A stretch of DNA of 64,000 bases, from contig CACDUI010000001.1 of assembly GCA_902555985.1 (NCBI GenBank), positions 67,291 through 131,290 on the forward strand. The letters run 5' to 3'. Of the stretch, positions 1 through 64,000 are shown piece by piece. The notes beneath the pieces were generated by a model that saw only the letters and a program-made list of their open reading frames with translations, ran no database searches and had not been told where the DNA came from. Positions within the stretch are counted from its first letter, which is position 1, and each line of letters starts with the position of its first letter. The position numbers and the translations under genes are program-made. The DNA comes from an uncultured Candidatus Actinomarina sp. (GTDB taxonomy: Bacteria > Actinomycetota > Acidimicrobiia > Actinomarinales > Actinomarinaceae).

Positions 1-147
1 ATAAGTGCTGCTCACTTCAAATAATGTGTCAACACCATCAGCTATGGGTGGTTTCATATGTCCCATTAAAACATCAATATATTCATTGATTTCATTGTGC
101 AAATCTTGAGCACTAGACAAACCTTTTTTTAGTGGAAATTTTTGCAT
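1..147 (-). CDS. Hypothetical protein, N-terminal fragment; the gene runs off the window start
   Basis: Minus-strand ATG at 147..145 shares the A with the MurJ stop (TAATG overlap). The reading frame MQKFPLKKGLSSAQDLHNEINEYIDVLMGHMKPPIADGVDTLFEVSST stays open to position 1. No family recognised. Confidence 0.35.
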   Translation of the reverse strand, partial: MQKFPLKKGLSSAQDLHNEINEYIDVLMGHMKPPIADGVDTLFEVSSTY

Positions 148-1625
148 TATCTTCTTTTAGCTATATTAATATACTCAAAGTTTAGCAAACTTAGTGAGAC
201 AAAAATTATAACAACTGTCAATATTGAGCTAACAATCAGATTCGCTATCCCAGTAAGTGTAATTATGATTTCAAATATTAAAAATACAAAAGAAATCACA
301 AATAAAATTTTAATCAACTCAAAAAGAAGTTCTTTACTAAAGACCCATTCAGAATTGAATCTAAGAGATAACAGTAGCGTTGCACAATAAATATATAAGG
401 AAATAATAATAATCCAGGCATAAGCCTTTGCATCTCTAGCTGCATTAAAAAGTACTACAGAGCTGATCATGGTTATAAAGCTTCCAGTGATAACAGGAAA
501 CCAAAATTTTTGCTGAACATAATATGATCTTGTAAGTACTTGATTAATTGACCAAGGCACAATTGCTAAAGAAATAATTATAAAAACTGAACTTACTCTA
601 ATTGTGTCATCATTGGTAAAGGCACCACGTTCATAAATTATTTCTATTAAATATTCAGCATTTGTAATTGCAATCACCATAAGCGCACCACCAATAAGGA
701 ATAAATAAGATAGTTGCTTCTTGATAAGTTTTAATAATTCATCAATTTCATTCTTTTGAAAAAGTCTTGAGAGCAATGGATAGCTTGCTACACCAACTGC
801 TTGCGCAATAATTCCAACTGGTAAGAGAGCTATTCTTCTTGCGTACCTAAATGTGGCTATGCTTCCAGCTGTAAGAAAAGAACCAAAAATTCTAAATAAC
901 TGTTCATCTACTACTGCAATGGATTGACCTAAAATCAAAGGAAGTGAAATAGTGATGTAATCTTTTAAGTGAATGAACTTTGGTGAAACTAGATAAAAAT
1001 TCAATCCAGATTTCTTTGCACCGTATATCTGTATTAAAAAATGACCCATTAAAGAGCCTATTAAAGTTCCAATTGCAAAACCCTTAATTGTTCCTTCAGG
1101 CGTTGAAGAATTTATCCATCCAAAAAAAATAATTGTTGAATTGTAAACTAAAGGGGCTAAAGCGGCGTACTTAAAATTATCATAAAAATATTGATAAGAC
1201 ATGAGTATCGCACCTATAAAGAAAAATACTTGGCTGAAAATGATTGGTGTAAATACTTCTACAAAAAAATCTAATGATGTTACACCAAGCAATTCAGCAA
1301 ATTGAAATCTAAATGAGTATGTTATGAGTGAAAATATTACAAAAATTAATGACATTCCATAAAGTATTGAAAGAAAATAATTGTTTAATTCACTTTTCTT
1401 CTTCTCACTCATAATTGGAATTAAAGTAATTGCAAGATATCCGCCTGCAGAAAGATAAAACAAAAAATCAGGAATTATAAATGCTAAATCTAATGTATCA
1501 GTGGCTTCTGAAACACCAGCCCAATTAGCAAGAAGTATTTCTCTAAAAAACCCTAGTACTCTACTTGCGGCATATGAAAAAGTAATTATGGTTATTGAGC
1601 CAATTAATTTTTTATAATTTTCCAT
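147..1625 (-). CDS. murJ: Lipid II flippase MurJ (MviN family), polytopic membrane protein
   Basis: 492 aa and hydrophobic throughout. N-terminus SRVLGFFREILLANWAGVS matches the MurJ/MviN N-terminal consensus. Size is typical of MurJ. Confidence 0.7.
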   Translation of the reverse strand: MENYKKLIGSITIITFSYAASRVLGFFREILLANWAGVSEATDTLDLAFIIPDFLFYLSAGGYLAITLIPIMSEKKKSELNNYFLSILYGMSLIFVIFSLITYSFRFQFAELLGVTSLDFFVEVFTPIIFSQVFFFIGAILMSYQYFYDNFKYAALAPLVYNSTIIFFGWINSSTPEGTIKGFAIGTLIGSLMGHFLIQIYGAKKSGLNFYLVSPKFIHLKDYITISLPLILGQSIAVVDEQLFRIFGSFLTAGSIATFRYARRIALLPVGIIAQAVGVASYPLLSRLFQKNEIDELLKLIKKQLSYLFLIGGALMVIAITNAEYLIEIIYERGAFTNDDTIRVSSVFIIISLAIVPWSINQVLTRSYYVQQKFWFPVITGSFITMISSVVLFNAARDAKAYAWIIIISLYIYCATLLLSLRFNSEWVFSKELLFELIKILFVISFVFLIFEIIITLTGIANLIVSSILTVVIIFVSLSLLNFEYINIAKRR

Positions 1626-2490
1626 GCAACTCTTTCATTTTAGATAGTAATTCATAAGGAACCTTTATAGGGGAATTTTCATAACCTACGCCAAGTAAGT
1701 TGTTTGGTTTTCTACTTCCATGAAAATCACTACCACCTGAAACTAAAAGTTCATGGTTTTCACATATACTTAATAATGTACTTATTGTGTTGTGGGTATA
1801 TCCGGGATAATAAACTTCAACCCCGTCTATTCCGATATCTTTTAACGATTCAATATAATCATGAAATTCATTATTTATCCAGTTATCAGATTTTGAATAT
1901 AGCTGATTACTCATAAGTGTATGTGGATGCGCAAGAAAGACTAAAGATTTAGAACTTTTTGACAGCTTTACTATTTCATCAATGCTTAATTGATGATTGT
2001 CAATATCATCTATTTTCCCATTCCCTAAATATTTTGCAAAAGCTTCAGAAAGGTTACGAACATATTCTTTTTTGACCATAAGTTCTGCAATATGGGGCCT
2101 TCCTGGCACTTTGGTTTCTAATTCATCAAGTTCTTTTTTTTCTATAAATATTCCAAATTCTTTTAAATTATCAAGTATTGAATAGTTTCTTTGAATTTTA
2201 TTTAGCCTAAGTTCATGAAGCTTGTTGTTTAAAGGAGAGTCTTCTTCTAGGAAATATACAAGTAAATGTGTACCACCAAATTTGTTATTATTATCAAGAA
2301 GCTTCCAACTTACACTAATTTCTGCACCGTGAATAATTTCTATATGAGTTTGTTTGGGAACTTTTGTTAAGTATTCGTGATCAGATATACAAATTGCTTC
2401 TAATTGAAGCTCACTAGCCGATTCTAATATAGCCTCAATTGTTTCCGTCCCATCAGAATTTATTGAGTGAACATGCAAATCTATACTCAT
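1612..2490 (-). CDS. PHP-domain metal-dependent phosphoesterase
   Basis: N-terminal MSIDLHVHSINSDGT is the PHP motif-1 His pair; further His/Asp positions follow (GSDFHG). The 14-nt overlap with murJ suggests translational coupling. Confidence 0.7.
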   Translation of the reverse strand: MSIDLHVHSINSDGTETIEAILESASELQLEAICISDHEYLTKVPKQTHIEIIHGAEISVSWKLLDNNNKFGGTHLLVYFLEEDSPLNNKLHELRLNKIQRNYSILDNLKEFGIFIEKKELDELETKVPGRPHIAELMVKKEYVRNLSEAFAKYLGNGKIDDIDNHQLSIDEIVKLSKSSKSLVFLAHPHTLMSNQLYSKSDNWINNEFHDYIESLKDIGIDGVEVYYPGYTHNTISTLLSICENHELLVSGGSDFHGSRKPNNLLGVGYENSPIKVPYELLSKMKELHGKL

Positions 2491-2546
2491 AAAAACAAGG
2501 GTACTAGGGTCTTTAATTCTTTAATAAATTAATTAGAATGTTTCCT

Positions 2547-3755
2547 ATGGCATTAATAGTACAAAAATTTGGTGGAACAAGTGTTGCAGATACTGATTCG
2601 CTCAGAATAGTGGCTGAAAGAATTATTGAATGCAAAAAGAACGGATATGATGTAGTGGTCGTTCCTTCTGCAATGGGTTCTAGTACAGATGAACTTATTC
2701 AATTAGCTAATAATCTTTCTGAAAACCCAACACCAAGAGAACTGGATATGCTTCTTTCAGCAGGTGAGAGGATAACCATGTCATTGTTGTCAATGCATTT
2801 AAATAGTTTGGGATATAGTTCATTTTCGCTAACTGGTTCTCAAGCTGGCATTATTACAACTTCGAAACATGGACAAGCAGAAATAGAGGAAATTACGGGT
2901 GAAAGAGTAAAAGAGGGCTTAGATAGCGGAGATATTGTTATAGTTGCTGGTTTTCAAGGATTCAATAGAGATACAAAAGAAATAACAACACTTGGCAGAG
3001 GTGGTTCTGACGCAACAGCGGTGGCACTAGCTGCAGCATTAGGAGCAGAAAGGTGTGAAATATTTACTGATGTAGAAGGAGTGTACACTGCAGACCCGAG
3101 AGTAGTTAAATCAGCAGAATTAATTCCGGAAATAACTTATGAAGAAATGTTAGAGATGTCTTCATCTGGGGCTGGAGTTTTGATGGCTAGGTCTGTAGAA
3201 TTTGGCAGAAGGTATAATGTACCAATAATTGTAAAATCTACCTTCAAAAACAATGAAGGTACTGAGGTAAAAGAAAAAGTAATGGAAGAAGCATTAGTCA
3301 GTGGAGTGACGCATAATAAAAAAGAAGTTAAGTTCACTCTTTTTGAAGTTCCAGATCAACCTGGAATTGCTGGAACAGTTTTTGGTTCTTTGTCAGAAAT
3401 TGGTATAAATGTGGATATGATTGTTCAGAATGTTTCAAAAGACTCGATTACCGATATATCTTTTACCGCTCCTACAGAACAGAAAGATAAAGTTGAAAAA
3501 GAATTAATTAAGATTTCAAAAGAACTTAACGCAAAGGGCTATGACATTGATGAAAATGTTGGAAGAGTTTCAATAATTGGTGCTGGCATGAAGTCAGAAT
3601 CTGGAGTAGCTTCAAAAATGTTTAAAATTTTAGGAGAACATTCTATAAACATATCAATGATTTCAACTTCACCTATTAGAATTTCATGTGTAATTGATAA
3701 TAAAGATATTGAGACTGCTTTGGAAGTTCTGCATAAGGAATTTATAGAAAAATAA
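2547..3755 (+). CDS. lysC: Aspartokinase (LysC); probable true start at the second Met (MALIVQKFGGTS) rather than ORF-track 2538
   Basis: MALIVQKFGGTSV is the canonical aspartokinase N-terminus. The amino-acid kinase domain is followed by two ACT domains. Stop overlaps the asd start (ATGA). Confidence 0.9.
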   Translation: MALIVQKFGGTSVADTDSLRIVAERIIECKKNGYDVVVVPSAMGSSTDELIQLANNLSENPTPRELDMLLSAGERITMSLLSMHLNSLGYSSFSLTGSQAGIITTSKHGQAEIEEITGERVKEGLDSGDIVIVAGFQGFNRDTKEITTLGRGGSDATAVALAAALGAERCEIFTDVEGVYTADPRVVKSAELIPEITYEEMLEMSSSGAGVLMARSVEFGRRYNVPIIVKSTFKNNEGTEVKEKVMEEALVSGVTHNKKEVKFTLFEVPDQPGIAGTVFGSLSEIGINVDMIVQNVSKDSITDISFTAPTEQKDKVEKELIKISKELNAKGYDIDENVGRVSIIGAGMKSESGVASKMFKILGEHSINISMISTSPIRISCVIDNKDIETALEVLHKEFIEK

Positions 3756-4741
3756 TGAAGATCGCAATCGTTGGCGCAACAGGTCTTGTTGGTCGCAATA
3801 TTATTAAACTATGTGAAAAGAATTTCAATGAAGAAGTTGAATATAACCTTTTTGCTTCAAAATCTTCTGAAGGTAAAAAGATAACAATCAACAATAGAGA
3901 ATTCTTTGTTAAAGAACTAAAAAAAGAAAATATTGAAGAATATGACATTTCCCTTTTCTCAGCTGGCGGAGAGAGGTCTAAGGAACATGCAAAAGATTTT
4001 GTTAAGAACGGATCATTTGTAATTGACAATTCTTCTGTTTTCAGGATGAATGAAGATGTACCACTTGTTGTATATGGTATAAATGAAAATGAAATTTCAT
4101 CAGATTCAAAATTAATTTCTAATCCAAACTGTACAACTATGGGGCTTGTAATGGCACTAAAGCCTTTACATGATCAGTACACCTTAATGTCCATGACACC
4201 AGTTGCGTATCAAGCTGTTTCTGGATCGGGCTCTGAGGCTTTACAATCTTTAAATAACGAAACCCTAATTAGTGATGAATTAGATTCTGATTATGAAGAC
4301 ACGTATTATCCTAAACCAATAGCTAGGAACGTAATTCCTCTAGCAGGTAGCTTAACTGATAATGGATATTCAGATGAAGAAATGAAATTTGTACATGAGT
4401 CAAGAAAAATTCTTGCAATACCAAATTTAATTGTTGAGCCATCGAATGCAAGAGTTGGGGTTAGAACTGGACACGGAACTTTTTGCTCTGCAGTGTTTGA
4501 AAACGAAATCGATGTGGAAGAATGTTCTAAGTTACTTAGTGACTTTGAAGGAGTAGAAGTATGGAATGATTCATTACCAACTCCACTTGATGTTGAAGGC
4601 AAAAATGAAGTATTAGTATCAAGGCTTAGACAAGGTCTTTCCTCTAAAAATATTTTAAACTTTTGGGTAGTTTCTGACAACTTACTCAAGGGTGCTGCTT
4701 TGAACGCAGTGCAGATTGCAAAATTTTTAGAGAAATTATGA
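3755..4741 (+). CDS. asd: Aspartate-semialdehyde dehydrogenase
   Basis: MKIAIVGATGLVGR is a Rossmann N-terminus. SNPNCTT contains the catalytic Cys motif. Length is typical of the bacterial enzyme. lysC-asd operon arrangement. Confidence 0.9.
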   Translation: MKIAIVGATGLVGRNIIKLCEKNFNEEVEYNLFASKSSEGKKITINNREFFVKELKKENIEEYDISLFSAGGERSKEHAKDFVKNGSFVIDNSSVFRMNEDVPLVVYGINENEISSDSKLISNPNCTTMGLVMALKPLHDQYTLMSMTPVAYQAVSGSGSEALQSLNNETLISDELDSDYEDTYYPKPIARNVIPLAGSLTDNGYSDEEMKFVHESRKILAIPNLIVEPSNARVGVRTGHGTFCSAVFENEIDVEECSKLLSDFEGVEVWNDSLPTPLDVEGKNEVLVSRLRQGLSSKNILNFWVVSDNLLKGAALNAVQIAKFLEKL

Positions 4742-5388
4742 TTTCAACAACAGACAATATAGCCCAAAAAAATAGAAAAGTTCTTGGGCCACTTGGACGA
4801 TTCTTGCTAAAAGTATTTAGGTGGGAAATTAAAGGAAAAATTCCTAATTTAGAAAAAATGATTTTAATTGGGATTCCACATACTGCAATGAGGGATGCAT
4901 GGTACGCACTTTTGGCAGTTTGGGCTTTAGATTTAAAAATTAACTTTTTCGGCGCTGCATGGGTGTTCACTAGGCTTCCGAGTTTATTTACAGTATCTAA
5001 AAATTTAGACAGATTAGGAATCCCTTGGCCATTCTGGTGGTTACAAAAATATTTGATGTTGAAACTTGGAGGTATACCTGTTTATCGAGTAAATTCTAGA
5101 GGACTGATCAGGGGAGCAGTTGAGGAATTTAAAGTGATTGACAATTATATTCTTGTTATAGCTCCAGAAGGTGGAGTTGAAGCTGTAGATCAATTTAGAA
5201 GCGGTTTTTATTATTTAGCAAAAGGATTAAATATACCTTATGTACCGATTGAAATTGATTTCAAAAATAGATGTTTTAGAATCCAGGAACCAAAATTCAT
5301 AAACGGTACATTTGAACAGGAGTCAGAAAGAATAGCTAAATTATTTGATGGAGTTATTGGAGCAACAAGAACTTTTAAAATGTTATAA
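4738..5388 (+). CDS. Putative lysophospholipid (PlsC-type) acyltransferase
   Basis: HX4D motif (IPHTAMRD) near the N-terminus, and a later VIAPEGG motif resembling the acyltransferase PEG(T/R) block. ATGA overlap with asd. Confidence 0.45.
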   Translation: MISTTDNIAQKNRKVLGPLGRFLLKVFRWEIKGKIPNLEKMILIGIPHTAMRDAWYALLAVWALDLKINFFGAAWVFTRLPSLFTVSKNLDRLGIPWPFWWLQKYLMLKLGGIPVYRVNSRGLIRGAVEEFKVIDNYILVIAPEGGVEAVDQFRSGFYYLAKGLNIPYVPIEIDFKNRCFRIQEPKFINGTFEQESERIAKLFDGVIGATRTFKML

Positions 5389-6058
5389 ATAATGGAATAA
5401 AGAGACTTAAGATATAATTTCCAACCGGTATTTGTTTCAAACCTAGTAAATTAATCCCAACTCCCACAAGTAATACTCCTCCAATTCCAGCAATAGAATC
5501 AGCTACAATTTGATCAATTGATCCACCAAGTCCAAGCGCACATAATGTAAAGAATCCTTGATAAATAAGAATAGAAACTCCAGAATATACTGCGCCCTTT
5601 CCGCCACTTGAGGTTAGAAATAGAACCAGAAAACAATCAAGTGCAGTTTTGATTAAAAGCAATTCTATATTACCTTCAACAACATCAAGAAATGGACCAA
5701 CTATTGCAAGAGGTCCAGTAATGACTATTAATGATGCAGTTAAATAACTTTCTATAAACTTATTTTTCTCAGAACTTTCTTTTTCAAATTTATTATGAAG
5801 GTACTCTCCAAAATTTTTTATTCTTTCTTCAATTTTTAAATATGTTCCAATAATTGCCCCAATTAACACTGCAATTAAAGTAAGTAAAAATTCAGGACTT
5901 TTTAAAGATTCCCTTATTCCTAGTGTCAATACAAGAAGACCAAGCGGAAGTAAATTATTTTCAAAATTTTTAATTTCTTTTTTAACAAAAATTCTTGTGA
6001 CAATTCCAACACCAATTACTGCAAGAGAATTAATTATTGTGCCAATGCCTGGAATCAT
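5375..6058 (-). CDS. Polytopic membrane protein (DUF554/YqgA-like)
   Basis: 227 aa, about six hydrophobic helices and Gly-rich. The family assignment comes from size and topology only. Confidence 0.35.
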   Translation of the reverse strand: MIPGIGTIINSLAVIGVGIVTRIFVKKEIKNFENNLLPLGLLVLTLGIRESLKSPEFLLTLIAVLIGAIIGTYLKIEERIKNFGEYLHNKFEKESSEKNKFIESYLTASLIVITGPLAIVGPFLDVVEGNIELLLIKTALDCFLVLFLTSSGGKGAVYSGVSILIYQGFFTLCALGLGGSIDQIVADSIAGIGGVLLVGVGINLLGLKQIPVGNYILSLFIPLFITF

Positions 6059-6621
6059 TAGTTATTAAAGTCGTTATGACTCCTACTTGGAGTAGGCCCT
6101 TCTTGGCCCTGATATTTGCTACCGTAAATACCAGATCCATATTTAGATTCTGAGGGTGAATTGAGATAATAAAAAGAAATTTGTCCAATTTTCATTTCAG
6201 GATAAATTTTTATTGGTAAATTTGCTACATTTGAAAGTTCTAGTGTCAAGTAGCCTGAAAACCCGGGATCTACAAAACCAGCTGTAGAGTGTATTAATAA
6301 CCCAATCCTACCAAGAGAACTTTTTCCTTCAAGTCTTGCAACAACCTTATTTGAAAGAGATACTTTTTCAAAAGTAGTTCCTAGAACAAATTCACCTGGA
6401 TGAAGCACAAAAGGTTCTTCAATAGATGAAGTAACAAGAGTTGTAAGGTCATCTTGTTTTGATTTTGGGTCAATGTGAGAATATTTATGATTTTCAAAAA
6501 CTCTAAAATCTGTACCTACCCTTAAGTCAACGCTTGAAGGTTGAATGAAGTCTTCAATTAAGGGAGAAATTTCAATATCTTTATTTTTGATTGAATTTTT
6601 TATGTCAACATCTGATAACAC
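6058..6621 (-). CDS. dcd: dCTP deaminase (Dcd; possibly a bifunctional dCTP deaminase/dUTPase as in some Gram-positives)
   Basis: 187 aa. N-terminal MLSDxDIKNSI...VDLRVG and the C-terminal beta-rich region match the Dcd/dUTPase fold family. TAATG overlap with the downstream gene. Confidence 0.8.
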
Positions 6622-6667
6622 TTTTTTCCCTTTACTTTTTTAATATGATACTCGATTTTAAATACAT

Positions 6668-6868
6668 TTATCTATTTATTAAGGATGCGATAGACCAAAT
6701 AGTTATTAATAGTCCAACAGTTATTAAAAATATTGTTCTTCTCATATAAATATTTTCTTTATTTTCATTCTTGTTAAAAAAAGCAGCTAAATTTCCTGCA
6801 ACCATTGCTGCTCCAACACCCAAAAGTAGGAGAATAATTGTTAAATCTAGTGCAAATGGATCATTCAT
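6668..6868 (-). CDS. Small two-helix membrane protein (hypothetical)
   Basis: 66 aa with two clear hydrophobic segments, sitting between dcd and a divergent kinase gene. No homology recognised. Confidence 0.25.
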   Translation of the reverse strand: MNDPFALDLTIILLLLGVGAAMVAGNLAAFFNKNENKENIYMRRTIFLITVGLLITIWSIASLINR

Positions 6869-6878
6869 AACTTATATT

Positions 6879-7736
6879 ATGATAATGAATATGTTAAAAG
6901 CTAGTGAAGTGATAGAAATATTTTTGAATTATGATATTTCAAATGTAAAAGATCAAAGTAAATATGAAATTTCAGAACTAGATGGCATAACAAATACCAG
7001 CTTTGTTGTACTAGTTGATAATAAAAAGTTTGTTTTAAGAATCCCTGGTGAAAATCCAGATGTAATTAATAGATTGTCTGAAAAATACAATACCAAAAAG
7101 GCAGTGGAATACGGCTTGACACTTCCTTATTTAATTTTTGACGAAGACACAGGAATTAAGATTTCAGAATTTTTTGATATTTATACATACAAAGCTGCTG
7201 ATTTTAAAAATAAAAATATGAGAAACAGTGCTTTTAATGTATTGAATAAATTGCATAAATCGGATCTAATATTTAAAAATAATTTCTCACCCATGAATGT
7301 ATTTAAAGAAATTGCAGATATTTCAGTTTCAATAGAACAAGAAGCTAAAGAAGTTGGGATTAAAATTGTGAATAAACTAAATGAAATTGGTATTAATAAT
7401 CATCCATGTCATCAAGATCTCTATTCAGGAAACTTTATTTTATATAACGATGCTACTTATCTAATCGACTGGGAGTACTCATCAATGGGTGATAATTATT
7501 TTGATTTTGCTGATCTATTTTGGCAAAATGAGTTTGATTTTGATAAAAATCTACGAAATGAAGCTCTTAATGAAATTGGAATTTCTAAGGAAGATGAAAT
7601 ATACAAATTTGAAATTTTTGAAATATTATCAATGATTACATGGGGGTTGTGGGCTTTGAAAAGGTCTCCTAAAGACAATGATGGTCATAGAGCTTTAAAC
7701 AAAGCAATTAAACTTAGCATCGATAAAAAACTTTAA
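6879..7736 (+). CDS. APH/choline-kinase-family phosphotransferase (substrate unknown)
   Basis: Brenner-type catalytic motif HQDLYSGNF followed by DWEYSSMGD, the Mg-binding D-x-E region of the APH/ChoK fold. Start moved to ATG 6879 (MIMNMLK...) because the ORF-track start at 6771 overlaps the opposite-strand small gene. Confidence 0.55.
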   Translation: MIMNMLKASEVIEIFLNYDISNVKDQSKYEISELDGITNTSFVVLVDNKKFVLRIPGENPDVINRLSEKYNTKKAVEYGLTLPYLIFDEDTGIKISEFFDIYTYKAADFKNKNMRNSAFNVLNKLHKSDLIFKNNFSPMNVFKEIADISVSIEQEAKEVGIKIVNKLNEIGINNHPCHQDLYSGNFILYNDATYLIDWEYSSMGDNYFDFADLFWQNEFDFDKNLRNEALNEIGISKEDEIYKFEIFEILSMITWGLWALKRSPKDNDGHRALNKAIKLSIDKKL

Positions 7737-7806
7737 AAAGGTTTTCAATTAATGACGAAAACCCGTTAGACTTTCGCAGTTAGGAAAAAAGGAAATTATT
7801 TAATTT

Positions 7807-7902
7807 ATGGGATCTTTGATTAAAAAAAGACGTAAAAAAATGTCAAAACATAAATATCGTAAACGTCGTAAATCAAATAGACATAAGAAGAAAAGCGTTT
7901 AA
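7807..7902 (+). CDS. Ribosomal protein bS22-like (31 aa, Lys/Arg-rich); missed by the >=60-aa ORF track
   Basis: ATG GGA TCT TTG ATT AAA AAA AGA CGT ... TAA encodes MGSLIKKRRKKMSKHKYRKRRKSNRHKKKSV. This closely resembles mycobacterial bS22 (MGSVIKKRRKRMSKKKHRK...). A purine-rich stretch (AGGAAAAAAGGAAA) lies about 10 nt upstream. The stop abuts the next gene. Confidence 0.7.
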   Translation: MGSLIKKRRKKMSKHKYRKRRKSNRHKKKSV

Positions 7903-8751
7903 CTAAATTTCTCTTTCTTCATTTAAGAAATCTTCGATTTGTTGAACAAGATTGTCTTCTGAAAAATTATCTTCAATGCTGACATCTGCTTCTTCAAGCT
8001 TAGAAACGTACTCAGCTAAATCTTCTGAATTCTCCATTGCTTTATTAATCTTAAGATCAAACTGTTGACCTTCACTTTGTATTCCAGAATCATCAATTTC
8101 AATTTTTAAAATATCTGAAGTTTTATTAAGGAGTGCGCTCATTCCTTTAGGATACCCACCACTACTTAAATAGTGAGGCACTGCTGCCCAAAGTCCTGCA
8201 GTTTCAATTCCACTATCTCGCAAATTTTGACCAACAACGCTTGTTATACCTGTAGGTCCAGAGTAATTAGGGTTAAGAACGTTGTGTCTTGAATGAAAAG
8301 TTGGGTCTCCACTAACACCGAATATTGGAACTGGCAATGTGTGTGCTACTTGTCCAAAAAAAGCACCTAATGTTACTGCTTTTTTAACTCCTAGCTCAAG
8401 TAGAGTATCAGAAATGTTCCTAGAGTAATCTTTCCACTTCATAGAAGGTTCTTCACCAAAAACAAGTATCAAGTCACTTTTTAACTTGTAGTCTTCGATT
8501 GAGTAAAAGGAAGTTTGAGGCCAGTGAAAGTTTCTTTCCCCAAATTCTTTAACTTCTACAACAGGTCTTCTCATTTGATAGTTGTAATATGAATCTGAGT
8601 TCAGCTCGGCAAACGGTTCTACATCATAAGTGCTACTCAAGTTTTCTACACATCCAGTTGCGGTGTTTCCTGCATCACTCCAACCCTCGAAAGCAAGAAT
8701 AGCTACTGGTTCTGATAAAAGTGGTTTTCTATACCAAACTACGTCTTCCAT
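7903..8751 (-). CDS. PAC2 (proteasome assembly chaperone 2)-family protein
   Basis: N-terminal VAILAFEGWSDAGN matches the conserved AFEGWNDAG block of bacterial PAC2-family proteins. Acidic C-terminus. Confidence 0.5.
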   Translation of the reverse strand: MEDVVWYRKPLLSEPVAILAFEGWSDAGNTATGCVENLSSTYDVEPFAELNSDSYYNYQMRRPVVEVKEFGERNFHWPQTSFYSIEDYKLKSDLILVFGEEPSMKWKDYSRNISDTLLELGVKKAVTLGAFFGQVAHTLPVPIFGVSGDPTFHSRHNVLNPNYSGPTGITSVVGQNLRDSGIETAGLWAAVPHYLSSGGYPKGMSALLNKTSDILKIEIDDSGIQSEGQQFDLKINKAMENSEDLAEYVSKLEEADVSIEDNFSEDNLVQQIEDFLNEEREI

Positions 8752-8794
8752 ATTTGAAGGATAATCTCTAAACAGATTTATTTAAGATTTAATT

Positions 8795-10876
8795 TTAGAG
8801 TTTTCTTGAAGAGTTGATGACAACAGAAATGCTTGAAAGGGCCATTGCTAATGCAGCTAAATTAGGCGTAATGATACCTATTACTGCAATAGGTATCATT
8901 AAAGTGTTGTAAATAAATGCGAGAAAAAGGTTTTGATATATTCTAAGTTTTGACTTTTTAGATAATTTAAATATTTTATTTATAGTTTCTAAACCACCCT
9001 TGTGAATTAAAATATCTCCAGAAACTTGTGCTATCTGACTACTTGAAGAAGTAGTCACACCAACATCCGCTTGCTTGATAGAAGGTGAATCATTAATCCC
9101 ATCACCGATAAAAATAACTTGATTGCTTTTTTGCTTATTTTTTATAAACTCTAATTTTTCTTCAGGGTTTTTACCAGAGTGGTATTCATCTATGTTATGA
9201 TTTTCAGCAAATTTTTTAACATTAATTTGTTTATCACCTGAGAGAATTATGATTTCTTTTTTTGACTTAAGTTCACCTAAAAAATCTGTTGAAACAGAGG
9301 ATTCTTCTTCCAAGTAAATAATATAGATTTTCTCATCGATTGTAATCTTCAAAGAGGATTCTTTTGACTCATTATTTTTTTGAATCTTAATATTTTGTCC
9401 TTCAACAACTCCTTCAATACCAACACCTGATTCTTCTTTTACGTCCTGGGCTGAAAGCAGAGTTATTTCTCTTACTTCAGCTTGATAAACTATACTTCTT
9501 GCTATTGGATGTTGTGAGAAATTTTCAACACTTGCAACTAATTGCAAGAACATTTCTTCAGGTATGCCTTCTACAGGCATTTCTATTTTTGATATTCTAA
9601 AAATTCCAGACGAAAGCGTTCCTGTTTTATCGAAGATCATTGTGTTAATATCGCCAAACTTTTGTAATATATCAAAATTCTTAAAAAGAAATCCACTTAT
9701 TTTACTTTTTGTTGCTGTTTTAAATAAAACAATTGGTGTCGCAAGACCCAATGCACATGGACATGCAATTACAAGAACAGCAATTGAATTTTTTAATGCT
9801 TCTATTAAAACAATGTCTTGAATGAAATATTTATATAAAAATGTACTAAAACTTATAAGTAAGACAGTTGGTACAAAAAATTGTGTTATTTTGTCTAGGG
9901 ACTTTTGAATTTCTGGTTTTGTGCCTTGAGCCTTCCTTATCAAATCTTCAATGATGTTGTATGTTGATTTTTGGTAAGATTCTTTAACTTCAACTTCAAG
10001 ACTTCCTTGCAAGTTGATGCTTCCACCAACTACTTTGTCACCCATGTTTTTTGGCAAGGGAATGGACTCGCCAGTTAATAAGCTTTCGTCAACTGTTGTT
10101 TCTCCCCTGATAACTTCCCCATCAACAGGAATAAGCTGACCTGCAAGAACCGTAAATACATCTTTGATTTGAACATCTTTTGTAGGTATTTCGATATTTT
10201 CACCACTTCTTTTAACAATTAGTGTTTTAGGCATTCTACTTTTAATCGATTCAGAAGTTTTTACAGACTCTTCAATAACCTTGTCTTCAACTGACTTTCC
10301 AATAAGTAAAAATGAAATAATAAATGCCCCAGTATCTAGAAACATTTTGTTTTCTCCTGCTGATGAAACTAGCTGAGCAGGCAAAATAGAAATCAGTAGA
10401 GAGCTCAAGCTCCCCAAGGAGATTAATGTGTCCATGTTAAAATCGAAACTTTTAATTTTCTTATAGGCAGAAATATGAAAATTTCTTCCTAAATAAAGGA
10501 CAACAAAAAAACCTACAACATAGGCTAAGCCGTCATAACCTGTTTCAAAAAGATACTTCAGCGACAAAGTCATTAATAAAGAAATTATCGGTAAAAGTAA
10601 CTTAAGTTTTATTTTTTTATCTTCAACCTCACCTGATGCTTCTTTAGCTTTATACCCTATTTTGTTCACAGATTTGATAATTTCTTCTAGGCTATTGTTC
10701 TCGTCTGAAATGTCAACAATTGCAGATTTTAGAGGAAAGCTTACAGATGCATCAAGAACATTTTCATTTTTGGAAAGAATGCGTTCAATACGTGCTGCAC
10801 AAGCAGCACAAGTCATACCATCAATATCAAGATTTATTGATTTAACTTGGCTGGACAACTGTGTAACCTTGTTCAT
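8795..10876 (-). CDS. copA: Copper-translocating P1B-type ATPase
   Basis: N-terminal HMA domain (GMTCAACAARIE), CPC transmembrane metal site (ACPCALG), DKTGTLS phosphorylation motif and GDGINDSP hinge. Confidence 0.9.
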   Translation of the reverse strand: MNKVTQLSSQVKSINLDIDGMTCAACAARIERILSKNENVLDASVSFPLKSAIVDISDENNSLEEIIKSVNKIGYKAKEASGEVEDKKIKLKLLLPIISLLMTLSLKYLFETGYDGLAYVVGFFVVLYLGRNFHISAYKKIKSFDFNMDTLISLGSLSSLLISILPAQLVSSAGENKMFLDTGAFIISFLLIGKSVEDKVIEESVKTSESIKSRMPKTLIVKRSGENIEIPTKDVQIKDVFTVLAGQLIPVDGEVIRGETTVDESLLTGESIPLPKNMGDKVVGGSINLQGSLEVEVKESYQKSTYNIIEDLIRKAQGTKPEIQKSLDKITQFFVPTVLLISFSTFLYKYFIQDIVLIEALKNSIAVLVIACPCALGLATPIVLFKTATKSKISGFLFKNFDILQKFGDINTMIFDKTGTLSSGIFRISKIEMPVEGIPEEMFLQLVASVENFSQHPIARSIVYQAEVREITLLSAQDVKEESGVGIEGVVEGQNIKIQKNNESKESSLKITIDEKIYIIYLEEESSVSTDFLGELKSKKEIIILSGDKQINVKKFAENHNIDEYHSGKNPEEKLEFIKNKQKSNQVIFIGDGINDSPSIKQADVGVTTSSSSQIAQVSGDILIHKGGLETINKIFKLSKKSKLRIYQNLFLAFIYNTLMIPIAVIGIITPNLAALAMALSSISVVINSSRKL

Positions 10877-11051
10877 CTAACATCTCGGATATGAGAGATA
10901 GGTCTAAATCACTAGTAGATTTTACATCTACTGATTTTTGGTCAATATCTACAGTCACACTTAATACAGACTCAATACTGCCAACAGTTGACTCAATAGT
11001 TTCTTTACAATGTCCACAGCTAATTTCAGGTACAGTAAATTTTGTTTCCAT
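10842..11051 (-). CDS. copZ: Copper chaperone CopZ (HMA domain)
   Basis: 69 aa with a CGHC metal-binding motif in a ferredoxin-like HMA fold. The 3' end overlaps the copA start. Confidence 0.75.
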   Translation of the reverse strand: METKFTVPEISCGHCKETIESTVGSIESVLSVTVDIDQKSVDVKSTSDLDLSLISEMLDEQGYTVVQPS

Positions 11052-11059
11052 GTGTTTAT

Positions 11060-11107
11060 TTTAATATTCTTGGGTTATAAAATAAGCCCCTTTTTAAAGG
11101 GGCTTAT
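11060..11107 (-). terminator. Intrinsic-terminator-like hairpin downstream of the small Cys/His gene (10-bp perfect stem)
   Basis: ATAAGCCCCT-TTTTAA-AGGGGCTTAT at 11082..11107. The stem halves are exact reverse complements. A U-rich run (UUUAUAA) follows on the minus-strand transcript. Between the hairpin and the gene the minus-strand 3'UTR is an unusual C-rich tract. Confidence 0.5.
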
Positions 11108-11153
11108 AGGAAACCTCATGGGGGAGATTTCGTTAAGGGGGGGTAGTTAAAAC

Positions 11154-11348
11154 TTAAGCTGTTTCTTGGAGAATTCTGCCTCTTACTCGCGGGTATTTTA
11201 CCGGAGCATGGTTGAAGCAATGATCTCTTTTGTTATAAATACTAAGTTGAGTACTGCAAGATTCATCTTTACATACTCTGCCCTGGTCAAAACTTTTTGA
11301 TGGTCTAATACCACCTTTTATTTGACTAGCCTTTAATCCGTCTGTCAT
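11154..11348 (-). CDS. Small conserved Cys/His protein, paralog 1 (C-x4-C-x12-C-x2-H zinc-ribbon-like)
   Basis: 64 aa. About 55% identical to the 67-aa ORF at 35631..35834, with a shared block RVC..D.C....S.YNK...CF.HAPV.YPRVRG. Basic N-terminus. Confidence 0.55.
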   Translation of the reverse strand: MTDGLKASQIKGGIRPSKSFDQGRVCKDESCSTQLSIYNKRDHCFNHAPVKYPRVRGRILQETA

Positions 11349-11365
11349 TTTTATCCTTTATATAC

Positions 11366-11385
11366 TTTGTGAATATATTCACAAG
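11366..11385. promoter_or_regulatory. Perfect 18-bp palindrome TTGTGAATATATTCACAA (CRP/FNR-type TGTGA-N6-TCACA) about 20 bp upstream of the small Cys/His gene
   Basis: TGTGA (11368..11372) - ATATAT - TCACA (11379..11383), with flanking TT/AA extending the symmetry. Lies in the 65-bp gap between the peptidase stop and the small gene's start. Confidence 0.45.
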
Positions 11386-11413
11386 GTTAACACTTTTATT
11401 GTAGATGGCAACC

Positions 11414-13312
11414 TTATTTTGACAAGTTTTTTTGTGTTAAAAATGCACTATCGTTCCATTTTCTACCTAAAAAGTTTTGAACCATGGTCTCAGCCGGAAT
11501 TGTTCCTCCAGGCATTAATATTTTATTTTTATAGTCAACACCAACTAACTTTGAAAGAACCCCCTCATTTTCAAACCTACTAAATAAATCATCACCTATT
11601 ATTTCAGCCCATATATACCCGTAATAAGCAGCATCATATCCACCAAGTAAATGACCGAAGGCTGCTAGATGGTTTATGTCTTTGGGATAAGATATAGTAG
11701 TAACTTCTTGAGCAGCATGCTCAATTTCTAAAAGACTATCTTTAAAGTTTTTTCCATGCAAATGTTGATCTGCAAGACCAAATGATACTTGTCTAAGCGT
11801 AAGTAAACTTACACCAATATTTTTAGACTTATTAAGCTTTTCACAAATTTCATCAGATAAGGTATCTCCAGATTCAATATGTTTTGAAATTCTTTTCATG
11901 CACTCTACTTTCCAAACCCAGTGTTCCATAATTTGACTTGGTGCTTCTACAAAGTCCCACTCACAGTTTGCGCCAACAAACCTTGTATATTTTGATTTAC
12001 CAATTCCATTGTGCAATACATGCCCAAATTCATGAAACAGAGTTTCAACTTCATCAAATGTCATTAACCCATCTCCCGTATTCGGGCTTGGGAAATTTGC
12101 AACCATTGAACATATTGGTAAGTCTTGTCTGTTGGACCCACCAGAGGAAATGTCGAAAACAGCTGCGTGGGTAAATTTTCCTTCTCTTGGGTAAAGGTCT
12201 AAATAAAAATAAGCAAGTTGTTGCCCGTCTTTTTCCCATAAAGACCATAGCTCAACATCTTTATGCCAGGCAGTTTTATTTGATTCAGGTTTTATTTCTA
12301 AATCAAAGACTTCCTCACAAACTTTAAACATTTCAGTTTTTACATCATGTATAAAGAAGAATTTTTTTAGTTCGCTATTTTCAATAGCACTTACTTTGCT
12401 TCTCTGTGCTGAAATAAAATATCGGATATCCCAAGGTGATATGTCATCAATGTCAATATTATCTATTACAAGCTCTTTTTTTTCTATTTCAGCTGCTTTT
12501 TGTAATTTAGAAATTAAACTTTCATACATTAAAGTGACATTTTCAGGTGATTTTGCCATTCTGTTCTGCAATCTATAATGAGCCCAAGTTTCATATCCAA
12601 ACAAGTTAGCCTTTTCATTTCTTAGCTGGACAGCCTCTTTCAAAATGGGACTATTTTCTTCTACAGCACGATTATTAAATGCTTTCCAAACAATCTCTCT
12701 CGTTGCTCTTATGCTGCAATTTTCCATGACTGCATTAATTTCTGGATATGCCATGGTTATAACAAATCTGTCTTCAATTTTTTTTAAGTTTTTAAGTTCA
12801 CTTGCACTTAACCCTTTTAATTCATTTTCAGAAAATAAGACTTCTGTCTTATCTTTTGCAATATTTTCTGAAAATGAAATGCTTAGATCAATAAGTTTTT
12901 TCTCAATTTCTGTCAGCCTAGCTTTTTTTTCATCTGAAAGACCATGTCCCGTATCTTTGAAATCAATTTCTAAATCTTTATGAAATGATTTTGATTCATC
13001 ATCCAAACTAAGGGTTTGAATTTCGCTAAATTTTTCGTATAGTTCTTTATCCTTAAATAATTCGAGCACAAAATTTTGTATTTTTGAATCAGCTTCATTT
13101 CCAAAATCTCTAATTTTTTCATCTGGGTGTACATCTCCCATAAAAGCAATACGTCCAGAAAGATCATGAATTGTACTTTCTAGTTCATCAAAATTACTTA
13201 ATACAATATTTTCAAATGATTTAATATTTTTGACTAATGTTTTACAGTCTTTAATTGTACTTTCTAAGTCTTTTTGTAATATTTCCAATGTTATGTCTGA
13301 ATAGTTAAACAC
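11414..13312 (-). CDS. M3-family zinc oligopeptidase (thimet oligopeptidase/Dcp/OpdA-like)
   Basis: 632 aa. HEFGHVLH zincin motif with a downstream Glu. Overall length and layout match M3 peptidases. Confidence 0.85.
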   Translation of the reverse strand: MFNYSDITLEILQKDLESTIKDCKTLVKNIKSFENIVLSNFDELESTIHDLSGRIAFMGDVHPDEKIRDFGNEADSKIQNFVLELFKDKELYEKFSEIQTLSLDDESKSFHKDLEIDFKDTGHGLSDEKKARLTEIEKKLIDLSISFSENIAKDKTEVLFSENELKGLSASELKNLKKIEDRFVITMAYPEINAVMENCSIRATREIVWKAFNNRAVEENSPILKEAVQLRNEKANLFGYETWAHYRLQNRMAKSPENVTLMYESLISKLQKAAEIEKKELVIDNIDIDDISPWDIRYFISAQRSKVSAIENSELKKFFFIHDVKTEMFKVCEEVFDLEIKPESNKTAWHKDVELWSLWEKDGQQLAYFYLDLYPREGKFTHAAVFDISSGGSNRQDLPICSMVANFPSPNTGDGLMTFDEVETLFHEFGHVLHNGIGKSKYTRFVGANCEWDFVEAPSQIMEHWVWKVECMKRISKHIESGDTLSDEICEKLNKSKNIGVSLLTLRQVSFGLADQHLHGKNFKDSLLEIEHAAQEVTTISYPKDINHLAAFGHLLGGYDAAYYGYIWAEIIGDDLFSRFENEGVLSKLVGVDYKNKILMPGGTIPAETMVQNFLGRKWNDSAFLTQKNLSK

Positions 13313-13349
13313 TTAACTCCTTTAACTTTTTATATGATAGTATTTAGTT

Positions 13350-13586
13350 ATGGAAATCAAACTTGAATTTTGTGTAGTTTGAAACTACACACCTCGTGCA
13401 GTTGGCACGATAGAAGATGTCTTAGAAATTTACGGTAATAAAGTTACCAATATTCAATTGATTCCAAGTGGTGGTGGAGTATTTGAATTTCATTTAAATG
13501 AAAAATTAATATTTTCAAAAAAAGAACTAGAAAGACACTCAGAAGATGGGGAAATTCTTAAATTAATTGAAGAAGAACTTGGTTGA
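13350..13586 (+). CDS. SelW/Rdx-family selenoprotein (78 aa) with in-frame UGA = Sec at 13380..13382 (CxxU)
   Basis: The frame reads MEIKLEFCVV-U-NYTPRAVGTIEDVLEIYGNKVTNIQLIPSGGGVFEFHLNEKLIFSKKELERHSEDGEILKLIEEELG. Both the CVVU redox motif and the LIPSGGGVFEF block are Rdx/SelW hallmarks. A hairpin tCGTGC-AGTTG-GCACGa lies at 13392..13408, 9 nt after the UGA (a candidate bacterial SECIS). Without recoding the ORF would be only 10 codons. Confidence 0.7.
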
Positions 13587-14317
13587 ACTTACCGTTTGAT
13601 TTAACTCTATTTGAAGTAATTTTTATTGCACTATTGCTTTTTATTGGCTCTGCAGTCCAAGGCGTTTTGGGTTTTGGGTTTGCTGTTATCGCTTCACCAA
13701 TAATTGTTCAAATTGAACCTAATCTTGTACCACAGCTGCTTGCGTTACTTGGTTTACCACTTGCTTTGAGAGTTTTTTACAGAGAAAAAGATGAAGTTGA
13801 TTTATCTAAAGTAAGGCCACTTATTTTAGGTCGGTTAATAGGAGGACCACTTGGACTCTTGTTCTTATTAAACTTATCTGAGAAATATTTATCAATTTCC
13901 GTAGGGCTTATTGTTTTCATAGCAGGTGCAGGTTCTTTTTTTGGTTGGGAAATAAATAGAAATAATTTAAATTCGTTTTTTGCAGGTACTTTTTCTGGTA
14001 TTTTTGGAATGATTGCAGCAATTGGTGGCCCTCCAGTAGCTTTGCTTTATAGAAATACTAAATCTCAGGAATTTAGGCCATCCCTTAATAGTGTATTTAG
14101 TATAGGTATTTTGATTACATTGTCTCTTTTAGTATTTAGTGGGAATCTTTTTCTTGACCACCTACTTTTATTTTTGTTATTTCTTCCAGTTGTTTTGATT
14201 GGAATTCGAGTTTCTAGCTCTCTTTTCTCTAAAGCCTCAGATCGTTTTATTGCACAGTCAGTAACTTATTTTTCAATTATTTCTGGTCTTTATGTTATTT
14301 TGAGAAACATAAATTAG
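13583..14317 (+). CDS. TSUP (TauE/SafE, DUF81) family membrane transporter
   Basis: 244 aa with two repeated 4-TM halves containing Gly-rich GxGGG-type segments. An apparent TTG start overlaps the selenoprotein stop (TTGA), so the true start is uncertain. Confidence 0.65.
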   Translation: MNLPFDLTLFEVIFIALLLFIGSAVQGVLGFGFAVIASPIIVQIEPNLVPQLLALLGLPLALRVFYREKDEVDLSKVRPLILGRLIGGPLGLLFLLNLSEKYLSISVGLIVFIAGAGSFFGWEINRNNLNSFFAGTFSGIFGMIAAIGGPPVALLYRNTKSQEFRPSLNSVFSIGILITLSLLVFSGNLFLDHLLLFLLFLPVVLIGIRVSSSLFSKASDRFIAQSVTYFSIISGLYVILRNIN

Positions 14318-14354
14318 TTTATTTCAATTAAGAGGATTATTAATATATAAGCAT

Positions 14355-15845
14355 ATGTTTATGAACGCCACTATTGCCGGCTTGCTCTATTTCTTAAGTT
14401 TTCCTCCATATGATTTATGGTATTTAATATTTCCAGCACTGTATCTTTTTTATTATTCATTGTTATCAAAAGAAAAATCATTTTTATCAGGATTTATCTT
14501 TGGGTGTATTGCTTACGGTGTAATTTTATTAGGTATTCAATCAATAGGACTTGAAGCCTGGATTCCACTAACAATCTTAATGGGGTTGATGTACGGAATA
14601 TTCGGAAGACTATTTTCCTATCTAAATACAAAATCTGAAAACAATTTCTATGTTTTACTGTCAGCAATAGCAATTTTTGATTTATTTAGAGCGTATTTTC
14701 CATTTGGTGGTTTTCCCTGGGGGTTTCCTTCAACAGTTTTATTAACTAGTCCTATAAACAGTCCATTATTTTTTGAAATTCCTTTGTATTTCAAAAATTT
14801 TGGACCAACGGGAGCATCTCTTTTACTACAATCCTTTACATTAATAATTGCACTTGGTGTCTTTCTGAAAAGTAAACAAAAAAATTATTTGAAAAATTAC
14901 ATTATATTTTCATTAATAATTTTTATAATAATAATTTCTAATTTTGTGATAAGTGATTCTCAATATGCTCAAATAGAAGCATCAGAACTAAATATCGCAA
15001 TCGTTCAAGGAAACAGCCCGTGTCCTGGTGCAAAAAACAGATGCAACAATGAAAGACAAAAAATTTATGATAGTCATTTAACCCAAACGCAATCTCTTGA
15101 TGGGAATTTTGATTTAGTAGTTTGGCCGGAGAGCTCAACAGGATTTAATAATGATCCTGGAATACATAGCAAAGTTCAAAATGAAATTTCTGCCGAAGCC
15201 TTAAGACTAGATTCGTATTTTTTAATAGGTGGAGATAGGCCCATACAAAAAAAATATTTTGAAAATTATGGAATTTTTATAAACAAAGATGGAGAGATTA
15301 CAGGTCAATATTTAAAACAACACCCCGTCCCTTTTGGAGAGTATATTCCATTTAGAAAATATTTAGAATGGATTCCTCCATTAGCACTAGTTCCCCGGGA
15401 CATGATTAGGGGAGATAGTCAAAAAATATTTATGGTTAATGATGTAAAAATTTCATCTGTTATTTCATTTGAAGGTTCATTCCAAAGGTATATCCGAAAC
15501 AGTGTGCAGGATGGTGCAGAATTGGTTGTAATCCTTACTAACCAAGCAAGTTATGGAGAAAGCGGTATGTCAGACCAATTTATATTAATGTCTAGAGCAA
15601 ATGCAATCTCAAATGGGAGGCCGATTGTGCACGCAGCAATAACTGGTAAGTCAGCATTTATAGACCACAAGGGAACAGTAATTTCTAAAACTGAATTATT
15701 TGAAACAGGAATACTGACTGAAAAAATTGAGGTTATACAGACAGAAACTCCCTACAGCAAATATGGAAACTATTTAAATTATATTTTTATAGTATTTGGA
15801 GGCATCAGTCTTTTGTGGCCAAAGAATATGTTGAAGAAAACCTAG
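14355..15845 (+). CDS. lnt: Apolipoprotein N-acyltransferase
   Basis: N-terminal polytopic region followed by a C-terminal carbon-nitrogen hydrolase domain (VVWPESS Glu, Lys, and a Cys in ISFEGSF). Architecture is typical of Lnt. Confidence 0.8.
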   Translation: MFMNATIAGLLYFLSFPPYDLWYLIFPALYLFYYSLLSKEKSFLSGFIFGCIAYGVILLGIQSIGLEAWIPLTILMGLMYGIFGRLFSYLNTKSENNFYVLLSAIAIFDLFRAYFPFGGFPWGFPSTVLLTSPINSPLFFEIPLYFKNFGPTGASLLLQSFTLIIALGVFLKSKQKNYLKNYIIFSLIIFIIIISNFVISDSQYAQIEASELNIAIVQGNSPCPGAKNRCNNERQKIYDSHLTQTQSLDGNFDLVVWPESSTGFNNDPGIHSKVQNEISAEALRLDSYFLIGGDRPIQKKYFENYGIFINKDGEITGQYLKQHPVPFGEYIPFRKYLEWIPPLALVPRDMIRGDSQKIFMVNDVKISSVISFEGSFQRYIRNSVQDGAELVVILTNQASYGESGMSDQFILMSRANAISNGRPIVHAAITGKSAFIDHKGTVISKTELFETGILTEKIEVIQTETPYSKYGNYLNYIFIVFGGISLLWPKNMLKKT

Positions 15846-15888
15846 AAAAGCTTATCTATAAAATCTATGAAACTTTTTAGGAACTAAT

Positions 15889-17100
15889 TTATAATTCTGA
15901 ATCAATTATTGGCAAGCCTCTTGCAGCAGCAGCCTCCACTGTGCCGTCTTGAAATGCTCTTAGTCCAAACTTTGGTAATACTGCAAATATATGATCAAAT
16001 ATATCAGATTGTATACCTTCGTATTCAACCCAATCAATTGTATTTGTAAAGGTATATAACTCTAGAGGAACTCCTGTGGGAGTTGGCGAAAGTTGTCTTA
16101 CCAGCAAAGTCATCGTTTCTGTATTGAGACCATCATGATTTTGTAAATACTTAACAAGATATGCTCTAAATGTCCCAAGGTTAGTAAGTTTTCTTTTTTC
16201 TTTTTTTTCATCAACCAAAGAGTTAAATTTTTCAATATCTTTTATTTTTTCAGAGAGATATTTATTTACAGTTGGGATTTTCATTAGCTTATCAATATCT
16301 TTTTGCTCCATAAACCTAACACTTGATATATCTATGGAGATTGATCTTTTAATTCTTCTTCCTCCATACTCTGACATTCCTCGCCAGTTTTTTACAGATG
16401 TGGTGACAATCTTTGATGTTGGAATTGTTGTGATAGTTTTATCCCAGTTTTGTACCTTTACTGTATGTAAGGCAATGTCTACAACATCACCATCAGCACC
16501 ATATTCTGGTACCTCAATCCAGTCTCCATTATTAATAATGTTATTCTGACCAATTTGTACTGATGCTATAAATGACAAAATTGTGTCCTGGAAAACTAAC
16601 AACAGAACTGCTGTAAGGGCACCTAAACCACTAATGTAATAACTAACTGGTTGACCAGTCATAATTGCAAAAATAATTATGAATATAAAAGAGTTAACAA
16701 CAATTTTAACAATCTGAACGTAGCCCTTAATTGGCTTATTTTTTAGTGATTTGATATTTTCTGAAACCTTATTTAACACATTCAACATTTCAAGAAGAGT
16801 AAGGCCAACGAATAATGTTAAAAATGCACTAGAAACTCTCTTAGAAATTTCAGTATTAAATATTTCTAAATTGAACTGGGGTGTAGCAATTAAAAAATTA
16901 AACAAAACAAAAACGAATACATAAGAAACTCTATTTAAAAATTTTTTATCTAGGAATAGGTCGTCTATATATGTACTTGTTTTACTTGCACCACGTTTAA
17001 TTATTGGAAAAACTAATGATCGAAGAATTAGATAGGAAGCAATAAGAATTCCAATTAAATATGCGAGTGTAGGCAAGTCTGATGCTGTTAAATTATTCAT
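15889..17100 (-). CDS. MscS-family mechanosensitive channel
   Basis: N-terminal TM helices followed by the conserved MscS beta-domain (GDWIEV...GDVVDIALHTVKVQNWDKTITTIPTS) and a C-terminal alpha/beta domain. Confidence 0.8.
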   Translation of the reverse strand: MNNLTASDLPTLAYLIGILIASYLILRSLVFPIIKRGASKTSTYIDDLFLDKKFLNRVSYVFVFVLFNFLIATPQFNLEIFNTEISKRVSSAFLTLFVGLTLLEMLNVLNKVSENIKSLKNKPIKGYVQIVKIVVNSFIFIIIFAIMTGQPVSYYISGLGALTAVLLLVFQDTILSFIASVQIGQNNIINNGDWIEVPEYGADGDVVDIALHTVKVQNWDKTITTIPTSKIVTTSVKNWRGMSEYGGRRIKRSISIDISSVRFMEQKDIDKLMKIPTVNKYLSEKIKDIEKFNSLVDEKKEKRKLTNLGTFRAYLVKYLQNHDGLNTETMTLLVRQLSPTPTGVPLELYTFTNTIDWVEYEGIQSDIFDHIFAVLPKFGLRAFQDGTVEAAAARGLPIIDSEL

Positions 17101-17114
17101 ACATTAATCCTACT

Positions 17115-17855
17115 CTAAAAACCTTTTTGTTGACTTTTCCATGGGGCTGGTATGTTATTAATAAACTCGTCAACACTTGGACCGCCCAGAGACTGAAGTT
17201 TATTTTGTCCAATAATATAAGTAACGACCAATAAAATTAATGTTGTCTGATTTGATGATAAAAGTTTAATTGTTACAAGTATCTCAGGGGAATTGAAAAA
17301 TATTATTTGAAGACCACCCTTGATAAATAAGTATAAAGTCCAAATTATTGCAACTCTTGTATATGCAGGACGAACAAGTTCGTGTAGGTACCACCCTTGG
17401 GGCCATTTTCTAATTGCTTTAGAACTATAAATAGTAAATGGTTTTTTAATTATTATTGAAACAAAACCAACTACAGCAATTAAAATATCTCTAACGATTC
17501 CAGGAATAAAAAAGCCAGACGCACTTCCTTGAACTCTTGCTAGAAGAAGTGCTACCAATGTTCCTACTAATCCGTAGAATACAAATTTTAAATCTTGCTT
17601 TCTTAGAAGACGATAAAGAAACAAAAGTATTAACAAAATACCCGTATATAAAATTGCCTGATTAAGAGTTGTAAAATTATTGGTTACTACAAAAAAGATT
17701 GGGGCAACTACAGAATCAAAAACTCCTTCTTGATTAAAATTTAATTCTTTTAACTCTTCTTTGATTTCTAAATACTTTTTATAAAATTTTCTCAATTTAT
17801 TTGAACTTATTATTAAAAGAATCTTCATCATTTGAGAGCGAAGTTTCTTTTTCAA
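17115..17855 (-). CDS. Polytopic membrane protein (hypothetical). The start is probably downstream of the ORF-track start, since that overlaps the purB 3' end
   Basis: 246 aa with 5-6 hydrophobic helices. No motif recognised. Confidence 0.35.
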   Translation of the reverse strand: MKKKLRSQMMKILLIISSNKLRKFYKKYLEIKEELKELNFNQEGVFDSVVAPIFFVVTNNFTTLNQAILYTGILLILLFLYRLLRKQDLKFVFYGLVGTLVALLLARVQGSASGFFIPGIVRDILIAVVGFVSIIIKKPFTIYSSKAIRKWPQGWYLHELVRPAYTRVAIIWTLYLFIKGGLQIIFFNSPEILVTIKLLSSNQTTLILLVVTYIIGQNKLQSLGGPSVDEFINNIPAPWKSQQKGF

Positions 17856-19071
17856 TAAAATCTAAAATTAAATTTGAATCAATCTTAAATTTTTCAGAGA
17901 GTTTTGTCACAATTTCTTTAGTTGAAAAATTCTCAAATGTTAGATCCTGGACCGCCCTATAAGCCTCATCTCTATCAATATCATTTTTTACTAAGGCTGA
18001 AAGAATTTTCTGACTGCTTAATTTATCAGTTGCATCAGTTAGGTTTTTTTCTATAGCTTTGTAGTTTATATGAAGACCATCAAAAATTGATATTAAATCT
18101 TTAGTGATAAAACAAATTAAGTTAAAAGTATCAGGAAGGATAATTCTTTCAACAGAGGAATTAGAGATATCTCTTTCATGCCAGAGAACTATGTTCTCCA
18201 TACTGCTTAATGCATAACCCCTAACAACCCTTGCTAATCCTGTAATTCTTTCACTTGCTATTGGATTTTTTTTATGTGGCATAGCTGATGAACCTTTTTG
18301 TCCATCTTTAAAAGGTTCACTTAGTTCCGAAACCTCAGATCGTTGGTAACCCCTAATATTTGTCGCAACCCTTTCAAAACTACTAGCAAGAATTGCAAGA
18401 CTTGTAATAATTTCTGCATACCTATCCCTTGCTACGACTTGGCTTGCGAAGATTTCAGCTTCTAGTCCAAGTTTCTTAAGAGTTGTTCTCTCAATATTTT
18501 CATCTACTACGGTATGGTTTCCAACCGGTCCACTTAGTTTTCCTACTGAAATAGTTTTTACACAATTTTCTAAGCGCTCCCTGTTTCTTTTTATTTCTTG
18601 GTGCCAGTTACCAAAAATATTACCTAAAAATGTTGTTTCGGCAAAAACGCCATGAGTCCTGCCAACTATAGGTGTATGCATCTCCTGTTTAGCTTTGGCC
18701 TCAATCTGTTTTAAAAGTTCATCTAGTAATTCGATCGTTATAGATAAAGACTGTTTAATTAATAAGCTATTTGCTGTGTCAACTACATCTGAGCTTGTAA
18801 GACCATAATGAATCCAATTTGAATTGTCACCAACTTTAGATTGAAGTATATCGACAAATGAAGCTAAATCGTGATTTGTGATTTTCTCTCTTTCGTATAC
18901 TTCGTCCTTTGAAATCTCAGTTTTTTCAATGACCTCAGCTATTCCACCTGGAGAAATATTATTTTCTTCTAGGGTTTCAAGGTATTTTTGTTCTACAAGT
19001 TTCCAGGTATCAAATTTATTTTGATCATTCCAAATTTTTTCAATTTCGAGGTATTGGTATCTTTCAATCAT
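17797..19071 (-). CDS. purB: Adenylosuccinate lyase
   Basis: Fumarate-lyase signature GSSAMPHKKNP. Length 424 aa. The 8-nt overlap with purA suggests translational coupling. Confidence 0.9.
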   Translation of the reverse strand: MIERYQYLEIEKIWNDQNKFDTWKLVEQKYLETLEENNISPGGIAEVIEKTEISKDEVYEREKITNHDLASFVDILQSKVGDNSNWIHYGLTSSDVVDTANSLLIKQSLSITIELLDELLKQIEAKAKQEMHTPIVGRTHGVFAETTFLGNIFGNWHQEIKRNRERLENCVKTISVGKLSGPVGNHTVVDENIERTTLKKLGLEAEIFASQVVARDRYAEIITSLAILASSFERVATNIRGYQRSEVSELSEPFKDGQKGSSAMPHKKNPIASERITGLARVVRGYALSSMENIVLWHERDISNSSVERIILPDTFNLICFITKDLISIFDGLHINYKAIEKNLTDATDKLSSQKILSALVKNDIDRDEAYRAVQDLTFENFSTKEIVTKLSEKFKIDSNLILDFIEKETSLSNDEDSFNNKFK

Positions 19072-20344
19072 CAGTAATAACTATATTTTGGTTCCTTTCA
19101 GGCCCTACAGATATAAAAGTTATTGGAACTTCAATAAAATCCTCAATAGCATTTATATATTTTTTAGCATTTTCAGGTAAATCATCAAATTTTTTAACAG
19201 AAGTAATGTCTTCAGTCCAGCCATCTAGAATCTCATATACTGGTTCGGCAGTATTTAAAATATTTTGATCATATGGATAGTCAGTAGTAACTCCATTTTC
19301 ACTTTCATACCCTACACAAAGTTTCAATTCTTCAAGTCCAGAGAGAACATCAAGTTTTGTTATAAAAAGTTCAGTCAATGAATTAATTCTTACTGAGTAC
19401 TTTAAAGAAATTAGATCTAACCAACCACATCTTCTTCTTCTGCCAGTAACTACTCCAAACTCTGCACCTTTTTCTATTAGATAATCTCCAATTTCATTTT
19501 CTTGTTCTGTTAGAAATGGTCCACTTCCAACACGAGAAATATAGGCTTTAGTTACACCAACAATTCTATCTAAATTTTTTGGACCTACTCCCGAACCAGT
19601 AGCAGCGTTTGCTGAGGAAGTATTTGAGCTAGTTACAAAAGGGTATGTTCCATGATCAATATCTAATAATGTCCCCTGAGCCCCTTCAAATAAAATTGTT
19701 TTATTATTTTTTATTGCATTCGCAATTAATAGTGATGTGTCTGCAATATGATTAGAAACCATTTCAATATAATCATTAAACTCCTTGATAATCTCGTCAG
19801 CTACTATAGGCGCTTGGTTGTATATTTTTGTAAGAGTTAAGTTTGTTTCTTCAATATTATTTTTGACTTTTTGATCAAAAATATTTTTATCCAGTAAATC
19901 TTGAACTCTAATGCCTTTTCTCTGAATTTTATCTGCATAACATGGCCCAATTCCTTTTTTTGTTGTTCCAATTTTGTTTTCACCTAAGCCCTCTTCTATA
20001 AGTTCATCAAGTAATTTATGGTATGGCATAACCAAATGAGCATTTGGAGAAATAACTAATTTTTCTGTATTAACGTTTTTTTCATTTAGCATTTCTAGTT
20101 CTTGCTTTAAGAACCCAAGATCGACTACACAACCTGAGCCAATTACTGGTGTGCAGCTAGGGTAAAGAACTCCCGACGGTGTTAGAGACAATGCTACTTT
20201 ATCTTCTCCAACAACAATAGTGTGACCAGCATTATTTCCACCTTGAAATCTGACTACATAATCTGCAGTTGAAGCAAAAAAATCTGTGACTTTACCTTTA
20301 CCTTCATCACCCCACTGGGCTCCAAGTACTACGGTAGTAGACAA
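19064..20344 (-). CDS. purA: Adenylosuccinate synthetase
   Basis: GAQWGDEGKGK P-loop and GGNNAGHT motif. 426 aa. Confidence 0.93.
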   Translation of the reverse strand: MSTTVVLGAQWGDEGKGKVTDFFASTADYVVRFQGGNNAGHTIVVGEDKVALSLTPSGVLYPSCTPVIGSGCVVDLGFLKQELEMLNEKNVNTEKLVISPNAHLVMPYHKLLDELIEEGLGENKIGTTKKGIGPCYADKIQRKGIRVQDLLDKNIFDQKVKNNIEETNLTLTKIYNQAPIVADEIIKEFNDYIEMVSNHIADTSLLIANAIKNNKTILFEGAQGTLLDIDHGTYPFVTSSNTSSANAATGSGVGPKNLDRIVGVTKAYISRVGSGPFLTEQENEIGDYLIEKGAEFGVVTGRRRRCGWLDLISLKYSVRINSLTELFITKLDVLSGLEELKLCVGYESENGVTTDYPYDQNILNTAEPVYEILDGWTEDITSVKKFDDLPENAKKYINAIEDFIEVPITFISVGPERNQNIVITDD

Positions 20345-20543
20345 TTTCTCTCCTTAGATACAACATAAAATAATAATGGATTTTTCTTATAATCAGTAGA
20401 GGTTTCTTAGCGATTTTAGATTTAATTGCAAATTATTAGTTTTTTTCAATAATTATTAATTGCTACATAAATATAACTATATTAAATTAAAGACAATACA
20501 GCTTCTTTAAAGCTGTGTACTTTTAATTAAAAGGAGATAAACA

Positions 20544-21623
20544 TTGAATAAAAAAGCAATTGTTTTTCTTTTAGTATTTGCAATGGTAATTGTCGCTTGT
20601 GGAGACACAACCGAAGAAGCTGCTGTTGAAGCTACTGAAGAAGAACATGACCACGAAGGCGAGTCAACGCTTGAACAAGTTCAAGAAAGAGGATTCCTTA
20701 AGTGCGGTGTTAGCACCGGTGCTACTGGATTCACTGAAGTAGGGGACGACGGTTCTTACTCTGGATTTGACGTTGACTACTGTTATGCAGTTGCTGCTGC
20801 TATCTTTGGCGATTACAGTAAAGTTGAATTTAAGCAACTTACATCAGCTGAAAGATTTACAGCACTTAGCGCTGGCGAAATTGATGTCTTAATAAGAAAC
20901 ACAACTTGGACTCAAAGTCGTGATACTGAATTAGGTAACGATTTTGGACCAACAACTTATTATGATGGTCAACAATTAATGGGTAGAGTAGCTGATGGCT
21001 TGTCAAACAGCTCAACTGTCGCAGATATTGACGGTTTAAGAGTATGTACAAATGCTGGAACAACAACTGAGAAAAATATTACTGAGCGTGTTGGTCTTGC
21101 AGGTGGAACAATTCAGCTTATTACAGTAGAAGCATTCTCTGAAGCAATTGATAAATTTATTGCTGGTGAGTGTGATATTGTTACAACTGACGGTTCTGGA
21201 CTTGTTGGTAGAAGAGCAGTAAATGATGCTCTTAATGATTGGGTAATTTTCCCAACATCACCAATTTCCAAAGAACCACTTGGTCCTACTTATAGATCAA
21301 ATGATAGCCAGTGGGCAGACATCATTAACTGGACTGTATATGCAACAATTATCGCTGACGAATATGGCGTTACTGCTGCAAATGTAGATTCAGCTGATCT
21401 TGAAGCTAACCCAGAACTAGGAAGACTCTTTGGTGCAAACGATGGAGAACTTCAAACTAAGATGGGTCTTAGTGCAGATGCTTACTATCAGGTTATTAAG
21501 CAAGTCGGAAACTATGATGAAATCTTTTCAAGAAACCTAAATCCATTAGGTCTCTATAGAGAAGGTGGAGATAACGACCGATGGGCAGACGGCGGATTAA
21601 TTTACGCACCTCCTGCTAGATAA
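20544..21623 (+). CDS. Amino-acid ABC transporter substrate-binding lipoprotein (general L-amino-acid AapJ-like, PBP type 2)
   Basis: Signal peptide with lipobox IVAC. Family-3 solute-binding fold. TTG start 9 nt after AAAGGAG. An intrinsic terminator follows. Confidence 0.8.
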   Translation: MNKKAIVFLLVFAMVIVACGDTTEEAAVEATEEEHDHEGESTLEQVQERGFLKCGVSTGATGFTEVGDDGSYSGFDVDYCYAVAAAIFGDYSKVEFKQLTSAERFTALSAGEIDVLIRNTTWTQSRDTELGNDFGPTTYYDGQQLMGRVADGLSNSSTVADIDGLRVCTNAGTTTEKNITERVGLAGGTIQLITVEAFSEAIDKFIAGECDIVTTDGSGLVGRRAVNDALNDWVIFPTSPISKEPLGPTYRSNDSQWADIINWTVYATIIADEYGVTAANVDSADLEANPELGRLFGANDGELQTKMGLSADAYYQVIKQVGNYDEIFSRNLNPLGLYREGGDNDRWADGGLIYAPPAR

Positions 21624-21644
21624 TCGTTAAAAAAATTATTGCGA

Positions 21645-21674
21645 AAAGAGCCTTCGGGCTCTTTTTGCTTTTGT
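21645..21674 (+). terminator. Rho-independent terminator after the substrate-binding-protein gene
   Basis: AAAGAGCC-TTCG-GGCTCTTT stem-loop followed by TTGCTTTTG. Confidence 0.65.
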
Positions 21675-21720
21675 AGATATTTGAGTTTCATTTAACAGTT
21701 CAATCAAGTAATATTTTTCT

Positions 21721-23271
21721 ATGGTCAAATTGCTTAGTAAAATTGGAGCGTTTTTTAGAAACGTTGTTGTTTTAAAGTGGGCCGTACAATTTATTTTTCT
21801 CGGTGGTCTAATAGCTATTATTTTTAACTATTTAAATATTGCTGTCGGTAATTTAGCTAATACAAATATTGCTTTTTCATGGGGCTTTTTAGGTGAAACC
21901 CCTGGAGTTTCTATCGCCGAAGGACTTTATACACTTCCTAAATCTGGTCTTCAAATGCTTCAAACTGGAATGCTTAATATGTTACGTATTACCGTAACTG
22001 GGATAGTAGCAGCAACATTCTTTGGTACGATTCTTGGTATTGCACGATTATCTAATAATTATATTGTAGAAAAGACAGCCACTTCTCTTTTAGAAGTTGT
22101 CAGGAATGTTCCTCTATTAGTACAAATCTTATTTTTCCAGGCTTTAATTCTTTCTCTACCAAGACTAGAAGTTTATGATGTTGGATCTGTACTGTTCCAT
22201 GCCAGCTCAAAAGGGGTAGCCCTATCATGGCCAAACAGACAAGATGGAGCATGGATGTTCATGTTATATTTTTTAATAACCTTATACATCAGCAATCGAG
22301 TGTATAAACAAAGAGTAAAATTATTAGAAGAACAAGGAAGAGAAACAAAGCCTTTTCTTTGGTCTTTATTAACTCTAGTAATTTTATTTGCTATTGGCTG
22401 GTATGGAGGATACAGGATTGTTGGAATAATCGGTTTTGTCTCTGGTTTTATTTCACAGGGTCTTGAGGTACTTCCAGGTATTTTTTATCAAATTCTACTG
22501 TCTGTTTTAGCAGGTTATCTGTCATTTATATCTGTGAGGAAGCAAATTAATAGTAAAAGATCAGGAGAACTACAGGGCAAATATAGTGATGATGATTACT
22601 TCAAAATGATAATCACTATTGTTATCGCCATAGTGTTCATTGCTTTAATGTTTGCTCCTATAGGTCAAGGTATTTCAAAATTCTTAGTTGGAGACGAACT
22701 AACCTTTAAATCTGATTGGGGATTACCACAATTTTTTGGTGGAATTTCAAATGCACTTGATTGGTCTATTACAGGCGTCCCTTACGAGTTAAATATGGCC
22801 GAAATTGAACAAGTTGGAACAACAAAATTTAAGAAATATTCGACTGAGGTTGGAAAAAGTTTGACTGTTGGATATTTTGCTACATGGCTTGGTGTTGTTA
22901 TTTATACTGCAATATTTATTTCTGAAATAGTCAGAGCTGGAATTATGGCAGTTTCTAAAGGTCAGTCTGAAGCCGGATTATCTCTTGGTTTAAGAAGAAG
23001 TTCACTGCTAAGGCTCATTGTTCTTCCACAAGCGGTTAGAATTATGCTCCCTCCAATGGGTAACCAGTATCTTAATTTAGCAAAAAATACATCTCTAGGA
23101 ATTGCGGTTGGGTTTCCAGAAGTAGTTGCTGTTGGGCAAACATTATATAATCAAGAAGGCCAAACCCTTCCCGTTTTTCTTATTTGGATGATATTTTTTA
23201 GTACTGTTAGTCTAACTCTTTCAAGTATTGTCAATTATTACAATCGAAAACTAAAGATAGTAGAGAGATGA
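21721..23271 (+). CDS. Amino-acid ABC transporter permease (AapQ-like, long N-terminal membrane extension)
   Basis: The C-terminal approximately 220 aa carry the polar-amino-acid permease EAA-like loop (SEAGLSLGLRRSSLLRLIVLPQAVRIMLPPMGNQ). The N-terminal approximately 300 aa add further TM helices. Confidence 0.8.
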   Translation: MVKLLSKIGAFFRNVVVLKWAVQFIFLGGLIAIIFNYLNIAVGNLANTNIAFSWGFLGETPGVSIAEGLYTLPKSGLQMLQTGMLNMLRITVTGIVAATFFGTILGIARLSNNYIVEKTATSLLEVVRNVPLLVQILFFQALILSLPRLEVYDVGSVLFHASSKGVALSWPNRQDGAWMFMLYFLITLYISNRVYKQRVKLLEEQGRETKPFLWSLLTLVILFAIGWYGGYRIVGIIGFVSGFISQGLEVLPGIFYQILLSVLAGYLSFISVRKQINSKRSGELQGKYSDDDYFKMIITIVIAIVFIALMFAPIGQGISKFLVGDELTFKSDWGLPQFFGGISNALDWSITGVPYELNMAEIEQVGTTKFKKYSTEVGKSLTVGYFATWLGVVIYTAIFISEIVRAGIMAVSKGQSEAGLSLGLRRSSLLRLIVLPQAVRIMLPPMGNQYLNLAKNTSLGIAVGFPEVVAVGQTLYNQEGQTLPVFLIWMIFFSTVSLTLSSIVNYYNRKLKIVER

Positions 23272-25070
23272 TGAATATAGATATAAAAAAACAAACAAGA
23301 GTTATAAAAGAAAATTTATTTTCCTCTCCTGTGTCAACTTTGTTGACGTTTATTACTAGTTATATAATGATAAGTTTCTTTAGGGGAATGTTTGGTTTTG
23401 CAACAGCTCCAGATAAAGATTGGTTGTCGGTATTAAACAATATGCAACTTTATATGGTTCAAGCTTATCCGGAATCTGATTTCATAAGAATCTGGATTTG
23501 CGTAGGTTTAGGTTTTATATTTTCTGGGCTTTCTGTGGGACTTTGGGAAACAGAAGAAAAAACATCTCTTAGTAAGTTGTGTTTAACATTTTCAAAAATA
23601 GTTTCCGGTATTATTTTTCTTACAATTATTGCTCCAACAACTTCTGTTGTAGTCAGCACTGCTACGGGAATAAGAGAACAAGTAGACGTTTTTTCATATG
23701 CTGAAAGAATTCCATTATTAAGCATTTTACTAGGATTATTAGTAGTATTTTTTCTTATCTCAAAGATCAACTTAAGTTTTAACAAGTCATTATTGGTGTC
23801 AATATATTTACTTGTTCCAATAATTCTTCTGTGGATTATGAAAATTCCAACTATACAACTTGATGCAGACAATCAAAGAGTATTCCCAGATCCTTTAATG
23901 CCAATAGCTAATTCTACGAAAATACCTTGGACTTTAATATGGATTTCCTTTGTCGTGGCTTATTTAGTTGGTGTATATTTTAAAAATAAAAAACAGTTTA
24001 AGAATGCAGTGTCTATTTCGTGGGTACTACTTCCTTTATTGATATTTTCATGGATTTTTAAAAAACCTCTTATCGATCTTAACGAACTTATAAGAAATGA
24101 CATTCCAGTATTTATTGGATTTTTACTGATAGGTGTTTTAACTATATACTTTATTAATAATAAAATTGTTGAGAAGTTTTATAGTTATTATTTAGGCCTT
24201 CTTGTAGTTGTTACAATAGCCTCTCTATTTTTAAAAGTTATTCTACTTGTAAAAGCTGCTTTGTTATTGCTTTTACTATTTTCAGTTATTATTCCAGCAG
24301 TCTCTACTTCTGCAAAAGGTAAAAGAAGCTTAACTATTGTATGGGTAGTGTCTTTGACAACAACTGCATTTCTGCTTGAAGGAGGAACATCGACTACTCA
24401 GATAGTGGTTCCCGGCTCAAGTATTTTTGGAGGATTTTCACTAACGTGGCTATTAGCAATATTTGGTACATACGTATCTTTCCCCTTAGGAGTTCTATTA
24501 GCTTTAGGTAGAAATTCTTCACTTCCAATTATTAAAGGTGTTTGTACAGGAATAATCGAACTTGTAAGATCTGTTCCTTATATTACATGGTTATTTTTTG
24601 CTAGCGTGACTATGGCAGTATTTTTACCAGACGGTGTAGAGTTTAATCTTATAGTAAGAGTTTTGATTGTCACAGCTTTTTTTAGTGGTGCATATTTTGC
24701 AGAAAATATTAGAGGTGGCCTACAGTCAATACCTAAAGGACAATTTGAGGCTGCTGATGCAATTGGTATGAATACTGTTCAAAAGACATCATTAATTGTG
24801 CTTCCACAAGCCTTGAGGGCAATAGTTCCAACTCTAGTTAGTAGCATAATTACATCATTTAAAGACTCTAGCCTTGTTACAATCATTGGATTATTTGACT
24901 TTCTTACTATTGGTCGAATGGTAATTGGAAATCAATCAATTCCTATTAACTTCATAGGACACGATAGAGAAAACTTATTATTTATTGCATTTGTCTATTG
25001 GGTTTTTACATTTACATTATCTAGAAGAAGTATGAAATTTGAAAAGCGATTAGGATTAGGTGAAAGGTAA
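23268..25070 (+). CDS. Amino-acid ABC transporter permease (AapM-like) with about 350-aa extra N-terminal polytopic domain
   Basis: C-terminal domain carries the EAA-like loop [35 protein letters not shown] overlap with the upstream permease. 600 aa is unusually long for this family. Confidence 0.75.
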
Positions 25071-25803
25071 TAATATGAGCATTATAGAGGCTAAAGATGT
25101 AAAAAAATGGTTTGGGGATTTCCAGGCACTAAAAGGTATATCTATGGAGATTCAAGAGGGAGAAGTACTTGTAGTTTGTGGTCCATCAGGTTCTGGAAAA
25201 TCAACCTTCATTAGATGTATAAACAGATTAGAACAACACCAAGAAGGATCAATTATTGTTGACGGGATTGAGTTGACAAATGATATTAAAAATATTGAAG
25301 CAATCAGATCTGAAGTAGGGATGGTTTTTCAGAGTTTTAATCTATTTCCACATCTTACAGTTTTACAAAATATAACTCTTGCTCCTACATGGGTTAGAAA
25401 AAAAAGTAAATCCGACTCTGAGCAGAAAGCTATGGAACTTTTAGAGCGTGTAGGTATTCCAGAGCAAGCAAATAAGTTTCCTGGACAGCTATCAGGTGGA
25501 CAGCAACAAAGAGTTGCAATAGCAAGAGCCCTGGCCATGGAACCAAAAATTATGCTTTTTGATGAGCCCACATCAGCATTAGACCCTGAAATGATTAAAG
25601 AAGTTTTAGATGTAATGAAAGAATTAGCAAAATCTGGAATGACCATGATTGTTGTAACTCATGAAATGGGATTCGCTAAAGAAGTTGCTGATAGAGTAAT
25701 GTTGTTTGATGACGGTTTAATGGTTGAAGAAAATACTCCAAATGAGTTTTTTGATAATCCAAAAAACGATAGAACAAAGCTTTTTTTAAGCCAAATACTT
25801 TAA
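25060..25803 (+). CDS. Amino-acid ABC transporter ATP-binding protein (AapP/GlnQ-like)
   Basis: Walker [10 protein letters not shown], signature [15 protein letters not shown], Walker [12 protein letters not shown] and an H-loop. Confidence 0.9.
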
Positions 25804-26942
25804 AGCTTATCCCAAAGATTCTTCTCAGCTAAATCGATTATTGAAGCTCCCATTGCGTATGCTCCATCATAAATAGCTTTATGTCCACCCGCTGTTATAG
25901 TAGCCGCTGCGTACTCTGGTTGATGATTGACCGCTTTTTTTTCGCCAATGCCAAGCATTGGATGTATAGATGGGAAGATTTGAGATACATTTCCCATATC
26001 AGTAGAACCTAAACCAGGTCTCGTAGCATCTTTTTGTAGAATCATTTCCCTACCTACATCTTGAGCATTTTCCATAAAAAGTTTATACAGAGTTTCATTA
26101 TTGTTTATTTCCTCATATCTATAATCAGGAGATGTAATTTTTACTTCACATTTTGTTGAGAGTGCAGCAGCATTAGCAAAATTATAAAAGTCTTGTTCAA
26201 GTTGATTTAGACCTTCTTCATTAAGCGATCTTAAATACCATTCAGATTTTGTATATGATGGAATTATATTCGGCTTAAAACCACCCTCCCTAATCACCCC
26301 GTGCATTCTATTGCTCTGAACCATTTGTTGTCTGTAAGTTGATGCATTCACGAATAGTTGTATTTGCGCATCTAGAGCATTAATTCCTTGATCTGGAGCA
26401 CCAGCTGCATGGGCATCTTTACCAATATATTCAACGGTGTATTGTTCAATTGTTGTAAAGGTTGGGTTCACTACATCTTCATAGCCTGGATGTATCATCA
26501 TAGAACAAGAAGCATCTTCGAAGGCTCCCTCGTTAATAAGAATAATTTTCCCACCACCACCTTCCTCTGCAGGAGTTCCTAAAAGTTTTACCCTAATTCC
26601 TAATTTTGATGCAATATCTTTTAACCCCAACCCTGCACCTATAGAAGCTGTAGCAATAATATTGTGTCCACAAGCATGTCCGATTTCAGGCAAGGCATCA
26701 TACTCAACACAAATAACAACTAGAGGACCATCGTCGCCGAATGTTACATCAAAAGCTGTTTCAAGTCCATGTGAAGGATAATTTACAGATTTAGAGTTTT
26801 TCTGAATGTAGTCAACTAGATGCTTTGATGTTTTGAATTCTTGAAAACCTAATTCTGGATTTTCATACATCCAGTCACTTACATCACACAAGCTTTTATG
26901 TAACTCATCCAGATAATTTTTAAATTCAACTTTGAAGCTCAT
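25800..26942 (-). CDS. M20/M20D-family amidohydrolase (aminoacylase/hippuricase-like)
   Basis: 380 aa. Metal-ligand blocks (HACGHN..., [11 protein letters not shown]) are typical of M20D amidohydrolases. Confidence 0.7.
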
Positions 26943-28213
26943 GATTCAATTTTAGTAAAGAAATCTTCTTGATACACACTAGAATTATTCCAAATTATCC
27001 AATCAAGACCCTTGTCCTCAGCTGCTTTAATATTTAATGCAACATCTTTTGATGAGTGCCAAAATCCTTGAAGGAATGGCCTTAGTTTTTTTTGATCCAC
27101 CCCTCTTAAAAGACCTTGATTTAACGATGCTGTGACAACTTCATATGGGTGGTTATTTGGATAATTATATCCAAAAGAACCTCTTGAATAATGAGATGGG
27201 TAAACCATTGGCGAAATAAAATCTACCGTATTTACTATTGTTTCTAAGTATTGACCTATTCCATTATCATTTTTGGAATTTAGAACATATCCGAATATAT
27301 CTGCCGAAGCTAAACAGCCGATATCGTGTAAGGCATTTGTAGCATTAAGAAGAAACGAATCAATATTCTTTGTTCTATTTTCAAAGTTACTTTCTTCATC
27401 GTAGACAAGACCTTGGTAAGAGGTGTCTGGGTATCGAATATAATCAAACTGAATTTCATCAAAACCAAGCAAGCAGGCTTCAAGTGCAATATTTAATACA
27501 TAATCTTTGCTGTTTTCATCGCTTGGATCAAGAAAGTATTGACCATTTTGTGAATAGGGAGTATTTGTTTTTGAATCAATAATTGACGATTGTGAATATT
27601 TTCTTGAAAAAATTGGATCTTGAAAAGCAACTACACGACCAATCAAATAAATATTAAGCTCCTCTTTAAGGTACTTAAGCGCTGTTGAGTCATATTTTAT
27701 TCTTTCGTTATCTAATTGCTCAACAGACTCTATTTGACTGTCGTACATTAAATGGCCGTTGTCAGTTTTAACATCAAGCACTATAGTGTTCACAATTGTA
27801 TTTTTGACTATTTCTTTGATTGGATTAATTTTATCTTCTCTCAGTAAATGATAGCCACTTAAGTAAATCCCTTTAATACCATTATTGGTTTTGCTAAATG
27901 TTTCCCATCTATTTTTAGCGATAAAAGCATTTACACCTTTCAATGTTTCTATTTGCAAGCTTTCATATTGACTTAAAAAGCTATTTTGTGAATCGCTGAG
28001 AGAAGTAAAGTTTTTACTGATCTGGGCTCTTTGCTCTTCGGAAATAATAATTTCTACTTCTTCTGCTGGTTCAGAATCATTTATTAAACTGGATCCAAAC
28101 TCAGTGATTAGTTCAAAGTAACTAATTCCCTCACTGTTTATGTTGTTTATGCTTAATGGAATCACCAGTAGTGAAATAAATAGTATTAAAAAAAATACCC
28201 TGTTCATAATCAT
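26939..28213 (-). CDS. Secreted TIM-barrel glycoside-hydrolase-like protein (GHL/DUF4015-like)
   Basis: N-terminal signal peptide. Internal GFDEIQFDYIRYPD block, as seen in the glycoside-hydrolase-like families of unknown specificity. Assignment is tentative. Confidence 0.45.
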   Translation of the reverse strand: MIMNRVFFLILFISLLVIPLSINNINSEGISYFELITEFGSSLINDSEPAEEVEIIISEEQRAQISKNFTSLSDSQNSFLSQYESLQIETLKGVNAFIAKNRWETFSKTNNGIKGIYLSGYHLLREDKINPIKEIVKNTIVNTIVLDVKTDNGHLMYDSQIESVEQLDNERIKYDSTALKYLKEELNIYLIGRVVAFQDPIFSRKYSQSSIIDSKTNTPYSQNGQYFLDPSDENSKDYVLNIALEACLLGFDEIQFDYIRYPDTSYQGLVYDEESNFENRTKNIDSFLLNATNALHDIGCLASADIFGYVLNSKNDNGIGQYLETIVNTVDFISPMVYPSHYSRGSFGYNYPNNHPYEVVTASLNQGLLRGVDQKKLRPFLQGFWHSSKDVALNIKAAEDKGLDWIIWNNSSVYQEDFFTKIES

Positions 28214-28263
28214 ATTTTAGATTACTAATATTAATCTTTCTCAGCTAGTTTTATAATATCTAT

Positions 28264-29013
28264 ATGAACAACCAGAAATATTTGAAAGCAGAAAAGTTTT
28301 TCGAAGTACCTGTGATGATTTCGGTACTTATGCTTATTCCGGTATTAATAATTGAATACACACAACAATCGCTTGGTACGGTTGCTCTATATTTGAACTG
28401 GGGAATTTGGATAGTTTTTTTGCTGGAGTACATAATTTTGTTCTATTTTGCAGAAGATAAAATAAGATTTGTTAAAAGCCATAAAATTGAATTAATTATT
28501 GTAATTTTTTCATTTCCGATTGTCCCCGAGGGTTTGGAGTCATCTGGTTTTTTGAGGTTTGCTCGATTACCAAGATTATTAAATGCATTAAGATTTTTTA
28601 GACTTGCAGCTTTACTAAGTAGGTTTGGAACAACTGTTAAATCAATCTTTAATTCAAAAGGATTGAGATTTATTGTTTATGCAACCATTGCAATTGTTTT
28701 ATTTTTTGGCTTTCTGTTTTATATTTCTGAACCAGATGTTCAATCATATAGTGATGGATTGTGGTGGGCACTTGTGACAATAACTACTGTTGGATACGGA
28801 GATATTACTCCGCTAACAAACCTTGGACGCATAATTGCTAGCTCTTTGATGATTATGGGTATTGGGTTTATTGCAACGATTACAGCAGCTGTATCTTCAT
28901 ATTTTATTTCTAGCTTTAGTGATAAAGAACTTACTATTAATGAACTAGGTGATAAGTTAGATAAACTAGAAGATGAAATAAAAAGCTTAAAAAAGGAAAT
29001 CAATGACAAATAA
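28264..29013 (+). CDS. Voltage-sensor-containing K+ channel (short Kv-like: S4 + pore), C-terminal coiled coil
   Basis: Selectivity filter TTVGYGD. S4-like Arg repeats LRFARLPRLLNALRFFRLAALLSRF. C-terminal heptad-rich tail (LDKLEDEIKSLKKEI). Confidence 0.75.
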   Translation: MNNQKYLKAEKFFEVPVMISVLMLIPVLIIEYTQQSLGTVALYLNWGIWIVFLLEYIILFYFAEDKIRFVKSHKIELIIVIFSFPIVPEGLESSGFLRFARLPRLLNALRFFRLAALLSRFGTTVKSIFNSKGLRFIVYATIAIVLFFGFLFYISEPDVQSYSDGLWWALVTITTVGYGDITPLTNLGRIIASSLMIMGIGFIATITAAVSSYFISSFSDKELTINELGDKLDKLEDEIKSLKKEINDK

Positions 29014-30694
29014 CGAATTGCAACAGCTCTCTCAGGACTTTTTTCAAAACTCTCTAGATTCTTCTCCCACATCAGCAATCATGAGAGGACACAAGCAATA
29101 TTTTGATCAAATAGAAGAGATGACCGATGAAACTTTTGAAAAAGAAACAAAAAAAGTAAATGATTTTATTTCAAGGCTTGAGAGCATAAACGCAGAATCT
29201 TTATCGAACAGAGAAAAAGTTACTCATGGAATGTTGGAGTTTGCTTTAAGTTCTAACAAAGATTCTTTGTTAGACAGGAGTTGGGAGTTTGGAGCCGGTG
29301 TCTCTGGCTTCACAGGATTTCTTATTGACTATAACCAGCAAATGTTTGTTCCAGATTCAGAATCTGCTGATATGTTGTTAAAAAGACTTGAACTTTATAA
29401 AAGACTTTATACACAGATCGCAGAGGTACAAAAAATCGGCTTAAACAACAACAGGGTAGCTACAGAACGAAATTTACTCAGAACAATTGATCAATTGGAA
29501 AATTACTTGGGTTCATCGCTGGAAGAAGATCCATTATTACTAATTAATTTTTCACCAGAAATTTCAGAATCTTTTATATCTGATTGGAAAGAAAAAGCTA
29601 AAAAAATTATAGATGTAAACATAAGGCCTACAGTATTAACTTATTTAGATCAATTAAAAACAGAACACATTCCTAAAGGACGTACAGATGAGCATTCTGG
29701 AATAATGTGGATTGAAGGTGGGGAAGAGACGTACTTAAGAGCATTAAGAAAATACACAGGCCATAAAGATATAACTGTACAAGAAGTTCATAACGTAGGA
29801 CTTTCTGAAATAGGTAGGCTAAAAAAAGAATTTTTTGAGATTGGAGAAAATGTATTTCCTGGAGTCAGTACTCCAGAAGAAGTCTTACAAAAAATGCAAA
29901 CAGAGCCCTCAATGAGATATGAAAGCAAAGAGCAGATGTTACAGTTAGCTGTTGATACTATTGAACGAGCCTATAAGCCTTTAGAAGAGTGGTTTACAGT
30001 ATTTCCAAAATCTCCTTGCAAGGTCTTGCCAGTTCCAGCTGAGTCTGAACAGCATGCTCCACCTGCATATTATTACCCACCTTTACCTGATGGTTCAAGG
30101 GATGGGACATATTTTCTTAACACTTACAAAGCAGAAGCAAAAAGTATTTTTGAAGCAGAATCTGTAGCTTTTCATGAGGCGATACCAGGTCATCACCTTG
30201 ATAGAACTATTGCAGTTGAGCTACAAGATGTACCAGACTTTCAAAAGTATGTAGCTTCAACAGCATTTGTTGAGGGCTGGGGACTTTATTCAGAGCAATT
30301 AGCTAATGAAATGGGCCTTTATTCCAATGATGTTCAACAGCTAGGAAGACTTGGAAATGATGCATGGAGAGCTTGTCGTCTTGTTCTTGATACAGGCATG
30401 CATGGAATGGGCTGGTCAAGAGACAAAGCAATTAAGTTTTTCAAAGCAAATTCGCCAATTGAAGCTATAAATGCAGAAATTGAGACCGACAGATATATTG
30501 CCTGGCCTGGACAAGCATGTTCATATAAAATGGGCCAATTGAAGATTGAAGAACTACGAAGAAAAGCTGAAAATGAACTAGGTGATAAGTTTGATATTAG
30601 GTATTTTCATGATGAAGTCTTATGCGATGGGGGAATAACGCTTCCAATTTTAGAAAATAAGATTGATACATTTATTGAAAAGCATAAAAGCTAA
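29003..30694 (+). CDS. DUF885-family protein (putative metallopeptidase-like)
   Basis: 563 aa. HEAIPGHH motif and an overall layout typical of DUF885. Confidence 0.65.
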   Translation: MTNNELQQLSQDFFQNSLDSSPTSAIMRGHKQYFDQIEEMTDETFEKETKKVNDFISRLESINAESLSNREKVTHGMLEFALSSNKDSLLDRSWEFGAGVSGFTGFLIDYNQQMFVPDSESADMLLKRLELYKRLYTQIAEVQKIGLNNNRVATERNLLRTIDQLENYLGSSLEEDPLLLINFSPEISESFISDWKEKAKKIIDVNIRPTVLTYLDQLKTEHIPKGRTDEHSGIMWIEGGEETYLRALRKYTGHKDITVQEVHNVGLSEIGRLKKEFFEIGENVFPGVSTPEEVLQKMQTEPSMRYESKEQMLQLAVDTIERAYKPLEEWFTVFPKSPCKVLPVPAESEQHAPPAYYYPPLPDGSRDGTYFLNTYKAEAKSIFEAESVAFHEAIPGHHLDRTIAVELQDVPDFQKYVASTAFVEGWGLYSEQLANEMGLYSNDVQQLGRLGNDAWRACRLVLDTGMHGMGWSRDKAIKFFKANSPIEAINAEIETDRYIAWPGQACSYKMGQLKIEELRRKAENELGDKFDIRYFHDEVLCDGGITLPILENKIDTFIEKHKS

Positions 30695-31836
30695 ACAAAA
30701 AGATAAGTAAGTTTTCTCCAGAACCATTCAAGCGGACCATATCTCCACTTATCTAAAATTGGTTTTGACCAGTATATTTGCAACCCCCAAATAATGACTA
30801 TATACAGAACTAATTGAGACCTTGAAAAAGTTCCAATTCCAAATAAACCACTAAGCACAAATACACCAAGCAATGTTTGAGTTATATAGTTTGTAAATGC
30901 CATCTTCCCACATGCACGTAATCTAGTTGAAATATTTTCTCTGAGTTTTATATTCATGATTGTTAGCAATCCAACATAACCAAGCACCATTGGCATTACT
31001 GAGAGGGTAAGCCATAGCTTACTTGTAACTGCAATTGCAGCGCTATATTCAGATGAAATAAGTAAATAAATACTATAAATTGAAAAAGGCAAACCTATGC
31101 CAAATCCGCAAAACATCAATTTTTTATAAAAATTAAGCTCTCTAGTTCCTTGAATTATGTTCAATCTGTACAGTAAAATTCCCACAATCATTAAAGTCAT
31201 TGCTCTATTGCCGCCATCTAAAATAAATAAAAGTCCAAATATATTTCCCCACTCAGATTCTTGAGGAAACCAAAACTTTCCTAAATTTAAAGAACCGCCT
31301 TCACTTGCAGCAACCACCCAGGCTTCTTCTAAAATTAAATTTCCAGAAGGATCATATAAAGAACCAACATAATTTATGAGCAAAAGGTCTATAAAAACTA
31401 AAAATGTGATAGAAAATATTATTATTTTATTATTTTGGACCTGAGGAAATAAAATAATAAAAAAAGCACATGAAGCATAAGTTATGAGAATATCTCCTTC
31501 CCAAATTGACAAATGAGCAATGCCAAATATAAGTAATAAAAAGTTTCTCCAAAAAGATAGCAATTTAGGCCTTTTAACTTTTGGTTTTGCATTATCAAGA
31601 AAAATCATAAGGCCAACACCAAAAAGCATAGAAAATAAGCCCATCATTTTATATTCAAAAAATACTGAAGAGATCACGATAACAACCCAATCTAATAAGT
31701 TCTCCGCACCATAAGTAGAGTGATTAAATAGAGCTGTAACAGGCAAGCCAAATGATATTACATTTATTATAAGGATTCCAAGAACAGCAAAGCCCCTGAT
31801 AAAGTCAAGGTTTGTAATTCTTTGAGAAGAATTCAT
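30691..31836 (-). CDS. YeiB-like membrane protein (DUF418)
   Basis: N-terminus RITNLDFIRGFAVLGILIINV matches the YeiB family start. About 10 TM helices. Confidence 0.55.
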   Translation of the reverse strand: MNSSQRITNLDFIRGFAVLGILIINVISFGLPVTALFNHSTYGAENLLDWVVIVISSVFFEYKMMGLFSMLFGVGLMIFLDNAKPKVKRPKLLSFWRNFLLLIFGIAHLSIWEGDILITYASCAFFIILFPQVQNNKIIIFSITFLVFIDLLLINYVGSLYDPSGNLILEEAWVVAASEGGSLNLGKFWFPQESEWGNIFGLLFILDGGNRAMTLMIVGILLYRLNIIQGTRELNFYKKLMFCGFGIGLPFSIYSIYLLISSEYSAAIAVTSKLWLTLSVMPMVLGYVGLLTIMNIKLRENISTRLRACGKMAFTNYITQTLLGVFVLSGLFGIGTFSRSQLVLYIVIIWGLQIYWSKPILDKWRYGPLEWFWRKLTYLFV

Positions 31837-31840
31837 TCAA

Positions 31841-32056
31841 TTATTCTTCTTCGATATAACTTTTATTAAACATCCAAAGTATTGTGTAGGCCAAAGCAAG
31901 TCCGAATATGAAGAAATTAAAATTTGGAAGTTCGTTAATTTCCAATTCAAAAATACCATCAACTATAGCTATTAAAACTCTGAGAACGATTCCAGAACCA
32001 ATTAGCCTACCAAAACTAAATTTTTTTAAAAATGAAATTATATTCCCGGTATCCAT
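31841..32056 (-). CDS. Small two-helix membrane protein, immediately downstream of hspR (possibly co-transcribed)
   Basis: 71 aa, two hydrophobic segments, 10-bp gap after hspR on the same strand. Confidence 0.25.
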   Translation of the reverse strand: MDTGNIISFLKKFSFGRLIGSGIVLRVLIAIVDGIFELEINELPNFNFFIFGLALAYTILWMFNKSYIEEE

Positions 32057-32066
32057 TGAATTTATT

Positions 32067-32456
32067 TTAGAAGGTTTTTCTTATTGTTTGATTATTTTTT
32101 TTAACGATTTCGTTCTTATAACTTTTATGAATTTCTTTTGCTTTATTTTTAGAATCAATTTTTTCACTTGAGATTTCATTTTCTAAAGAAATAATTTTTT
32201 CTTGTAGTTCTTCAATCTTATCTCTCATCTCATAAATTATTTTTATACCATCTAAGTTGATTCCTCGTTGAGACAGATTTTGAATTTGTATCAACTTATC
32301 TATATCTTCTTGAGAATAACGTCTTGTTCCCCCTCCAGTCCTGAACGGTTTTATTAACCCTTTTTCTTCATAAGTCCGAATTGTTTGTTGATGTATGCCC
32401 GAGAGTGTAGAGGCTACGGATATAAAGTATATTGCGTTTGACTCTTCACTACTCAT
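32067..32456 (-). CDS. hspR: Heat-shock repressor HspR (MerR family)
   Basis: MerR-type HTH (ISVASTLSGIHQQTIRTYEEKGLIKP) plus a C-terminal coiled coil. Last gene of the dnaK-grpE-dnaJ-hspR operon. Confidence 0.8.
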   Translation of the reverse strand: MSSEESNAIYFISVASTLSGIHQQTIRTYEEKGLIKPFRTGGGTRRYSQEDIDKLIQIQNLSQRGINLDGIKIIYEMRDKIEELQEKIISLENEISSEKIDSKNKAKEIHKSYKNEIVKKNNQTIRKTF

Positions 32457-33318
32457 CTAAATACTTTCTTGGAGAATCACCAGATTCAAACTGTTCTTTA
32501 AATTTTTCCAGGTGTTTTTTTGCAGACCTTGATAAGTCCACAGGGGGAGTAATAAATACTTTCACATATAAATCACCGGACCTTCTTCCTTGCGGAGCTA
32601 TACCCTCACCTCGAATTTTAAATGTTTTTCCGCTAGGTGTTCCAGATGGAATTTTTAATGTGACAGATTTTGTTAATGTGGGAATCTTAATGCTCGCACC
32701 TAGGGCAGCTTCAGTAAAGAGTAGGGGGATTTCTAAAATTAAGTCCATATTGCTTCTTTTAAAGAACTTATGAGGCTGAACGGAAACTTGTACCAATAGA
32801 TCTCCATCAGGTGCCCCAGCAGCTCCAGGACCTCCACGGCCCCTAAGCCTAATTACACTTCCATTATCTACACCTGCGGGAACTTTTATTTTTATCGATT
32901 CGTTTTCTATAGGTAGTACTACTTCAATACCAGAGGCAGCTTCAGCAAATGATATAGTGATATTAGTTTGGTATGTTTGACCCTTTCTTCTTCCGCCAAA
33001 ACCAAAAATATCACCAAGGTTTTCAAAGATATCTCCAAAGTCATCAACAGTAAAGCCCTGACTAGTGAAACCTCCAAAACCTGAACTTCCCATTGCTCTG
33101 ATTTGATCATATTCTTGACGTTTCCTATCATCGCCTAATACAGCGTGTGCTTCAGAAATTTCTTTAAACTTTTTTTCTGCTTCAATGTTTTCTGGGTTTA
33201 AATCCGGATGATTTTCCCTTGCTAATTTTTTGTAAGCTTTTTTTATTTCATCTGAGGTTGCATTTTGGGGTACGCCAAGTGTGGCATAGAAATTTTTATC
33301 TAGCCAATCTCTACTCAC
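32449..33318 (-). CDS. dnaJ: DnaJ-class co-chaperone (type II/CbpA-like: J domain + G/F region + C-terminal domains, no CxxCxGxG zinc finger)
   Basis: J domain with HPD (ENHPDLNP). G/F-rich linker. No cysteine repeats anywhere in the 289-aa protein. 8-nt overlaps with both grpE and hspR. Confidence 0.85.
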   Translation of the reverse strand: MSRDWLDKNFYATLGVPQNATSDEIKKAYKKLARENHPDLNPENIEAEKKFKEISEAHAVLGDDRKRQEYDQIRAMGSSGFGGFTSQGFTVDDFGDIFENLGDIFGFGGRRKGQTYQTNITISFAEAASGIEVVLPIENESIKIKVPAGVDNGSVIRLRGRGGPGAAGAPDGDLLVQVSVQPHKFFKRSNMDLILEIPLLFTEAALGASIKIPTLTKSVTLKIPSGTPSGKTFKIRGEGIAPQGRRSGDLYVKVFITPPVDLSRSAKKHLEKFKEQFESGDSPRKYLDE

Positions 33319-33799
33319 TTTTGACCTTAACCATGGCAGGTCGAATTAGGTTCCCTTGAAATTGATACCCTTTACGTAAAACTACATCAATTTTTTGTAT
33401 ATTACCTTCACCAGTATGTTCAACAGCCTCATGTAAAGCAGGGTCAAAATCCTCTCCAGCATCTCCAATTTCTGTGACTTGAAGACTTTCTAAAACTGAC
33501 GACAATAGGCTACTAAATGTTTCAACTTCTTTAGTAACTTTATCTTGAGACATAGCCATTTCAAAATTGTCTATGAGAGGAAATAAAGTATTTACAAAAT
33601 ACGCAATAGAAGCTGAGCCAATATTTTCTTTCTCTTTTTCAGATCTTTTTTTATAATTATCAAAGTCAGCAGCAAGTCTTAAGTAGTCATCTTTTATTTT
33701 TTCGTACTGAGAAAGAGGGACGCTTGATTCATCAGCTTCTGTATTTTCATTTTCAGAAGAATCATCAGGTTCTTCAGTATGCTCCTCTTCGTTACTCAT
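33311..33799 (-). CDS. grpE: Nucleotide exchange factor GrpE
   Basis: Acidic N-terminus, coiled coil, C-terminal beta domain ([19 protein letters not shown]). Position between dnaK and dnaJ. Confidence 0.9.
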
Positions 33800-35600
33800 C
33801 TTCTATGACTTCACCTTCTACCACGTCATCGGATTCACTTGAAGACGGATCAGGAGTATCATTTTGTGTTTCTGAATATAACTTTTCAGCAAATGATTGA
33901 CTAGCTTTAGAAAGCTCTTCAATAGCAACCTTGAGATCATTAACTTCGTTATCTTCATTTTCTAGGAGTTTCTTTAGATTTTCATTTGCATCAGTAATCG
34001 ATTTAATCTCATCATCAGTTGCTTTATCTTTGTTATCTTCCAACATTTTTTCTGTTGAAGTAACCATTCCTTCAGCCATATTTCTTGTCTCGACAAGATC
34101 TTTCTTTTTTGCATCTTCATTTGCATGTTGTTCTGCATCTTTTATCATTCTGTCTATCTCATCGTCTTCTAAAGCAGTTCCACCAGTAATTGTTATTGCT
34201 TGCTCCTTACCAGTGCCAAGGTCTTTAGCATTTACATTGACAATTCCATTTGCATCAATATCAAAAGTTACCTCTATCTGAGGTGTACCAGCCATTGCTG
34301 CAGGGATATCGGTTAATGTGAATCTGCCCAAAGATTTGTTACCAGAGGCCATATCTCTTTCACCTTGCAAGATGTGTATTTCAACCTGAGTTTGATTGTT
34401 TTCAGCAGTACTAAATACTTCTGACCTCTTAGTTGGAATAGTAGTGTTTCTTTCGATCATCTTTGTCATGATTCCACCTTTTGTTTCAACACCAAGTGTA
34501 AGTGGAGTGACATCGAGCAAAAGAACATCCTTTACATCACCTTTAAGAACGCCAGCTTGTATGGCAGCACCAGAAGCAACAACTTCGTCTGGGTTTACAC
34601 CTTTATGAGGATCTTTACCAGTTAAAGATTTAACAAGCTCTTGCACTGATGGCATTCTTGTAGAACCTCCAACTAATATTATGTGATTTATATCTGAAAA
34701 TTTCATTCCAGCATCAGACAAAGCATTTTCAACAGGTGCTTTTGTACGGTCTACTAAATCAGCTGTAATTTTTTCAAATTCAGACCTACTTAACTTTTCT
34801 AATAAATGTTGGGGACCAGCATCATTAGCAGTAATGAAAGGTAAATTAATTTCTGTTTCACTTGTAGAAGAAAGTTCAATTTTTGCTTTCTCTGCACCTT
34901 CTTGAATTCTTTGGATAGCCATTTTGTCTTTTGATAAATCAATGCCTGTTGATGATTTAAATTTATCAATTAACCAGTCCATAACTCTCTGATCCCAGTC
35001 ATCACCACCTAGTTTTGAATCACCAGAGGTTGACTTTACTTCAAAGACTCCTTCAGAAATTTCCAGAATAGAAACATCAAATGTACCACCACCCAGATCA
35101 AATACTAAAATTTTCTGATCTTGATTATTTTCTAAACCATACGCAAGTGATGCAGCTGTAGGTTCGTTAATGATTCTTAAAACGTTTAATCCAGCTATCT
35201 GACCTGCCTCTTTAGTCGCTTGTCTTTCTGCGTCATTAAAATATGCAGGCACAGTAATAACAGCTTCAGTAACGTCATCTCCTAAGTATGCTTCAGCATC
35301 CCTTTTTAATTTTTGAAGTATTCTTGCTGATATTTCTTGTGGAGTATAATCTTTCCCTTCAAAGCTTTCTTTCCAATCAGTTCCGATGTGTCTTTTAATT
35401 GATCTTATGGTGTTATCAGGATTTGTTATTGCTTGTCTTTTTGCAAGCTCTCCAACCAGTACTTCTTCAGACTTGAAAGCAACTATGGATGGAGTCGTCC
35501 TATTTCCTTCTGCATTTGCAATTACAGTTGGTTCGCCGCCTTCTAATACTGCGACAACACTATTTGTCGTTCCTAAATCAATTCCTACAGCTTTTCCCAT
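33792..35600 (-). CDS. dnaK: Chaperone DnaK (Hsp70)
   Basis: [16 protein letters not shown] and the VxDLGGGT motifs. 602 aa. Acidic EEVD-like C-terminus. Confidence 0.97.
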
Positions 35601-35630
35601 TTCGGATTATCCTTTCTTAAAAATTTCTAA

Positions 35631-35834
35631 TTATGAGATAGGTTCTTGTTCTCTTGGTAAATGGCCTCTTACTCTTGGGTAGGAGACAGGTGCATGAAGA
35701 AAACAAAATTTCTTTTTGTTGTATACACTTATTACTGTTTCACAAGCATCAAATGCGCATACACGACCTGTAGTGTATTTTTTTGACCTTCTAACACCAG
35801 GCTTAACTTGAGATGCAGTTAATGTTCCGCTCAT
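35631..35834 (-). CDS. Small conserved Cys/His protein, paralog 2. First gene of the dnaK operon, ending 30 bp upstream of the dnaK start
   Basis: 67 aa, MSGTLTASQVKPGVRRSKKYTTGRVCAFDACETVISVYNKKKFCFLHAPVSYPRVRGHLPREQEPIS. Shares the C-x4-C-x12-C-x2-H block with the ORF at 11154..11348. Confidence 0.55.
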   Translation of the reverse strand: MSGTLTASQVKPGVRRSKKYTTGRVCAFDACETVISVYNKKKFCFLHAPVSYPRVRGHLPREQEPIS

Positions 35835-35869
35835 TTTTTACCTTTCTAATCTATACTTTATTATATATA

Positions 35870-35895
35870 AAATCTATGTAAATTTACTTAGATTT
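35870..35895. promoter_or_regulatory. 26-bp near-perfect palindrome AAATCTATGTAAATTTACTTAGATTT (24/26 symmetric), about 35 bp upstream of the dnaK-operon first gene
   Basis: The two halves AAATCTA.GTAAA / TTTAC.TAGATTT are reverse complements except at one symmetric position pair. Lies in the 165-bp AT-rich divergent region between the dnaK operon and proC. Confidence 0.45.
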
Positions 35896-35999
35896 GTATT
35901 AAATATAACATAATATCGATATTAAACAAAAAAAAATAAAAAAAATTTTAAAAAGTAGCTTTTTTTAACCTCTCATCATTTAACTGATATTATTGAAGA

Positions 36000-36794
36000 A
36001 TGGAAAAATTAGATATTCACATAGTTGGTTTAGGTAATTTAGGATCTGCATTCTTAAAAGGTTTAAATATTGTTGATGGTATCAACTTATTTTTATACGA
36101 GGATTTAGATGTTGTTAGACAATCTATAAATGATGAATTTTCTATTACTCCAGATGACTCAATAATTTCTATTCAAAATGGGGTACTTATTCTTTGTATT
36201 AAGCCTCAAAATATAAATAATTTTTTTACAAATAACAAAGATAAAATAGACCCGGATGTTTTAATTTGCTCCCCTGTTGCTGGGTTAGAAATTAAAACAA
36301 TAGAAAGTTTTATCGATAATAAAATTCTTCGAATAATGCCTAATTTACTCATCGGTGATAATAAAGGATTTATTCCATATGTATCAAATTATGATGGAGA
36401 TTATTTCACTTTTAAGAAGAATGTTTTGGCGAAACTTGGTGCTATAAAAGAATTTGACGAGGCAATGTTTCCAATAATTACAGCTTTGTCAGGAAGTGGT
36501 CCTGCTTGGTATTACGAGCTATCAAGTCAACTTGTTAACTCTGGTCAAGAATTGGGACTTAGCTTAGATGATTCCGAAATGATAATTAAAGAACTTGTAA
36601 AAGCCCTTCCAACACTTGTGGCAGAAGACAGCTCATTTAAAGATCTAGTAGAGCAAGTAAAGTCACCTAATGGCACAACTGAGGCTGGACTCAATTCGCT
36701 TAATAATGATTCATTTGATAGAATAATTCTCGATGCTATTCAAAAAGCAACGCACAGATCTACTGAAATATCAAGAGAACTAAGTAATGAATAA
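36000..36794 (+). CDS. proC: Pyrroline-5-carboxylate reductase
   Basis: N-terminal Rossmann (IHIVGLGNLGSAF). C-terminal ProC signature region VKSPNGTTEAGL. Confidence 0.75.
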   Translation: MEKLDIHIVGLGNLGSAFLKGLNIVDGINLFLYEDLDVVRQSINDEFSITPDDSIISIQNGVLILCIKPQNINNFFTNNKDKIDPDVLICSPVAGLEIKTIESFIDNKILRIMPNLLIGDNKGFIPYVSNYDGDYFTFKKNVLAKLGAIKEFDEAMFPIITALSGSGPAWYYELSSQLVNSGQELGLSLDDSEMIIKELVKALPTLVAEDSSFKDLVEQVKSPNGTTEAGLNSLNNDSFDRIILDAIQKATHRSTEISRELSNE

Positions 36795-38946
36795 ATTTTT
36801 AAATAAATACAAAGCAAATGATTACGTGCTTCTGTTTTCTGCAGGAGCTGCAGTAGGCACTCTTTTTTTGTGGGCAGCAAGCTATATATTTCCTGAAGGG
36901 GAAATAGTAGGTGGAAGAAGAGTATTTGAAAATATTCCTAAAGTACTTCAATACATATTTTATGTTTTAAGTGCTACAACTGTCTATATATCAGGTTATT
37001 TGTTTTCACTCAGAGTAAAAAACTGGACAAGAGGCAAAGAAGAGAAGCGAAATGTAAAGTTGTCACAGAGAATTTTTAGTCTTTTTGATGGCTTGACTAT
37101 GAGAACTGTGCTCAGGTTTAAAGCTGCAGGGTTAATGCATTCACTTATTTATATAGGATTCCTTGGCTTGTTCGCTGGAACTATTACTTTAGAGATTCAT
37201 CATCTAATGCCACCATCATTAAAATTCCTTCAAGGCACAACTTACATCGTTTATTCATTCACTTTAGAGCTGGCTACGATAGCTTATTTAATTGGTCTTT
37301 TTTGGGCTTTAGCAAGACGTTTAATCGGTACAGAATACAGAATTAAAACAAAAACAACTATAGATGACTATTTAACTCTTTCCTTATTAATTTTTATTGG
37401 AATTTCGGGTATAACTACTGAAGCTGGAAGAATAGCATTAGAAAATTTTCCAGATTATGAACGATGGTCATTTATTGGATATGCAGTAGGTGAAGTTCTA
37501 AATCTTTCTAACCCAGGCCTTTTTCACAGAGTTTCCTGGGTTCTACATGTTGTGTCATTTTTTGTTTTCCTAATTGCAATACCGTTATCAAAGTTGAGGC
37601 ATATATTTACATCACCAATAAATATGTTTATGTCTCCAAAAGAAAGACCTAAAGGTGCAATGAAATTTATTGGAAATTTACTTGAGGCAGAAGATATTGA
37701 TTCTGTTGGCGCTGGAATAGTTGACCACTTTACTTGGAAGCAATTAATGGATTTAGATGCTTGTACTGTTTGCGGTCGCTGTACTTCAGTATGTCCTGCA
37801 AATCAAACTGGTAAATCCTTAGATCCCAGAGAGATTATTCTAAAAGTTGGCCAAGTAATGTCTGAATCAGGACAACCCGCTGTACCAGCAACAGTTTCAA
37901 CTCCAGGTCCTTTACGTGTTAATTCTGACAATGTATTTGAAAGAATAACTTCTGAAGAGCTTTGGGCTTGTACCTCTTGCAAGGCATGTGACGAGATATG
38001 TCCTGTAAATATTGAAATTCTGGACAAGATATTGGATATGAGAAGACATTTAGCTTTAATGGAATCTGACTTTCCTGCTGAGCTTGGTAAAGCATATGTT
38101 GCGATGGAGAACTCATCAAACCCTTGGGGAGCTTCTCAAAATGATAGATTGAAATGGACTGAAGATCTGGACTTTGAAGTCCCTGTAATAGACGAAAAAA
38201 ATCATGAAGAATATGATTATTTATATTGGATAGGGTGTGCGGGAGCTTTTGATGATAGAAACGTACCTGTAACAAAGGCAGTAGCTACTCTCTTAAAGCG
38301 TGCGGGAGTTTCTTTTGCTGTCCTTGGCCCTAAAGAAGTTTGCACAGGAGATTCTGCAAGAAGAACCGGTAATGAATTTGTATTTCAACAATTAGCAATC
38401 CAAAATATTGAAAATATGAACAATCTAAAAGTAGATAAAATTATCACTCAATGTCCGCACTGTTTTAACACAATAAAAAATGAGTATCCACAATTAGGTG
38501 GTAATTATGAAGTCATTCATCACAGTCAGCTATTAACAGAATTAGTCCAGTCTGGAAGGATTGAAGTAGGAACAAGCGACAAGCCTTATAAGATAACTTA
38601 TCACGATTCGTGTTACCTAGGTAGACATAATGATATTTACACTGCTCCACGAGAGATAGTAGGTTCTATTGGTGGAATTGAAATTCGTGAAATGAAGAGA
38701 CAGGGAACTCAAAGCTTCTGCTGCGGCGCCGGAGGCGGAAGAATGTGGATGGAAGAATCTGTTGGAAAAAAAGTCAACATTGAGAGATCACAGGAAGCTA
38801 TTGAAACAGGTGCAGACGAGGTGGCGGTTGCGTGTCCTTTTTGTTATATAATGATGGATGATGGCGTTAAAGAATTGGGGTATGGTGATAATGTCAGAGT
38901 AAGAGATGTATCTTTAATTCTCTTAGATAATCTCAAGAAAGATTAA
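36787..38946 (+). CDS. Membrane-anchored Fe-S oxidoreductase: NarI-like b-type membrane domain fused to HdrD/GlpC-like 2x[4Fe-4S] + 2xCCG domains (HmeCD/DsrMK-fusion type)
   Basis: N-terminal approximately 280 aa with 5-6 TM helices and conserved His residues. Two ferredoxin motifs (CTVCGRCTSVCP, CTSCKACDEICP). Two C-terminal Cys-rich CCG-type domains (CPHCFNT...; FCCGAGGG...CPFC). 8-nt overlap with proC. Confidence 0.8.
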   Translation: MNKFLNKYKANDYVLLFSAGAAVGTLFLWAASYIFPEGEIVGGRRVFENIPKVLQYIFYVLSATTVYISGYLFSLRVKNWTRGKEEKRNVKLSQRIFSLFDGLTMRTVLRFKAAGLMHSLIYIGFLGLFAGTITLEIHHLMPPSLKFLQGTTYIVYSFTLELATIAYLIGLFWALARRLIGTEYRIKTKTTIDDYLTLSLLIFIGISGITTEAGRIALENFPDYERWSFIGYAVGEVLNLSNPGLFHRVSWVLHVVSFFVFLIAIPLSKLRHIFTSPINMFMSPKERPKGAMKFIGNLLEAEDIDSVGAGIVDHFTWKQLMDLDACTVCGRCTSVCPANQTGKSLDPREIILKVGQVMSESGQPAVPATVSTPGPLRVNSDNVFERITSEELWACTSCKACDEICPVNIEILDKILDMRRHLALMESDFPAELGKAYVAMENSSNPWGASQNDRLKWTEDLDFEVPVIDEKNHEEYDYLYWIGCAGAFDDRNVPVTKAVATLLKRAGVSFAVLGPKEVCTGDSARRTGNEFVFQQLAIQNIENMNNLKVDKIITQCPHCFNTIKNEYPQLGGNYEVIHHSQLLTELVQSGRIEVGTSDKPYKITYHDSCYLGRHNDIYTAPREIVGSIGGIEIREMKRQGTQSFCCGAGGGRMWMEESVGKKVNIERSQEAIETGADEVAVACPFCYIMMDDGVKELGYGDNVRVRDVSLILLDNLKKD

Positions 38947-39260
38947 AAATTTTGACCCATAAAAAATTTTTGAACACTTCCATCTGAATTTCTAATACTG
39001 TAAATTACATATAGAGCGATAGTAAAACTTCCCATCGTCATAACAAAAAAAGTCCAAATAACTGCCGGTAGAACTCTTTCTTTATAAAATATCCATATAC
39101 TAAATAATATAAATCCGGAGTAAAGATCAACTAAAGAAACAATACCCCAAGGCATGCCTGCAATAGGCGAGTCAAATATTGACACTTCACCCTGAGCCCA
39201 AATTATTACTCCTGCCATAGAAACAGTTATAAAGTATGAAATAATTTTTGTTATAGTCAT
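38943..39260 (-). CDS. Small 3-TM membrane protein (hypothetical)
   Basis: 105 aa, convergent with the Fe-S oxidoreductase gene. Confidence 0.3.
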   Translation of the reverse strand: MTITKIISYFITVSMAGVIIWAQGEVSIFDSPIAGMPWGIVSLVDLYSGFILFSIWIFYKERVLPAVIWTFFVMTMGSFTIALYVIYSIRNSDGSVQKFFMGQNF

Positions 39261-39292
39261 AAGATAGATTTTAAATAAGGAAAAAATAAATA

Positions 39293-39910
39293 ATGAGTGA
39301 AAGACAAATATTTTCTAAAATCTTACGTCTTGATAAATATATTTACAATGAGCTAATAGTCCTTGACGGAGCTTTACAAAGAGGAATAGCAATTTTCTTA
39401 GCTGTTACAACCTTAACTACCTTGAGTGCTTTTAGACTTTTTAATGGCTTAATTGAATTCCTTGAGAGCAACCTTGTTTTATTTAGCGGTGAAATGTCTG
39501 ACGAAGAGTTTGCAATGTTTAAATCCTTAATTGATGAACTCTCAATAATTTTTATTCAACAAGACTCGACTACCACACTACTTTTCTCATCAATAGTCTC
39601 AACAACAGTTACTTCAATAGTCGGTCTTATTGTTTGCTTTTTAATTCTTAAATTTTTGTTTAGAAAAGAACCCAGGCCAATTGATTTAATTATTATTTCA
39701 TTTTTTTCAAGCGCTCCTGGCTTGCTTGTATTTCCGGTTCTTTTTATTTCAGATTCTTTTTTTCAAGCGATACTAGTACTAGTAACTTCTATCTATGCTC
39801 TTGTAGCTTTTGGATCTGGACTTAAGCAGGTTTATTTCTTAAGAAACATTGAAGTAATTTTGGTAATAGTAGCTCTTACTTTTGGCGGTTCAATACTAGG
39901 ATCATTTTGA
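39293..39910 (+). CDS. Polytopic membrane protein (Yip1-like topology, hypothetical)
   Basis: 205 aa with about five hydrophobic helices after a soluble N-terminus. 4-nt overlap with the next gene. Confidence 0.35.
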   Translation: MSERQIFSKILRLDKYIYNELIVLDGALQRGIAIFLAVTTLTTLSAFRLFNGLIEFLESNLVLFSGEMSDEEFAMFKSLIDELSIIFIQQDSTTTLLFSSIVSTTVTSIVGLIVCFLILKFLFRKEPRPIDLIIISFFSSAPGLLVFPVLFISDSFFQAILVLVTSIYALVAFGSGLKQVYFLRNIEVILVIVALTFGGSILGSF

Positions 39911-40509
39911 TTATGAATGCAGCAGTTATACTAGCAGCTGGTGATTCAAGTAGAATGGGCTTCCCAAAACAGCTAGCAGAAGTAAAAGAGAAGCCTTTAC
40001 TTCAACTAATTATCGATAAAGTTAATAATAAATTCGAATATTCTTCTGTTGTTCTAGGATCAGAAAATGAAGTAATTTCAGAAAAAATTGATTTCAAAAA
40101 TTCAAACATTTTGATTAATGAAAGCTGGACAGAGGGCATCACATCTTCCATCAGGACATCATTGTTTTTTTATCAAGGCCAAAAAGAAATTGAAAATATA
40201 ATATTTTTTCTTGCTGATCAACCAGAGGTAGAAAGTGAAGTTATAGATAGTCTGATAAATAATGATCACGATGGAACGAAAATTTTAATTCCACAATATC
40301 GGTACAAATTAGGGTTTCCCATTTTAGTTCCAAGATTATTCTGGCCTAAGCTAGAACTTATTACTCAAGATGATAATTTGGATGAAGAAAAATCTGTTTT
40401 TCAAGATTTTGATTTAATTGATTTCTTTATTTCGTCAGAAATAGAAACTAGAAATTTAAATTTTAATTTTTTAGAACCGATCGATTATGACGAAGAAAAA
40501 GATTTTTAA
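39907..40509 (+). CDS. MobA-like NTP-transferase-domain protein (nucleotidyltransferase, substrate unknown)
   Basis: N-terminal AVILAAGDSSRMGFPKQL is the GxG(S/T)RMG...K nucleotide-binding motif of MobA/MocA/IspD-type transferases. 200 aa. Confidence 0.5.
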   Translation: MIMNAAVILAAGDSSRMGFPKQLAEVKEKPLLQLIIDKVNNKFEYSSVVLGSENEVISEKIDFKNSNILINESWTEGITSSIRTSLFFYQGQKEIENIIFFLADQPEVESEVIDSLINNDHDGTKILIPQYRYKLGFPILVPRLFWPKLELITQDDNLDEEKSVFQDFDLIDFFISSEIETRNLNFNFLEPIDYDEEKDF

Positions 40510-40572
40510 GAGTGGGAAAAACTCTTAAAAAAAATCGTTTCTTTATCTAAATTATTTTGTAAAATTTAAAAC

Positions 40573-40977
40573 ATGAATTCAATTGACTCTATAAATGGTA
40601 TGACACACACCGAAGCAACAAAATTAAGAAGAGCTAGAGTCAGAACAACAACAACTTTCTTACAGATTGCATCTTCTAGGTCTGGCAGAGCATTGCTTAC
40701 TAAAGAGACCGGCATAAGTTCTCCAAAACTTTTACACTGGGCAAGAAGAGCAGAGTTAATGAAAATTAAAAATCTTGGAAGAGATTATGCAGACTTACTT
40801 GAAGCAGCTGGTGTTGAAAGTGTATCTGAGTTAAAACGTAGAAACCCTGAATCTCTTCATGAAATGATGGCAAAAATTAATTTTAAAAAAAACATTGTAG
40901 ACAGGATGCCCTCATTAAAAAGAGTATCAAAGTGGATTGACGATTCTAAAGATATAGAAATTAAGGTTTCTTCATAA
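40573..40977 (+). CDS. Small basic HhH-like protein (DUF4332-like), hypothetical
   Basis: 134 aa. The central region (IKNLGRDYADLLEAAGVESVSELKRRNPESL) resembles tandem helix-hairpin-helix repeats. Tentative. Confidence 0.35.
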   Translation: MNSIDSINGMTHTEATKLRRARVRTTTTFLQIASSRSGRALLTKETGISSPKLLHWARRAELMKIKNLGRDYADLLEAAGVESVSELKRRNPESLHEMMAKINFKKNIVDRMPSLKRVSKWIDDSKDIEIKVSS

Positions 40978-41003
40978 CCAAACATCCCATCTATCATTAA
41001 ATT

Positions 41004-42710
41004 GTGAATAAAAAAACCATAAGAATTACTGGTGCACAAATGTCATTTCCAGTTGGTGCGATACAGAAGAACAAGCAAACTATCTTAGACTGTTTTGAAA
41101 TAGCTGAAGAAAAAGAAACTGACATCTTAATATTCCCAGAACTGGCTTTAACAGGATATCCTCCAGAAGATTTACTCTTGAGAGAAAGTTTTATTGGTAA
41201 AAACTTTGCAGTTCTAGAAGAGCTTGCAGAATTTTCTAGTGCTACCAGTGGTGTTATTGGTTTTGTGGATAGAAACTTAGATGAAGACCACACAGATAAG
41301 CAAAAAAGAGGAATAGCTAATGCTGCAGCAATAATTCAAAATGGTGATGTAAAAGGAATTTATCATAAGTGTTACCTTCCGAATTATTCTGTTTTTGATG
41401 AAGCTAGATATTTTGCTAAAGGGAATAATCCTGGCAATCTTTTTTGGTATAACGATGTAGCAATAGGAATTAGTATTTGTGAAGATATTTGGATTGATGA
41501 AGGGCCGTCACTACAACAAGTTGAAAATGGAGCGTCTTTAATAATAAACATAAATGCTTCACCTTATGACCAAAACAAAAGTAACTCTAGAAAAGAACTT
41601 GTAATTAGTCAGGCAAAAAAACTTAAAGTGCCAATAATTTATTTAAATATGGTTGGCGGTCAGGACGAACTCGTTTTTGACGGTGGGTCATTTGTTGTAG
41701 ACGGGGAAGGAAAAGTAATTTATCAAGCCAAGCAATTTGAGGAAGAATTATTTCATATCGATTTAGATCTTGAAGTAAAAAAACAACCTATTGGATCGGC
41801 TTTAGAGATTAGGGAAAAGACCACAGAACTTGAAAAATTATACTCTTCTGCACTACTCTCAAAAAATGAATCTTTGTATGCAGCACTAAAACTAGGGCTT
41901 TTCGACTATGTGAAGAAAAATAATTTTGAAAAAGTACTCATAGGGCTATCCGGAGGAATTGATTCTGCATTGACAGCTACAGTCGCTGTAGATGCTCTGG
42001 GTTCTGAAAATGTTATAGGTGTTGCCATGCCATCTAAATATAATTCAAAAGAATCTCTTATTGATGCAAAGTCTTTAGCTGAAAATCTTAAAATAGAATT
42101 TAAAACTATAGAAATTGAAACAATAGTAGAAAATTTTAGAACTACGTTAGCTGGCATAATCAATGAAGATCTTGGACAAACAACTGATGAAAACATACAG
42201 TCAAGGGTTAGAGGCAATATTTTAATGGCCCTTTCTAATCAAACTGGAGCCATGGTTGTGTCTACAGGAAATAAATCAGAAATGGCAGTAGGCTATTCAA
42301 CGCTTTACGGTGACTTAGCAGGAGGATTTGCATTATTAAAAGATTTATATAAAACAGAAGTTTATAATTTATCAAATTTTAGAAATACAATTTCCAAGGT
42401 AATACCACAAAATACAATTGATAAAGAGCCAAGTGCAGAATTAAGGCCAAATCAGTTTGATAAAGATTCACTACCAGAATATGACCTACTTGATAAAATA
42501 CTTCGTTTGTATATTGAGGAAGACAGCTCTTCAGAAAAAATTATCTCTTCTGGAATTAATGAAAATATTGTTTACGATGTCTTGTCTAAAGTCGACAGAA
42601 ATGAATATAAAAGAAAACAGGTTGCTCCAGGGGTAAAATTAACTGAAAAAGCATTTGGCAAAGATAGAAGAATGCCAATTACAAATACATATATTAGAGA
42701 ACAGGATTAA
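41004..42710 (+). CDS. nadE: Glutamine-dependent NAD+ synthetase
   Basis: N-terminal CN-hydrolase (glutaminase) domain with a catalytic Cys in ISICEDIW. C-terminal NAD synthase domain with the SGGIDS PP-loop. Confidence 0.9.
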   Translation: MNKKTIRITGAQMSFPVGAIQKNKQTILDCFEIAEEKETDILIFPELALTGYPPEDLLLRESFIGKNFAVLEELAEFSSATSGVIGFVDRNLDEDHTDKQKRGIANAAAIIQNGDVKGIYHKCYLPNYSVFDEARYFAKGNNPGNLFWYNDVAIGISICEDIWIDEGPSLQQVENGASLIININASPYDQNKSNSRKELVISQAKKLKVPIIYLNMVGGQDELVFDGGSFVVDGEGKVIYQAKQFEEELFHIDLDLEVKKQPIGSALEIREKTTELEKLYSSALLSKNESLYAALKLGLFDYVKKNNFEKVLIGLSGGIDSALTATVAVDALGSENVIGVAMPSKYNSKESLIDAKSLAENLKIEFKTIEIETIVENFRTTLAGIINEDLGQTTDENIQSRVRGNILMALSNQTGAMVVSTGNKSEMAVGYSTLYGDLAGGFALLKDLYKTEVYNLSNFRNTISKVIPQNTIDKEPSAELRPNQFDKDSLPEYDLLDKILRLYIEEDSSSEKIISSGINENIVYDVLSKVDRNEYKRKQVAPGVKLTEKAFGKDRRMPITNTYIREQD

Positions 42711-42715
42711 GCAAC

Positions 42716-43540
42716 GTGTATTTTATAAATGAGGAAGAGGTTAAGAAAGAGGATTTTCACTTACCAGTTGAAAATTTAGCTGTATGGAGAGGTGACGGAG
42801 TTTTTGAAGCTCTAAGAATACATGATCGTTACCCTTTTGGTATAGAAAAGCATATTGATAGGCTAAAGCAGTCTTGTAGAAAGCAGTTATTTGAAAATGT
42901 TGATTTCAGTCTTATTGAGAATAATATTTCAAAAATTGCATCACAGTATGAAAATGGCTACGTCAGAATTCTTATTTTGAGAAATGATTCTGATGAAGAT
43001 TTTACGATTTATTCTTTTTATCAATTACCAATTAAAATATCAGAAAATTATAAATTAGAATCTCAACCTGCTCCCTGGCATCCTGGGGGAGATTTTGATG
43101 TTAATAGTGATAACATTGTAGGGTCTAAATCAACTTCATATGCATATAATATTAAGCAAACAAGAGATGCTATTAGGAATGGGTTTAGTGACGCACTACT
43201 CCTTAGCAGCAAAGGGGTAGTTCTTGAGGGCCCCACCTTCTCAGTGGGATGGATTAAAGATGAGGTAGTATACGTTCCAGATCTAGATTTGGGAATACTC
43301 GACTCAATCACTAGGAAATACTTGCTTGAATTTGGAAGTGCAAATAAAATCAATACAGCAGTATCCAGAGTCACTATAGATGAGTTATATACGGTAGATA
43401 CAGTTTTTGCTATGTCAACTGCCAAACACGGAATATTTGTATCTAAAATTGATGACAAAGAGTACACACAGTCGCCTCTATTGAACACTATTCAAGATTT
43501 ATTCAAGAAAGAAGTTTTAAAGGAAAAACAAGAAAGTTAA
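42716..43540 (+). CDS. Class IV (fold-type IV) PLP aminotransferase-family protein (BCAT/ADC-lyase-like)
   Basis: 274 aa. Domain order and the GSKSTSYAYN Lys region fit the fold-type IV family. Confidence 0.6.
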   Translation: MYFINEEEVKKEDFHLPVENLAVWRGDGVFEALRIHDRYPFGIEKHIDRLKQSCRKQLFENVDFSLIENNISKIASQYENGYVRILILRNDSDEDFTIYSFYQLPIKISENYKLESQPAPWHPGGDFDVNSDNIVGSKSTSYAYNIKQTRDAIRNGFSDALLLSSKGVVLEGPTFSVGWIKDEVVYVPDLDLGILDSITRKYLLEFGSANKINTAVSRVTIDELYTVDTVFAMSTAKHGIFVSKIDDKEYTQSPLLNTIQDLFKKEVLKEKQES

Positions 43541-43550
43541 GGAGGGTAAA

Positions 43551-44579
43551 GTGAGACTTACAGAGTATTCTCATGGCTCAGGTTGAGCATGTAAACTCTC
43601 CCAAGGAGAGCTTGCTCAGGTTCTGAAGCAATTACAACAAAATAATCACAGCAATCCTGAAATTTTAGTAGGACTAGATAACCCTGATGACGGTGCAGTT
43701 ATTGATTTGGGTAATAATTTAAAAATAGTTCAAACTGTAGATTTTTTTACACCTATCCTAGACGACCCTTATGACTGGGGGAGAGTTGCTGCTGCTAATG
43801 CATTGTCTGATATATATGCCATGGGTGGAGTGCCTATTTCCTCACTTCAGTTAGTAAGTTGGCCAAGAGAAGATATTGGATTTGATATCTTATCAAGTGT
43901 AATTAATGGCGGTTCAGATGTAATGAAATCAGCAAACTGCAGCATTGTAGGCGGGCATAGTATTGATGATAAAGAACCAAAATATGGCTTTGCTGTGACA
44001 GGGATAATCAATGAAAAAATATATAAAAAAACTGATATTAAAAAAGGGGATAGACTCTTTTTGACCAAACCACTCGGCTCAGGAATAATTGCAACAGCAA
44101 TCAAAAAAGGTAAAGCCGAAAAAGAAGCTATAAGTCAAGTTACAGAGATTATGACAACATTAAATGACAGAGGTCTAGCAGTAGCCAAAAATCTAAATGC
44201 TAATGCTGTTACAGATGTGACCGGTTTTGGACTCTTAGGGCATTTAAGCGAAATGTTAATCAATGATAATTTGTCAGCAAATTTAATTTTTGACGACATT
44301 CCAATAATTGAGTATGCAAAAAAATATTTTGAGGAGGGTATCTACCCATCTGGAAGTCAAAGAAACTTTAATAGTTTGAAAGATTTCATAACATTTGAAA
44401 ATGAAGACGAAGCATTAATATTATCTGATGCTCAAACTAGCGGAGGACTTTTAATTGCAGCTCCTAAAGAAACAAATGTAGATTTTAGCGAAATTGAAAA
44501 ATCACATGGGGTAACAATAAAAGAAATTGGGAATATAACTGATAGATATAATAAAAAAATAAATATTATTAGTAATTGA
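43551..44579 (+). CDS. selD: Selenophosphate synthetase SelD, itself a selenoprotein: in-frame UGA (43584..43586) at the catalytic SGxACK position
   Basis: GTG start at 43551, 5 nt after AAGGAGGG. Translation VRLTEYSHGSG-U-ACKLSQGELAQVL... continues in frame into the ORF-track protein (43707 onward), giving full-length SelD with its glycine-rich loop and AIR-synthase-like domains. Hairpin CUCUCC-CAA-GGAGAG lies at 43596..43610, 9 nt after the UGA (a candidate SECIS). Confidence 0.85.
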
Positions 44580-45496
44580 TGATAAAAACATTAACCAAAA
44601 TATTTGCACTAACAGCAGTGACAAAAAGCTTACTTGAAACAAAGAAAAGTCAATCTGAGGGAACAACTCAGTTACATCCAAGTAAACTTCCAGGAAGAAC
44701 TCTATTTATTAGAGAACAAGAGTTCTTTATTAGGGAAAACTTAGTAGAGGGAACAATTCCAGTAGTATTTCTTCACAGCTGGGGATCTGACTCTTTAGGA
44801 AGCTGGTTTAAAATACTTCCAAAAATAAAGAACGAGAGTTCGTTTATAGCAATTGATATGCGTAATCATGGCAAGTCTGATGCTAGTTGGGATAGGTGGG
44901 ATGTTGATGAGAATGCAGATATTGTTATCAGTATTTTAAAAGAACTAAGTATTTCACAATGCAATATAGTTGGATGGTCAATGGGCAGCGCTGTTGCAAT
45001 GTCTATAGCTAAAAAAAATAAATCACTAGTGAATAAACTTGTTTTAATTACTCCTTTCAGCTGGCTTGGTGGAGCAGTGTACAATGATAAAATAGCTTTT
45101 AAAATTTTTGTAAGTTTTGTACGTATTAGAGAAAGACTATTTCCTAACTTTAATCCTAAGTCTAAGTTTTCCTTTTTAAGAAAATCAAACTCTATAAATG
45201 ACGAATATACAGAGTGGGCATGGAACAACCTACATAAATTGAAAGATGATTTTATTTATGCGGATGGAGGAAGATTTGTTGTTCCATACGATGCGCGTCC
45301 CTGGATAGAAGAGATAGAAGCAGAAACACTGGTTATAACTGGTGGTAAAGATAAACTTGTGCCAGAGGAGACGTCAAACGATGTTGTTAAGAGATTGAAT
45401 AATGTCAAAGTTCAAACTTTTCCTGATGCTGGGCACTCAGTGCCTTGGACTCATGAAAATGAACTAATTAAAGAATTGAAAGAATTTTTTCAATAA
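44576..45496 (+). CDS. Alpha/beta-fold hydrolase
   Basis: Nucleophile elbow GWSMGS. An HGKSD region and a C-terminal His (DAGHSVPW). ATGA overlap with selD. Confidence 0.7.
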   Translation: MMIKTLTKIFALTAVTKSLLETKKSQSEGTTQLHPSKLPGRTLFIREQEFFIRENLVEGTIPVVFLHSWGSDSLGSWFKILPKIKNESSFIAIDMRNHGKSDASWDRWDVDENADIVISILKELSISQCNIVGWSMGSAVAMSIAKKNKSLVNKLVLITPFSWLGGAVYNDKIAFKIFVSFVRIRERLFPNFNPKSKFSFLRKSNSINDEYTEWAWNNLHKLKDDFIYADGGRFVVPYDARPWIEEIEAETLVITGGKDKLVPEETSNDVVKRLNNVKVQTFPDAGHSVPWTHENELIKELKEFFQ

Positions 45497-45497
45497 T

Positions 45498-46628
45498 ATG
45501 AAAAATGTTTTATTTGTTTCACCAACATTTTACAATCTTCCCTTGAGTGAAAATATCATAAAAAAACATAAATACCTTAATGAAGTTGCAAATGTTACAG
45601 TTCTTGCATTCGCAAATCAAAAAAAAATTTTTGAAGAATCTGAAACTAACTTTTATTTAAGTAAAAAAATAAACTCAAGACTCTTAAATTATTTGAAGAT
45701 CTTACTTATATCATATTTTAAAATTCCAAAACTAATTAATAAGCACAAGATAGAAATAGTCACATTTCAGGATCCCGTTACTAGTTTTTTAGGAGTTTAT
45801 AAAATTAAAAAAAAATTCAAAAATGTAAAAATTGTTTTAGAGTCACATGGGGACTTCATAAATACTTTAGACCTTGAGAAAAATCTTGTAATTCCACAAG
45901 TTTATAAAAAATTATTTTCAAAAATGGCTTCATTTACAATTAGTAATTCAGACATACTTAGAGCAGTATCTTCTTCTACTGAAGAACAAGCTTTGTCATT
46001 TGATCCCTCAAAGAAAGTTGTAAGATTTCCTGCATGGGTTGATTTTGAAATATTTAGTAATGTTAAGCCTTTAAGAAACAATGAAAAAAATTTTAAAATT
46101 TTATTTATTGGAAGCGTAACAGATAGAAAGAAGCCCCATTTAATTGTTGAAGCAATGAATAATTTCAATAGTAAAGATATAAAACTATACATTGTCGGCC
46201 CAACACCTAATGAAAATTATTTATCTCAATTAAAAAAACTTGTCCAAGAGTATGACTTAGTTGATCAAGTTTCATTTACTGGTTCTATTGATAGGAAATC
46301 GGTGATGGACCATTATGCGGATACAAATTTGATGATTTTACCATCAGTTTCTGAAGGCTTAGCAAGAGTCATATTTGAATCCCAGGTTACTGCGTGTCCA
46401 GTACTTGTAACCGATGCTCCAGGAATGGGTGATATTGTAATTGATGGACAAACAGGGTATATATTTGAGAGTGATAATCTTGAAAGTCTCACTAGTAAAA
46501 TACAAGAAATTAAAAACAATTATCAAGACGCAATCCATGTTGGTAATAATGCAAAAAATTTTATACTAAGTAACTATTCAGCAGATAATTTTAAATTTAG
46601 TTTTAAAAAGCTTTTTGATGCAGTCTAG
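45498..46628 (+). CDS. GT4-family glycosyltransferase
   Basis: C-terminal EX7E motif (EGLARVIFESQ) and a GT-B layout. Confidence 0.75.
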   Translation: MKNVLFVSPTFYNLPLSENIIKKHKYLNEVANVTVLAFANQKKIFEESETNFYLSKKINSRLLNYLKILLISYFKIPKLINKHKIEIVTFQDPVTSFLGVYKIKKKFKNVKIVLESHGDFINTLDLEKNLVIPQVYKKLFSKMASFTISNSDILRAVSSSTEEQALSFDPSKKVVRFPAWVDFEIFSNVKPLRNNEKNFKILFIGSVTDRKKPHLIVEAMNNFNSKDIKLYIVGPTPNENYLSQLKKLVQEYDLVDQVSFTGSIDRKSVMDHYADTNLMILPSVSEGLARVIFESQVTACPVLVTDAPGMGDIVIDGQTGYIFESDNLESLTSKIQEIKNNYQDAIHVGNNAKNFILSNYSADNFKFSFKKLFDAV

Positions 46629-46724
46629 ATAAATTAATTATTGTTTATATCTGATACAGGGTTACTGCAGGATTGTAACACTCTTATCTATCAAATTGTC
46701 TGTACTAATTGCTATTCTTAAACT

Positions 46725-47750
46725 ATGGAAATAGGATTTTATATATTAATTATTTTGCTTCTTGGAGCAAATCTTTATTTTGTTACAAAAAAAGACACCG
46801 AAGAAGAAAACCATGATGATGAGTACTTAATTAAAGGTATTGTGAGCGAAATAATTGAAAATGAAGAATCTCAAATATATAAATTACTTAACAAGTCTGA
46901 CCAAACTGTAAAAGAGTTTTTAGAAAAAACTGGAGAAATTAAAAGTTCTATAACTGGTGTAGATCAGCAAACTAGAAATTTGATTTCTGTACTTAATAAC
47001 AATCAAAGTAGAGGGCAATGGGCTGAATTTCAAGTAGAAGATCTACTTGAAATTATGGATTATAAGGCTGGAATTCATTATCAAACTCAAAAAAGAATGT
47101 CTAGTGGCACTATTCCTGATTTTACTTTTTACCTTCCTGAAAATAAAACCATTAACATGGATTCAAAATTTCCACTTACAATTTATATGGAAATTGCAAA
47201 GCTTAATAGCGATTTAGAAAATGAAACTCTTGATGAAATTGCTAGAAGAGATATATTAGAATCTATTAAAAATAAAAATAAAGAATTTTTAGATAAAGCA
47301 ATTAAAACAAAAATTGATGAAACATCTTCAAGGGAAGGTTATATATCTTCAGAGGAAGGAACTGTTGACTTTGTCTTGATGTATATACCACTTGAGAATT
47401 TATATCATTTTTTATTAACATCTGAGATCGGAGCAAATAAAACCCCAGTAATTCAATATGCTTTTTCAAAGAAAGTAATCTTGGTAAGCCCACAAACTTT
47501 AATGGCGTATCTTGAAACCATAAGACACTCAATGAAATTATTCAGTTTACAAACAGACACGAAAAATATTTTGGCTACACATGAAAAAGTAAAAGATGAG
47601 CTCAGAAAGTTTATAGATTCATTCGACGATGTTACAAAGAGACTAGACCAAACTGTAAAGTCGTTTGACGCGTTAAAGACGACTAGAGTTAATAAGCTTG
47701 AAAAATCTTTTGAAGACTTAGATAGCGTAAATAAGGAACTCGAAGACTAA
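46725..47750 (+). CDS. rmuC: DNA recombination protein RmuC
   Basis: N-terminal TM helix, long coiled coil and a C-terminal RmuC nuclease-like domain. 341 aa. Confidence 0.8.
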   Translation: MEIGFYILIILLLGANLYFVTKKDTEEENHDDEYLIKGIVSEIIENEESQIYKLLNKSDQTVKEFLEKTGEIKSSITGVDQQTRNLISVLNNNQSRGQWAEFQVEDLLEIMDYKAGIHYQTQKRMSSGTIPDFTFYLPENKTINMDSKFPLTIYMEIAKLNSDLENETLDEIARRDILESIKNKNKEFLDKAIKTKIDETSSREGYISSEEGTVDFVLMYIPLENLYHFLLTSEIGANKTPVIQYAFSKKVILVSPQTLMAYLETIRHSMKLFSLQTDTKNILATHEKVKDELRKFIDSFDDVTKRLDQTVKSFDALKTTRVNKLEKSFEDLDSVNKELED

Positions 47751-48139
47751 TAATTATTTTGAAGTCTCGCCACAACCATAATGCATTTGTCATCAATATA
47801 GTTTTTATTTTGAGATTTTAAATAATTTGAGATTTCTTGACTCTCAGCTCCGGGTTGGTACCAATAATTGTCATAACCACCCTCAACTAAATCTTTTGTA
47901 ATTTTTAAGCCAACACTAGGAGGCACCACAAAATTAATTATTGATGGTTTTTCTGACATTTCAGATACATTTTTGTATGTTTTTAATCCAGCGATTATTT
48001 CCTCTTTTGGATTAATGGGCACAACTTTGTGTTTTTTTGAAATCAAATCTAATAAAATTTTGTTTCCATATTTATTTTTATCATTAGATGCACCGATTAA
48101 GGCGATTACATTATTTTTATTGTTTAATAACTCAAGCAA
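47747..48139 (-). CDS. CoA-binding-domain protein (YccU-like)
   Basis: VIALIGASNDKNKYGNKI Rossmann-like CoA-binding N-terminus. 130 aa. Confidence 0.7.
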   Translation of the reverse strand: MLELLNNKNNVIALIGASNDKNKYGNKILLDLISKKHKVVPINPKEEIIAGLKTYKNVSEMSEKPSIINFVVPPSVGLKITKDLVEGGYDNYWYQPGAESQEISNYLKSQNKNYIDDKCIMVVARLQNNY

Positions 48140-49930
48140 TTAAAAGTTTTCTGCCTTCATAGCATATAGATCATCTTTTCCTGCAGTTACAGACGAAGCA
48201 TATCCTGAAGCTAATGGAAGCAGTTGTTCGATATAAAATTTTGATAATGTAATTTTATCTTTGTAAAATTCATCACCAGTTTCTTTAAACTTTTTGTTTG
48301 CAAGCATTGCGGCTTTACCCATATAGTAACCACCTAAGACTTGTCCAAACATTTTTAAGTAAGGTGTTGCACCTGAACTCGCATCAACTAATTCTCCTTC
48401 AAGCAGCTTAGAACCTAACCATAAAGTTATTTCAGAAAGTGTATTTACTTCTTTTTCTAGCTTTTCAGCCATTAAAACTATATCTTCATCATCTTTTTTC
48501 ATTTCTTCAATAACTTTATTCACATCTGAAAGGAGCCTTTGCATGGCTTGACCATTATCTAAAGGAAGTTTTCTAAACATTAGATCTAGTGCTTGAATAC
48601 CATTAGTTCCTTCATAAATTGGAGCAATTCTTGCATCTCGTAAATACTGGGCTACTCCTGTTTCTTCCACATATCCCATACCACCATAGACTTGAATCGC
48701 TATATTAGATAATTCAACTCCAAGGTCAGATATCCAGGCTTTTGTGATTGGTGTTAAAATACCACACCTTTCTTCACCAAAGGACTTCATTTCTTCATCT
48801 TCTCCAAAATATTCAACATCAAGCATTAATTGATTGTCATACATTAAATATCTCATTGCATCAACATAAGCCTTTATTGTCATCAACATTCTTCTGACAT
48901 CCGCATGGTCAATAATTGTTGAATTTTTAGCATCTTCTTTTGACATTCCTACAGGCCTGCCTTGTACTCTATCTCTTGCATATTGAGCAGCACCTTGTAA
49001 AGAACCTGAAGCACAAGCTAGACCTTGTCCCCCTACCCACACACGAGCTTCGTTCATCATGGTAAACATGTAATTAAGACCTCTATTTTCTTCACCAACT
49101 AAATATCCAACTGAGCCATCATATTCCATTACACAAGTAGGGCTTGCATGTATTCCTAATTTTTCTTCTATAGATATACAACTTACGTTGTTTGACTCGC
49201 CAACAGACCCATCATCATTAACAATATTTTTAGGAACAATAAACATAGATATACCTTTAGTACCTTCAGGAGATCCAGGAACCTTAGCCAAGACAAGATG
49301 AATTATATTTTCTGTCATGTTGTGTTCGCCAAATGTGATCCAAACTTTTGTACCAGTAATTTTGTAAGAACCATCATCTTGAGGTTCAGCTTTTGTAGTA
49401 ATCGTTCCAAGATCTGAACCAGATTGAGGTTCACTTAAGTTCATTGTTCCAGTCCACTCACCCGAAACAAGTTTTGGTAAAAATTTATCTTTTTGCTCCT
49501 GGCTTCCATGAAAATTTATTGCAGAAATTGCACCTGCACTTAATCCTGGAGCAAGACCGAAGGCTAAATTTGCTGTACTTAATATTTCTAATGTTCCCCC
49601 AGATAGGGAAATTGGCATTCCGCCACCACCAATTTCAGATGGAAGAGAAATTGAAGCCCACCCTGCTTCAGAAAATTTTTTATATGCATCTACAAACTCT
49701 TCAGGCATTGTAACAACACCATCTTGGATAGTCGCACCTTGCTGGTCTCCGATTGCATTAATTGGTGCAAGAACTTCTTCTGAGAATTTAGCACACTCTT
49801 CCATTGTTGGAACAACAATATCCTCTGAGAAATCACTAAATGCAGAAATTTTATTTAAAACATTGTACGAATCAATAACTTCGTATCCAAATACAATATC
49901 TTTAACTGGAGCTTTATATGGAACTGCCAT
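48140..49930 (-). CDS. Long acyl-CoA dehydrogenase (AidB/FadE-type, with C-terminal extension domain)
   Basis: 596 aa with ACAD N-terminal, middle beta-barrel and C-terminal helical domains. An extra C-terminal region is typical of long ACADs. Confidence 0.85.
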   Translation of the reverse strand: MAVPYKAPVKDIVFGYEVIDSYNVLNKISAFSDFSEDIVVPTMEECAKFSEEVLAPINAIGDQQGATIQDGVVTMPEEFVDAYKKFSEAGWASISLPSEIGGGGMPISLSGGTLEILSTANLAFGLAPGLSAGAISAINFHGSQEQKDKFLPKLVSGEWTGTMNLSEPQSGSDLGTITTKAEPQDDGSYKITGTKVWITFGEHNMTENIIHLVLAKVPGSPEGTKGISMFIVPKNIVNDDGSVGESNNVSCISIEEKLGIHASPTCVMEYDGSVGYLVGEENRGLNYMFTMMNEARVWVGGQGLACASGSLQGAAQYARDRVQGRPVGMSKEDAKNSTIIDHADVRRMLMTIKAYVDAMRYLMYDNQLMLDVEYFGEDEEMKSFGEERCGILTPITKAWISDLGVELSNIAIQVYGGMGYVEETGVAQYLRDARIAPIYEGTNGIQALDLMFRKLPLDNGQAMQRLLSDVNKVIEEMKKDDEDIVLMAEKLEKEVNTLSEITLWLGSKLLEGELVDASSGATPYLKMFGQVLGGYYMGKAAMLANKKFKETGDEFYKDKITLSKFYIEQLLPLASGYASSVTAGKDDLYAMKAENF

Positions 49931-49971
49931 AAGTAATTATATTAGTAGATTTTTTTGAAAAGTATAAATTG

Positions 49972-50823
49972 CTATCGGAGGTTTACGTCAACGAGTGATG
50001 ATATTTCTTGAATTTTTTCTAAGGTTGGTTTTTCATTTGTGCCAGCTATTATAGCTCCTGCCGCACATGCATTTTTAATAGTAGGTATTAAATCGTTGAT
50101 ACCAAACGCAGCAATATAAGCAGCTGTTGCATCTCCCGCACCAGTTGAGTTAATAGTTTTAAAATCAGGAGGTACAATTTCTATGTTGCCTTCTGAGCTA
50201 ATTAGTCTTGCAGGCAGGCTTGATGATGTTAATAGTATATATTTTACTCTCTTAGTTTCAATTAAATCATTTGCTTGCTTTACAGTAATTTCATCTTTGC
50301 TAACTATTAAAAAATCTAATTTATAGTTAATTTCATATTGGTAACCAGCCTGGCATATAAATAAATTAGTTTCATTTTTGAGATTTTTGAGATCATCCTT
50401 AATAAATTGGATTGAATATCTATCTAAAATAAGAGAATCAAAATTATTTAAATTTTCTAAACTACTCCACTTGAGCGCTTCATAACCTGAGGAAACAATA
50501 GTTCTTTCACCAGAAGAGTCAACAAAAATAGAGCATGTGGGAGTAGATGTATCATTAATAATTACATCGTCATATTGAATATTATTTTGCTTTAAATGAT
50601 TAACTAAAAATATACCCATAGGATCATTACCAATGCTGTTTCCCCTTACATGCACAGGCTTATTCCAGAGAGCTATAAGTTCTGAACAATTTATTGCCGT
50701 TCCACCTGCTCTTATTTTTGAGCTATAGCTTCTAATGTCGTCACCTCGATTAGGTAACTTATCAACGAAGTAAATTAAATCAGGATTTAATGTGCCAAAG
50801 CAAAGAATATTATTAAAAGACAT
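49972..50823 (-). CDS. PfkB-family (ribokinase-like) sugar/nucleoside kinase
   Basis: GAGDATAAY anion-hole/catalytic Asp motif near the C-terminus. 283 aa. Confidence 0.75.
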   Translation of the reverse strand: MSFNNILCFGTLNPDLIYFVDKLPNRGDDIRSYSSKIRAGGTAINCSELIALWNKPVHVRGNSIGNDPMGIFLVNHLKQNNIQYDDVIINDTSTPTCSIFVDSSGERTIVSSGYEALKWSSLENLNNFDSLILDRYSIQFIKDDLKNLKNETNLFICQAGYQYEINYKLDFLIVSKDEITVKQANDLIETKRVKYILLTSSSLPARLISSEGNIEIVPPDFKTINSTGAGDATAAYIAAFGINDLIPTIKNACAAGAIIAGTNEKPTLEKIQEISSLVDVNLR

Positions 50824-50842
50824 AAAAAAATAGTAGGTTTAG

Positions 50843-52810
50843 CTACACAAGTCCACTAATTATTGCACCTGCAACCAGGATTGCGACATAACTAAACAAA
50901 CCGCCGACTATAGCAGCTAGTTTCATACTCCGAGAAATTGCACTAGGTCCGACAAGATGGTAAACCAAAACTCCAAAAAATGGAACAAGGTAAACAACAC
51001 CTAACCAAACGTATTTCATACTTCCGTTGACTCTTTCATTAGAGTCAATGTCTTTTATTGCCAAAGCAGCCCATGCAGCGTACAACACAAACGGCATTAA
51101 ATATCCGTAAAGTTGAAATAGTAGCTGCCATATTGTTGGGCTTGAAATTGGTACTCCGCTCATAATTATCTCCTTTTCAGCATTGTAGTAATTTTCTAAA
51201 TTCTCGTTAAGTAAGTTTGTCGGCACCTGGATTGATTCAAGATCAGGTACATAAAATAAATTTATTGCTGGTGAAGGTTTATTTAAATCATCGAATTGCA
51301 TGTTTTTTTGCTCTTTTGGCCATGGATATTCTTTGTACTTATTCTTATCAAGTTCAGTTGTTTGTGCATCCGCAAAAAATCCAGCAAGCATCATTAAACC
51401 AGAAGGGTCACCCTGGAGAGGAAACCTTGCAATAACATTCGAAGAATCTATAGATGAGCAGTTATGAAGTTGTTCTAGAAGAGGCGGCGTGCTTGTTTGA
51501 TATATATTATTTTCAAAACAGTTACCTGGACCCCATGGACCTGCAAGCGCTAAGTCTGTATATCCAGAATCTAAAACAACGTTGTTTTTAACACTTACAT
51601 GTTGTGAAAAATATAAATTTGCATCCAACATAGGACTTGCAACTATTCCATATCTGTCATGATTAACGACCAAATTTTTCTCTATTATATCGCCAACCCT
51701 TCCAGGCACTACAATCCCCATTCCTTTTGCGACAACACCAAATCTATTTGTTGGAGCATCATAATTATTATTATCTATAACCAGATTTCCAACAATTGTA
51801 GTTTCTCTTCCAGGTGGATTTAGTTCTGAGTCGAGTGTATTTGGTACGATTCCCGACATGTTATCTCTCCAAATATTATTGTATAAATATAAATGACCAC
51901 CAGCATTTGTTCCTGAATAACCCAATGCATTACCCTCTACAACATTGTCATAAATTAAAGAATTACAAGGGTAACATTGTCCAATGTAGATTCCACTATC
52001 TGGATGTCCGGATGCATAAACATTGTCAAAGACTCCATCGGTAGAATTAAATGCGTAAACCCCATAATCTCCATTGTTGTAAACAGTTAAGTAAGAACCT
52101 TTAAAACCCTTTGATGTATTCCAATACACTCCATTTAAAGTAAAATTTCTCACAGATAAATTTTCAACGGCTACACCATCTGTTTCATATATCTGTATTC
52201 CATTTTCACTCATAAACTGACCATCAATAATCACTTTGTTTCTATCTGTACCCCGAAGTGTTATATAGGATGTAGTCACTGTTACGCTTTCGTTATAGAC
52301 ACCAGGCCCTATAAGTACCAAGTCTCCTGTACCTGCATCATCAACTGCATCCTGTATTTTTGTGTACTGTTCGTTTTTACCAACTTTTAGCACATTGTCA
52401 CTTAAGGTCACCTCGGCAACTTCTTCCGTGACTACGTAATCTACATCACCTACAACTATGGTGCCAACCATACCTTTATTATTTGTTCCATGATATGGAC
52501 AATAATATTCATATATGCCTGGCTCATCAAAAGTATGCTCATACTGATCACCCTTAGTGATGATTCCATAATCAAAATAGTCTGATGAAATTGCCTGCCA
52601 TGACCCATCACTAGCAATCACATTATGATCGTTTGCTCCTCCGGATTCCCAAATTACGGTTGTACCTGGCTCAACATACAAAACTCTTGGTGAAAACTCA
52701 TCATCAACGACTTTTACAATTTGTGGATCAAGACCTGCAGCTTCTTCAGAGCCACAGGCAAATAGGAATAATAGCATTGAAAGAGACAGAACTCTTAAAA
52801 ATCTAGACAT
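50843..52810 (-). CDS. Putative lipoprotein: cupredoxin (type-1 copper) domain + right-handed parallel beta-helix (NosD-like) + C-terminal 2-3 TM PLDc_N-like anchor
   Basis: Signal peptide ending LFLFACGS. Candidate T1-Cu ligands are the His in NDHNV and the Cys/His/Met of YYCPYHGTNNKGM. Central region holds repeated G/N/V-rich beta-helix turns. The tail WLGVVYLVPFFGVLVYHLVG resembles the PLDc_N membrane domain. Confidence 0.55.
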   Translation of the reverse strand: MSRFLRVLSLSMLLFLFACGSEEAAGLDPQIVKVVDDEFSPRVLYVEPGTTVIWESGGANDHNVIASDGSWQAISSDYFDYGIITKGDQYEHTFDEPGIYEYYCPYHGTNNKGMVGTIVVGDVDYVVTEEVAEVTLSDNVLKVGKNEQYTKIQDAVDDAGTGDLVLIGPGVYNESVTVTTSYITLRGTDRNKVIIDGQFMSENGIQIYETDGVAVENLSVRNFTLNGVYWNTSKGFKGSYLTVYNNGDYGVYAFNSTDGVFDNVYASGHPDSGIYIGQCYPCNSLIYDNVVEGNALGYSGTNAGGHLYLYNNIWRDNMSGIVPNTLDSELNPPGRETTIVGNLVIDNNNYDAPTNRFGVVAKGMGIVVPGRVGDIIEKNLVVNHDRYGIVASPMLDANLYFSQHVSVKNNVVLDSGYTDLALAGPWGPGNCFENNIYQTSTPPLLEQLHNCSSIDSSNVIARFPLQGDPSGLMMLAGFFADAQTTELDKNKYKEYPWPKEQKNMQFDDLNKPSPAINLFYVPDLESIQVPTNLLNENLENYYNAEKEIIMSGVPISSPTIWQLLFQLYGYLMPFVLYAAWAALAIKDIDSNERVNGSMKYVWLGVVYLVPFFGVLVYHLVGPSAISRSMKLAAIVGGLFSYVAILVAGAIISGLV

Positions 52811-52971
52811 ACCAAATTTTACCCCGCTATTTTTTACCAGTCCATTTAAAAGTAATTTTAGATATTTTTTACTATCCTCTGATTGTGGATCAAAAAAGAT
52901 ACCCAGTTCAGAAAAAACAGTGAGTCTGCCCTAAGTGCGAATCTACTAGTTTTTCAGAAGACACTGTTACG

Positions 52972-53115
52972 ATGACAGGCAAAACTTGGTCACGTTTTAT
53001 GAATATTCAAAATCGAAAATTTATAGCAATCACTTGTTCAAATTGCCAATATACAGAGTTCTATAAAGGTACATCTAAGGGTTGGGAAAGCGTCATTGAT
53101 TTTCTAGGAAATTAG
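52972..53115 (+). CDS. Possible small ORF (47 aa, one CxxC), hypothetical
   Basis: MTGKTWSRFMNIQNRKFIAITCSNCQYTEFYKGTSKGWESVIDFLGN, in a 333-bp gap between two minus-strand genes. No RBS and no homology recognised. Confidence 0.2.
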   Translation: MTGKTWSRFMNIQNRKFIAITCSNCQYTEFYKGTSKGWESVIDFLGN

Positions 53116-53143
53116 ATTATTTAATTTTTATATAAAACTTAAT

Positions 53144-53995
53144 TTATAAAGCTTGAATCCAATCTTCAGGATTGTCATCAACAAAAAAGTCTGAAACCAG
53201 AGTTGCTTCTGGATCAATCGCGTACTGATCAAAATCTGTAATACCTTCTTCTTCTAAAACATCTTGATCTAAAAAGAAATTACCTGTACATGTTGAAGAA
53301 TCTCTCTTTAATACTGCATAAGCAGCATCTGCATAAATAGATGGCTTTCTAGATCCTTTTACCAACTCTTCACCAATTACATTTCTGACAGCGGCAGTAT
53401 CAAGCGAGGTTCTTGGCCAAAGGCAATTAGACGCTACATTCTGTTTTCCAAGTTCTTCAGCTAAGCCATGAGCAACAAGTGACATTCCGTATTTTGCTGT
53501 TGTATAAGCTAATGTAATTCCAAACCACTTTCTTGATATATCAAGCGGCGGGGAAAGGGTTAAGATATGGGAATTATCGCCCTTTATTAAATGAGGAATA
53601 CATTTTTGACTAAGCATGAATGTTCCTCGAACATTAATGTTGTGCATTAAGTCATATCTTTTCATTGGAGTATTGATTGTATCGGTTAAATGAATAGCAC
53701 TTGCATTATTGATACAAATATCGATACCGCCAAATTTGCTCGCAGTTTCTTCAACAGCAGCTTCTACTTGCTCTTCGTATCTAATATCACAAACTATCGG
53801 AAGAGCAGTTCCTCCTACTTCCTCAATTTCTTTTGCAGCTGTAAAAATAGTACCTGGAAGTGTAGGATGTGGCTCAGTTGTTTTCGCTAGTATTGCAATA
53901 TTTGCACCATCTCTTCCTAATGCTTTTGCAATTTCAAGACCCACACCACGTGAGCCTCCACTCATTATTACTGTTTTGTTTTTAAAATATGTCAT
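53144..53995 (-). CDS. Short-chain dehydrogenase/reductase (SDR)
   Basis: SGGSRGVGLEIA cofactor motif and the YTTAKYG catalytic YxxxK. Confidence 0.85.
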   Translation of the reverse strand: MTYFKNKTVIMSGGSRGVGLEIAKALGRDGANIAILAKTTEPHPTLPGTIFTAAKEIEEVGGTALPIVCDIRYEEQVEAAVEETASKFGGIDICINNASAIHLTDTINTPMKRYDLMHNINVRGTFMLSQKCIPHLIKGDNSHILTLSPPLDISRKWFGITLAYTTAKYGMSLVAHGLAEELGKQNVASNCLWPRTSLDTAAVRNVIGEELVKGSRKPSIYADAAYAVLKRDSSTCTGNFFLDQDVLEEEGITDFDQYAIDPEATLVSDFFVDDNPEDWIQAL

Positions 53996-54007
53996 TTTTA
54001 TATTCTA

Positions 54008-55267
54008 TTAAAATTGTGCATTCTCTGTAGAGTCTTTTTCTGAAAGTAATTCCGAGTCATCTCCAAGCAAAGCTTCACCAATTTTTTCATAATAGTTTCC
54101 ACCAACTTCTTGCTGATGTCTCATTCCTGTATAGCCATCTTTGGACAGGTCTTTTTCAAATTGTTGTAATTCAATTATGGCATTCATATTTCCACCCTTG
54201 TATTTATTTGCTAGATCATACATAGAACTAGCTAGGGAGTGAAACCCTGCAAGCGAAACAAATTGAAGTTTATAACCATAATCATTTAGATTATTTTGAA
54301 AATTTTCAACTTCTTCTTTAGTAAATTTATCTAACCAATTGAAAGACGGAGAGCAATTGTAAGCAAGAATTTTATTAGGAAAAGATTTCTTAATTTCATC
54401 AGCAAACTCTTTAGCAAATCCTAAATCAGGGGTATTTGTCTCGCACCAAATGACATCAGCATACTCGGCATAGCTTAATGATTTAGAGATGGCCATCTCA
54501 TTATTATTTTCAATTAAAAAATAACCATCAGAAGTTCTTTTTTTACTTAAAAATTCCCTGTCTCTATCATCGAAATCTGATGTCATTAATTTTGCATTTA
54601 GTGCATCCGTTCTTGCGATAATAACTATTGGTATACCTGCAACATCTGATGCAAGTCTTGCAGAATTTAATTTTTTAATATATTCATGAGTTGGTATAAC
54701 AACTTTTCCACCAACATGGCCACATTTTTTTTCTGAAGCAAGTTGATCTTCAAAATGAATTCCTGATACGCCAGCATCTATAAATTGATTAGTAAGTTCG
54801 AATACATTATAAATTCCACCAAATCCCGACTCTCCGTCAGCAACAATTGGAGGCAACTTATCTTTGTTGAGTTCTGCCATTCTTCTGAGTAAAGTATTGT
54901 TTATTTTTTTTACAAAATTTGGAGTACTGTTTGAAGGGTAAAGAGATAAGTCTGGATAGGTGTTTGTACCTATATTGCTCTCTGCTGCAACTTGCCAACC
55001 ACTGACATAAATAATTTCATAATCAAGATGAAACATTTGAAGTGCTTGTTGTACTGTCGCAGCGCCTAGTCCAGAAACCCAAGAATCGTGTCTGTTAAGA
55101 AGGTCTAAAAGTGACTTGGATCCTATTTCAGATAAAGAGTGTTCAACTTTAAATGAAGGCCTTAAAGAACAAATATCGCTCGCAGAGTATTCTCTCTTTA
55201 CACTAGACCATGTATCAGATGCTAAATATTCTTCTACTGTTTTTATATCATTAAAAATTTGATTCAT
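54008..55267 (-). CDS. aceA: Isocitrate lyase. Start probably at MNQIFNDIK... rather than ORF-track 55300
   Basis: KKCGHVGGK active-site signature. About 419 aa. The later start removes the overlap with the upstream gene. Confidence 0.88.
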   Translation of the reverse strand: MNQIFNDIKTVEEYLASDTWSSVKREYSASDICSLRPSFKVEHSLSEIGSKSLLDLLNRHDSWVSGLGAATVQQALQMFHLDYEIIYVSGWQVAAESNIGTNTYPDLSLYPSNSTPNFVKKINNTLLRRMAELNKDKLPPIVADGESGFGGIYNVFELTNQFIDAGVSGIHFEDQLASEKKCGHVGGKVVIPTHEYIKKLNSARLASDVAGIPIVIIARTDALNAKLMTSDFDDRDREFLSKKRTSDGYFLIENNNEMAISKSLSYAEYADVIWCETNTPDLGFAKEFADEIKKSFPNKILAYNCSPSFNWLDKFTKEEVENFQNNLNDYGYKLQFVSLAGFHSLASSMYDLANKYKGGNMNAIIELQQFEKDLSKDGYTGMRHQQEVGGNYYEKIGEALLGDDSELLSEKDSTENAQF

Positions 55268-55271
55268 AAAT

Positions 55272-56393
55272 TTAGTGTTGGCTTGCTGCCACACTAGCAA
55301 TTATCACAATAAGAGTCAATACACCTGCGGATGCGATCACAACTTCACTTCTTGTAATTTTTATCTTCGGTGCTGCGCTCATGGCACTTGCAAATAACAA
55401 GATTGCAGCTGAAATAATCAATGCAAAAAGCGGAGCATATTCATGAAAGTTTAAGAATACTTGAGCAATGGCCACAGCAATTAAACCACCAACAACTATT
55501 GATCCCATTGGAATCATAATTGACCCAACAATTCTTTGACGTATTTTCTGGGCTTCATTATCTTCATACTCCTCTAAGCCCTTTGGAACGCCTAAGATCA
55601 TTGTAAATACAGAAATAGCAGCTTGAACAAAAGTTGACAGAATAACAACTCTCCAAAAAGTACCTCCGACTGTAATTAAATTTATTACAGGGTCTTCTGG
55701 CAAGATTGGCTCTATAGTTTGGCCAATGGTGTTTATTATAAGAAACGCTGTTGAAGATCCAAATAGTAACCCCAAACCTCCACCAGTAAATATTGATTCT
55801 CTGTCAGTAGTCAATATTCCAAAACCATCGTAACTTGAATCTAAAAACTTTTTAATATTTAATGAATTAAGTGTCCCAAGAAAACTTGTTGATAGAGAAA
55901 TAATTAATACAAATGATAAGGTGTTGTATTCAGCTATTAATTTTTGTGTTTCAGCTTCAAGTATTAGTCCATCATAAAGATAGGAGCTAGAAAGTAGGCC
56001 TTGAACAAATCCTGCAATGACACCAAAACCTAAACCAAATTTTAGAGATTTTAGAACTTTTTCGCCAATACCAACAGGTGGGGGTAAGTCCTCTTTTATT
56101 AAGACTTCAGTTTGAATAGATGGTGCTGTAATTTCAGGTTCAACCTCTTCTATTTTTTCTTCTATAATTTCCTCTGAAAAACTTGGAGATTGTTCTTCTA
56201 TAGTTGCCACTTCAGTTTCCGGTTCAGTTGTTGTGCTTGGCGAAGCTTGGATAGCTTCTCCACCAGTCCAACTATTTAGTACGTCATCTGTAGAAACACC
56301 AGATGCTTCTGCTCTAGCTTGAGCAGATCTTGAAACGAGCATTTGTGGGATACCACTGCTTGTACTGATTTGTTCTACTAGTTTTTCGTCCAT
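55272..56393 (-). CDS. Membrane protein with acidic/Pro-rich N-terminal soluble region (hypothetical), directly downstream of the oxidase cluster
   Basis: 373 aa. Low-complexity E/T/P-rich linker followed by about six TM helices. 18-bp gap after the preceding gene. Confidence 0.35.
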   Translation of the reverse strand: MDEKLVEQISTSSGIPQMLVSRSAQARAEASGVSTDDVLNSWTGGEAIQASPSTTTEPETEVATIEEQSPSFSEEIIEEKIEEVEPEITAPSIQTEVLIKEDLPPPVGIGEKVLKSLKFGLGFGVIAGFVQGLLSSSYLYDGLILEAETQKLIAEYNTLSFVLIISLSTSFLGTLNSLNIKKFLDSSYDGFGILTTDRESIFTGGGLGLLFGSSTAFLIINTIGQTIEPILPEDPVINLITVGGTFWRVVILSTFVQAAISVFTMILGVPKGLEEYEDNEAQKIRQRIVGSIMIPMGSIVVGGLIAVAIAQVFLNFHEYAPLFALIISAAILLFASAMSAAPKIKITRSEVVIASAGVLTLIVIIASVAASQH

Positions 56394-56411
56394 AATAAAA
56401 TCTATATAATT

Positions 56412-57191
56412 CTAGTCATTTGAGTTGTTTCTAACTACATCATCAAACGTTTTTTCATCTTGGTACCACCTCATCCAAATAACTAAGATAGAAACCCATA
56501 AAATGATTCCACCACCAAGTTTTAAAATTAAACCTGCCAATGTTTGGTCATTAATTACTGAAATGTTAAATATGTTGTCACTCATAATATAAGCAGAGTA
56601 AAGTGGTTCGGTGCCAAAAGCTAGAAAACTCGCAGGTATTGTTGGTAATAAAGACTGAAGAAATAAGTATGCTATTTTTGCAGCAGAGTTAATAGGCCTA
56701 ATCTCTTCATTAAATCCAATTACAGGTACCCACATATTTAGTGAGACTAAAAGCATTATTGAATGTATAAAGAAGTGGGCAACAGTATTGGTAACCATTA
56801 AATTTACAACAGATGACCAATGCATTCCAACCATTACAAAGTTAAACAAAAAAAATGCAACTACAGGTTTAGAAGTTATTTTTAATATTTTGATAAATGG
56901 TTTAACTGAAATAAGCTCTTTCATTTCTTTATGCATACCCATTAATAAAAGTGGAGGGGACACTAATGCAAGGACAAGATGTTCTACTGAATGAACAGAA
57001 AATAGATACTTTTCTCCAATATCATGTATTGGGTAATCAGTAAATATCCAAAGCACTACTAGTCCCGAGTACCAGGTTTTTCTCTTTGGTTTTTTTATAT
57101 GATCTTTATTAGTAGTGAATTCAAAGAAAACAACAAGGGTAACAATTAATGCCCATACGTCATAGTGAGGATGCCATGTTAAGTTTTCCAT
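56412..57191 (-). CDS. Polytopic membrane protein, candidate caa3-type oxidase assembly factor (CtaG/Caa3_CtaG-like)
   Basis: 259 aa, 6-7 TM helices, last gene of the ctaC-ctaD-ctaE-subunit IV string. Assignment by position and topology only. Confidence 0.4.
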   Translation of the reverse strand: MENLTWHPHYDVWALIVTLVVFFEFTTNKDHIKKPKRKTWYSGLVVLWIFTDYPIHDIGEKYLFSVHSVEHLVLALVSPPLLLMGMHKEMKELISVKPFIKILKITSKPVVAFFLFNFVMVGMHWSSVVNLMVTNTVAHFFIHSIMLLVSLNMWVPVIGFNEEIRPINSAAKIAYLFLQSLLPTIPASFLAFGTEPLYSAYIMSDNIFNISVINDQTLAGLILKLGGGIILWVSILVIWMRWYQDEKTFDDVVRNNSND

Positions 57192-57198
57192 TTATATT

Positions 57199-57498
57199 CT
57201 AAGAATAATTCGCTGACGCTCTTTCCAACATTACAATAGTGAAAAGTATTAATGCCAATATCATACCGCCAATAAAGAATCTATTAACTGTTTTATTTTC
57301 ATATCGTAAATGCATGAACCAACCAACGACAATTATAAATTTACCAATTGCAAGAAAGATTAAAAGGGGATCAGTGAACACACCAACAATGTCTTCTGTG
57401 TAGTAAAGAGCAATTTCAATTGCTGTTAAAATACCAAGGACAATTGCTATTTGAACATATTTTTTTGGTGTTGGGTGCTCTAAGTGATTTTCAGACAT
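57199..57498 (-). CDS. Cytochrome c oxidase small subunit IV-like (bacterial COX4/CtaF-like)
   Basis: 99 aa, three hydrophobic helices, immediately after ctaE (1-bp gap). Confidence 0.45.
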   Translation of the reverse strand: MSENHLEHPTPKKYVQIAIVLGILTAIEIALYYTEDIVGVFTDPLLIFLAIGKFIIVVGWFMHLRYENKTVNRFFIGGMILALILFTIVMLERASANYS

Positions 57499-57499
57499 A

Positions 57500-58084
57500 T
57501 TAAATTAAATAAACTACAGTAAACAACACTATCCATACAATATCAACAAAGTGCCAATACAGAGCAACAAATTCGAGATTCATGCCTCCTTCAAGAGTCA
57601 AACCTTTTTGTCGTTGACCAATCCCCCAAAGCGCAAGAAGCAGAACAACACCAACAAATACATGTAAGCCGTGGAAGCCTGTTAGTACGTAAAAAGATGA
57701 ACTAAAAATATTTGTGGAGAGTTCAAAACCTTTGTGATAAAACTCAGTGAATTCATATATTTGACCAGCTAGAAATACCGCCCCAAGCATAGCTGTTGCA
57801 AGAAGCCACACCCTTGTCTTTTCTTGATCATTTGCTTCCAAAGCATTGTGAGCCAGAACCATAGTCAATGAGCTCATTAATAATATAAATGAGCTAATGG
57901 AGGTAAACGGAATATCGTATACATCTGTTAATTTCATTCCTGGGAAGTCACTGCCTTTAAAAATCATAAAGGTTGTAATTAGTGTTCCAAAAAACAATAT
58001 TTCTGTAGATAAGAAAACCCAGAAGCCAAGTTTTCTTGTTTCAACACCAGTTGGTTCATGCGGGTAAGCGTGTGAGCTACTCAT
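57500..58084 (-). CDS. ctaE: Cytochrome c oxidase subunit III
   Basis: 194 aa, 5 TM helices with conserved subunit III blocks (GFHGLHVFVGVVLL, WHFVDIVW). Confidence 0.88.
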   Translation of the reverse strand: MSSSHAYPHEPTGVETRKLGFWVFLSTEILFFGTLITTFMIFKGSDFPGMKLTDVYDIPFTSISSFILLMSSLTMVLAHNALEANDQEKTRVWLLATAMLGAVFLAGQIYEFTEFYHKGFELSTNIFSSSFYVLTGFHGLHVFVGVVLLLALWGIGQRQKGLTLEGGMNLEFVALYWHFVDIVWIVLFTVVYLI

Positions 58085-60035
58085 CTGAATCTTCGTGAAT
58101 TTCTTCTTCTAGCGGCTCAGTGCCCCAACCAAAACCTCCTATGAGCAGTAATACAGCGCCTATAAATGCTAACGGTATTGATTTGTAAATGACAGCGTAT
58201 CCAAGAAGGGGGAGGCCAGAAGCCAGAACAATCGGAAAATATGATGGATTTGGTAATGCAATATGTTCACTTGGATTGAGGCCCTCTTCTTCTAAATCGA
58301 GTAATATTTGATCGGTTTCTTCACGCCTAACAGCTCGACCTTCTTCATCTTCTGTGTACTTTGTATGCCAGAAATCATCAAGGGCTCTTACTTCAGGTGC
58401 TTTTGAGAAGTTCCAAACTGGTGTAGGTGATGGAATAGTCCATTCAATTGTTCTTGCATCCCATGGATCAAATGGTGCTTTCTCACCGTTTCTTTTGGAA
58501 AAAATCCAATTTATCATAAAGACAATTATTGAAAGCGCAATTATAAAAGCACCAACTGTGACAACTATATTCCAAAATTGCAAGTTGGTTTCTTCTGCAT
58601 ACACCCAAGTACGTCTTACTTGACCTTGCAACCCTAACCAATGCATTGGCCCAAAAGTTAAATTAAAGCCAATCATCATTAACCAGAAATGAATTTTTCC
58701 AAGAGATTCGTTATACATTTTCCCCCAAACTTTTGGGAACCAGTAGTAAAGACCTGAGAAGATACCAAACAAAGCTCCTCCAAAAAGAACATAGTGGAAA
58801 TGTGCAACAACATAATAGGTATCTGTTTGCTGAGTGTCAGCTGGAACTATAGAGTGGGTAACTCCACTTAACCCTCCAATAACAAACATTCCAATAAATC
58901 CAAGCGAAAATAGCATTGGGGTATTGAGCTTCAACTTTCCTCCCCATATTGTTCCGAGCCAATTAAAAATTTTCACACCCGTTGGGACTGCAATAACCAT
59001 TGTTGAAAGACCAAAACCAGCTTGAGCAACCGGACTAATTGCCGAAGCAAACATATGATGTGCCCAAACTCCAAAACCAATAAATGCTATTCCAAATCCA
59101 GCAAATACTATTGCCGCATAACCGAATAATGGTTTTCTAGAAAATGTTGGTAACACTTCAGACACAATTCCAAAAGCAGGAAGAATTAATATATAAACTT
59201 CTGGATGACCAAACAACCAAAAAAGGTGCTGCCATAATACAGGATCACCACCTCCTTCTACTAAGAAAAAAGATGTTCCAAATTTTCGGTCGAATGTGAC
59301 ATAAAAAAGTGCAATTGCAATTATTGGTAGTGAAAACGCAAGTAAGAACGAAACAGCAAAGGTCATCCAAACAAACACAGGCATTCTCATGAAACGCATA
59401 CCTTTTGTTCGCATATTGATAATTGTTGTTATAAAGTTAAATGCAGAAATTAGTGAAGCTATACCAAGTATTTGTAATCCAATAGCCCAGAAGTCCATTG
59501 CAGTGCCAGGTGAGTATTTCATACCTGCGTTAGGTTGATAACCAAACCACCCTCCGTTGGGAGCAGATCCTAGCCATCCAACTTCTTCTGCTAGGTAGCC
59601 ACCTTCTGGAGCACCAGCAGTTCCAAATATAAATGTTGAATATAAAAAAGCTCCACCGAAAATAAATATCCAAAAGGAAAGAGCATTTAATCTTGGAAAA
59701 GCTACATCACGAGCTCCAATCTGTAGAGGAAGAAGATAATTAAAGAAAGCTGCACTTATAGGCATTATTGCCAAAAAAATCATAGTAGTTCCATGCATAG
59801 TAAACATTGCATTATATTCTGCAGCGGTTAAAAAATTATTATCTGGTTGAGAGAGCTGAATTCTTAGAACAAGCGCTTCAAGACCACCAATTAAAAGAAA
59901 GAAAAAAGCTGCATAACCATACATAATCCCTATTCTTTTATGGTCAACAGTGGTTATCCAGCTCCATATACCAGTTTCAGAAGAAGGTCTTCTAAAAATA
60001 TTACTTTGTTTACTTGGTTCAATTATTTTTGTCAT
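58077..60035 (-). CDS. ctaD: Cytochrome c oxidase subunit I (heme-copper oxidase), with about 90-aa C-terminal two-helix extension
   Basis: Twelve-helix core with canonical His ligands (WFFGHPEVY, HHMF...). 652 aa, against a typical approximately 550. Confidence 0.95.
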   Translation of the reverse strand: MTKIIEPSKQSNIFRRPSSETGIWSWITTVDHKRIGIMYGYAAFFFLLIGGLEALVLRIQLSQPDNNFLTAAEYNAMFTMHGTTMIFLAIMPISAAFFNYLLPLQIGARDVAFPRLNALSFWIFIFGGAFLYSTFIFGTAGAPEGGYLAEEVGWLGSAPNGGWFGYQPNAGMKYSPGTAMDFWAIGLQILGIASLISAFNFITTIINMRTKGMRFMRMPVFVWMTFAVSFLLAFSLPIIAIALFYVTFDRKFGTSFFLVEGGGDPVLWQHLFWLFGHPEVYILILPAFGIVSEVLPTFSRKPLFGYAAIVFAGFGIAFIGFGVWAHHMFASAISPVAQAGFGLSTMVIAVPTGVKIFNWLGTIWGGKLKLNTPMLFSLGFIGMFVIGGLSGVTHSIVPADTQQTDTYYVVAHFHYVLFGGALFGIFSGLYYWFPKVWGKMYNESLGKIHFWLMMIGFNLTFGPMHWLGLQGQVRRTWVYAEETNLQFWNIVVTVGAFIIALSIIVFMINWIFSKRNGEKAPFDPWDARTIEWTIPSPTPVWNFSKAPEVRALDDFWHTKYTEDEEGRAVRREETDQILLDLEEEGLNPSEHIALPNPSYFPIVLASGLPLLGYAVIYKSIPLAFIGAVLLLIGGFGWGTEPLEEEIHEDSDE

Positions 60036-61045
60036 TTAAGTGTCCCTAAATACGCAATTAAAGCATTAATTTCTGCTTCAGTCAATTCTAGGTTAGGCAT
60101 AAATGTACCGGGTTTTATTTCAGCTGGATTTGCCAGCCATTTACTCAGATTTTCTTCAGTATTATATAGAGCTGCACCTGCAAAAACATTTCTATTGGCG
60201 AAATGTGTTAAGTTTGGTGCAATCCTGTCTCCCTGGACATCCCAAACACCATCTATTACATGACATTGGGTACATCCAGCATTTAGATAAACTTGCTGGC
60301 CTTCAGCTGCAAGAGAGTTTCCTTCAAGTTGAATTGCATTTTGTTGTTGATTTTTTACCCATGTTTGAAATTCATTTTCTGAAAGTGAAAGTACTCGACC
60401 TCGCATTTTAGAATGGCTCAAACCACAATACTCACCACATTGTGCCCAAAATTCATCAGGTGAATCAGCATGAAGATTTAAATAAGTGGTTTGTCCCGGA
60501 ACGAGATATCTTTTTCCATTTAATTTTGGTACCCAGTAATTATGAAGAACATCATTAGACCACATTTCAAGTCTCACAGGCCTGTCTGCAGGAATAACTA
60601 GTACATTTGCTGTGGTTATGTCGTAATCAGGGTATTTGTATTCAAACCACCATTGATGTCCAATTACTTCAATTTTTAATGCATCTTCTGGCTCATTAGC
60701 TAGGTCGAAAATCGTTCTAACAGTAGGTACTGCAATTACTGCCAAAATAATTACAGGGATAACAGTCCATAGGATTTCTAATTTAGTATTTCCATGAATC
60801 TGTTTTGGTTCAGGGCTATCTGGTTTTTCTTTGAATACAAAAACAGAAAGTAGTAAAGCGCCTTGAACAATAACAAAAATTACCACTGCTATCCAAAATG
60901 TTAGCCAGAATAATTCATCTATAGATCTTGCATAAGGGCCTTCTGGACTTAAAGAGTCTAAGGGAGCATTTTCTATACAAGCAGATAAGAATATTAAAAG
61001 AAAATATCTTAGATTCTTTAATTTAAAAATATTTTTCACAAGCAT
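60032..61045 (-). CDS. ctaC: Cytochrome c oxidase subunit II with fused C-terminal cytochrome c domain (caa3-type); lipoprotein signal
   Basis: CuA site H...CGEYCGLSHSKM. C-terminal CTQCH heme-c motif. Start placed at MLVKNIFKLKNLRYFLLIFLSAC, a 23-aa signal with lipobox LSAC. ORF-track start 61102 would give an implausibly long 42-aa signal. Confidence 0.85.
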   Translation of the reverse strand: MLVKNIFKLKNLRYFLLIFLSACIENAPLDSLSPEGPYARSIDELFWLTFWIAVVIFVIVQGALLLSVFVFKEKPDSPEPKQIHGNTKLEILWTVIPVIILAVIAVPTVRTIFDLANEPEDALKIEVIGHQWWFEYKYPDYDITTANVLVIPADRPVRLEMWSNDVLHNYWVPKLNGKRYLVPGQTTYLNLHADSPDEFWAQCGEYCGLSHSKMRGRVLSLSENEFQTWVKNQQQNAIQLEGNSLAAEGQQVYLNAGCTQCHVIDGVWDVQGDRIAPNLTHFANRNVFAGAALYNTEENLSKWLANPAEIKPGTFMPNLELTEAEINALIAYLGTLK

Positions 61046-61117
61046 ATTTATATTATCAACAATTATTAAGGATAGCGTTGAAACAATATATAGTGTAATC
61101 ATAAGTACTATGTCGTT

Positions 61118-61999
61118 ATGGATCTTGTAAGTAAAAAATCTATATCAAAATATTTAAGACTTTCAAAACTAAGAATAGTTGAGCTTTTATTAATCACAAC
61201 AGTTCCATCGATGGTTGTCTCTATATATGGTTTTCCACCCTTAGATTTAATTATTTACACTTTGTTGGGAGGCACTCTTCTAGCAGTTAGTGCAAATGTT
61301 CTAAATCAGATATTTGAAATTGAAACTGACAGATTAATGGAAAGGACAGCCAATCGCCCACTTGTAACAGGGGAAATCACAAAAAACAGTGCTTATGTTT
61401 ATTCAATCTTTCTTGGAGTAAGTGGATTTCTAATTTTGTATACTCAGACAACTGAACTGGCCGCTTTGATAGCGCTTTCAGCTAATATTTTTTATTCATT
61501 TATTTATACTCTTTTTCTAAAACCAAGAACAAATCAAAATATTGTTATAGGCGGTGCAGCTGGTGCTGCTCCTGTGCTCATAGGATGGTCTGCAACGGGT
61601 ACAAATTTAGAAACGGGCTCATGGCTGTTATTCTTATTGGTATTTCTTTGGACACCAGCTCATTTTTGGGCACTATCTATTGACAAATTAAATGACTATA
61701 AAGATGCTAATTTTCCAATGTTGCCAACTCAGGAAAGCTATAAAAGAACATCAATTTTTATTGGAATATACTCATGTGCAACGGTCCTTACATCGCTGCT
61801 GCTTGCACCAATATTACAGCTAGGTATTGTTTACCTTTTACTAGCCCTAATATTTGGTATATATTTGATGTATAAATCATATCAACTTTATCAAAAAAAA
61901 ATAAAAGCTATCTCTTACTTCGTATTTTCGAATACTTATCTTGCAGCAATATTTCTATCAATGGTCGCTGATATATTCTTTACTTTGAGTAATATCTAA
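61118..61999 (+). CDS. ctaB: Protoheme IX farnesyltransferase (heme O synthase)
   Basis: UbiA-fold prenyltransferase, 293 aa, with an Asp-rich motif (NQIFEIETDRLMERTANRP). Divergent from ctaC. Confidence 0.88.
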   Translation: MDLVSKKSISKYLRLSKLRIVELLLITTVPSMVVSIYGFPPLDLIIYTLLGGTLLAVSANVLNQIFEIETDRLMERTANRPLVTGEITKNSAYVYSIFLGVSGFLILYTQTTELAALIALSANIFYSFIYTLFLKPRTNQNIVIGGAAGAAPVLIGWSATGTNLETGSWLLFLLVFLWTPAHFWALSIDKLNDYKDANFPMLPTQESYKRTSIFIGIYSCATVLTSLLLAPILQLGIVYLLLALIFGIYLMYKSYQLYQKKIKAISYFVFSNTYLAAIFLSMVADIFFTLSNI

Positions 62000-62001
62000 A
62001 T

Positions 62002-62835
62002 ATGGAAGAACTTCTTTTCTCAATAACCTATCCTCCAATACCTATTACCCAAATAGGGCCTGTTGCATTATCGCTGCACGGTGTTTTTGCAGCTGTTGGT
62101 TTTTATTTTGGTGCAAATCATGCATTGAAACTTTCTGAAGAAGATGGTGCTGATACTGAACTGTTTTCTGAAGCATTTACTTGGGCTATTTTTGGTGCAA
62201 TCCTAGGCGCAAGATTTTTTACTATTCCTGCTCAGTGGTATGCCAATCCTAATTATGGATTGGACGATATATTCACACTTGCAGGAAGCTACTCAATTAT
62301 GGGTGGTATGGCAGGTGGAATAATCGCTGCTTATTTAAAAATAACAGTATTAAATAAGCAAGATTTTAAACAATATGGTGATTATGCTGCAACAGGTTTG
62401 ATACTAGGAACAGTGATTGGCAGAATTGGAGATCTAGCAATTGTCGAACACTTAGGAAGAGAAACAAATTTCTTTTTGGGTTATGAAATAAAACCAGGTT
62501 ACGATGTAGCCCCTCAACACAACTCACTTGAGTGCTTTGAGCCTTTAACAACTTGTGGAACTTTTCATCATGTTGCCATGTACGATCTCCTACTTGCATT
62601 GCTAATCTTTTATATATTTAGAAACTTTCAGACTCGCTTTACTTTTGGAAAAGGTTCTTGGATAGGCTTGTGGGCTGTATGGTATGGGTCACAAAGGGCT
62701 GTTCTAGACACACTAAGATTTGGAATGGGTGATTCAACCATAGGAATCTTTACTTGGAACCAAATTGGTGGGTTGATGCTTGCTTTAATTGGATTAATTA
62801 TTTTTTTAAAAAATAAAGATACTAAAACAAGCTAA
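62002..62835 (+). CDS. lgt: Prolipoprotein diacylglyceryl transferase
   Basis: 277 aa polytopic protein. Lgt-like N-terminus (IGPVALSLHGVFAAVGFYFG) and a GRIGD... region resembling the Lgt signature. 2-bp gap after ctaB. Confidence 0.7.
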   Translation: MEELLFSITYPPIPITQIGPVALSLHGVFAAVGFYFGANHALKLSEEDGADTELFSEAFTWAIFGAILGARFFTIPAQWYANPNYGLDDIFTLAGSYSIMGGMAGGIIAAYLKITVLNKQDFKQYGDYAATGLILGTVIGRIGDLAIVEHLGRETNFFLGYEIKPGYDVAPQHNSLECFEPLTTCGTFHHVAMYDLLLALLIFYIFRNFQTRFTFGKGSWIGLWAVWYGSQRAVLDTLRFGMGDSTIGIFTWNQIGGLMLALIGLIIFLKNKDTKTS

Positions 62836-63745
62836 TAAGAAACAGGACATACAAAGCAATAAAGACATATCCGAGTATCGAATTCCTCTTTATTATATTT
62901 CTTGATAAAAATATGACAATAAAAGAAACAAAGTACATTATAAAAAGTTGATAGTCAATTACAGAACTTATTTCTCCTGGACTAATCATTATGGCTGCTC
63001 CACCAACTAATCCAATGTTGAACAAGTTTGAACCAAAAATATTTCCAAAGACTATATCCGGCTTTCTCATTTTTGCTGCAGATATAGTGCCAGCAACTTC
63101 TGGCAAGCTAGTACCAATTGCAATAATTGTTGAACCTATAACCAATGAAGAGACTCCAAATATTGATGCAATCTCAACTGCATTCTCTACTACTAACTGG
63201 CTTCCATATAGAGTTGCAACTAATGACATTCCGCCTCTTAACCAAACATAACTTTTTTCTTCTTCTATTAAGCTTTCCTCATCATCGCTTTCTGAACTTA
63301 TCATTTTATAAATTACATACAGAACTAAAACAAGAAGAGCTACACCAAGTAAAAATGGAAATTTATTTGTAAGTACATAAGTTGAAACAAAAATTGTAGT
63401 TAATATTGCCATCCAGGTGGGGCTGATTTTATTCAAATTTATTTTTTTTGAATAATCCTTTGGCAACGCCAGGTAAAGAACTGCAACTACTAGTAAGGAA
63501 TTTGCAATATTAGAACCCACTATATTTCCAATTCCAAGATCTAAGTCACCTTTTAAAGCTGCACGTGTACTTGCAAACAGCTCCGGGGCAGAAGTTCCAA
63601 AACCAATAAAGGTTGCACCAACTATTGAACTTGGAAGTTTAAATTTTAAAGCAATTTGAATCGCAGAACTGACCATTTCATCGGCCCCTTTTACTAAAAG
63701 AACCAAACCAATCGAAAATCCAAAGAGAAGAATGATTATGTCCAT
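62822..63745 (-). CDS. Ca2+/cation antiporter (CaCA family, YrbG-like)
   Basis: Two alpha-repeats (GTSAPELF and GTSLPEVA) in a 307-aa, 10-TM protein. Confidence 0.85.
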   Translation of the reverse strand: MDIIILLFGFSIGLVLLVKGADEMVSSAIQIALKFKLPSSIVGATFIGFGTSAPELFASTRAALKGDLDLGIGNIVGSNIANSLLVVAVLYLALPKDYSKKINLNKISPTWMAILTTIFVSTYVLTNKFPFLLGVALLVLVLYVIYKMISSESDDEESLIEEEKSYVWLRGGMSLVATLYGSQLVVENAVEIASIFGVSSLVIGSTIIAIGTSLPEVAGTISAAKMRKPDIVFGNIFGSNLFNIGLVGGAAIMISPGEISSVIDYQLFIMYFVSFIVIFLSRNIIKRNSILGYVFIALYVLFLISLF

Positions 63746-63754
63746 TATTTAAAT

Positions 63755-64000
63755 TTACTCTTTAGAGTCTCTCCAAGCGATCCATTCTTTTACTTGTGTA
63801 AGGTCGTAAGAAGGTCCATTAACGGCTAATGTAATTTCTGTTGCACCAGCTTCTAGCAAATCATCGGCTAAGTCAATTCTTTTAATATCAATCCCAATTG
63901 ATCTACTAATCTCATTAGGGTCTCTGCCTACTTTTTCACACCAATTGTTTAGTACGCTGTTTTTGTGTGCCACAGTTTCTATTCCACTTCTCTCTTCTGT
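63755..64000 (-). CDS. C-terminal part of a gene running off the window end (hypothetical; possibly luciferase-like/TIM-barrel oxidoreductase C-terminus)
   Basis: The open frame continues to the window edge. Only the last approximately 80 aa are visible (…EITLAVNGPSYDLTQVKEWIAWRDSKE). The family guess is weak. Confidence 0.3.
   Translation of the reverse strand, partial: TEERSGIETVAHKNSVLNNWCEKVGRDPNEISRSIGIDIKRIDLADDLLEAGATEITLAVNGPSYDLTQVKEWIAWRDSKE

Follow-up and report, generated by a model that had tools for sequence, protein, structure and literature searches.

The window analysed here is a 64-kb stretch of the low-GC (30-36% GC), streamlined genome of a Candidatus Actinomarina; it holds 58 genes, for all of which profile matches were sought. 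The two in-frame TGA codons described earlier lie one each in the genes that we call gene A and gene B (Table 1), and two window-wide scans gave no further selenoprotein candidates. Because both codons are conserved in relatives and each occupies the place of its family's redox or catalytic Cys, they are not attributable to chance, and on this sequence evidence we take both to be genuine selenocysteine (Sec) codons. The earlier note had described two Sec-recoded genes, both for small or regulatory-type redox proteins, in a window devoid of Sec machinery. The two conserved TGAs stand, but the description of the products holds for gene A only, as gene B encodes a component of the machinery itself, the selenophosphate synthetase SelD.

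Table 1. Positions in the window of the genes, Sec codons and hairpins discussed in the text
Feature	Position	Strand	Remarks
Gene A, SelW/SelT/SelH (Rdx) family selenoprotein, 78 aa	13350..13586	+	PF10262, TIGR02174
Gene A hairpin with UGA as its 3-nt loop, 9 bp, UGUGUAGUU/AACUACACA	13371..13391	+	second gene A hairpin
Gene A Sec codon (UGA), codon 11	13380..13382	+	TGA in 14/14 related loci
Gene A SECIS-like hairpin	13394..13410	+	stem UCGUGC/GCACGA, loop AGUUG; starts 11 nt past UGA
TauE/SafE (TSUP) family permease	13583..14317	+	Pfam PF01925, 76.8 bits
Gene B, SelD (selenide,water dikinase; selenophosphate synthetase), 342 aa	43551..44579	+	GTG start; TIGR00476, NF002098
SelD Sec codon (UGA), codon 12	43584..43586	+	TGA in 8/8 Actinomarinales loci
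SelD hairpin H1, CUCUCC-CAA-GGAGAG	43596..43610	+	9 nt past UGA; MFE folds
SelD hairpin H2, UUGCUCAG-GUU-CUGA(A)GCAA	43612..43631	+	apical GUU at 43620-43622
Zn_ribbon_13 (DUF2082) gene, TGA-interrupted at 52921-52923	52885..53115	+	PF09855, 83.5 bits

Families of the two TGA-containing genes

The gene A product matches the Pfam Rdx profile at 57 bits (cutoff 22.6; E=2.3e-15) over positions 2-73 of 74 and exceeds the cutoff of TIGR02174 CXXU_selWTH (44.6 against 34.2 bits); at 79.2 bits it lies below the cutoff of 88 for the SelTWH_Campy equivalog NF041051, and is thus a relative of that group rather than a member. Its N-terminus, MEIKLEFCVVUNYTPRA..., carries a CxxU redox motif (C8-V-V-U11), whose U is aligned opposite the second Cys of the CxxC (CTQC) in PDB 3dex, 2fa8 and 2ojl, and the TGA is kept in all 14 metagenomic relatives (loci L012-L025), at 48-92% amino acid identity. 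The protein is of the same length class as bacterial SelW-like/Rdx proteins (PDB 3dex SAV_2001, 2fa8 Atu0228, 2p0g) and likewise bears the CxxC/CxxU motif in the first strand-loop-helix at the N-terminus. It differs from them in having the Sec form, CVVU instead of CTQC, and in the operon-like joining of its gene to a TSUP permease. It would act as a thiol/selenol oxidoreductase. The TTG start of the permease and the TGA stop of gene A overlap (TTGA), and the two genes are therefore probably co-transcribed; they adjoin in 13 of the 13 related loci that reach downstream, and the permease is not beside the homologue in the distant locus L024.

Gene B scores 379.3 bits against TIGR00476 (cutoff 125) and 361.5 bits against NF002098 (cutoff 299), contains both the AIRS (PF00586) and AIRS_C (PF02769) domains and aligns with E. 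coli SelD (3u0o) at E=5e-79. In the glycine-rich N-terminal loop of SelD, Cys17 of E. coli is catalytic and is followed by the conserved Lys20. The active-site motif of gene B, S-G-U-A-C-K, lies in the same loop as in 3u0o and other SelD proteins: SHGSG-U-ACK is aligned to SHGAG-C-GCK, with U opposite Cys17 (GAGCGCK) and the conserved Lys following at the position of Lys20. Gene B belongs to the same enzyme family as the Sec-containing SelD of Aquifex aeolicus (PDB 2yye/2zod) and Haemophilus influenzae (Guimaraes et al. 1996, as cited by Nielsen & Lui, "Actinomarina, resolved", April 2026, bioRxiv 10.64898/2026.04.03.716425, hereafter the preprint), and like them would require its own product for its synthesis. 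It is set apart from Sec-containing SelD elsewhere by two tandem hairpins 3' of the UGA, and from SelD outside the clade by identities of 58-95% that are confined to Actinomarinales, with no close named relative among the matches listed. The TGA is kept in all eight Actinomarinales genome loci across that range of amino acid identity, and a Cys form occurs neither in the eight species representatives nor in the nearest 120 database entries listed.

Gene calling on low-GC contigs uses genetic code 4, and public protein collections therefore systematically contain these genes in mistranslated or truncated form. SelD is called as a 290-aa fragment in one NCBI assembly; among the nearest 120 database entries the Sec codon is given as Trp in 111, the protein is truncated in nine and Cys is found in none, and no entry of these 120 listed bears a functional name. 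Translated under code 11, the DNA of three such entries fails to reproduce the database protein, in keeping with TGA codons behind the W calls, and the aligned DNA has TGA at the Sec codon. The Trp calls can be read as TGA translated under code 4. GTG replaces ATG as the start codon in five of the 12 distinct SelD sequences, which might explain missed predictions. The earlier suggestion that the selenoproteome of this lineage is under-annotated is borne out by these fragment and Trp entries, and by the approximately five selenoproteins per Actinomarina genome reported in the preprint, of which 15% fall where no gene had been called.

Hairpins around the UGA codons

Downstream of each UGA lie conserved hairpins that show compensatory changes and constitute putative SECIS elements; the alignments comprise 12 distinct, related sequences per gene. 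The SECIS of E. coli fdhF, a minihelix, lies 11 nt downstream of the UGA and contacts SelB through a G and a U of its apical loop. The gene A hairpin also starts exactly 11 nt past its UGA, with G-U as loop positions 2-3, but its stem is short (6 bp) and lacks the bulged U, and an additional hairpin, which exposes the UGA as its loop, lies upstream. Over the 12 related sequences, 95.8% of alignment cells of the SECIS-like hairpin are paired. Its bottom pair (UA:7, CG:2, UG:2, GC:1) includes three compensatory cells, with position 3 of a Pro codon tracking position 1 of the opposite Ile/Val/Leu codon. Covariation amounts to 0.191, against 0.129 in shuffled alignments (0/500), a control that ignores kinship.

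The tandem SelD hairpins are 88.8% paired, against 29-51% in slid controls, and their covariation is 0.160, against 0.088 (0/500) in a shuffle control that leaves the kinship of the sequences uncorrected. H1 has an E. coli-like spacing, 84.7% pairing over the 12 distinct sequences and weak covariation. The stem of H2 begins 25 nt past the UGA, compared with 11 nt in fdhF, and is 92% paired in the 12 sequences. Its pair 69-73 (GC:6, AU:4) joins position 3 of a Gln codon (CAG/CAA) to position 1 of a Leu codon (CUG/UUG), both covarying changes being synonymous, and its pair 66-76 is found as UA:9 and AU:2. H2 shares the loop motif RGUUN with the gene A SECIS, and its CAGGUUCUG resembles CAGGUCUG of fdhF. 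H2 is the better-supported SECIS candidate of SelD, although the assignment is ambiguous between it and H1. By single-sequence energies, the 61-nt folds downstream of the two UGAs are unexceptional (z = 0.06 and -1.7), and the Rfam models for bacterial SECIS have no match in the window.

The UGA-loop hairpin of gene A is built with the rarer AAC and TAC codons, and its 3' arm falls inside the 11-nt spacer ahead of the SECIS. The fold of 13360-13450, which spans it, has z = -3.0; 88.9% of its cells are paired over the 12 sequences, mainly via sequence identity, and it is missing from the most distant homologue, L024. A bolder proposal, which we consider rather improbable, is that this perfect hairpin together with RGUUN forms a lineage-specific recoding signal for the divergent SelB of Actinomarina; the hairpin might, for instance, stall ribosomes 10 codons into the gene or keep the UGA masked until loading of SelB. 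As a separate proposal, of similarly low probability, the conserved gene A/TSUP overlap could reflect a selenoprotein-coupled step in the transport of a sulfur or selenium anion.

Decoding of UGA and its alternatives

Within the window, selA, selB and tRNA genes are absent, and none of the 58 genes has a SelA domain. ARAGORN places a tRNA-Sec gene (selC, anticodon TCA) at 1488-1580 of locus L037, where it scores 75.4 bits against Rfam RF01852 (cutoff 47). L037 overlaps the window at 60642-64000 with 99.76% identity over 3359 bp, which puts selC ~6.3 kb past the right end of the window; it belongs to the same population as the window, strictly not to the same molecule. The selC-selD distance of roughly 27 kb matches the spacing of ~0.023-0.025 of the genome in Table 8 of the preprint. 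This non-peer-reviewed source reports selC and selD in 84/84 complete Actinomarina genomes, selA (K01042) in 84/84 at ~16% of the chromosome from selD, and, in all 84, a divergent selB with a K03833 match below the KofamScan threshold (268 vs 306).

The usual bacterial mechanism for decoding UGA as selenocysteine thus very probably operates in this Candidatus Actinomarina genome. In it SelD, itself a selenoenzyme, would make selenophosphate from selenide and ATP; SelA would convert Ser-tRNA(Sec) to Sec-tRNA(Sec); and SelB would bring the latter to UGAs with an in-frame SECIS hairpin downstream in the coding sequence. Within the window, Sec would be inserted in SelD, replacing the catalytic Cys17 of E. 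coli, and in the 78-aa SelW-like thioredoxin-fold CxxU protein. In this account selA and selB are taken from the preprint, and the families, UGA conservation, hairpins and tRNA-Sec come from the present analysis.

That nearby families might hide further UGAs, as the earlier note had proposed, is at odds with the scans. The HdrD-like CCG protein is encoded without interruption (36787-38946, 719 aa) and its domains are covered in full, the ORF of the CopZ-like CxxC protein (10842-11051) is likewise intact, and both were rejected as hidden selenoproteins. The only UGA-split ORF elsewhere in the window is the Zn_ribbon_13 gene, in which the codon is TGG (Trp) in 11/11 alignable relatives and no standout hairpin accompanies the TGA (z = +1.4). 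This argues against Sec and for a private Trp-to-stop nonsense change, or an error, outside the Sec trait. As this case illustrates, an in-frame TGA by itself proves nothing. In L003, the closest species representative, a deletion has removed the entire Zn_ribbon_13 gene.

The Zn-ribbon case also gives some substance to the view that both TGAs arose by sequencing error or by inactivating mutation, leaving the genes as pseudogenes. However, the recoded sites recur in every independent assembly examined (14/14, 8/8 and 120/120 nearest, the last as W or fragment calls) over a span of 48-95% protein identity; the reading frame is intact before and after the codon, which coincides exactly with the catalytic Cys. 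These conservation data refute the view. Error in the absence of machinery, the fallback of the earlier note, is contradicted both by selC beside the window and by the preprint. A reassignment of UGA, whether to tryptophan as in code 4 or to a different amino acid, would agree with the low GC content and with the W in 111 of the 120 SelD entries, yet these entries have unnatural tails produced by read-through (..NWW, ..SKW), indicating that the gene caller ran across real TGA stops. Furthermore, TGA cleanly terminates 8 of the 58 genes in the window; 254 TGG codons stand against two in-frame TGAs, those only at Cys/Sec-equivalent positions; a tRNA-Sec gene adjoins the window; and the true Trp site of the Zn-ribbon gene is TGG in relatives. 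Reassignment is hence very unlikely.

SelD is common to all three selenium traits. Its main use might lie in the 2-selenouridine of tRNA or in the cofactor of Se-dependent molybdenum hydroxylases, with selenoproteins marginal, and a MocA/YgfJ-like nucleotidyltransferase at 39907-40509, 3 kb upstream of selD, could be taken as a sign of this. Its match of 96 bits is, however, far below the equivalog cutoff of 186, no YqeB/YqeC-like or XdhC-like gene was recognised within the window, and YbbB (K06917) is missing from the 84 genomes of the preprint. As synthesis of SelD itself would require Sec decoding, we regard such a primary role as unlikely.

Relation to the described Actinomarina selenoproteome

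The Sec trait of Actinomarina has already been described in the preprint, and the additions made here are small. Both studies concern the same genus: the selenoprotein form of SelD has 342-346 aa there, with an MRLT prefix, selC lies ~2.3-2.5% of the genome from selD, these genes are missed by standard gene callers, and the most abundant predicted selenoprotein, a 78-aa family, corresponds to gene A. That family is uncharacterized there (no UniRef90/KofamScan match), whereas here it is Rdx/SelW-like, and no SECIS was obtained there with Rfam models, whereas covarying hairpins are seen here in both genes. Likewise, a Cys SelD was inferred there in about half of the genomes, and none is present here among eight representatives and the nearest 120 clusters listed. 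The Sec form of SelD therefore appears to be universal in the clade rather than one side of a half-and-half polymorphism.

The most widespread "uncharacterized" selenoprotein of Actinomarina is a SelW-like/Rdx redox protein, and SECIS hairpins with synonymous-site covariation can be defined for both genes. An in-frame TGA remains insufficient for a Sec call, one of the three in the window being a plain nonsense change. More generally, Actinomarina rank among the smallest free-living bacteria of the sea and among the most abundant. That a genome of ~1.1 Mb retains a pathway dedicated to Sec suggests, as already argued in the preprint, that selenium chemistry is worth its cost to them.

Two genes encoding selenocysteine

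The window has a GC content of 30-36% and carries 58 recognizable, tightly packed genes. A mechanical scan for ORF pairs connected by a single TGA returned, window-wide, three joined ORFs in otherwise non-coding gaps (table). The TGAs at 13380 and 43584 are the events that an earlier note on this DNA had read as Sec recoding, since they form the limits of its finding.

Features of the window (window positions)
Feature	Position	Strand	Remarks
CopZ-like HMA protein gene	10842-11051	-	CxxC protein (CGHC motif), upstream of CopA-type P-type ATPase
64-aa Cys-rich ORF	11154-11348	-	within a 537-bp "gap"; no TGA
Gene A ORF (SelW-like)	13350-13586	+	TGA at 13380
UGA-loop hairpin	13371-13391	+	perfect 9-bp stem; Sec UGA is its 3-nt loop
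Gene A SECIS	13394-13410	+	6-bp stem, loop AGUUG; begins exactly 11 nt past UGA
TSUP/TauE-SafE permease gene	13583-14317	+	start overlaps gene A end by 4 nt (TTGA)
Non-coding region, 399 bp	35601-35999		upstream of dnaK-grpE-dnaJ-hspR operon
HdrD-like protein gene	36787-38946		719 aa
105-aa protein gene	38943-39260	-
205-aa protein and MocA/YgfJ-like genes	within 39293-40509	+	3-4 kb upstream of selD, as is the 105-aa protein gene
Gene B ORF (SelD)	43551-44579	+	TGA at 43584
SelD H1	43596-43610	+	hairpin, E. coli-like spacing from UGA
SelD H2	43612-43631	+	hairpin, apical GUU, covariation
Zn-ribbon ORF	52885-53115	+	TGA at 52921
Segment with Zn-ribbon gene, deleted in L003	52865-53141

The 78-aa product of gene A, which begins MEIKLEFCVVUNYTPRAV..., belongs to the Rdx / SelT-SelW-SelH family. 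Profile searches match it to PF10262 (57 bits) and to TIGR02174 "CXXU_selWTH" (44.6 bits, cutoff 34.2), and when it is aligned with bacterial Rdx proteins of solved structure (3dex, 2fa8, and 2ojl), its U falls on the second cysteine of their CxxC motif. The TGA at the CxxU position is kept in all 14 metagenomic loci of this gene, at 48-92% protein identity. We infer that the protein is a thiol/selenol oxidoreductase. The 4-nt overlap with the permease gene downstream on the same strand, which couples the two genes translationally, is conserved in 13/13 Actinomarina-type loci that reach far enough and absent from a distant homologue; this conserved gene arrangement suggests that the two are co-expressed, and a functional link between their products may be speculated upon.

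Gene B, with a GTG start and 342 aa, is the selenophosphate synthetase SelD. It scores 379 bits against TIGR00476 (cutoff 125) and 361 bits against NF002098 (cutoff 299), and in the alignment with E. coli SelD (3u0o, E=5e-79) its U faces Cys17 of the SHGAG-C-GCK loop. A genome scan with SelD recovered eight Actinomarinales loci, the best being that of Candidatus Actinomarina sp. AG-447-I21 (95% identity in SelD, 91.5% nucleotide identity over 19 kb), and the TGA is kept in every one at 58-95% identity. None of the 120 nearest clusters in a large protein collection (>=65% identity) has Cys at this site. Another NCBI assembly, GCA_902605465.1, matches the window at 99.7% identity over 12 kb. As bacterial protein families, SelD with Sec and SelW-like selenoproteins have been known for a long time. 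The MocA/YgfJ-like nucleotidyltransferase upstream of selD falls below its equivalog cutoff and is preceded by the 205-aa and 105-aa proteins, neither of which has a significant family match; no selenium connection was established for these three genes. The window also carries the dnaK-grpE-dnaJ-hspR operon together with genes for DUF3159, Lnt, and PAC2, a gene content that points to Actinobacteria. The non-coding region before the operon is where HspR operator (HAIR) repeats would be expected.

Genetic code and rival readings of the in-frame TGAs

Public protein entries would appear to favor a reassignment of UGA to Trp, as 111 of the 120 nearest SelD clusters carry W at the Sec site; the same 111 also end in read-through tails (..NWW or ..SKW, for example), and the remaining nine begin downstream of the site, with lengths of 290 or 303 aa. 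However, for three of the entries the underlying DNA, translated under code 11, differs from the database protein and aligns with TGA at the Sec codon, so the W is spurious, produced when low-GC contigs are called under code 4. Within the window, TGA stops end 8/58 genes, Trp is encoded by TGG (254 codons), and the only in-frame TGAs in genes are those at the two Cys-equivalent positions. The genome follows the standard genetic code. Conservation of the TGAs together with this code usage excludes reassignment to Trp, sequencing error, and pseudogenization for genes A and B, the last two being the fallback that the earlier note had allowed. Its claim of two recoded genes holds, as does its suspicion of under-annotation, which the W-bearing and truncated SelD entries bear out.

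The suggestion that neighboring genes could hide further UGAs is not borne out. The HdrD-like protein (a NarI-like membrane part, 2x[4Fe-4S], two CCG domains) was rejected as a candidate because its ORF is intact, as was the CopZ-like protein, whose ORF is likewise intact and without TGA. Upstream of the DUF418 gene, an extension by read-through (31962/31839/30691) was discarded, its TGA standing directly before the ATG and the extension overlapping another ORF in a different frame. A second window scan, for TGA followed by an RGUU/GGU-loop hairpin, gave besides gene A only out-of-frame or antisense matches; it misses SelD H2 because of a bulge in that hairpin.

The earlier note had also asked for a check on UGA-split ORF pairs elsewhere in the genome; the window holds a third case, which is not Sec. 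The TGA at 52921-52923 breaks a Zn_ribbon_13 gene (DUF2082, PF09855) at codon 13, which is TGG in 11/11 alignable relatives (74-98% nucleotide identity), and no hairpin was found 3' of it; a U-x-C-x-x-C selenoprotein was rejected on these grounds. Either a nonsense mutation private to this genome or an error of assembly accounts for this TGA. The whole gene is deleted in L003, the closest species representative; it looks as if the gene is in the course of being lost, or else the assembly is wrong. The case warns against reading split ORFs as Sec.

Hairpins downstream of the UGA codons

Rfam offers no bacterial SECIS model that can be used, and it gave no match in the window at gathering thresholds. 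In gene A, 95.8% of the cells of the SECIS alignment are paired (12 distinct sequences), and the bottom pair occurs as U-A, C-G, G-C, or U-G: the third base of a Pro codon, which is free to vary, tracks the first base of the Ile/Val/Leu codon across the stem. Just upstream lies the UGA-loop hairpin, which draws on AAC and TAC, the less used codon of each synonymous pair (about 26-27%); given the peptide and window codon usage, its nine Watson-Crick pairs would arise by chance at a roughly estimated ~0.4%. It is kept in close relatives and is weaker in the loci L016, L021, and L022; L024 lacks it. Counted jointly, the two hairpins reach a covariation of 0.191 vs 0.129 in shuffles (0/500), with slid controls 17-52% paired.

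For SelD, a first model with the UGA paired in a lower stem below H1 was well paired with covariation that was not significant, and was replaced by the tandem H1 + H2, in which 88.8% of cells are paired vs 29-51% in slid controls and covariation is 0.160 vs 0.088 (0/500). Pair 69-73 of H2 alternates between G-C (6) and A-U (4) at synonymous Gln CAG/CAA and Leu CUG/UUG sites, and pair 66-76 between U-A (9) and A-U (2); H2 is the better supported hairpin. Both H1, for its spacing, and H2, for its covariation, are candidates for the SelB-binding hairpin. The apical loops of gene A (A-GUU-G/A) and SelD H2 (G-GUU-C, A-GUU-U) share an RGUUN motif, which resembles the G-U in the loop of E. coli fdhF. 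Judged from the alignments, cis hairpins 3' of both UGAs are shown to be under structural selection, in a small sample whose shuffle and slid controls correct only incompletely for relatedness.

Sec machinery and the Sec trait of Actinomarina

Bacterial Sec decoding runs from the synthesis of selenophosphate by SelD, through the charging of tRNA-Sec with Sec by SelA, to the delivery of this tRNA by SelB at a UGA marked by a SECIS. The claim that the window has no Sec machinery was wrong, SelD being itself part of it; among its 58 genes there are no SelA or SelB domains, and it has no tRNA genes. A tRNA scan likewise found none in the eight SelD loci, and selC is therefore not beside selD. In a preprint on Actinomarina, selC and selD are separated by 2.3-2.5% of the chromosome (its Table 8; bioRxiv 10.64898/2026.04.03.716425), which would put selC just off the window. 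Using the exact protein of the last window gene we found L037, a contig that overlaps 60642-64000 at 99.76% identity and runs 7.9 kb further. It carries a tRNA-Sec with anticodon TCA at its positions 1488-1580 (ARAGORN; Rfam RF01852, 75.4 bits, gathering score 47), ~6.3 kb past the right end of the window (64000) and ~27 kb from selD. This selC sits between a 200-aa function-unassigned gene and hflX, and public annotation calls a 149-aa ORF across it. We estimate selA to lie ~175 kb away, outside the window. SelD and the SelW-like protein each require UGA-to-Sec decoding, a tRNA-Sec is encoded nearby, and a Sec-containing SelD makes the pathway dependent on itself.

All 84 complete Actinomarina genomes are reported to have selA and, at sub-threshold score, selB, and to lack YbbB (bioRxiv 10.64898/2026.04.03.716425). 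The same preprint, of April 2026, describes the Sec trait, with SelD-Sec and, as its top family, one of 78 aa; the trait is thus already known. In contrast to its "uncharacterized" 78-aa family, we place this protein as Rdx/SelW-like, and we give explicit SECIS hairpins with covariation for both genes. It presumes that about half of the genomes have SelD of the Cys type, whereas we find none near the clade (8 loci, 120 clusters); GTG starts, seen in 5/12 distinct SelD sequences, may have hidden these genes from its predictor. Its third selenoprotein family, "K07090", is the TSUP transporter according to its supplement, and may be the 78-aa ORF assigned to the TSUP gene by coordinate overlap (4 nt). 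TauE itself was rejected as a selenoprotein: its reading frame is whole, with Pfam positions 2-236 of 237 covered, and an upstream extension through the in-frame TGA at 13568 fails on a TAA two codons before it. No literature tying TauE to selenoproteins turned up. Both the Cys-SelD and the "K07090" assignments look questionable.

The earlier observation is confirmed in part and its interpretation partly supported: the Sec trait of this genome is real, ordinary for a Sec-using bacterium, and already in the preprint. Also added is the systematic code 4 mistranslation of database entries. Actinomarina contigs are often called under code 4 in public metagenome annotation, with W at the Sec codon and tails of 2-5 residues past genuine TGA stops (e.g., the SelD clusters P0001 and P0073), and this miscalling probably extends to many further proteins in this low-GC lineage.

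What the first reader, a model, noticed from the sequence alone, without database searches (positions are those of the whole stretch)
35870..35895. 26-bp near-perfect palindrome, not a canonical HAIR element, in front of the dnaK operon
AAATCTATGTAAATTTACTTAGATTT is symmetric at 24 of 26 positions around a GTAAATTTAC core. It lies about 35 bp upstream of the first gene (small Cys/His paralog 2) of the operon that ends in hspR. I could not find the canonical HspR operator, HAIR (CTTGAGT-N7-ACTCAAG), anywhere in the 165-bp promoter region. So this element is the best operator candidate. It may be a divergent HspR site in a low-GC lineage, or the site of another regulator, possibly the small protein itself.
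Basis: seen in the sequence. Interest (0 to 1): 0.6.

Follow-up and report, generated by a model that had tools for sequence, protein, structure and literature searches.

The report
Clade-specific heat-shock operator before dnaK
The palindrome is a real regulatory site, kept almost letter for letter in about 50 species of the tiny marine bacterium Candidatus Actinomarina, and is most likely where the heat-shock repressor HspR switches off its own chaperone operon, in a lineage-specific variant of the textbook HspR site.

Summary
AAATCTATGTAAATTTACTTAGATTT lies at 35870-35895, is symmetric at 24 of 26 positions, and ends 35 nt before the small gene that opens the minus-strand operon small ORF-dnaK-grpE-dnaJ-hspR. 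No HAIR or CIRCE element is present.

The window comes from Ca. Actinomarina (about 33% GC). In 51 of 53 distinct orthologous promoters the arms ATCTAAGT/ACTTAGAT are nearly invariant, while the central spacer varies. One lineage has a 7-nt spacer. The site sits at a fixed distance from a conserved TTGCAT-N16-TATATT promoter, at about +1 to +26. Arm changes are never compensated, so this is a DNA site rather than an RNA hairpin.

Sister Acidimicrobiia have the same HspR recognition helix. At dnaK they carry AAT(A/C)TGA(C/T)A-N7-(A/G)CTCA(A/G)GTT. The Actinomarina arms look like an AT-shifted, symmetrised descendant of that element. Those relatives lack the small gene, which argues against the small protein as the binder.

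Best reading: a clade-specific HAIR variant bound by HspR (confidence about 0.75). Binding itself is untested, and no second target such as clpB or lon was found.

Unexpectedly, one marine phage lineage carries the same operator with the same auxiliary TAGAT 23 nt downstream.

The parts
35870..35895 (.). The 26-bp palindrome. Read in operon sense (minus strand) it is AAATCTAAGT-AAATTT-ACATAGATTT. The conserved core ATCTAAGTA-N4-TACTTAGAT spans 35872-35893. Proposed HspR operator.
   Evidence: Searches show the sequence and its symmetry. Searches show the arms invariant in 48-51 of 51 orthologous promoters while the central spacer varies. In a PWM scan of the 64-kb window the site scores 35 bits and nothing else exceeds 8 bits.
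35902..35910 (-). Predicted extended -10 box, TG-T-TATATT (TATATT at 35907..35902). It ends 6 nt before the AAATCT of the palindrome.
   Evidence: In the anchored profile of 51 promoters, TATATT is conserved and ends 6 nt (occasionally 7) upstream of the palindrome. This is a consensus-based inference. No transcription start site data are available.
35924..35929 (-). Predicted -35 box. It reads TTGTTT here and TTGCAT in most relatives, 16 nt upstream of the -10 box.
   Evidence: A TTG-type hexamer (commonest TTGCAT) ends exactly 28 nt before the palindrome in 41 of 51 promoters. The simple promoter scan of the window did not list it, because it scores 8 of 12 against a threshold of 9.
35849..35853 (-). 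Auxiliary conserved element TAGAT, resembling the outer part of the right arm. Its AGAT lies exactly 23 nt downstream of the right-arm AGAT, just before the ribosome-binding site.
   Evidence: AGAT occurs at offset +23 in 49 of 51 host promoters and in all 7 phage variants examined, even though the sequence in between differs.
35841..35847 (-). Ribosome-binding site AGAAAGG of the small ORF.
   Evidence: One search gives the sequence. The profile shows a conserved purine-rich block (..agaA.Gg).
35631..35834 (-). First gene of the operon. It encodes a 67-aa Cys/His protein (motif C-x4-C-x12-C-x2-H, then PRVRG) of unknown function. This is paralog 2.
   Evidence: define the ORF and motif. No hit in Pfam, NCBIfam or PHROGs. 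The family has 841 representatives. The AlphaFold2 model has pLDDT 86 but no fold match.
33792..35600 (-). dnaK
   Evidence: ORF. Orthologs hit HSP70.
33311..33799 (-). grpE
   Evidence: ORF. Orthologs hit GrpE.
32449..33318 (-). dnaJ, 289 aa, without the CXXCXGXG zinc-finger domain.
   Evidence: One search finds the DnaJ and DnaJ_C domains only. The 359-aa orthologs also carry PF00684.
32067..32456 (-). hspR, a MerR-family heat-shock repressor and the proposed binder of the palindrome.
   Evidence: NF047375 HspR equivalog scores 108.3 bits against a cut-off of 105. MerR_1 matches at 8e-17. The recognition helix IHQQTIRTYEEKGL compares with [14 protein letters not shown] in sister lineages.

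Best explanation
The palindrome is the operator through which HspR, encoded by the last gene of the operon, represses transcription of small ORF-dnaK-grpE-dnaJ-hspR.

Proposed mechanism. An HspR dimer binds the two arms ATCTAAGT/ACTTAGAT. HspR is a MerR-type winged-helix protein, and in other bacteria it uses DnaK as co-repressor. The arms lie immediately downstream of a conserved TTGCAT-N16-TATATT promoter, over the predicted start site (about +1 to +26), so bound HspR would block initiation or promoter escape. When unfolded proteins titrate DnaK, HspR leaves the DNA and the operon is induced. A conserved TAGAT 23 nt further downstream may be a low-affinity auxiliary half-site.

The site is a lineage-specific variant of the HAIR element. 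Compared with the imperfect element of sister Acidimicrobiia, it is AT-shifted, made symmetric, and usually has a 6-nt rather than a 7-nt spacer.

Shown: the sequence, its clade-wide conservation, its fixed position, the absence of RNA-type covariation, and its similarity to the sister-lineage element. Inferred: the promoter and start site, HspR as the binder, the DnaK feedback, and the role of TAGAT.
For: 1. Conservation with the signature of a protein-binding site. In 51 of 53 distinct promoters from different Actinomarina species and metagenomes, the 16 arm positions are identical in 48-51 sequences. The four central spacer positions vary freely.

2. Fixed architecture. The -35 box ends 28 nt before the palindrome, the -10 box ends 6 nt before it, and the palindrome ends about 35 nt before the ATG. 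The distance to proC varies, with an intergenic region of 105-165 bp. The site therefore belongs to the dnaK promoter.

3. The operon encodes a bona fide HspR. Its recognition helix and wing are almost identical to those of Acidimicrobiia HspRs.

4. Homology of the site itself. Six sister-lineage dnaK promoters carry AAT(A/C)TGA(C/T)A-N7-(A/G)CTCA(A/G)GTT. The right arm ACTCAGGTT matches Actinomarina ACTTAGATT at 7 of 9 positions, and both differences are GC-to-AT transitions. The left part of L249, AATCTGATA, matches AATCTAAGT at 6 of 9. The N7 spacing is retained in the L001-L006 Actinomarina lineage.

5. These relatives have no small gene between promoter and dnaK, so the operator predates the small gene.

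6. Arm substitutions are uncompensated and covariation does not exceed the shuffles (0.020 against 0.024; 324 of 500 shuffles reach the observed value).

7. Published work shows that HspR autoregulates dnaK or hspR operons through HAIR or HAIR-like repeats, with flanking low-affinity sites, in Streptomyces, H. pylori and C. jejuni (PMC6102357, PMC7464140).

8. Actinomarinales have only 2 sigma factors and median intergenic spacers of 2-3 bp (PMC7771536). A conserved 165-bp regulatory region is therefore exceptional in these genomes.
Against: No binding experiment exists.

Against the canonical HAIR (CTTGAGT-N7-ACTCAAG), each arm matches at only 4 of 7 positions, and the spacer is 6 nt rather than 7 in 51 of 53 promoters. 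By itself that similarity is within chance.

The HspR recognition helix is essentially unchanged from relatives that use an ACTCA(A/G)G arm. The changed bases must therefore be tolerated or read indirectly.

The operator has moved relative to the promoter. It overlaps -35 and the spacer in sister lineages, but lies at about +1 to +26 here.

No second site was found upstream of any other chaperone gene, either in the 64-kb window or in a metagenome-wide search for perfect sites outside the dnaK context.

The HAIR-like hit in L065 alone (3 mismatches) is within chance, with 0.58 expected per locus.
Confidence: 0.75

Rival explanations
1. The palindrome is the operator of a different DNA-binding protein. 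One candidate is the 67-aa Cys/His protein encoded by the first gene of the operon, acting in autoregulation. Another is an unidentified Actinomarina regulator.
For: The motif differs from the canonical HAIR in both arms and spacing. The small protein is basic, binds zinc by prediction, has no known function, and is encoded directly downstream of the site. One phage lineage carries both a homolog of the small protein and an exact copy of the motif.
Against: A homologous element sits at dnaK in Acidimicrobiia that lack the small gene. Paralog 1 has a different invariant palindrome, which is Rex-like. Of 80 phage contigs that encode the small protein, only 5 have the perfect motif, one has 1 mismatch and one has 2. 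The rest are at background level. The structure model shows almost no secondary structure and matches no DNA-binding fold. No other regulator gene lies in or next to the operon.
Confidence: 0.12
2. The element acts as RNA. It would form a 10-bp stem-loop at the very 5' end of the operon mRNA, serving as an mRNA stabiliser or a temperature-sensitive structure, and its DNA palindrome would be incidental.
For: If the conserved TTGCAT-N16-TATATT promoter is the one used, the palindrome is transcribed as the first roughly 26 nt of the mRNA. The predicted minimum-energy fold contains the hairpin. The downstream TAGAT is complementary to the left arm.
Against: There is no compensatory change in 38 distinct sequences. 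The changes seen are uncompensated: A-A in the window, C-A in L029 and L041, and CC in L027. Covariation does not exceed the shuffles. The folding energy is unremarkable, with z = -0.67. The hairpin does not sequester the ribosome-binding site, which lies about 30 nt away. Both arms are conserved in sequence far more strictly than a helix would require. The same element with its +23 TAGAT occurs in phages with no ribosome-binding site or gene directly behind it.
Confidence: 0.08
3. The palindrome is a chance feature of an AT-rich intergenic region and has no function.
For: Within the window alone, 15% of shuffled sequences contain a palindrome with at least 12 of 13 matched pairs.
Against: The arms are nearly invariant in about 50 species whose neighbouring intergenic bases have diverged.
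Confidence: 0.01

Closest known systems
HAIR (HspR-associated inverted repeat, CTTGAGT-N7-ACTCAAG) of Streptomyces and Mycobacterium dnaK-hspR operons
   Same: Both are inverted repeats in the promoter of a dnaK-grpE-dnaJ-hspR operon whose last gene encodes HspR. Both share the inner core AGT...ACT and have a similar overall length of 21-22 bp. Both overlap the core promoter or start site, consistent with repression.
   Different: The arms match at only 4 of 7 positions (TCTAAGT against CTTGAGT). The spacer is 6 nt in 51 of 53 promoters, and 7 nt in one lineage. The palindrome is perfect and extended (9-bp arms, ATCTAAGTA/TACTTAGAT). Only a single copy is present, plus a half-site-like TAGAT at +23. 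No second regulon member was detected.
   Same: The operon is the same and the HspR recognition helix is the same. The right arm plus flank match at 7 of 9 positions, with both differences being GC-to-AT transitions. The left flank AATCT is shared with L249. The N7 spacing is the same as in the L001-L006 Actinomarina lineage.
   Different: In the sister lineages the left arm is degenerate and doubles as the -35 box, so the element lies between -35 and -10. In Actinomarina the element is a perfect palindrome placed after a separate upstream promoter, and a small gene has been inserted between it and dnaK.
HspR operators of H. pylori and C. jejuni (a central HAIR-like repeat with flanking low-affinity sites; PMC6102357, PMC7464140)
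   Same: All are from low-GC genomes and have a degenerate relationship to the Streptomyces consensus. In each, a central high-affinity repeat is accompanied by auxiliary flanking determinants. The TAGAT at +23 here could play that role.
   Different: Those sites keep the 21-bp geometry and a conserved CTT at the outer left arm, and they are imperfect repeats. The Actinomarina site is perfect and has a different outer arm (ATCT).
TnrA/GlnR operators (TGTNA-N7-TNACA), whose regulators are the closest relatives of this HspR with solved DNA-bound structures
   Same: These are minimal MerR-type winged-helix dimers that bind a short palindrome of about 17-22 bp. They are the best sequence matches to this HspR in the PDB (4r4e at 4e-12).
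   Different: The half-site sequence differs and the physiological role is nitrogen control. The protein here passes the HspR model, not the TnrA model.

Membership tests
HAIR operator (HspR-associated inverted repeat) | Inverted repeat with arms CTTGAGT / ACTCAAG | tested here: not met
   No match with up to 3 mismatches in the promoter. The conserved arms TCTAAGT/ACTTAGA share 4 of 7 positions per arm with the consensus. They share 5 of 7 with the ACTCAGG arm of sister Acidimicrobiia.
HAIR operator (HspR-associated inverted repeat) | 7-bp spacer between the 7-bp arms (21 bp in all) | tested here: not met
   The spacer is 6 nt in the window and in 51 of 53 distinct orthologous promoters. It is 7 nt only in the L001-L006 lineage.
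HAIR operator (HspR-associated inverted repeat) | Lies in the promoter of an operon that encodes HspR (autoregulation of dnaK-hspR) | tested here: met
   The site lies 35 nt upstream of small ORF-dnaK-grpE-dnaJ-hspR. It is at a fixed distance from the conserved -35 and -10 boxes.
HAIR operator (HspR-associated inverted repeat) | The same motif occurs upstream of other HspR-regulon genes (clpB, lon, small heat-shock genes) | tested here: inconclusive
   The window has no second site above 8 bits and contains no other chaperone gene. A metagenome-wide search for perfect sites outside the dnaK context gave only chance-like hits, 2 dnaK promoters and the phage. Imperfect sites and whole Actinomarina genomes could not be scanned.
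HAIR operator (HspR-associated inverted repeat) | Bound by HspR, with DnaK as co-repressor | not testable with these tools
   This needs EMSA or footprinting with purified protein.
HspR protein (MerR family, NCBIfam NF047375) | Passes the curated equivalog model and has a MerR-type HTH | tested here: met
   The score is 108.3 bits against a cut-off of 105. PF13411 matches at 8e-17. The helix H-x-Q-T-[IL]-R-x-Y-E and the wing RTxGGTRRYS are shared with Acidimicrobiia HspRs.
CIRCE / HrcA operator | TTAGCACTC-N9-GAGTGCTAA | tested here: not met
   No match with up to 3 mismatches anywhere in the window.
Structured 5'-UTR RNA element (thermometer or stabiliser hairpin) | Helix maintained by compensatory substitutions; fold more stable than shuffled sequence | tested here: not met
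   Five of 11 pairs never vary, and only 1 cell shows a change on both sides. The covariation score is 0.020 against a shuffled mean of 0.024. The fold z-score is -0.67.

The most novel reading that the evidence does not exclude
The Actinomarina clade has rebuilt its HspR operator into a perfect bipartite element: ATCTAAGTA-N4-TACTTAGAT plus a TAGAT 23 nt downstream. An abundant marine phage lineage has then co-opted exactly this element, so that a phage promoter region is controlled by the host heat-shock repressor. On this reading, phage gene expression would be gated by the proteotoxic-stress state of the host. The same phages also carry a homolog of the heat-shock-operon small zinc protein.
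Probability: 0.15. Interest if true: 0.65.

Novelty: new variant of a known kind. Interest (0 to 1): 0.4.

Why it matters
Ca. Actinomarina is among the most abundant and most streamlined marine Actinobacteria. It has about 1.1 Mb of genome, 2 sigma factors, no two-component systems and median intergenic spacers of 2-3 bp (PMC7771536). One of its few obvious regulatory regions therefore gives a rare view of how an uncultured oligotroph controls a stress response.

The finding defines the probable HspR recognition sequence for the whole clade. That sequence can be used to predict the regulon in complete genomes and to interpret metatranscriptomes.

It also shows how an operator can drift with genome GC content while the regulator's recognition helix stays the same.

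Finally, it provides a marker that links an uncultured phage lineage to this host or to its regulator.

It does not reveal a new kind of mechanism.

Tried and rejected
1. Canonical HAIR and CIRCE searches in the window found nothing relevant.

2. A second site in the window was sought with a PWM. Nothing scored above 8 bits. The other large ORFs are not chaperones.

3. A regulon search in metagenomes used BNATCTAAGTRNNNNYACTTAGATNV, designed to exclude the dnaK context. It gave 35 hits, nearly all from unrelated organisms with no chaperone context. The one nearby ClpB, in the Bacteroidetes-like L127, is 1.4 kb away. The flank exclusion and the exact-match requirement limit sensitivity.

4. The small protein as a known DNA binder. 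There was no hit in Pfam, NCBIfam or PHROGs. The AlphaFold2 model had no PDB fold match.

5. A general link between the small protein and the motif in phages was rejected. Most phage contigs encoding the protein lack the motif.

6. The RNA hairpin model found no covariation support.

7. The 12-bp perfect palindrome AATATCGATATT in the promoter spacer is not conserved, even in the nearest genome, L009.

8. A promoter with its -35 box inside the palindrome (TTTACA-N16-TAAAGT) is possible in the window, but its hexamers are not conserved across species. The TTGCAT/TATATT pair is conserved.

9. An HspR homolog search intended to find intermediate lineages returned only close relatives. In the GTDB species set, HspR identity drops directly from 74% to 50%, so no intermediate operator forms are available.

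10. The HAIR-like hit in L065 alone is within chance. It gained weight only when five further Acidimicrobiia promoters showed the same element.

Full report
**Observation.** The sequence aaatctatgtaaatttacttagattt occupies window 35870-35895. It is a palindrome with one mismatched pair, giving 24 of 26 symmetric positions. The genes beside it lie on the minus strand:
- a 67-aa Cys/His ORF (35834..35631)
- dnaK (35600..33792)
- grpE (33799..33311)
- dnaJ (33318..32449)
- a MerR-family gene (32456..32067)

The last gene passes NCBI's curated HspR model with 108.3 bits against a cut-off of 105. The palindrome ends 35 nt before the first ATG. The intergenic region to the divergent proC gene (36000..36794) is 165 bp. 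The window contains no HAIR with up to 3 mismatches in this region (one hit elsewhere, against 3.9 expected) and no CIRCE. From the window alone the palindrome is only mildly unusual: two palindromes with at least 12 of 13 matched pairs were found against 0.165 expected.

**Origin and comparative material.** The window has about 33% GC. Its HspR is 100% identical to that of the single-cell genome Ca. Actinomarina AG-447-I21. A scan of one genome per GTDB species returned 56 Actinomarina loci (HspR 74-100% identical), followed by a jump to 50% identity in an Acidimicrobiaceae MAG. Further orthologous loci came from metagenomes. In all of them the order proC <-> small ORF-dnaK-grpE-dnaJ-hspR is kept.

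**Conservation.** Of 53 distinct upstream regions, 51 contain AAATCTAAGT-N6-ACTTAGATT. The counts across the 51 sequences are:
- The 16 arm positions (ATCTAAGT / ACTTAGAT) are identical in 48-51.
- The first and last spacer bases are A (45 of 51) and T (49 of 51), so the arms are effectively 9 bp: ATCTAAGTA-N4-TACTTAGAT.
- The four central bases vary freely.

The window's own mismatch (ACATAGAT) is a private change shared only with L009. The L001-L006 lineage has ATCTTAGT-GTGTATT-ACTTAGAT, a 7-nt spacer. Conserved arms with a free spacer are the signature of a site read by a dimeric protein. In a PWM scan the window site scores 35 bits and nothing else in the 64 kb exceeds 8 bits.

**Position.** When the 51 promoters are anchored on the palindrome, four further conserved blocks appear:
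- TTGCAT (TTGTTT in the window, 35929..35924), ending exactly 28 nt upstream in 41 of 51.
- TATATT (35907..35902, preceded by TG-n in the window), ending 6 nt upstream.
- An AGAT exactly 23 nt after the right-arm AGAT in 49 of 51 (TAGAT, 35853..35849).
- The ribosome-binding site.

TTGCAT-N16-TATATT is a well-spaced sigma-70-type promoter. Its start site should fall on the conserved A's that open AAATCT. That would explain why the left flank is more conserved than the right, and it places the operator at about +1 to +26. This is inference from consensus; no start-site data exist. The simple scan of the window instead lists TTTACA-N16-TAAAGT, which overlaps the palindrome, but those hexamers are not conserved. 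Either way the palindrome overlaps the core promoter. The distance to proC varies between lineages (105 to 165 bp) while the distance to the operon does not. The 12-bp palindrome AATATCGATATT (35923..35912) in the spacer is not conserved.

**DNA or RNA?** If the element is transcribed it could form a 5' hairpin, but the fold is no better than that of shuffled sequence (z = -0.67). On 38 distinct sequences, 5 of 11 pairs never vary, and the changes that occur are uncompensated: A-A in the window, C-A in L029 and L041, and two mismatches in L027. The covariation score of 0.020 does not exceed the shuffled mean of 0.024, and 324 of 500 shuffles reach the observed value. Invariant pairs are neutral evidence. 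Strict conservation of both arm sequences, without any helix-preserving change, fits protein readout of DNA better than an RNA helix.

**Which protein?** Three lines of evidence bear on this.
- *The regulator.* The operon's own HspR is the obvious candidate, because HspR autoregulates dnaK or hspR operons through HAIR or HAIR-like repeats in every organism studied (PMC6102357, PMC7464140). Its DNA-binding region (ISVASTLSGIHQQTIRTYEEKGL...RTGGGTRRYS) is nearly the same as in Acidimicrobiia HspRs ([23 protein letters not shown]...RTPGGTRRYS). Its closest solved relatives are the minimal MerR proteins GlnR and TnrA.
- *Weak similarity to the textbook HAIR.* Each arm matches at 4 of 7 positions (xxTxAGT...ACTxAxx), and the spacer is one base shorter. 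Taken alone, that is within chance.
- *Sister lineages.* I therefore looked at six dnaK promoters from Acidimicrobiia (L065, L244, L246-L249; HspR about 50% identical to the window's). They share AAT(A/C)TGA(C/T)A-N7-(A/G)CTCA(A/G)GTT followed by a -10 box. The right arm with its flank, ACTCAGGTT, matches Actinomarina ACTTAGATT at 7 of 9 positions, and both differences are GC-to-AT transitions, as expected in a lineage that fell to 33% GC. The left part of L249, AATCTGATA, matches AATCTAAGT at 6 of 9 positions. The N7 spacing equals that of the L001-L006 Actinomarina lineage.

The Actinomarina palindrome therefore looks like a descendant of the class-wide HAIR-like element that has shifted toward AT, become symmetric, and usually lost 1 bp. 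None of the sister promoters has the small gene, so the operator is older than that gene. In those relatives the element overlaps -35 and the spacer, whereas in Actinomarina it follows a separate upstream promoter. That is a real difference in architecture.

**The small protein.** It belongs to a family of about 60-80-aa proteins with the motif C-x4-C-x-T-x-LS-x-YN-x4-C-x2-H-x-P-x3-PRxRG. The family has 841 cluster representatives at E<=1e-3. No Pfam, NCBIfam or PHROG annotation exists. The confident AlphaFold2 model (pLDDT 86) has almost no secondary structure and no PDB match. The window holds a second paralog (11348..11154). It has its own invariant palindrome, TTGTGAA-TATA-TTCACAA (11367-11384). 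From my own knowledge this matches the Rex operator consensus TTGTGAAnnnnTTCACAA. The two paralogs thus sit behind two different operators, which argues against autoregulation through the dnaK motif.

**Regulon.** I could not scan whole Actinomarina genomes. A metagenome-wide search for perfect sites, with flanks chosen to exclude the dnaK context, returned 35 loci. Two are dnaK promoters that escaped the filter (L133, L134), two are phage (L121, L126), and the rest come from unrelated organisms without chaperone context. About 1 in 51 dnaK sites passes that filter. A second site as perfectly conserved as the dnaK one should therefore have produced many hits. There is probably none, although imperfect sites remain possible.

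**Phage.** A scan of viral contigs for ATCTAAGT-N6-ACTTAGAT gave 31 hits, roughly the chance level. Five of them belong to one marine phage lineage (with a terminase at L104:1961-3859) that also encodes a 68-aa homolog of the small protein. In seven variants of this phage the site ATCTAAGTGTAATTACTTAGAT (one mismatch in L160) lies in a long non-coding region. It is followed by TAGAT exactly 23 nt after the right-arm AGAT, as in the hosts, although the 18 nt in between differ among variants. No hspR or dnaK is present in the phage loci. Most of the 80 phage contigs that encode the small protein lack the motif. The simplest reading is that a sub-lineage of Actinomarina phages has acquired and kept the host's bipartite operator. 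Whether it places a phage promoter under HspR control is speculation.

**Verdict.** The palindrome is a genuine, clade-wide cis-regulatory element of the dnaK-hspR operon. It fails the strict definition of HAIR on both arms and spacer, but it is best explained as its lineage-specific variant, bound by HspR (confidence about 0.75). The rivals are another regulator, including the small protein (0.12), an RNA role (0.08) and chance (0.01). It is a new variant of a known kind and is of moderate interest. The phage copy and the +23 auxiliary element are the least expected parts.

Noticed in passing
window 11154-11348 (-) and 11367-11384: A second paralog of the small Cys/His protein (64 aa) lies here. 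Its protein sequence is 100% identical in many Actinomarina species (listed in 16,432 index blocks). It is preceded by an invariant perfect 18-bp palindrome, TTGTGAATATATTCACAA, which matches the Rex operator consensus TTGTGAAnnnnTTCACAA (my own knowledge). It is followed by a GC hairpin terminator at 11082-11107. One paralog therefore seems wired to redox control and the other to heat shock.
   Followed up: partly
L104:5214-5235 (also L108, L111, L115, L116, L121, L126, L160): A marine phage lineage carries an exact copy of the Actinomarina operator arms, ATCTAAGTGTAATTACTTAGAT, plus TAGAT at the same +23 offset as in the host promoters. The copy sits in a non-coding region of about 540 bp. 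The same phages encode a 68-aa homolog of the small Cys/His protein (L104:4361-4567). No hspR or dnaK is present in the phage loci.
   Followed up: partly
window 35849-35853 (-): A conserved TAGAT/AAGAT lies exactly 23 nt downstream of the right-arm AGAT in 49 of 51 host promoters and in all 7 phage variants examined. It resembles the outer half of an operator arm. Its function is unknown; it may be an auxiliary low-affinity half-site.
   Followed up: partly
window 32449-33318 (-): The DnaJ of this genome (289 aa) lacks the CXXCXGXG zinc-finger domain. Other Actinomarina species have a 359-aa DnaJ that includes it. Both forms occur across the genus, as shown by loci with the small-gene start at about 2620 or about 2395.
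   Followed up: no
L244:1843-1863, L246:1728-1748, L247:1661-1681, L248:1869-1889, L249:1795-1815, L065:2062-2082: High-GC Acidimicrobiia share an asymmetric HAIR-like element at dnaK, (T/A)TGA(C/T)A-N7-(A/G)CTCA(A/G)GTT. Its left arm coincides with the -35 box and it is followed by the -10 box. In L247 and L248, lon is transcribed divergently from the same intergenic region.
   Followed up: partly
window 35912-35923: A perfect 12-bp palindrome, AATATCGATATT, lies between the predicted -35 and -10 boxes. It is not conserved, even in the nearest genome (L009 has AATATCTGTATT), so it is probably chance.
   Followed up: yes
L147:200-300; L138:2095-2160; L140:1375-1440: Unrelated metagenome contigs (33-40% GC) carry tandem sites of the form ATCT[AG]AGT-N6-ACT[TC]A.. 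next to non-chaperone genes (a lipoprotein and a FabK-like enzyme). This is probably the operator of some other regulator in another phylum.
   Followed up: no
window 8795-10876 and 11414-13312 (-): Paralog 1 of the small protein sits between an M3 peptidase gene and a copper-type P-type ATPase with HMA domains. This arrangement is conserved in all 10 loci examined.
   Followed up: no

Follow-up and report, generated by a model that had tools for sequence, protein, structure and literature searches.

Selenide, water dikinase (SelD) of the Candidatus Actinomarina genome analysed here is very probably itself a selenoprotein, with selenocysteine (Sec) encoded at its catalytic position by an in-frame UGA codon of selD. 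The codon is present in every low-GC relative that was collected, and downstream of it lies a conserved hairpin with a GU triloop, H2, towards which we lean as the SECIS core. The window, i.e. the whole 64-kb stretch of DNA that was analysed, also contains a second putative selenoprotein gene, which encodes a SelW/Rdx-like protein and carries a hairpin with the same apical GUU.

Start, extent and identity of the selD gene

Read from the GTG codon at position 43551, the selD frame contains a sole internal stop, the TGA at 43584-43586 (codon 12), and is then open to the TGA at 44577-44579, the gene ending in TGA TGA TAA. The translation reads VRLTEYSHGSG-U-ACKLSQGELAQVL. A Shine-Dalgarno sequence, AAGGAGGG, is located at 43539-43546 on the + strand, 4 nt 5' of the start codon, where it overlaps the TAA stop (43538-43540) of an upstream class-IV aminotransferase gene, and GGAGG-like motifs occupy the corresponding place in relatives. 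The features of the gene are as follows.

43551..44579, + strand: full-length selD (selenide, water dikinase), 342 codons including the predicted Sec12; GTG start 43551-43553, TGA stop 44577-44579
43584..43586, + strand: in-frame UGA, predicted to be read as Sec12; equivalent to the catalytic Cys17 of E. coli SelD in the alignment to 3U0O
43707..44579, + strand: truncated 290-aa ORF with a TTG start, a product of stop-to-stop ORF calling; without the catalytic loop

The initial annotation had placed the start at GTG 43551 behind a strong Shine-Dalgarno sequence and the UGA at 43584..43586, and all of these coordinates were confirmed. It had also stated that the ORF track starts SelD at TTG 43707 and so loses the N-terminal loop, in agreement with the ORF list, which gives a protein of 290 aa. 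Since the 52 codons upstream of this TTG show protein-level conservation in all relatives, the predicted 290-aa ORF is an artefact and TTG 43707 is not the true start of selD.

In a profile search with U written as C, the product scored 379.3 bits against TIGR00476 (cutoff 125), with a match starting at residue 1-2, and 361.5 bits against NF002098 (cutoff 299); the profile match covers residues 1-337, including the part upstream of the TGA. The best structure match was E. coli SelD (3U0O, E = 5e-79, residues 1-330). When the product was aligned to this protein, residue 12 (U) fell on Cys17 and Lys15 on Lys20 of the E. coli enzyme, and the N-terminal glycine-rich loop with its Lys was present. 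The SelD structures 2YYE/2ZOD, which we take to represent the Aquifex aeolicus enzyme, natively Sec-containing and crystallised as a Cys mutant, were also matched (E = 2e-66). The predicted 342-aa product is unambiguously a member of the SelD family.

Conservation of the in-frame TGA

Species-representative genomes were scanned with peptide patterns located elsewhere in SelD, so that the search was blind to the Sec/Cys site. Eight loci were recovered in this way, all belonging to SAGs and MAGs of Candidatus Actinomarina and Actinomarinales (GTDB species representatives, 58-95% identity) and all with TGA at codon 12, and a metagenome scan contributed 80 further selD loci. TGA was found in 57 of 57 low-GC loci (the window plus 56 relatives with 56-95% identity; 42 distinct sequences), which were drawn from independent SAGs, MAGs and metagenomes. 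The distant high-GC SelDs (41-45% identity) had TGA in 24 of 32 cases and TGC or TGT in the other eight; Cys forms were seen only among these distant sequences in this census. A Cys codon in close relatives had been named in the initial annotation as a finding that would speak against Sec, and TGA was present instead in all 56 low-GC relatives.

Of codons 2-11, compared over the 42 distinct low-GC sequences, seven vary synonymously only, Leu3 being written with five codons, and the remaining three show conservative changes only (E/Q, Y/F and S/A). At the same place throughout, 37 sequences start with ATG and five with GTG. Third codon positions near the TGA vary freely, so that its invariance greatly exceeds what chance would give. 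Because variation in the upstream codons is almost only synonymous, these codons are translated in frame with the rest of selD. The proposal that selD is itself a selenoprotein gene is thus upheld by the TIGR00476 match, the alignment to 3U0O and the order-wide conservation of the TGA.

A SelW-like gene with an in-frame TGA

The second putative selenoprotein gene was located in the intergenic gap 13313-13582, and its stop codon, TGA 13584-13586, is overlapped by the TTG start of a TauE gene.

13350..13586, + strand: SelW/Rdx-like gene (PF10262), 78 aa; predicted UGA-Sec 13380-13382, stop TGA 13584-13586
13394..13410, + strand: SelW-like SECIS hairpin (candidate), UCGUGC-[AGUUG]-GCACGA, at +15..+31 from the UGA, with GU at +22/+23

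The predicted product opens with MEIKLEFCVVU, in which residues 8-11 form a C-V-V-U motif, and scores 57 bits against the Rdx family PF10262 (cutoff 22.6). Relatives were fetched via homologs of the TauE-family neighbour (60-82% identity, five loci). All five possess the gene, with its 78-aa length unchanged and with TGA as codon 11; two of the five had been annotated by gene callers with a shortened Rdx fragment.

The hairpin downstream of this UGA has a minimum free energy (MFE) of -7.7 kcal/mol, and none of 9141 background windows folds as well. All 36 cells are paired across the six sequences, the basal pair being CG in three, UA in two and GC in one. The bSECIS model (Zhang and Gladyshev model, summarised in PMC13188914) describes an apical loop of 3-9 nt on an upper stem of 4-16 bp, a G as first or second base of the loop, in most cases with G or U after it, a distance of 16-37 nt between UGA and apical loop, and an MFE of -7.5 kcal/mol or lower. 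The SelW-like hairpin agrees with the model on every point.

Two other in-frame TGA codons of the window were considered and rejected as Sec codons. A zinc-ribbon ORF (52885-53115) contains a TGA at 52921, the place of which is taken by TGG (Trp) in four relatives; no SECIS-like hairpin was found downstream of this TGA. It looks like an error or a pseudogenising change, and serves as an internal negative control for the conservation test. An N-terminal Sec extension of the ORF at 30691-31836 on the - strand, through TGA 31837-31839, was likewise dismissed: a normal ATG follows directly after the TGA, and the frame upstream looks non-coding.

Two hairpins downstream of the selD UGA

Two adjacent hairpins lie within the selD coding sequence downstream of codon 12.

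43596..43610, + strand: hairpin H1, CUCUCC-CAA-GGAGAG, at +13..+27 from the UGA, with a gap of 9 nt between the two
43612..43631, + strand: hairpin H2, UUGC-UCAG-[GUU]-CUGA-(A)-GCAA, at +29..+48 from the UGA; proposed SelB-binding SECIS core
43620-43622, + strand: triloop of H2, G37 U38 N39 counted from the UGA
43627, + strand: bulged A in the 3' arm of H2

For structure scoring, 35 distinct marine sequences and one distant locus, L056, were aligned without gaps. The distant high-GC SelDs (L059-L089) fold differently; they were used for the Sec/Cys census and for comparison of the G37-U38 position only, outside the H2 model.

H1 is the hairpin that the initial annotation had put forward as SECIS. 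It does exist and is unusually stable, its MFE of -6.9 kcal/mol being matched by only 0.01% of the 15-nt windows in the 64-kb, 33%-GC window, but it departs from the bSECIS model in loop and spacing and is poorly conserved. Its loop, CAA here and ACCAA, CACAAAA, CCA or CUA in relatives, lacks any conserved base and never has a G as first or second base; the distance from UGA to apical loop, 15 nt, is marginally below the range of 16-37 nt; and the energy does not reach -7.5 kcal/mol. In the 36-sequence alignment 75.9% of H1 cells are paired, with the inner pairs mostly broken, and the seven double-change cells were reached in 152 of 500 shuffles, although at one pair U-A is replaced by G-C. 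An H1-like hairpin was predicted in 33 of the 35 marine sequences, each folded separately from +13. From clade to clade its register moves by 1-2 nt, and in the L007/L048 clade, where the TGA is kept, it shrinks to 3-4 bp or vanishes. H1 is not a chance feature in the Actinomarina clade. It is probably an accessory or spacer element rather than the SelB-binding loop, and comparison of the folds with bacterial SECIS models, in which H1 misses loop, spacing and energy, points to H2 as the better candidate.

H2 was predicted in 35 of 35 marine sequences when each was folded alone from +13. In the alignment 91.7% of its cells are paired overall and 143 of 144 in the upper four pairs; its 24 double-change cells were reached in none of 500 shuffles, and the covariation score is 0.225 vs 0.091. 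Among the 36 sequences, pair 33:43 is UA in 27, AU in eight and GC in one, and pair 36:40 is GC in 20, AU in 15 and unpaired in one. On a SelD tree built without the residues coded by H1 and H2, pair 36:40 changed independently from G-C to A-U at least twice and pair 33:43 from U-A to A-U once, so that the covariation amounts to a handful of evolutionary events among related sequences. In L056 the stem is wholly re-coded, to GGCGCAG-GUU-CUGCGCC. U41 and G42 of the 3' arm belong to the Leu25 codon, which all 42 sequences write as CUG or UUG, although YUG accounts for only 15.9% of the Leu codons in the window. G37-U38 is invariant in all 36 aligned sequences and in every Sec form, and AUU, AUA or GGG stands at this place in the Cys forms. 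Part of the conservation of H2 could be due to the conserved peptide LAQVL.

With its GUN triloop on a stem of 4 bp, a 1-nt bulge and 4 bp, with G37 followed by U38, and with 33 nt between UGA and loop, H2 agrees with the loop, stem, loop-base and spacing rules of bSECIS. Its energy alone, -5.4 kcal/mol (-4.2 to -6.2 in relatives), is weaker than the -7.5 kcal/mol of the model, and 0.9% of background windows fold as well; H1 and H2 together reach -12.8 to -13.5 kcal/mol. Rfam searches, over the whole window at gathering thresholds and over 43450-43750 at permissive E-values, returned no SECIS or other relevant match.

That H1 is instead the SelB-binding SECIS, with H2 conserved for the protein sequence or for mRNA stability, seems unlikely to us, although several observations favour it. 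H1 starts at +13, near both the E. coli minimal SECIS and the SelW-like SECIS, which each occupy +15..+31, and it combines exceptional stability with presence in nearly all marine sequences and one compensated pair. Against it stand a loop that lacks a conserved base or an early G, a spacing just outside the model range, largely broken inner pairs, a double-change count that many shuffles reach, the shifting register, and a clade that has lost or shrunk the hairpin and retained the TGA. The main reason for assigning SelB binding to H2 over H1 is the apical GUU that is common to both selenoprotein genes of the window. On balance we judge it reasonably likely that H2, and not H1, is the SECIS core in these sequences; both SelB binding at H2 and the role of H1 are what we infer from this comparison.

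A further structure, the lower stem of the MFE fold, in which the UGA itself is paired beneath H1 (UUGAGCA with UGCUCAG, +30..+36), was rejected for want of any compensatory change. Although 89.3% of its cells are paired, it has no double-change cell, and its pair breaks at column 43, exactly where H2 shows compensation.

Sec machinery and alternative readings of the UGA

No tRNA gene was detected in the 64-kb window or in the 13 related loci scanned, and none of the window ORFs that reach 400 aa encodes SelA or SelB, which is consistent with the earlier statement that selA, selB and tRNA-Sec are not located in the window. That the genome carries selA, selB and selC is reported by one preprint, according to which selC, selA, selD and a divergent selB occur in all 84 complete Actinomarina genomes, which lack YbbB (10.64898/2026.04.03.716425).

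A lone in-frame stop in one assembly could be an error, and the TGA at 52921 in the zinc-ribbon ORF looks like one. For selD, a sequencing error or a pseudogenising mutation that leaves a broken or truncated gene has a probability close to nil: the TGA recurs in all 57 low-GC loci, and 24 of the distant high-GC SelDs have it as well; purifying selection acts in frame on the 11 codons before it; and the Shine-Dalgarno sequence and start codon are conserved, so that this reading is already refuted by conservation. Genome-wide reassignment of UGA, to Trp (code 4) or Gly (code 25) at residue 12, might be entertained for a small, AT-rich genome (33% GC), features that are common to some recoded lineages, and we assign it a similarly negligible likelihood. 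TGA terminates seven of the 55 long ORFs of the window, including selD and the SelW-like gene; homologs carry Cys at residue 12 and never Trp or Gly; and the long ORFs are intact under table 11, by which reassignment, too, is already refuted. Since TGA is also an ordinary stop here, the error, pseudogene and recoded-genome readings are excluded. It is very improbable, if slightly less so, that the UGA is read through without a Sec system, by a near-cognate tRNA inserting Trp or Cys, or that the product starts at TTG 43707. UGA is the leakiest stop codon, but a SelD without the Cys/Sec17-Lys20 loop misses the residues that define the active site (3U0O alignment; role of the loop, PMC13188914), the UGA is followed by a conserved GU-loop hairpin, the window contains a second, CxxU gene with a canonical SECIS, and selA, selB and selC are reported in complete genomes of the genus (10.64898/2026.04.03.716425). 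We therefore retain Sec encoded by UGA as the preferred reading, and infer that the residue inserted at codon 12 is Sec rather than another.

Discussion

In the mechanism that we propose, translation of selD would start at GTG 43551, and the UGA at codon 12 would be recoded to Sec by SelB and Sec-tRNA(Sec), so that selenium would occupy the catalytic site in the glycine-rich N-terminal loop, next to Lys15. Recoding would be directed by RNA structure within the selD coding sequence: the invariant G-U that starts the GUN triloop of H2 is the most likely SelB-binding element, and H1, between the UGA and H2, is a probable accessory or spacer. The selenophosphate made by the resulting Sec-SelD would be needed to synthesise both this enzyme and further selenoproteins, among them the SelW-like protein encoded at 13350-13586.

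The selD G-U lies about 15-16 nt farther from its UGA than the SelW-like G-U, and H1 is 15 nt long; we speculate that H1 acts as a spacer that makes up the extra distance in selD. A tentative extension of this idea, possible though in our view rather doubtful, is that Actinomarinales selD has a bacterial SECIS of a variant type with two hairpins, in which H1 serves as a distance-compensating or pausing module, with one SelB serving two spacings. The difference in spacing between the two genes raises the question of how much UGA-to-SECIS spacing one SelB tolerates.

For annotation, the consequence is that selD in Actinomarinales genomes and MAGs is routinely cut to about 290 aa, with loss of the active site, and that the SelW-like gene is shortened or overlooked altogether; both genes should be annotated by pipelines as encoding selenoproteins. 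The candidate lineage-specific GUN-loop SECIS could become a search model for more selenoproteins in these abundant ocean bacteria. The finding confirms what the 2026 preprint had pointed out before, namely that a bacterium among the smallest free-living ones of the sea keeps the costly Sec system.

The closest precedent is this preprint, 'Actinomarina, resolved' (Nielsen and Lui, bioRxiv, April 2026), in which SelD is a predicted selenoprotein in Actinomarina and one of about five predicted selenoproteins per genome (10.64898/2026.04.03.716425). Its 'MRLT*' family (342-346 aa, K01008, Sec in place of the active-site Cys) represents the same genus, gene and protein as described here. Rfam SECIS models found no SECIS in Actinomarina (10.64898/2026.04.03.716425), whereas the present comparison reveals the conserved GU-triloop hairpin H2, the assignment of which as SECIS is a modest new element. 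The preprint also infers the Sec form of SelD in only about half of the genomes (10.64898/2026.04.03.716425), in contrast to the TGA in 57 of 57 low-GC loci found here, which suggests that the Sec form is universal in Actinomarinales; one may speculate that the lower estimate missed genes with a GTG start. The most abundant selenoprotein family of the preprint, 78 aa long and termed uncharacterized (10.64898/2026.04.03.716425), appears to be the SelW/Rdx-like protein encoded at 13350-13586, with the matching length and the Sec as the basis of this equation. Identification of the predicted 78-aa product as a SelW/Rdx-like selenoprotein and the census with TGA in all low-GC loci are further incremental points beyond the preprint.

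Sec-containing bacterial SelD was first described by Guimaraes et al. in 1996, as cited in the preprint (10.64898/2026.04.03.716425). Only one bacterial selenoprotein family is more widespread than Sec-SelD (PMC1794560, PMC13188914), and Sec-decoding organisms without FdhA all have Sec-SelD (Zhang et al. 2006, PMC1794560). Because the family is widespread and was reported for Actinomarina in April 2026, the Sec-SelD described here was already known. As in bacterial Sec-SelD generally, the flexible N-terminal loop would carry Sec where E. coli SelD has Cys17, and the enzyme would need its own product in order to be synthesised. The motif SHG(A/S)G-[C/U]-(G/A)CK, including the Lys, is common to the SelD of the window, E. 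coli 3U0O and 2YYE/2ZOD; E. coli SelD has Cys at residue 17, unlike the predicted Sec here, and overall identity to it is only moderate. What sets the present case apart from Sec-SelD in general is the host, a streamlined marine photoheterotroph with a genome of ~1.1 Mb, and a candidate SECIS sequence that is lineage-specific.

The apex of H2, CAG-GUU-CUG, resembles that of the E. coli fdhF SECIS, which we take to be CAGGUCUG; both have a small loop that begins with G-U. The minimal fdhF SECIS is a hairpin of nt 15-31 with a bulged U17 and the loop bases G23 and U24, and E. coli requires a fixed 11-nt spacer between UGA and SECIS (PMC8659212). H2 departs from this minimal type in its position, +29..+48, with G-U at +37/+38, ~14 nt farther out than G23 U24, and in having no 5' bulged U but, in most sequences, a 3' bulged A or C; the canonical fdhF SECIS position is taken in selD by the extra hairpin H1. 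The SelW-like hairpin, in turn, occupies the exact fdhF interval of +15..+31, with GU at +22/+23, but without the bulged U.

SelW/Rdx-like selenoprotein gene and its TauE/SafE-family neighbor

A second selenoprotein gene, besides selD, that had been overlooked in ORF calling was identified in the window, immediately upstream of a gene for a membrane protein:

13350-13586, + strand: SelW/Rdx-like protein gene (78 aa, CVVU motif)
13380-82, + strand: in-frame UGA of the SelW-like gene
13394-13410, + strand: SECIS hairpin of the SelW-like gene, at the canonical position, with an AGUUG loop
13583-14317, + strand: TauE/SafE-family membrane protein gene

The SelW-like gene is kept in five relatives (L090-L094, loci fetched via TauE homologs), where it lies at about 9768-10004. 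The most abundant Actinomarina selenoprotein family in a recent preprint (10.64898/2026.04.03.716425) is an "uncharacterized 78-aa" family, and the shared length and presence of Sec suggest that it corresponds to the SelW-like product. The TauE/SafE-family protein has the same length, 244 aa, across all homologs. The TTG start of its gene and the TGA stop of the SelW-like gene run into each other as TTGA, an overlap that suggests translational coupling of the two. In contrast to the K07090 (TauE-like) family, listed among the predicted selenoproteins of the preprint (10.64898/2026.04.03.716425), the TauE ORF in the window is intact, with zero internal TGA codons.

Across the 64-kb window (1-64000) and about 215 kb from related loci (L001-L008, L090-L094), no tRNA genes were found. 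This agrees with the reported clustering of Actinomarina tRNA genes elsewhere on the chromosome, around a hypervariable region (10.64898/2026.04.03.716425).

Sec and Cys forms at other loci

The distant, soil-type high-GC SelD proteins (L059-L089, 41-45% identity) are a mixed group, with 24 Sec and 8 Cys forms. The upstream GCUCAGCCCGGUGGAGC hairpin is retained by the Cys forms, while at +37 from the selD UGA their codon has changed from Val-GUN to Ile-AUN, so that the invariant G37 is gone. This pattern fits a Sec-to-Cys conversion with SECIS remnants left behind, a process that Zhang et al. 2006 describe (PMC1794560).

Another interrupted frame was considered:

52885-53115, + strand: small zinc-ribbon ORF, VDQKRYPVQKKQ-TGA-VCPKCEST...CSNCQYTEFY, with the TGA (52921-23) at codon 13

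Sec was rejected here, as relatives L002-L005 carry TGG (Trp) at this codon and no SECIS-like hairpin was found 3' of the TGA; the TGA is a nonsense mutation, sequencing error or leaky stop.

Small ORFs and copper genes

7807-7902, + strand: highly basic 31-aa ORF, MGSLIKKRRKKMSKHKYRKRRKSNRHKKKSV
8795-10876, - strand: CopA-type P-type ATPase, with the CopZ-like gene upstream
10842-11051, - strand: CopZ-like metallochaperone, CGHC motif
11154-11348, - strand: small ORF of a paralogous pair, adjoining the CopZ/CopA genes
35631-35834, - strand: second ORF of the pair, upstream of dnaK

The basic ORF, below the length reach of most ORF callers, is similar to bS22, a small ribosomal protein of actinobacteria. 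The paralogs, 64 and 67 aa long, have the pattern GRVC..(E/D).C......YN.....CF.HAPV.YPRVRG in common, and a 64-aa counterpart without a Pfam match occupies the syntenic position in L090-L094. While the NCBIfam family of CopZ-like chaperones includes Sec-containing (UxxU) versions, the copy in the window is a Cys form.

Follow-up and report, generated by a model that had tools for sequence, protein, structure and literature searches.

A type-1 cupredoxin joined to a parallel beta-helix and a PLDc_N-type membrane tail in Candidatus Actinomarina: a conserved architecture with recurrent copper-protein neighbours

What is the role of a protein in which a small blue-copper domain, a parallel beta-helix and a hydrophobic tail follow one another behind a lipobox? 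Such a protein is encoded in Candidatus Actinomarina, in the 64,000-nucleotide stretch of DNA that we analysed (the window). The first-pass annotation regarded its domain combination as unusual and its function as unclear. The open reading frames of the window include a complete gene of 655 codons plus stop, starting with ATG, on the minus strand (50,843-52,810). Pfam and NCBIfam domains divide the 655-residue product into four parts: a lipobox signal, a cupredoxin, a beta-helix, and a PLDc_N hairpin followed by a third transmembrane helix. The AlphaFold2 model of the protein is of high confidence (pLDDT 86). The identical sequence is found on 11 contigs of public collections, and its cluster at 90% identity has 1,995 members. 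Scans of the window for tRNA and Rfam elements found none, and the surroundings of the gene gave no promoter or terminator signal above background.

The domain combination is not rare. We found more than 3,400 homologues, far beyond chance, and 392 clusters at 50% identity reached E<1e-30. Relatives are encoded in at least 585 stretches of the species-representative genome set, and almost all of the top 80 are full-length; the combination described as unusual is the norm in a large family. Members occur in Actinomycetota, Leptospira, Gemmatimonadota, Chloroflexota and Bacillota; the orthologue of Leptospira interrogans is AAS70789.1. The cupredoxin and the beta-helix are fused in both the full-length and the tail-less forms. 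Some members carry generic NCBI names, such as "PLDc N-terminal domain-containing protein", "plastocyanin" or "right-handed parallel beta-helix repeat-containing protein". In the literature on the architecture, on PLDc_N, on the Actinomarina plastocyanin, on the Leptospira multicopper oxidase and on LIC12217 we found no functional study of any member; for PLDc_N there were only papers on an unrelated Leishmania plasmid (pLdCN). The three modules are each familiar, but their conserved combination is without a characterised member. The function remains unclear, as first noted, but the comparative context confines it to redox chemistry linked to copper or to the handling of copper.

The signal peptide covers residues 1-19 (52,754-52,810, minus strand). 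Read directly from the sequence (MSRFLRVLSLSMLLFLFAC19G), it has the positive n-region, the hydrophobic core and the L-F-A-C19 lipobox of a bacterial lipoprotein, and the structural model forms a helix over residues 2-18. Cysteines in lipobox context recur in the inspected homologues (e.g., LLAACAG, VVAACGD and ISACSG), which bears out the initial description of a lipoprotein. An Lgt gene lies within the window (62,002-62,835). The protein would probably be exported and lipidated.

The cupredoxin domain occupies residues 30-122 (52,445-52,723, minus strand) and was identified by Pfam, by sequence matches to the PDB, by Foldseek and by alignments. The Pfam profile Copper-bind (PF00127) matches residues 38-120 with 41.2 bits, against a cutoff of 21.2 (E=2.3e-10). 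The predicted type-1 (blue) copper ligands H62, C104, H107 and M114 stand in the canonical order and are invariant in two alignments, one of 10 diverse sequences and one of 42 homologues at 36-88% identity. The suggestion of a blue-copper-like domain with His/Cys/His/Met ligands is thereby upheld, and so is the conservation of these ligands, on which it had been made to depend. This ligand pattern is typical of electron-transfer sites in cupredoxins. The best PDB sequence matches to the domain are blue-copper proteins (plastocyanin, amicyanin and 5fc9), the closest being 5fc9, a blue-copper domain of Nitrosopumilus maritimus; the alignment with plastocyanin 1bxu covers the Cys-x2-His...Gly-Met loop. 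Foldseek gave target-normalised TM-scores mostly between 0.55 and 0.79 against plastocyanins, amicyanins, pseudoazurins and other cupredoxins.

Plastocyanin, amicyanin and halocyanin share with the domain its fold and the order His...Cys-x2-His...Met, and halocyanin is likewise a lipid-anchored blue-copper protein. However, these three are free carriers, whereas the cupredoxin studied here is a domain within a 655-residue membrane protein. It scores well under the equivalog cutoffs for all three, and its Cys-x2-His-x6-Met loop is longer than that of plastocyanin. Copper nitrite reductases (NirK) to which a cupredoxin or a cytochrome domain is tethered provide a precedent for a type-1 cupredoxin acting as a fused electron donor, and cupredoxin-extended NirK chains are among the PDB matches of the domain (9cck, E=2e-5, and 6hbe). 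In contrast to these chains, the partner domain here is a beta-helix instead of a multicopper fold, and the multicopper protein is encoded by a separate adjoining gene, present in only some lineages.

The right-handed parallel beta-helix spans residues ~140-435 (51,506-52,393, minus strand) and is matched by the Pfam profiles Beta_helix (54.7 bits) and NosD (26.2 bits, cutoff 23.6). The domain had been recognised from the outset, with a length of about 400 residues; its length is about 300, because the strands of the AlphaFold2 model run from ~140 to 433. The best match among curated models is TIGR03805 (88.1 bits, residues 152-396, profile positions 1-254 of 314), and most of the ten relatives that we scanned, including those consisting only of the beta-helix, likewise have it as their top NCBIfam match. 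The query and all relatives tested score below its cutoff of 141.5 bits, and we therefore regard them as a sister family. The TIGR03805 family is functionally uncharacterised, like the present one; it is paired or fused with c-type cytochromes, which would parallel the pairing with a cupredoxin observed here.

A turn of the beta-helix carries the motif C279-Y-P-C282 (51,965-51,976, minus strand), which is invariant in both alignments. Among 297 beta-helix domains of all architectures, C279, P281 and C282 are conserved in 98%, 92% and 99% of the sequences, together with many Asp, Glu and Arg residues. A second pair of cysteines is formed by C431, at the end of the helix, and C451 (95% and 91% in the same set). 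C451 belongs to the post-helix region (residues 436-559; 51,134-51,505, minus strand), which is helical, with model helices at 445-494, and continues in a linker of lower confidence. This region includes a Pro-rich motif (P496/P498/Q501) that is near-invariant among the 42 homologues and present in the consensus of the beta-helix-only relatives. The C-x-P-C motif and the second cysteine pair mark the beta-helix core in every architecture. Conserved cysteine pairs of extracytoplasmic proteins are often mere structural disulfides. The joint conservation of C279, C282 and the charged residues would nevertheless be easier to reconcile with an active site than with a passive stalk, and the C-x-P-C motif may have a redox or metal-binding role. 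Structural comparison places the beta-helix near carbohydrate-active enzymes, tailspikes and NosD, and none of these neighbours is a redox enzyme whose catalytic domain is a beta-helix.

The tail has three hydrophobic helices, both by hydropathy and in the AlphaFold2 model (560-590, 597-620 and 627-651). The first two form a PLDc_N-type membrane hairpin (residues 560-621; 50,948-51,133, minus strand) with the signature AIKD587...W602...P610-x2-G613-x3-Y617. PLDc_N (PF13396) scores 22.8 bits in the query, just below its gathering cutoff of 23.3, over profile positions 16-41 only. The profile passes the cutoff in homologues such as P0121 (35.7 bits, positions 3-42 of 42) and P0130 (33.5 bits), and it matches 41 of 42 family members at E<=1e-3, the best at 3.5e-11. 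Judged from the profiles, membership in PLDc_N thus holds for the family and is marginal for the query sequence alone. In the 42 homologues D587, W602, P610, G613 and Y617 show little or no variation, and the family shares with PLDc_N the W-D...(R/K) loop and the W...P-x2-G-x3-Y motif. At the level of the family the tail is PLDc_N-like, as proposed, and more than a generic membrane anchor. To this we add the third transmembrane helix (residues 627-655; 50,846-50,932, minus strand), which reaches the C-terminus, has a hydropathy peak of 2.36 and is kept in full-length homologues. The PLDc_N hairpin of cardiolipin synthase-type proteins is N-terminal, whereas here it is C-terminal and precedes another helix, and a Pfam search found no PLD/HKD catalytic domain in the protein. 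PLDc_N hairpins also occur as small stand-alone proteins, and the PLD domain is optional for the Pfam family. With an external ectodomain, the connection of the first helix to the second should be cytoplasmic. From the sequence, we read the protein as a cell-surface protein with two membrane anchors, a lipid at the N-terminus and a PLDc_N-type bundle of three helices at the C-terminus.

The genes next to family members point to copper proteins. In 21 of 85 loci, spread over three phyla, a two-domain multicopper oxidase is encoded immediately downstream on the same strand. These loci belong to Leptospira, Gemmatimonadota, Nitriliruptoria and some Acidimicrobiia. In the adjoining protein (AAS70787.1 in L. 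interrogans), Cu-oxidase_3 and Cu-oxidase_2 domains are accompanied by four HxH motifs and one HCH motif; because of these motifs we class it as an oxidase-type protein with a trinuclear cluster. Its identification as NirK was rejected, given these motifs and a TIGR02376 score of only 77-91 against 296. Around three-quarters of the full-length loci, including all those of Actinomarina, lack an adjacent oxidase. In nine Leptospira loci the oxidase gene is followed by SCO1, a dedicated copper chaperone whose presence in the operon suggests that its neighbours are its copper clients. A small stand-alone copy of the PLDc_N tail is encoded just downstream of the target gene in Leptospira, where it lies between target and oxidase genes, and in locus L069; this suggests that the transmembrane helices assemble as a larger bundle.

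Unfused relatives have a separate cupredoxin gene next door, often with DUF1996. For example, in locus L089 a separate cupredoxin gene is followed after 36 bp by the beta-helix gene and after a further 8 bp by DUF1996, and in L086 the cupredoxin gene is 2 kb from the beta-helix gene. DUF1996 is the partner of relatives that lack the cupredoxin or the tail; by sequence, it has no relative of solved structure. The cupredoxin and the beta-helix are thus linked by both fusion and gene adjacency. The link of the family to copper proteins rests on this double association and on the recurrence of the adjacent multicopper oxidase, with SCO1 in Leptospira. In several Acidimicrobiia the gene lies amid housekeeping genes. 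An AlaX-like protein, an MFS transporter, an alpha/beta hydrolase and a class-V aminotransferase were considered as partners and discarded, as they look like lineage synteny of actinobacterial metagenome-assembled genomes.

In Actinomarina, an operon for a caa3-type cytochrome c oxidase (CoxII with fused cytochrome c, CoxI, CoxIII, CoxIV and CtaG, identified by Pfam; 56,412-61,102, minus strand) is encoded 3.6 kb upstream of the target on the same strand. This synteny is kept in only seven loci, all from Actinomarina and close relatives, and we therefore treat it as weak evidence. The window encodes no multicopper oxidase, SCO1 or DUF1996. The idea that the target forms a functional operon together with the genes for a PfkB kinase and an acyl-CoA dehydrogenase downstream finds no support: in a sister Actinomarina genome a cation-efflux gene on the opposite strand intervenes, hence the kinase is not a fixed neighbour.

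Taking together the domain identities, the invariant copper ligands and cysteine pairs, the conserved architecture and the gene neighbourhoods, we tentatively favour, at somewhat less than even odds, a copper redox module that works outside the cytoplasm in connection with a copper oxidase. The adjoining multicopper oxidase gene, found also in L. interrogans, points to such a copper-linked redox role. The beta-helix, with its conserved charged surface and invariant C-x-P-C pair, would be the working module, binding or oxidising a substrate outside the cell, or its own dithiol. As a tethered one-electron relay, the fused type-1 cupredoxin would hand electrons to a copper oxidase, i.e., to the adjoining two-domain multicopper oxidase where there is one. 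In Actinomarina the acceptor might be the caa3 oxidase or an unlinked partner.

Copper might instead be the cargo. The protein would then be a copper-acquisition or metallation factor, in which a NosL-like lipid-anchored cupredoxin and a NosD-like beta-helix capture copper outside the cell and give it to apo-cuproenzymes, perhaps via the C-x-P-C motif. We regard this as the main rival but consider it unlikely, at about one chance in four; the putative recipients would be the adjoining multicopper oxidase or the CuA/CuB centres of the Actinomarina oxidase. Periplasmic NosD (PDB 7o0y), which belongs to the NosDFY/NosL machinery maturing nitrous oxide reductase and docks on NosY, does share the right-handed beta-helix fold. 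Yet it has neither a fused cupredoxin nor a transmembrane tail of its own, and it is not a privileged structural neighbour of the query. The NosD model TIGR04247 gives 26.4 bits against a cutoff of 300, over positions 1-67 of 377, which correspond to a generic N-terminal cap; relatives score 27-70 bits. We found no nosZ, nosF, nosY or nosL within ~10 kb on either side in the window; the annotated loci L001-L005 likewise lack them, and an ABC transporter linked to the target did not turn up either. Orthology with NosD was rejected on these grounds. Furthermore, a type-1 site with all its ligands holds copper firmly and is untypical of a chaperone, and a second chaperone is not required if SCO1 plays this part.

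The tight, same-strand adjacency of target and oxidase in the 21 loci would also be expected if the protein were a docking and electron-donor subunit for a trimeric two-domain multicopper oxidase. The cupredoxin would be the donor, as pseudoazurin is for NirK, while the beta-helix, the three-helix tail and the paralogous small PLDc_N protein of Leptospira would serve only to keep the oxidase at the membrane, with the beta-helix performing no chemistry itself. The stand-alone tail copies speak for this arrangement. We nonetheless find it improbable, given the many loci without an adjacent oxidase, the pairing of the shorter relatives with DUF1996, and a conservation of the C-x-P-C and charged residues that is unexpected in a mere scaffold. 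More improbable still is a role on envelope or environmental polysaccharides, whether as an adhesin or as a lyase, epimerase or hydrolase, with the cupredoxin as an accessory. Carbohydrate-active enzymes of this sort are among the structural neighbours of the beta-helix, but only at 11-19% identity; the DPH(D/E) motif of AlgE4/AlgG is absent from the query sequence, and the recurrent partners are copper proteins, with no consistently linked genes of carbohydrate metabolism.

The favoured redox module has a wider and more doubtful extension: the family may be an unrecognised class of membrane-anchored extracytoplasmic copper oxidoreductases, in which a C-x-P-C beta-helix is wired via type-1 copper to a terminal copper oxidase (two-domain multicopper oxidase or aa3-type), forming a new oxidative or respiratory module. 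If true, this module would be present in marine Actinomarina, in soil and freshwater Acidimicrobiia, and in pathogenic Leptospira, with thiols, Cu(I), or a reduced metal or organic compound as candidate substrates. The combination is kept in the ~1 Mb genome of one of the most abundant marine actinobacterial lineages, and its member in L. interrogans makes genetics possible. The family therefore offers a concrete starting point for experiments on how copper enzymes outside the cytoplasm are wired or metallated in bacteria, and may give a first functional handle on the poorly understood PLDc_N hairpins, TIGR03805-like beta-helices and DUF1996.

The gene at 50843..52810 (minus strand, 655 codons), in a window with a G+C content of about 33%, encodes a protein whose N-terminus (MSRFLRVLSLSMLLFLFAC19G) reads as a signal peptide with a lipobox at its end. 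Homologues of 643 aa point to M12 as a possible alternative start; judging from the sequence, we prefer the 655-aa start because a start at M12 loses the charged n-region. The Pfam profiles matched Copper-bind at residues 38-120 (41.2 bits, cutoff 21.2), Beta_helix (54.7 bits), the NosD domain (26.2 bits, cutoff 23.6) and PLDc_N at residues 592-621 (22.8 bits, just under the 23.3 cutoff). The top NCBIfam matches included the parallel beta-helix domain model TIGR03805 (88 bits against 141.5), and the halocyanin and plastocyanin models scored far under their cutoffs. Membership of the NosD family was rejected, since its model TIGR04247 gave only 26 bits against 300. Hydropathy indicated three hydrophobic segments near the C-terminus (567-585, 597-626 and 628-655). 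The AlphaFold2 model, computed from a 42-sequence alignment (mean pLDDT 86, pTM 0.74), shows a cupredoxin sandwich (residues 30-120), a beta-helix (about 140-433, block pLDDT mostly 90-98), short helices (445-494) plus a linker of lower confidence, a beta hairpin (547-556) and three transmembrane helices (560-590, 597-620 with a break at P610, and 627-651). The succession of lipobox, cupredoxin, beta-helix and tail described in the first-pass annotation is thus confirmed by the open reading frame, the lipobox, the Pfam matches and the model. Because the ectodomain lies outside, we infer that the TM1-TM2 loop (K586-D587...K599) must be cytoplasmic; it reads WD-x2-RR in most homologues, and this orientation would agree with the positive-inside rule.

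The putative copper ligands H62, C104, H107 and M114 were invariant in 10 diverse full-length members and in 42 members with 36-88% identity to the target, as were C279 and C282. Among 297 beta-helix domains of all architectures, conservation reached 98% for C279, 92% for P281, 99% for C282, 95% for C431, 91% for C451 and 97% for D271, and at least 90% for an Asn ladder and several Arg, Asp and Glu residues. In some homologues (P0126, with GGCQPCH, P0124, P0144, P0148, P0165 and others) a His follows the C-x-P-C motif and mimics the CxxCH of haem c. This position varies across the family (it is Asn in the target), and since the His is not conserved the resemblance is probably coincidental. PLDc_N was found in 41 of the 42 members (best E 3.5e-11), exceeding the gathering cutoff across nearly the whole profile in the homologues P0121 (35.7 bits) and P0130 (33.5 bits), and D587, W602, P610, G613 and Y617 were retained in the 42-member alignment. 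Hence, neither of the two outcomes named beforehand as refuting the domain assignments, unconserved ligands and a generic membrane anchor, was observed: every ligand is invariant, and the tail is a genuine PLDc_N hairpin.

When 1.8 billion cluster representatives were searched exhaustively, 9337 matched at E<=1e-3, 392 of them at E<1e-30. There are thousands of close homologues (76-94% identity, 643-655 aa), one of which carries the NCBI name Candidatus Actinomarina; the exact sequence occurs on 11 public contigs and its 90%-identity cluster has 1995 members. Dissecting the best 150 of the 9337 matches domain by domain, we found five modular architectures: cupredoxin, beta-helix and 3-TM tail as in the target (A, at least ten 50%-identity clusters), a tail-less combination of cupredoxin and beta-helix (B), beta-helix and tail with no cupredoxin (C), a secreted beta-helix alone of about 400-460 aa (D), and a beta-helix combined with two TM helices and a PD40 propeller (E). 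The last type, with a PD40/TolB-like propeller and about 750-800 aa, is represented by P0236, P0258, P0263 and P0268; P0124, of 778 aa, has two beta-helices in tandem. Scanning one genome for each species, we found at least 585 stretches encoding relatives, and nearly all of the 80 best were of the full-length type. These 80 came from Candidatus Actinomarina, Acidimicrobiia, Nitriliruptoria and other Actinomycetota, from many Leptospira species including L. interrogans, and from Gemmatimonadota, Chloroflexota and Bacillota/Symbiobacteriaceae. The domain assignments of the first-pass annotation therefore stand, but its view of the combination as unusual does not. A full-length member with 38% identity was encoded in a single-cell assembly labelled Pelagibacteraceae (L069, 10001..11938), with a small PLDc_N protein after it; this could be contamination or horizontal transfer.

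Database labels were generic only ('PLDc N-terminal domain-containing protein', 'plastocyanin', 'right-handed parallel beta-helix repeat-containing protein'), and we found no paper on this architecture or family. The target belongs to a widespread, automatically annotated and functionally uncharacterised family. Its kin are cupredoxin fusions and CASH/NosD-like beta-helices, and the family itself has a conserved link to two-domain multicopper oxidases. The L. interrogans orthologue is deposited as AAS70789.1 ('plastocyanin') and AAN48752.1 (Q8F5W3, 'Lipoprotein'). Its name and accession arithmetic suggest that it is probably LIC12217/LA1553, 'petE plastocyanin', which is reported to be 1.6-fold down in serum (PMC2841595).

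Within the window, the target is followed on the same strand, after a 20-bp gap, by genes for a PfkB kinase, an acyl-CoA dehydrogenase and a CoA-binding protein. On its 5' side, past a 334-bp spacer, the same strand encodes an SDR, isocitrate lyase, a 373-aa membrane protein and then CtaG, CoxIV, CoxIII, CoxI and CoxII with a fused cytochrome c; haem O synthase and Lgt lie further out on the opposite strand. This order is common to other Actinomarina genomes. In some of them a cation-efflux gene of opposite orientation (187 aa; L001 11965..12528; 6 loci in the clustering) separates the target from pfkB, where the window has a mere 20-bp gap (50823..50843). This gene was gained or lost within the genus, so the target-pfkB operon link is not fixed. 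The 373-aa protein (55272..56393, minus strand), whose gene is flanked by ctaG and the isocitrate lyase gene, is acidic and of low complexity at its N-terminus, includes several hydrophobic segments and matched nothing in Pfam and NCBIfam; it could be oxidase-associated, because its position is kept in 7 related Actinomarina-type loci. The spacer upstream of the target contains a 47-aa ORF (52972..53115, plus strand; MTGKTWSRFMNIQNRKFIAITCSNCQYTEFYKGTSKGWESVIDFLGN) with no NCBIfam match, whose CxxC-x-YTEFY tail resembles a zinc ribbon. The 64 kb encode no multicopper oxidase, SCO1 or DUF1996.

To survey other contexts, ORFs were called in 85 loci and clustered, and recurrent clusters were annotated. 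The only partner recurring across phyla was a two-domain multicopper oxidase (Cu-oxidase_3 and Cu-oxidase_2), encoded directly 3' of the target homologue on the same strand in 21 of the 85 loci (Leptospiraceae 10, Nitriliruptoria 4, Gemmatimonadota 3, Acidimicrobiia 3, other actinobacterial MAG 1). In L. interrogans it has four HxH motifs and a YHCH motif. Its identification as NirK was rejected (77-91 bits, cutoff 296). The order in Leptospira is target, a stand-alone tail copy of about 100 aa, oxidase and SCO1. The small protein (L085 11940..12320; same spot in L005, L022, L027, L028, L037, L039 and L082) is homologous to the PLDc_N and TM3 tail, with PLDc_N above cutoff, and this extra copy suggests that the target tail oligomerises rather than only anchoring.

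We also examined five contexts of relatives lacking the tail or the cupredoxin (L086-L090). A DUF1996 gene abuts or overlaps (by up to 4 bp) the 3' end of the beta-helix gene in three of them (L086 7389..8390, L087 7626..8528, L089 6301..7086), all Acidimicrobiia-type genomes; L088 and L090 have different neighbours. DUF1996 is uncharacterised and studied mostly in fungi, and a sequence search found no relative of solved structure. A separate 168-aa cupredoxin gene lies 36 bp upstream of the beta-helix gene in L089, and another lies 2 kb away in L086. Hence, cupredoxin and beta-helix are associated by fusion or by adjacency, depending on the genome. In three Acidimicrobiia loci (L002, L003, L004) the target homologue sits amid housekeeping genes, adjoining a gene-free stretch. 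In L003 this stretch (396..7497) is a divergent rRNA operon in which roughly 2 kb of inserted sequence splits the 23S gene into two pieces (578-1443 and 3528-5710); the comparable stretches of L002 and L004 each had a LAGLIDADG ORF called inside.

Every recurrent partner is a copper or electron-transfer protein, and none belongs to carbohydrate metabolism. This disfavours a plain polysaccharide-active role; although polysaccharide-active beta-helix enzymes are the nearest folds, a carbohydrate-active function seems improbable. An invariant and complete set of type-1 ligands is characteristic of an electron-transfer centre, not of a chaperone site, and the presence of SCO1, a dedicated chaperone, in the Leptospira operon suggests that target and oxidase are copper clients. 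From these partners, the invariant ligands and the SCO1 context, we tentatively favour an extracytoplasmic redox module. The main rival, a copper-capture and delivery factor perhaps analogous to NosL plus NosD, would fit the NosD-domain similarity and the copper-trafficking context, but the rejection of NosD family membership and the kind of copper site present make it the less probable reading. We consider it rather unlikely that the protein is purely a docking and electron-donor subunit of the oxidase, which would leave the many loci without an oxidase unexplained.

As a redox module, the protein would have the beta-helix as its working domain, with the C-x-P-C and the conserved charged residues as a candidate site, and electrons would pass through the tethered blue-copper domain to a copper oxidase; this mechanism is inferential. 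The partner of TIGR03805 proteins may be a c-type cytochrome; if so, that arrangement would parallel the pairing of cupredoxin and beta-helix in this family. The family is a good experimental lead, especially for Leptospira genetics.
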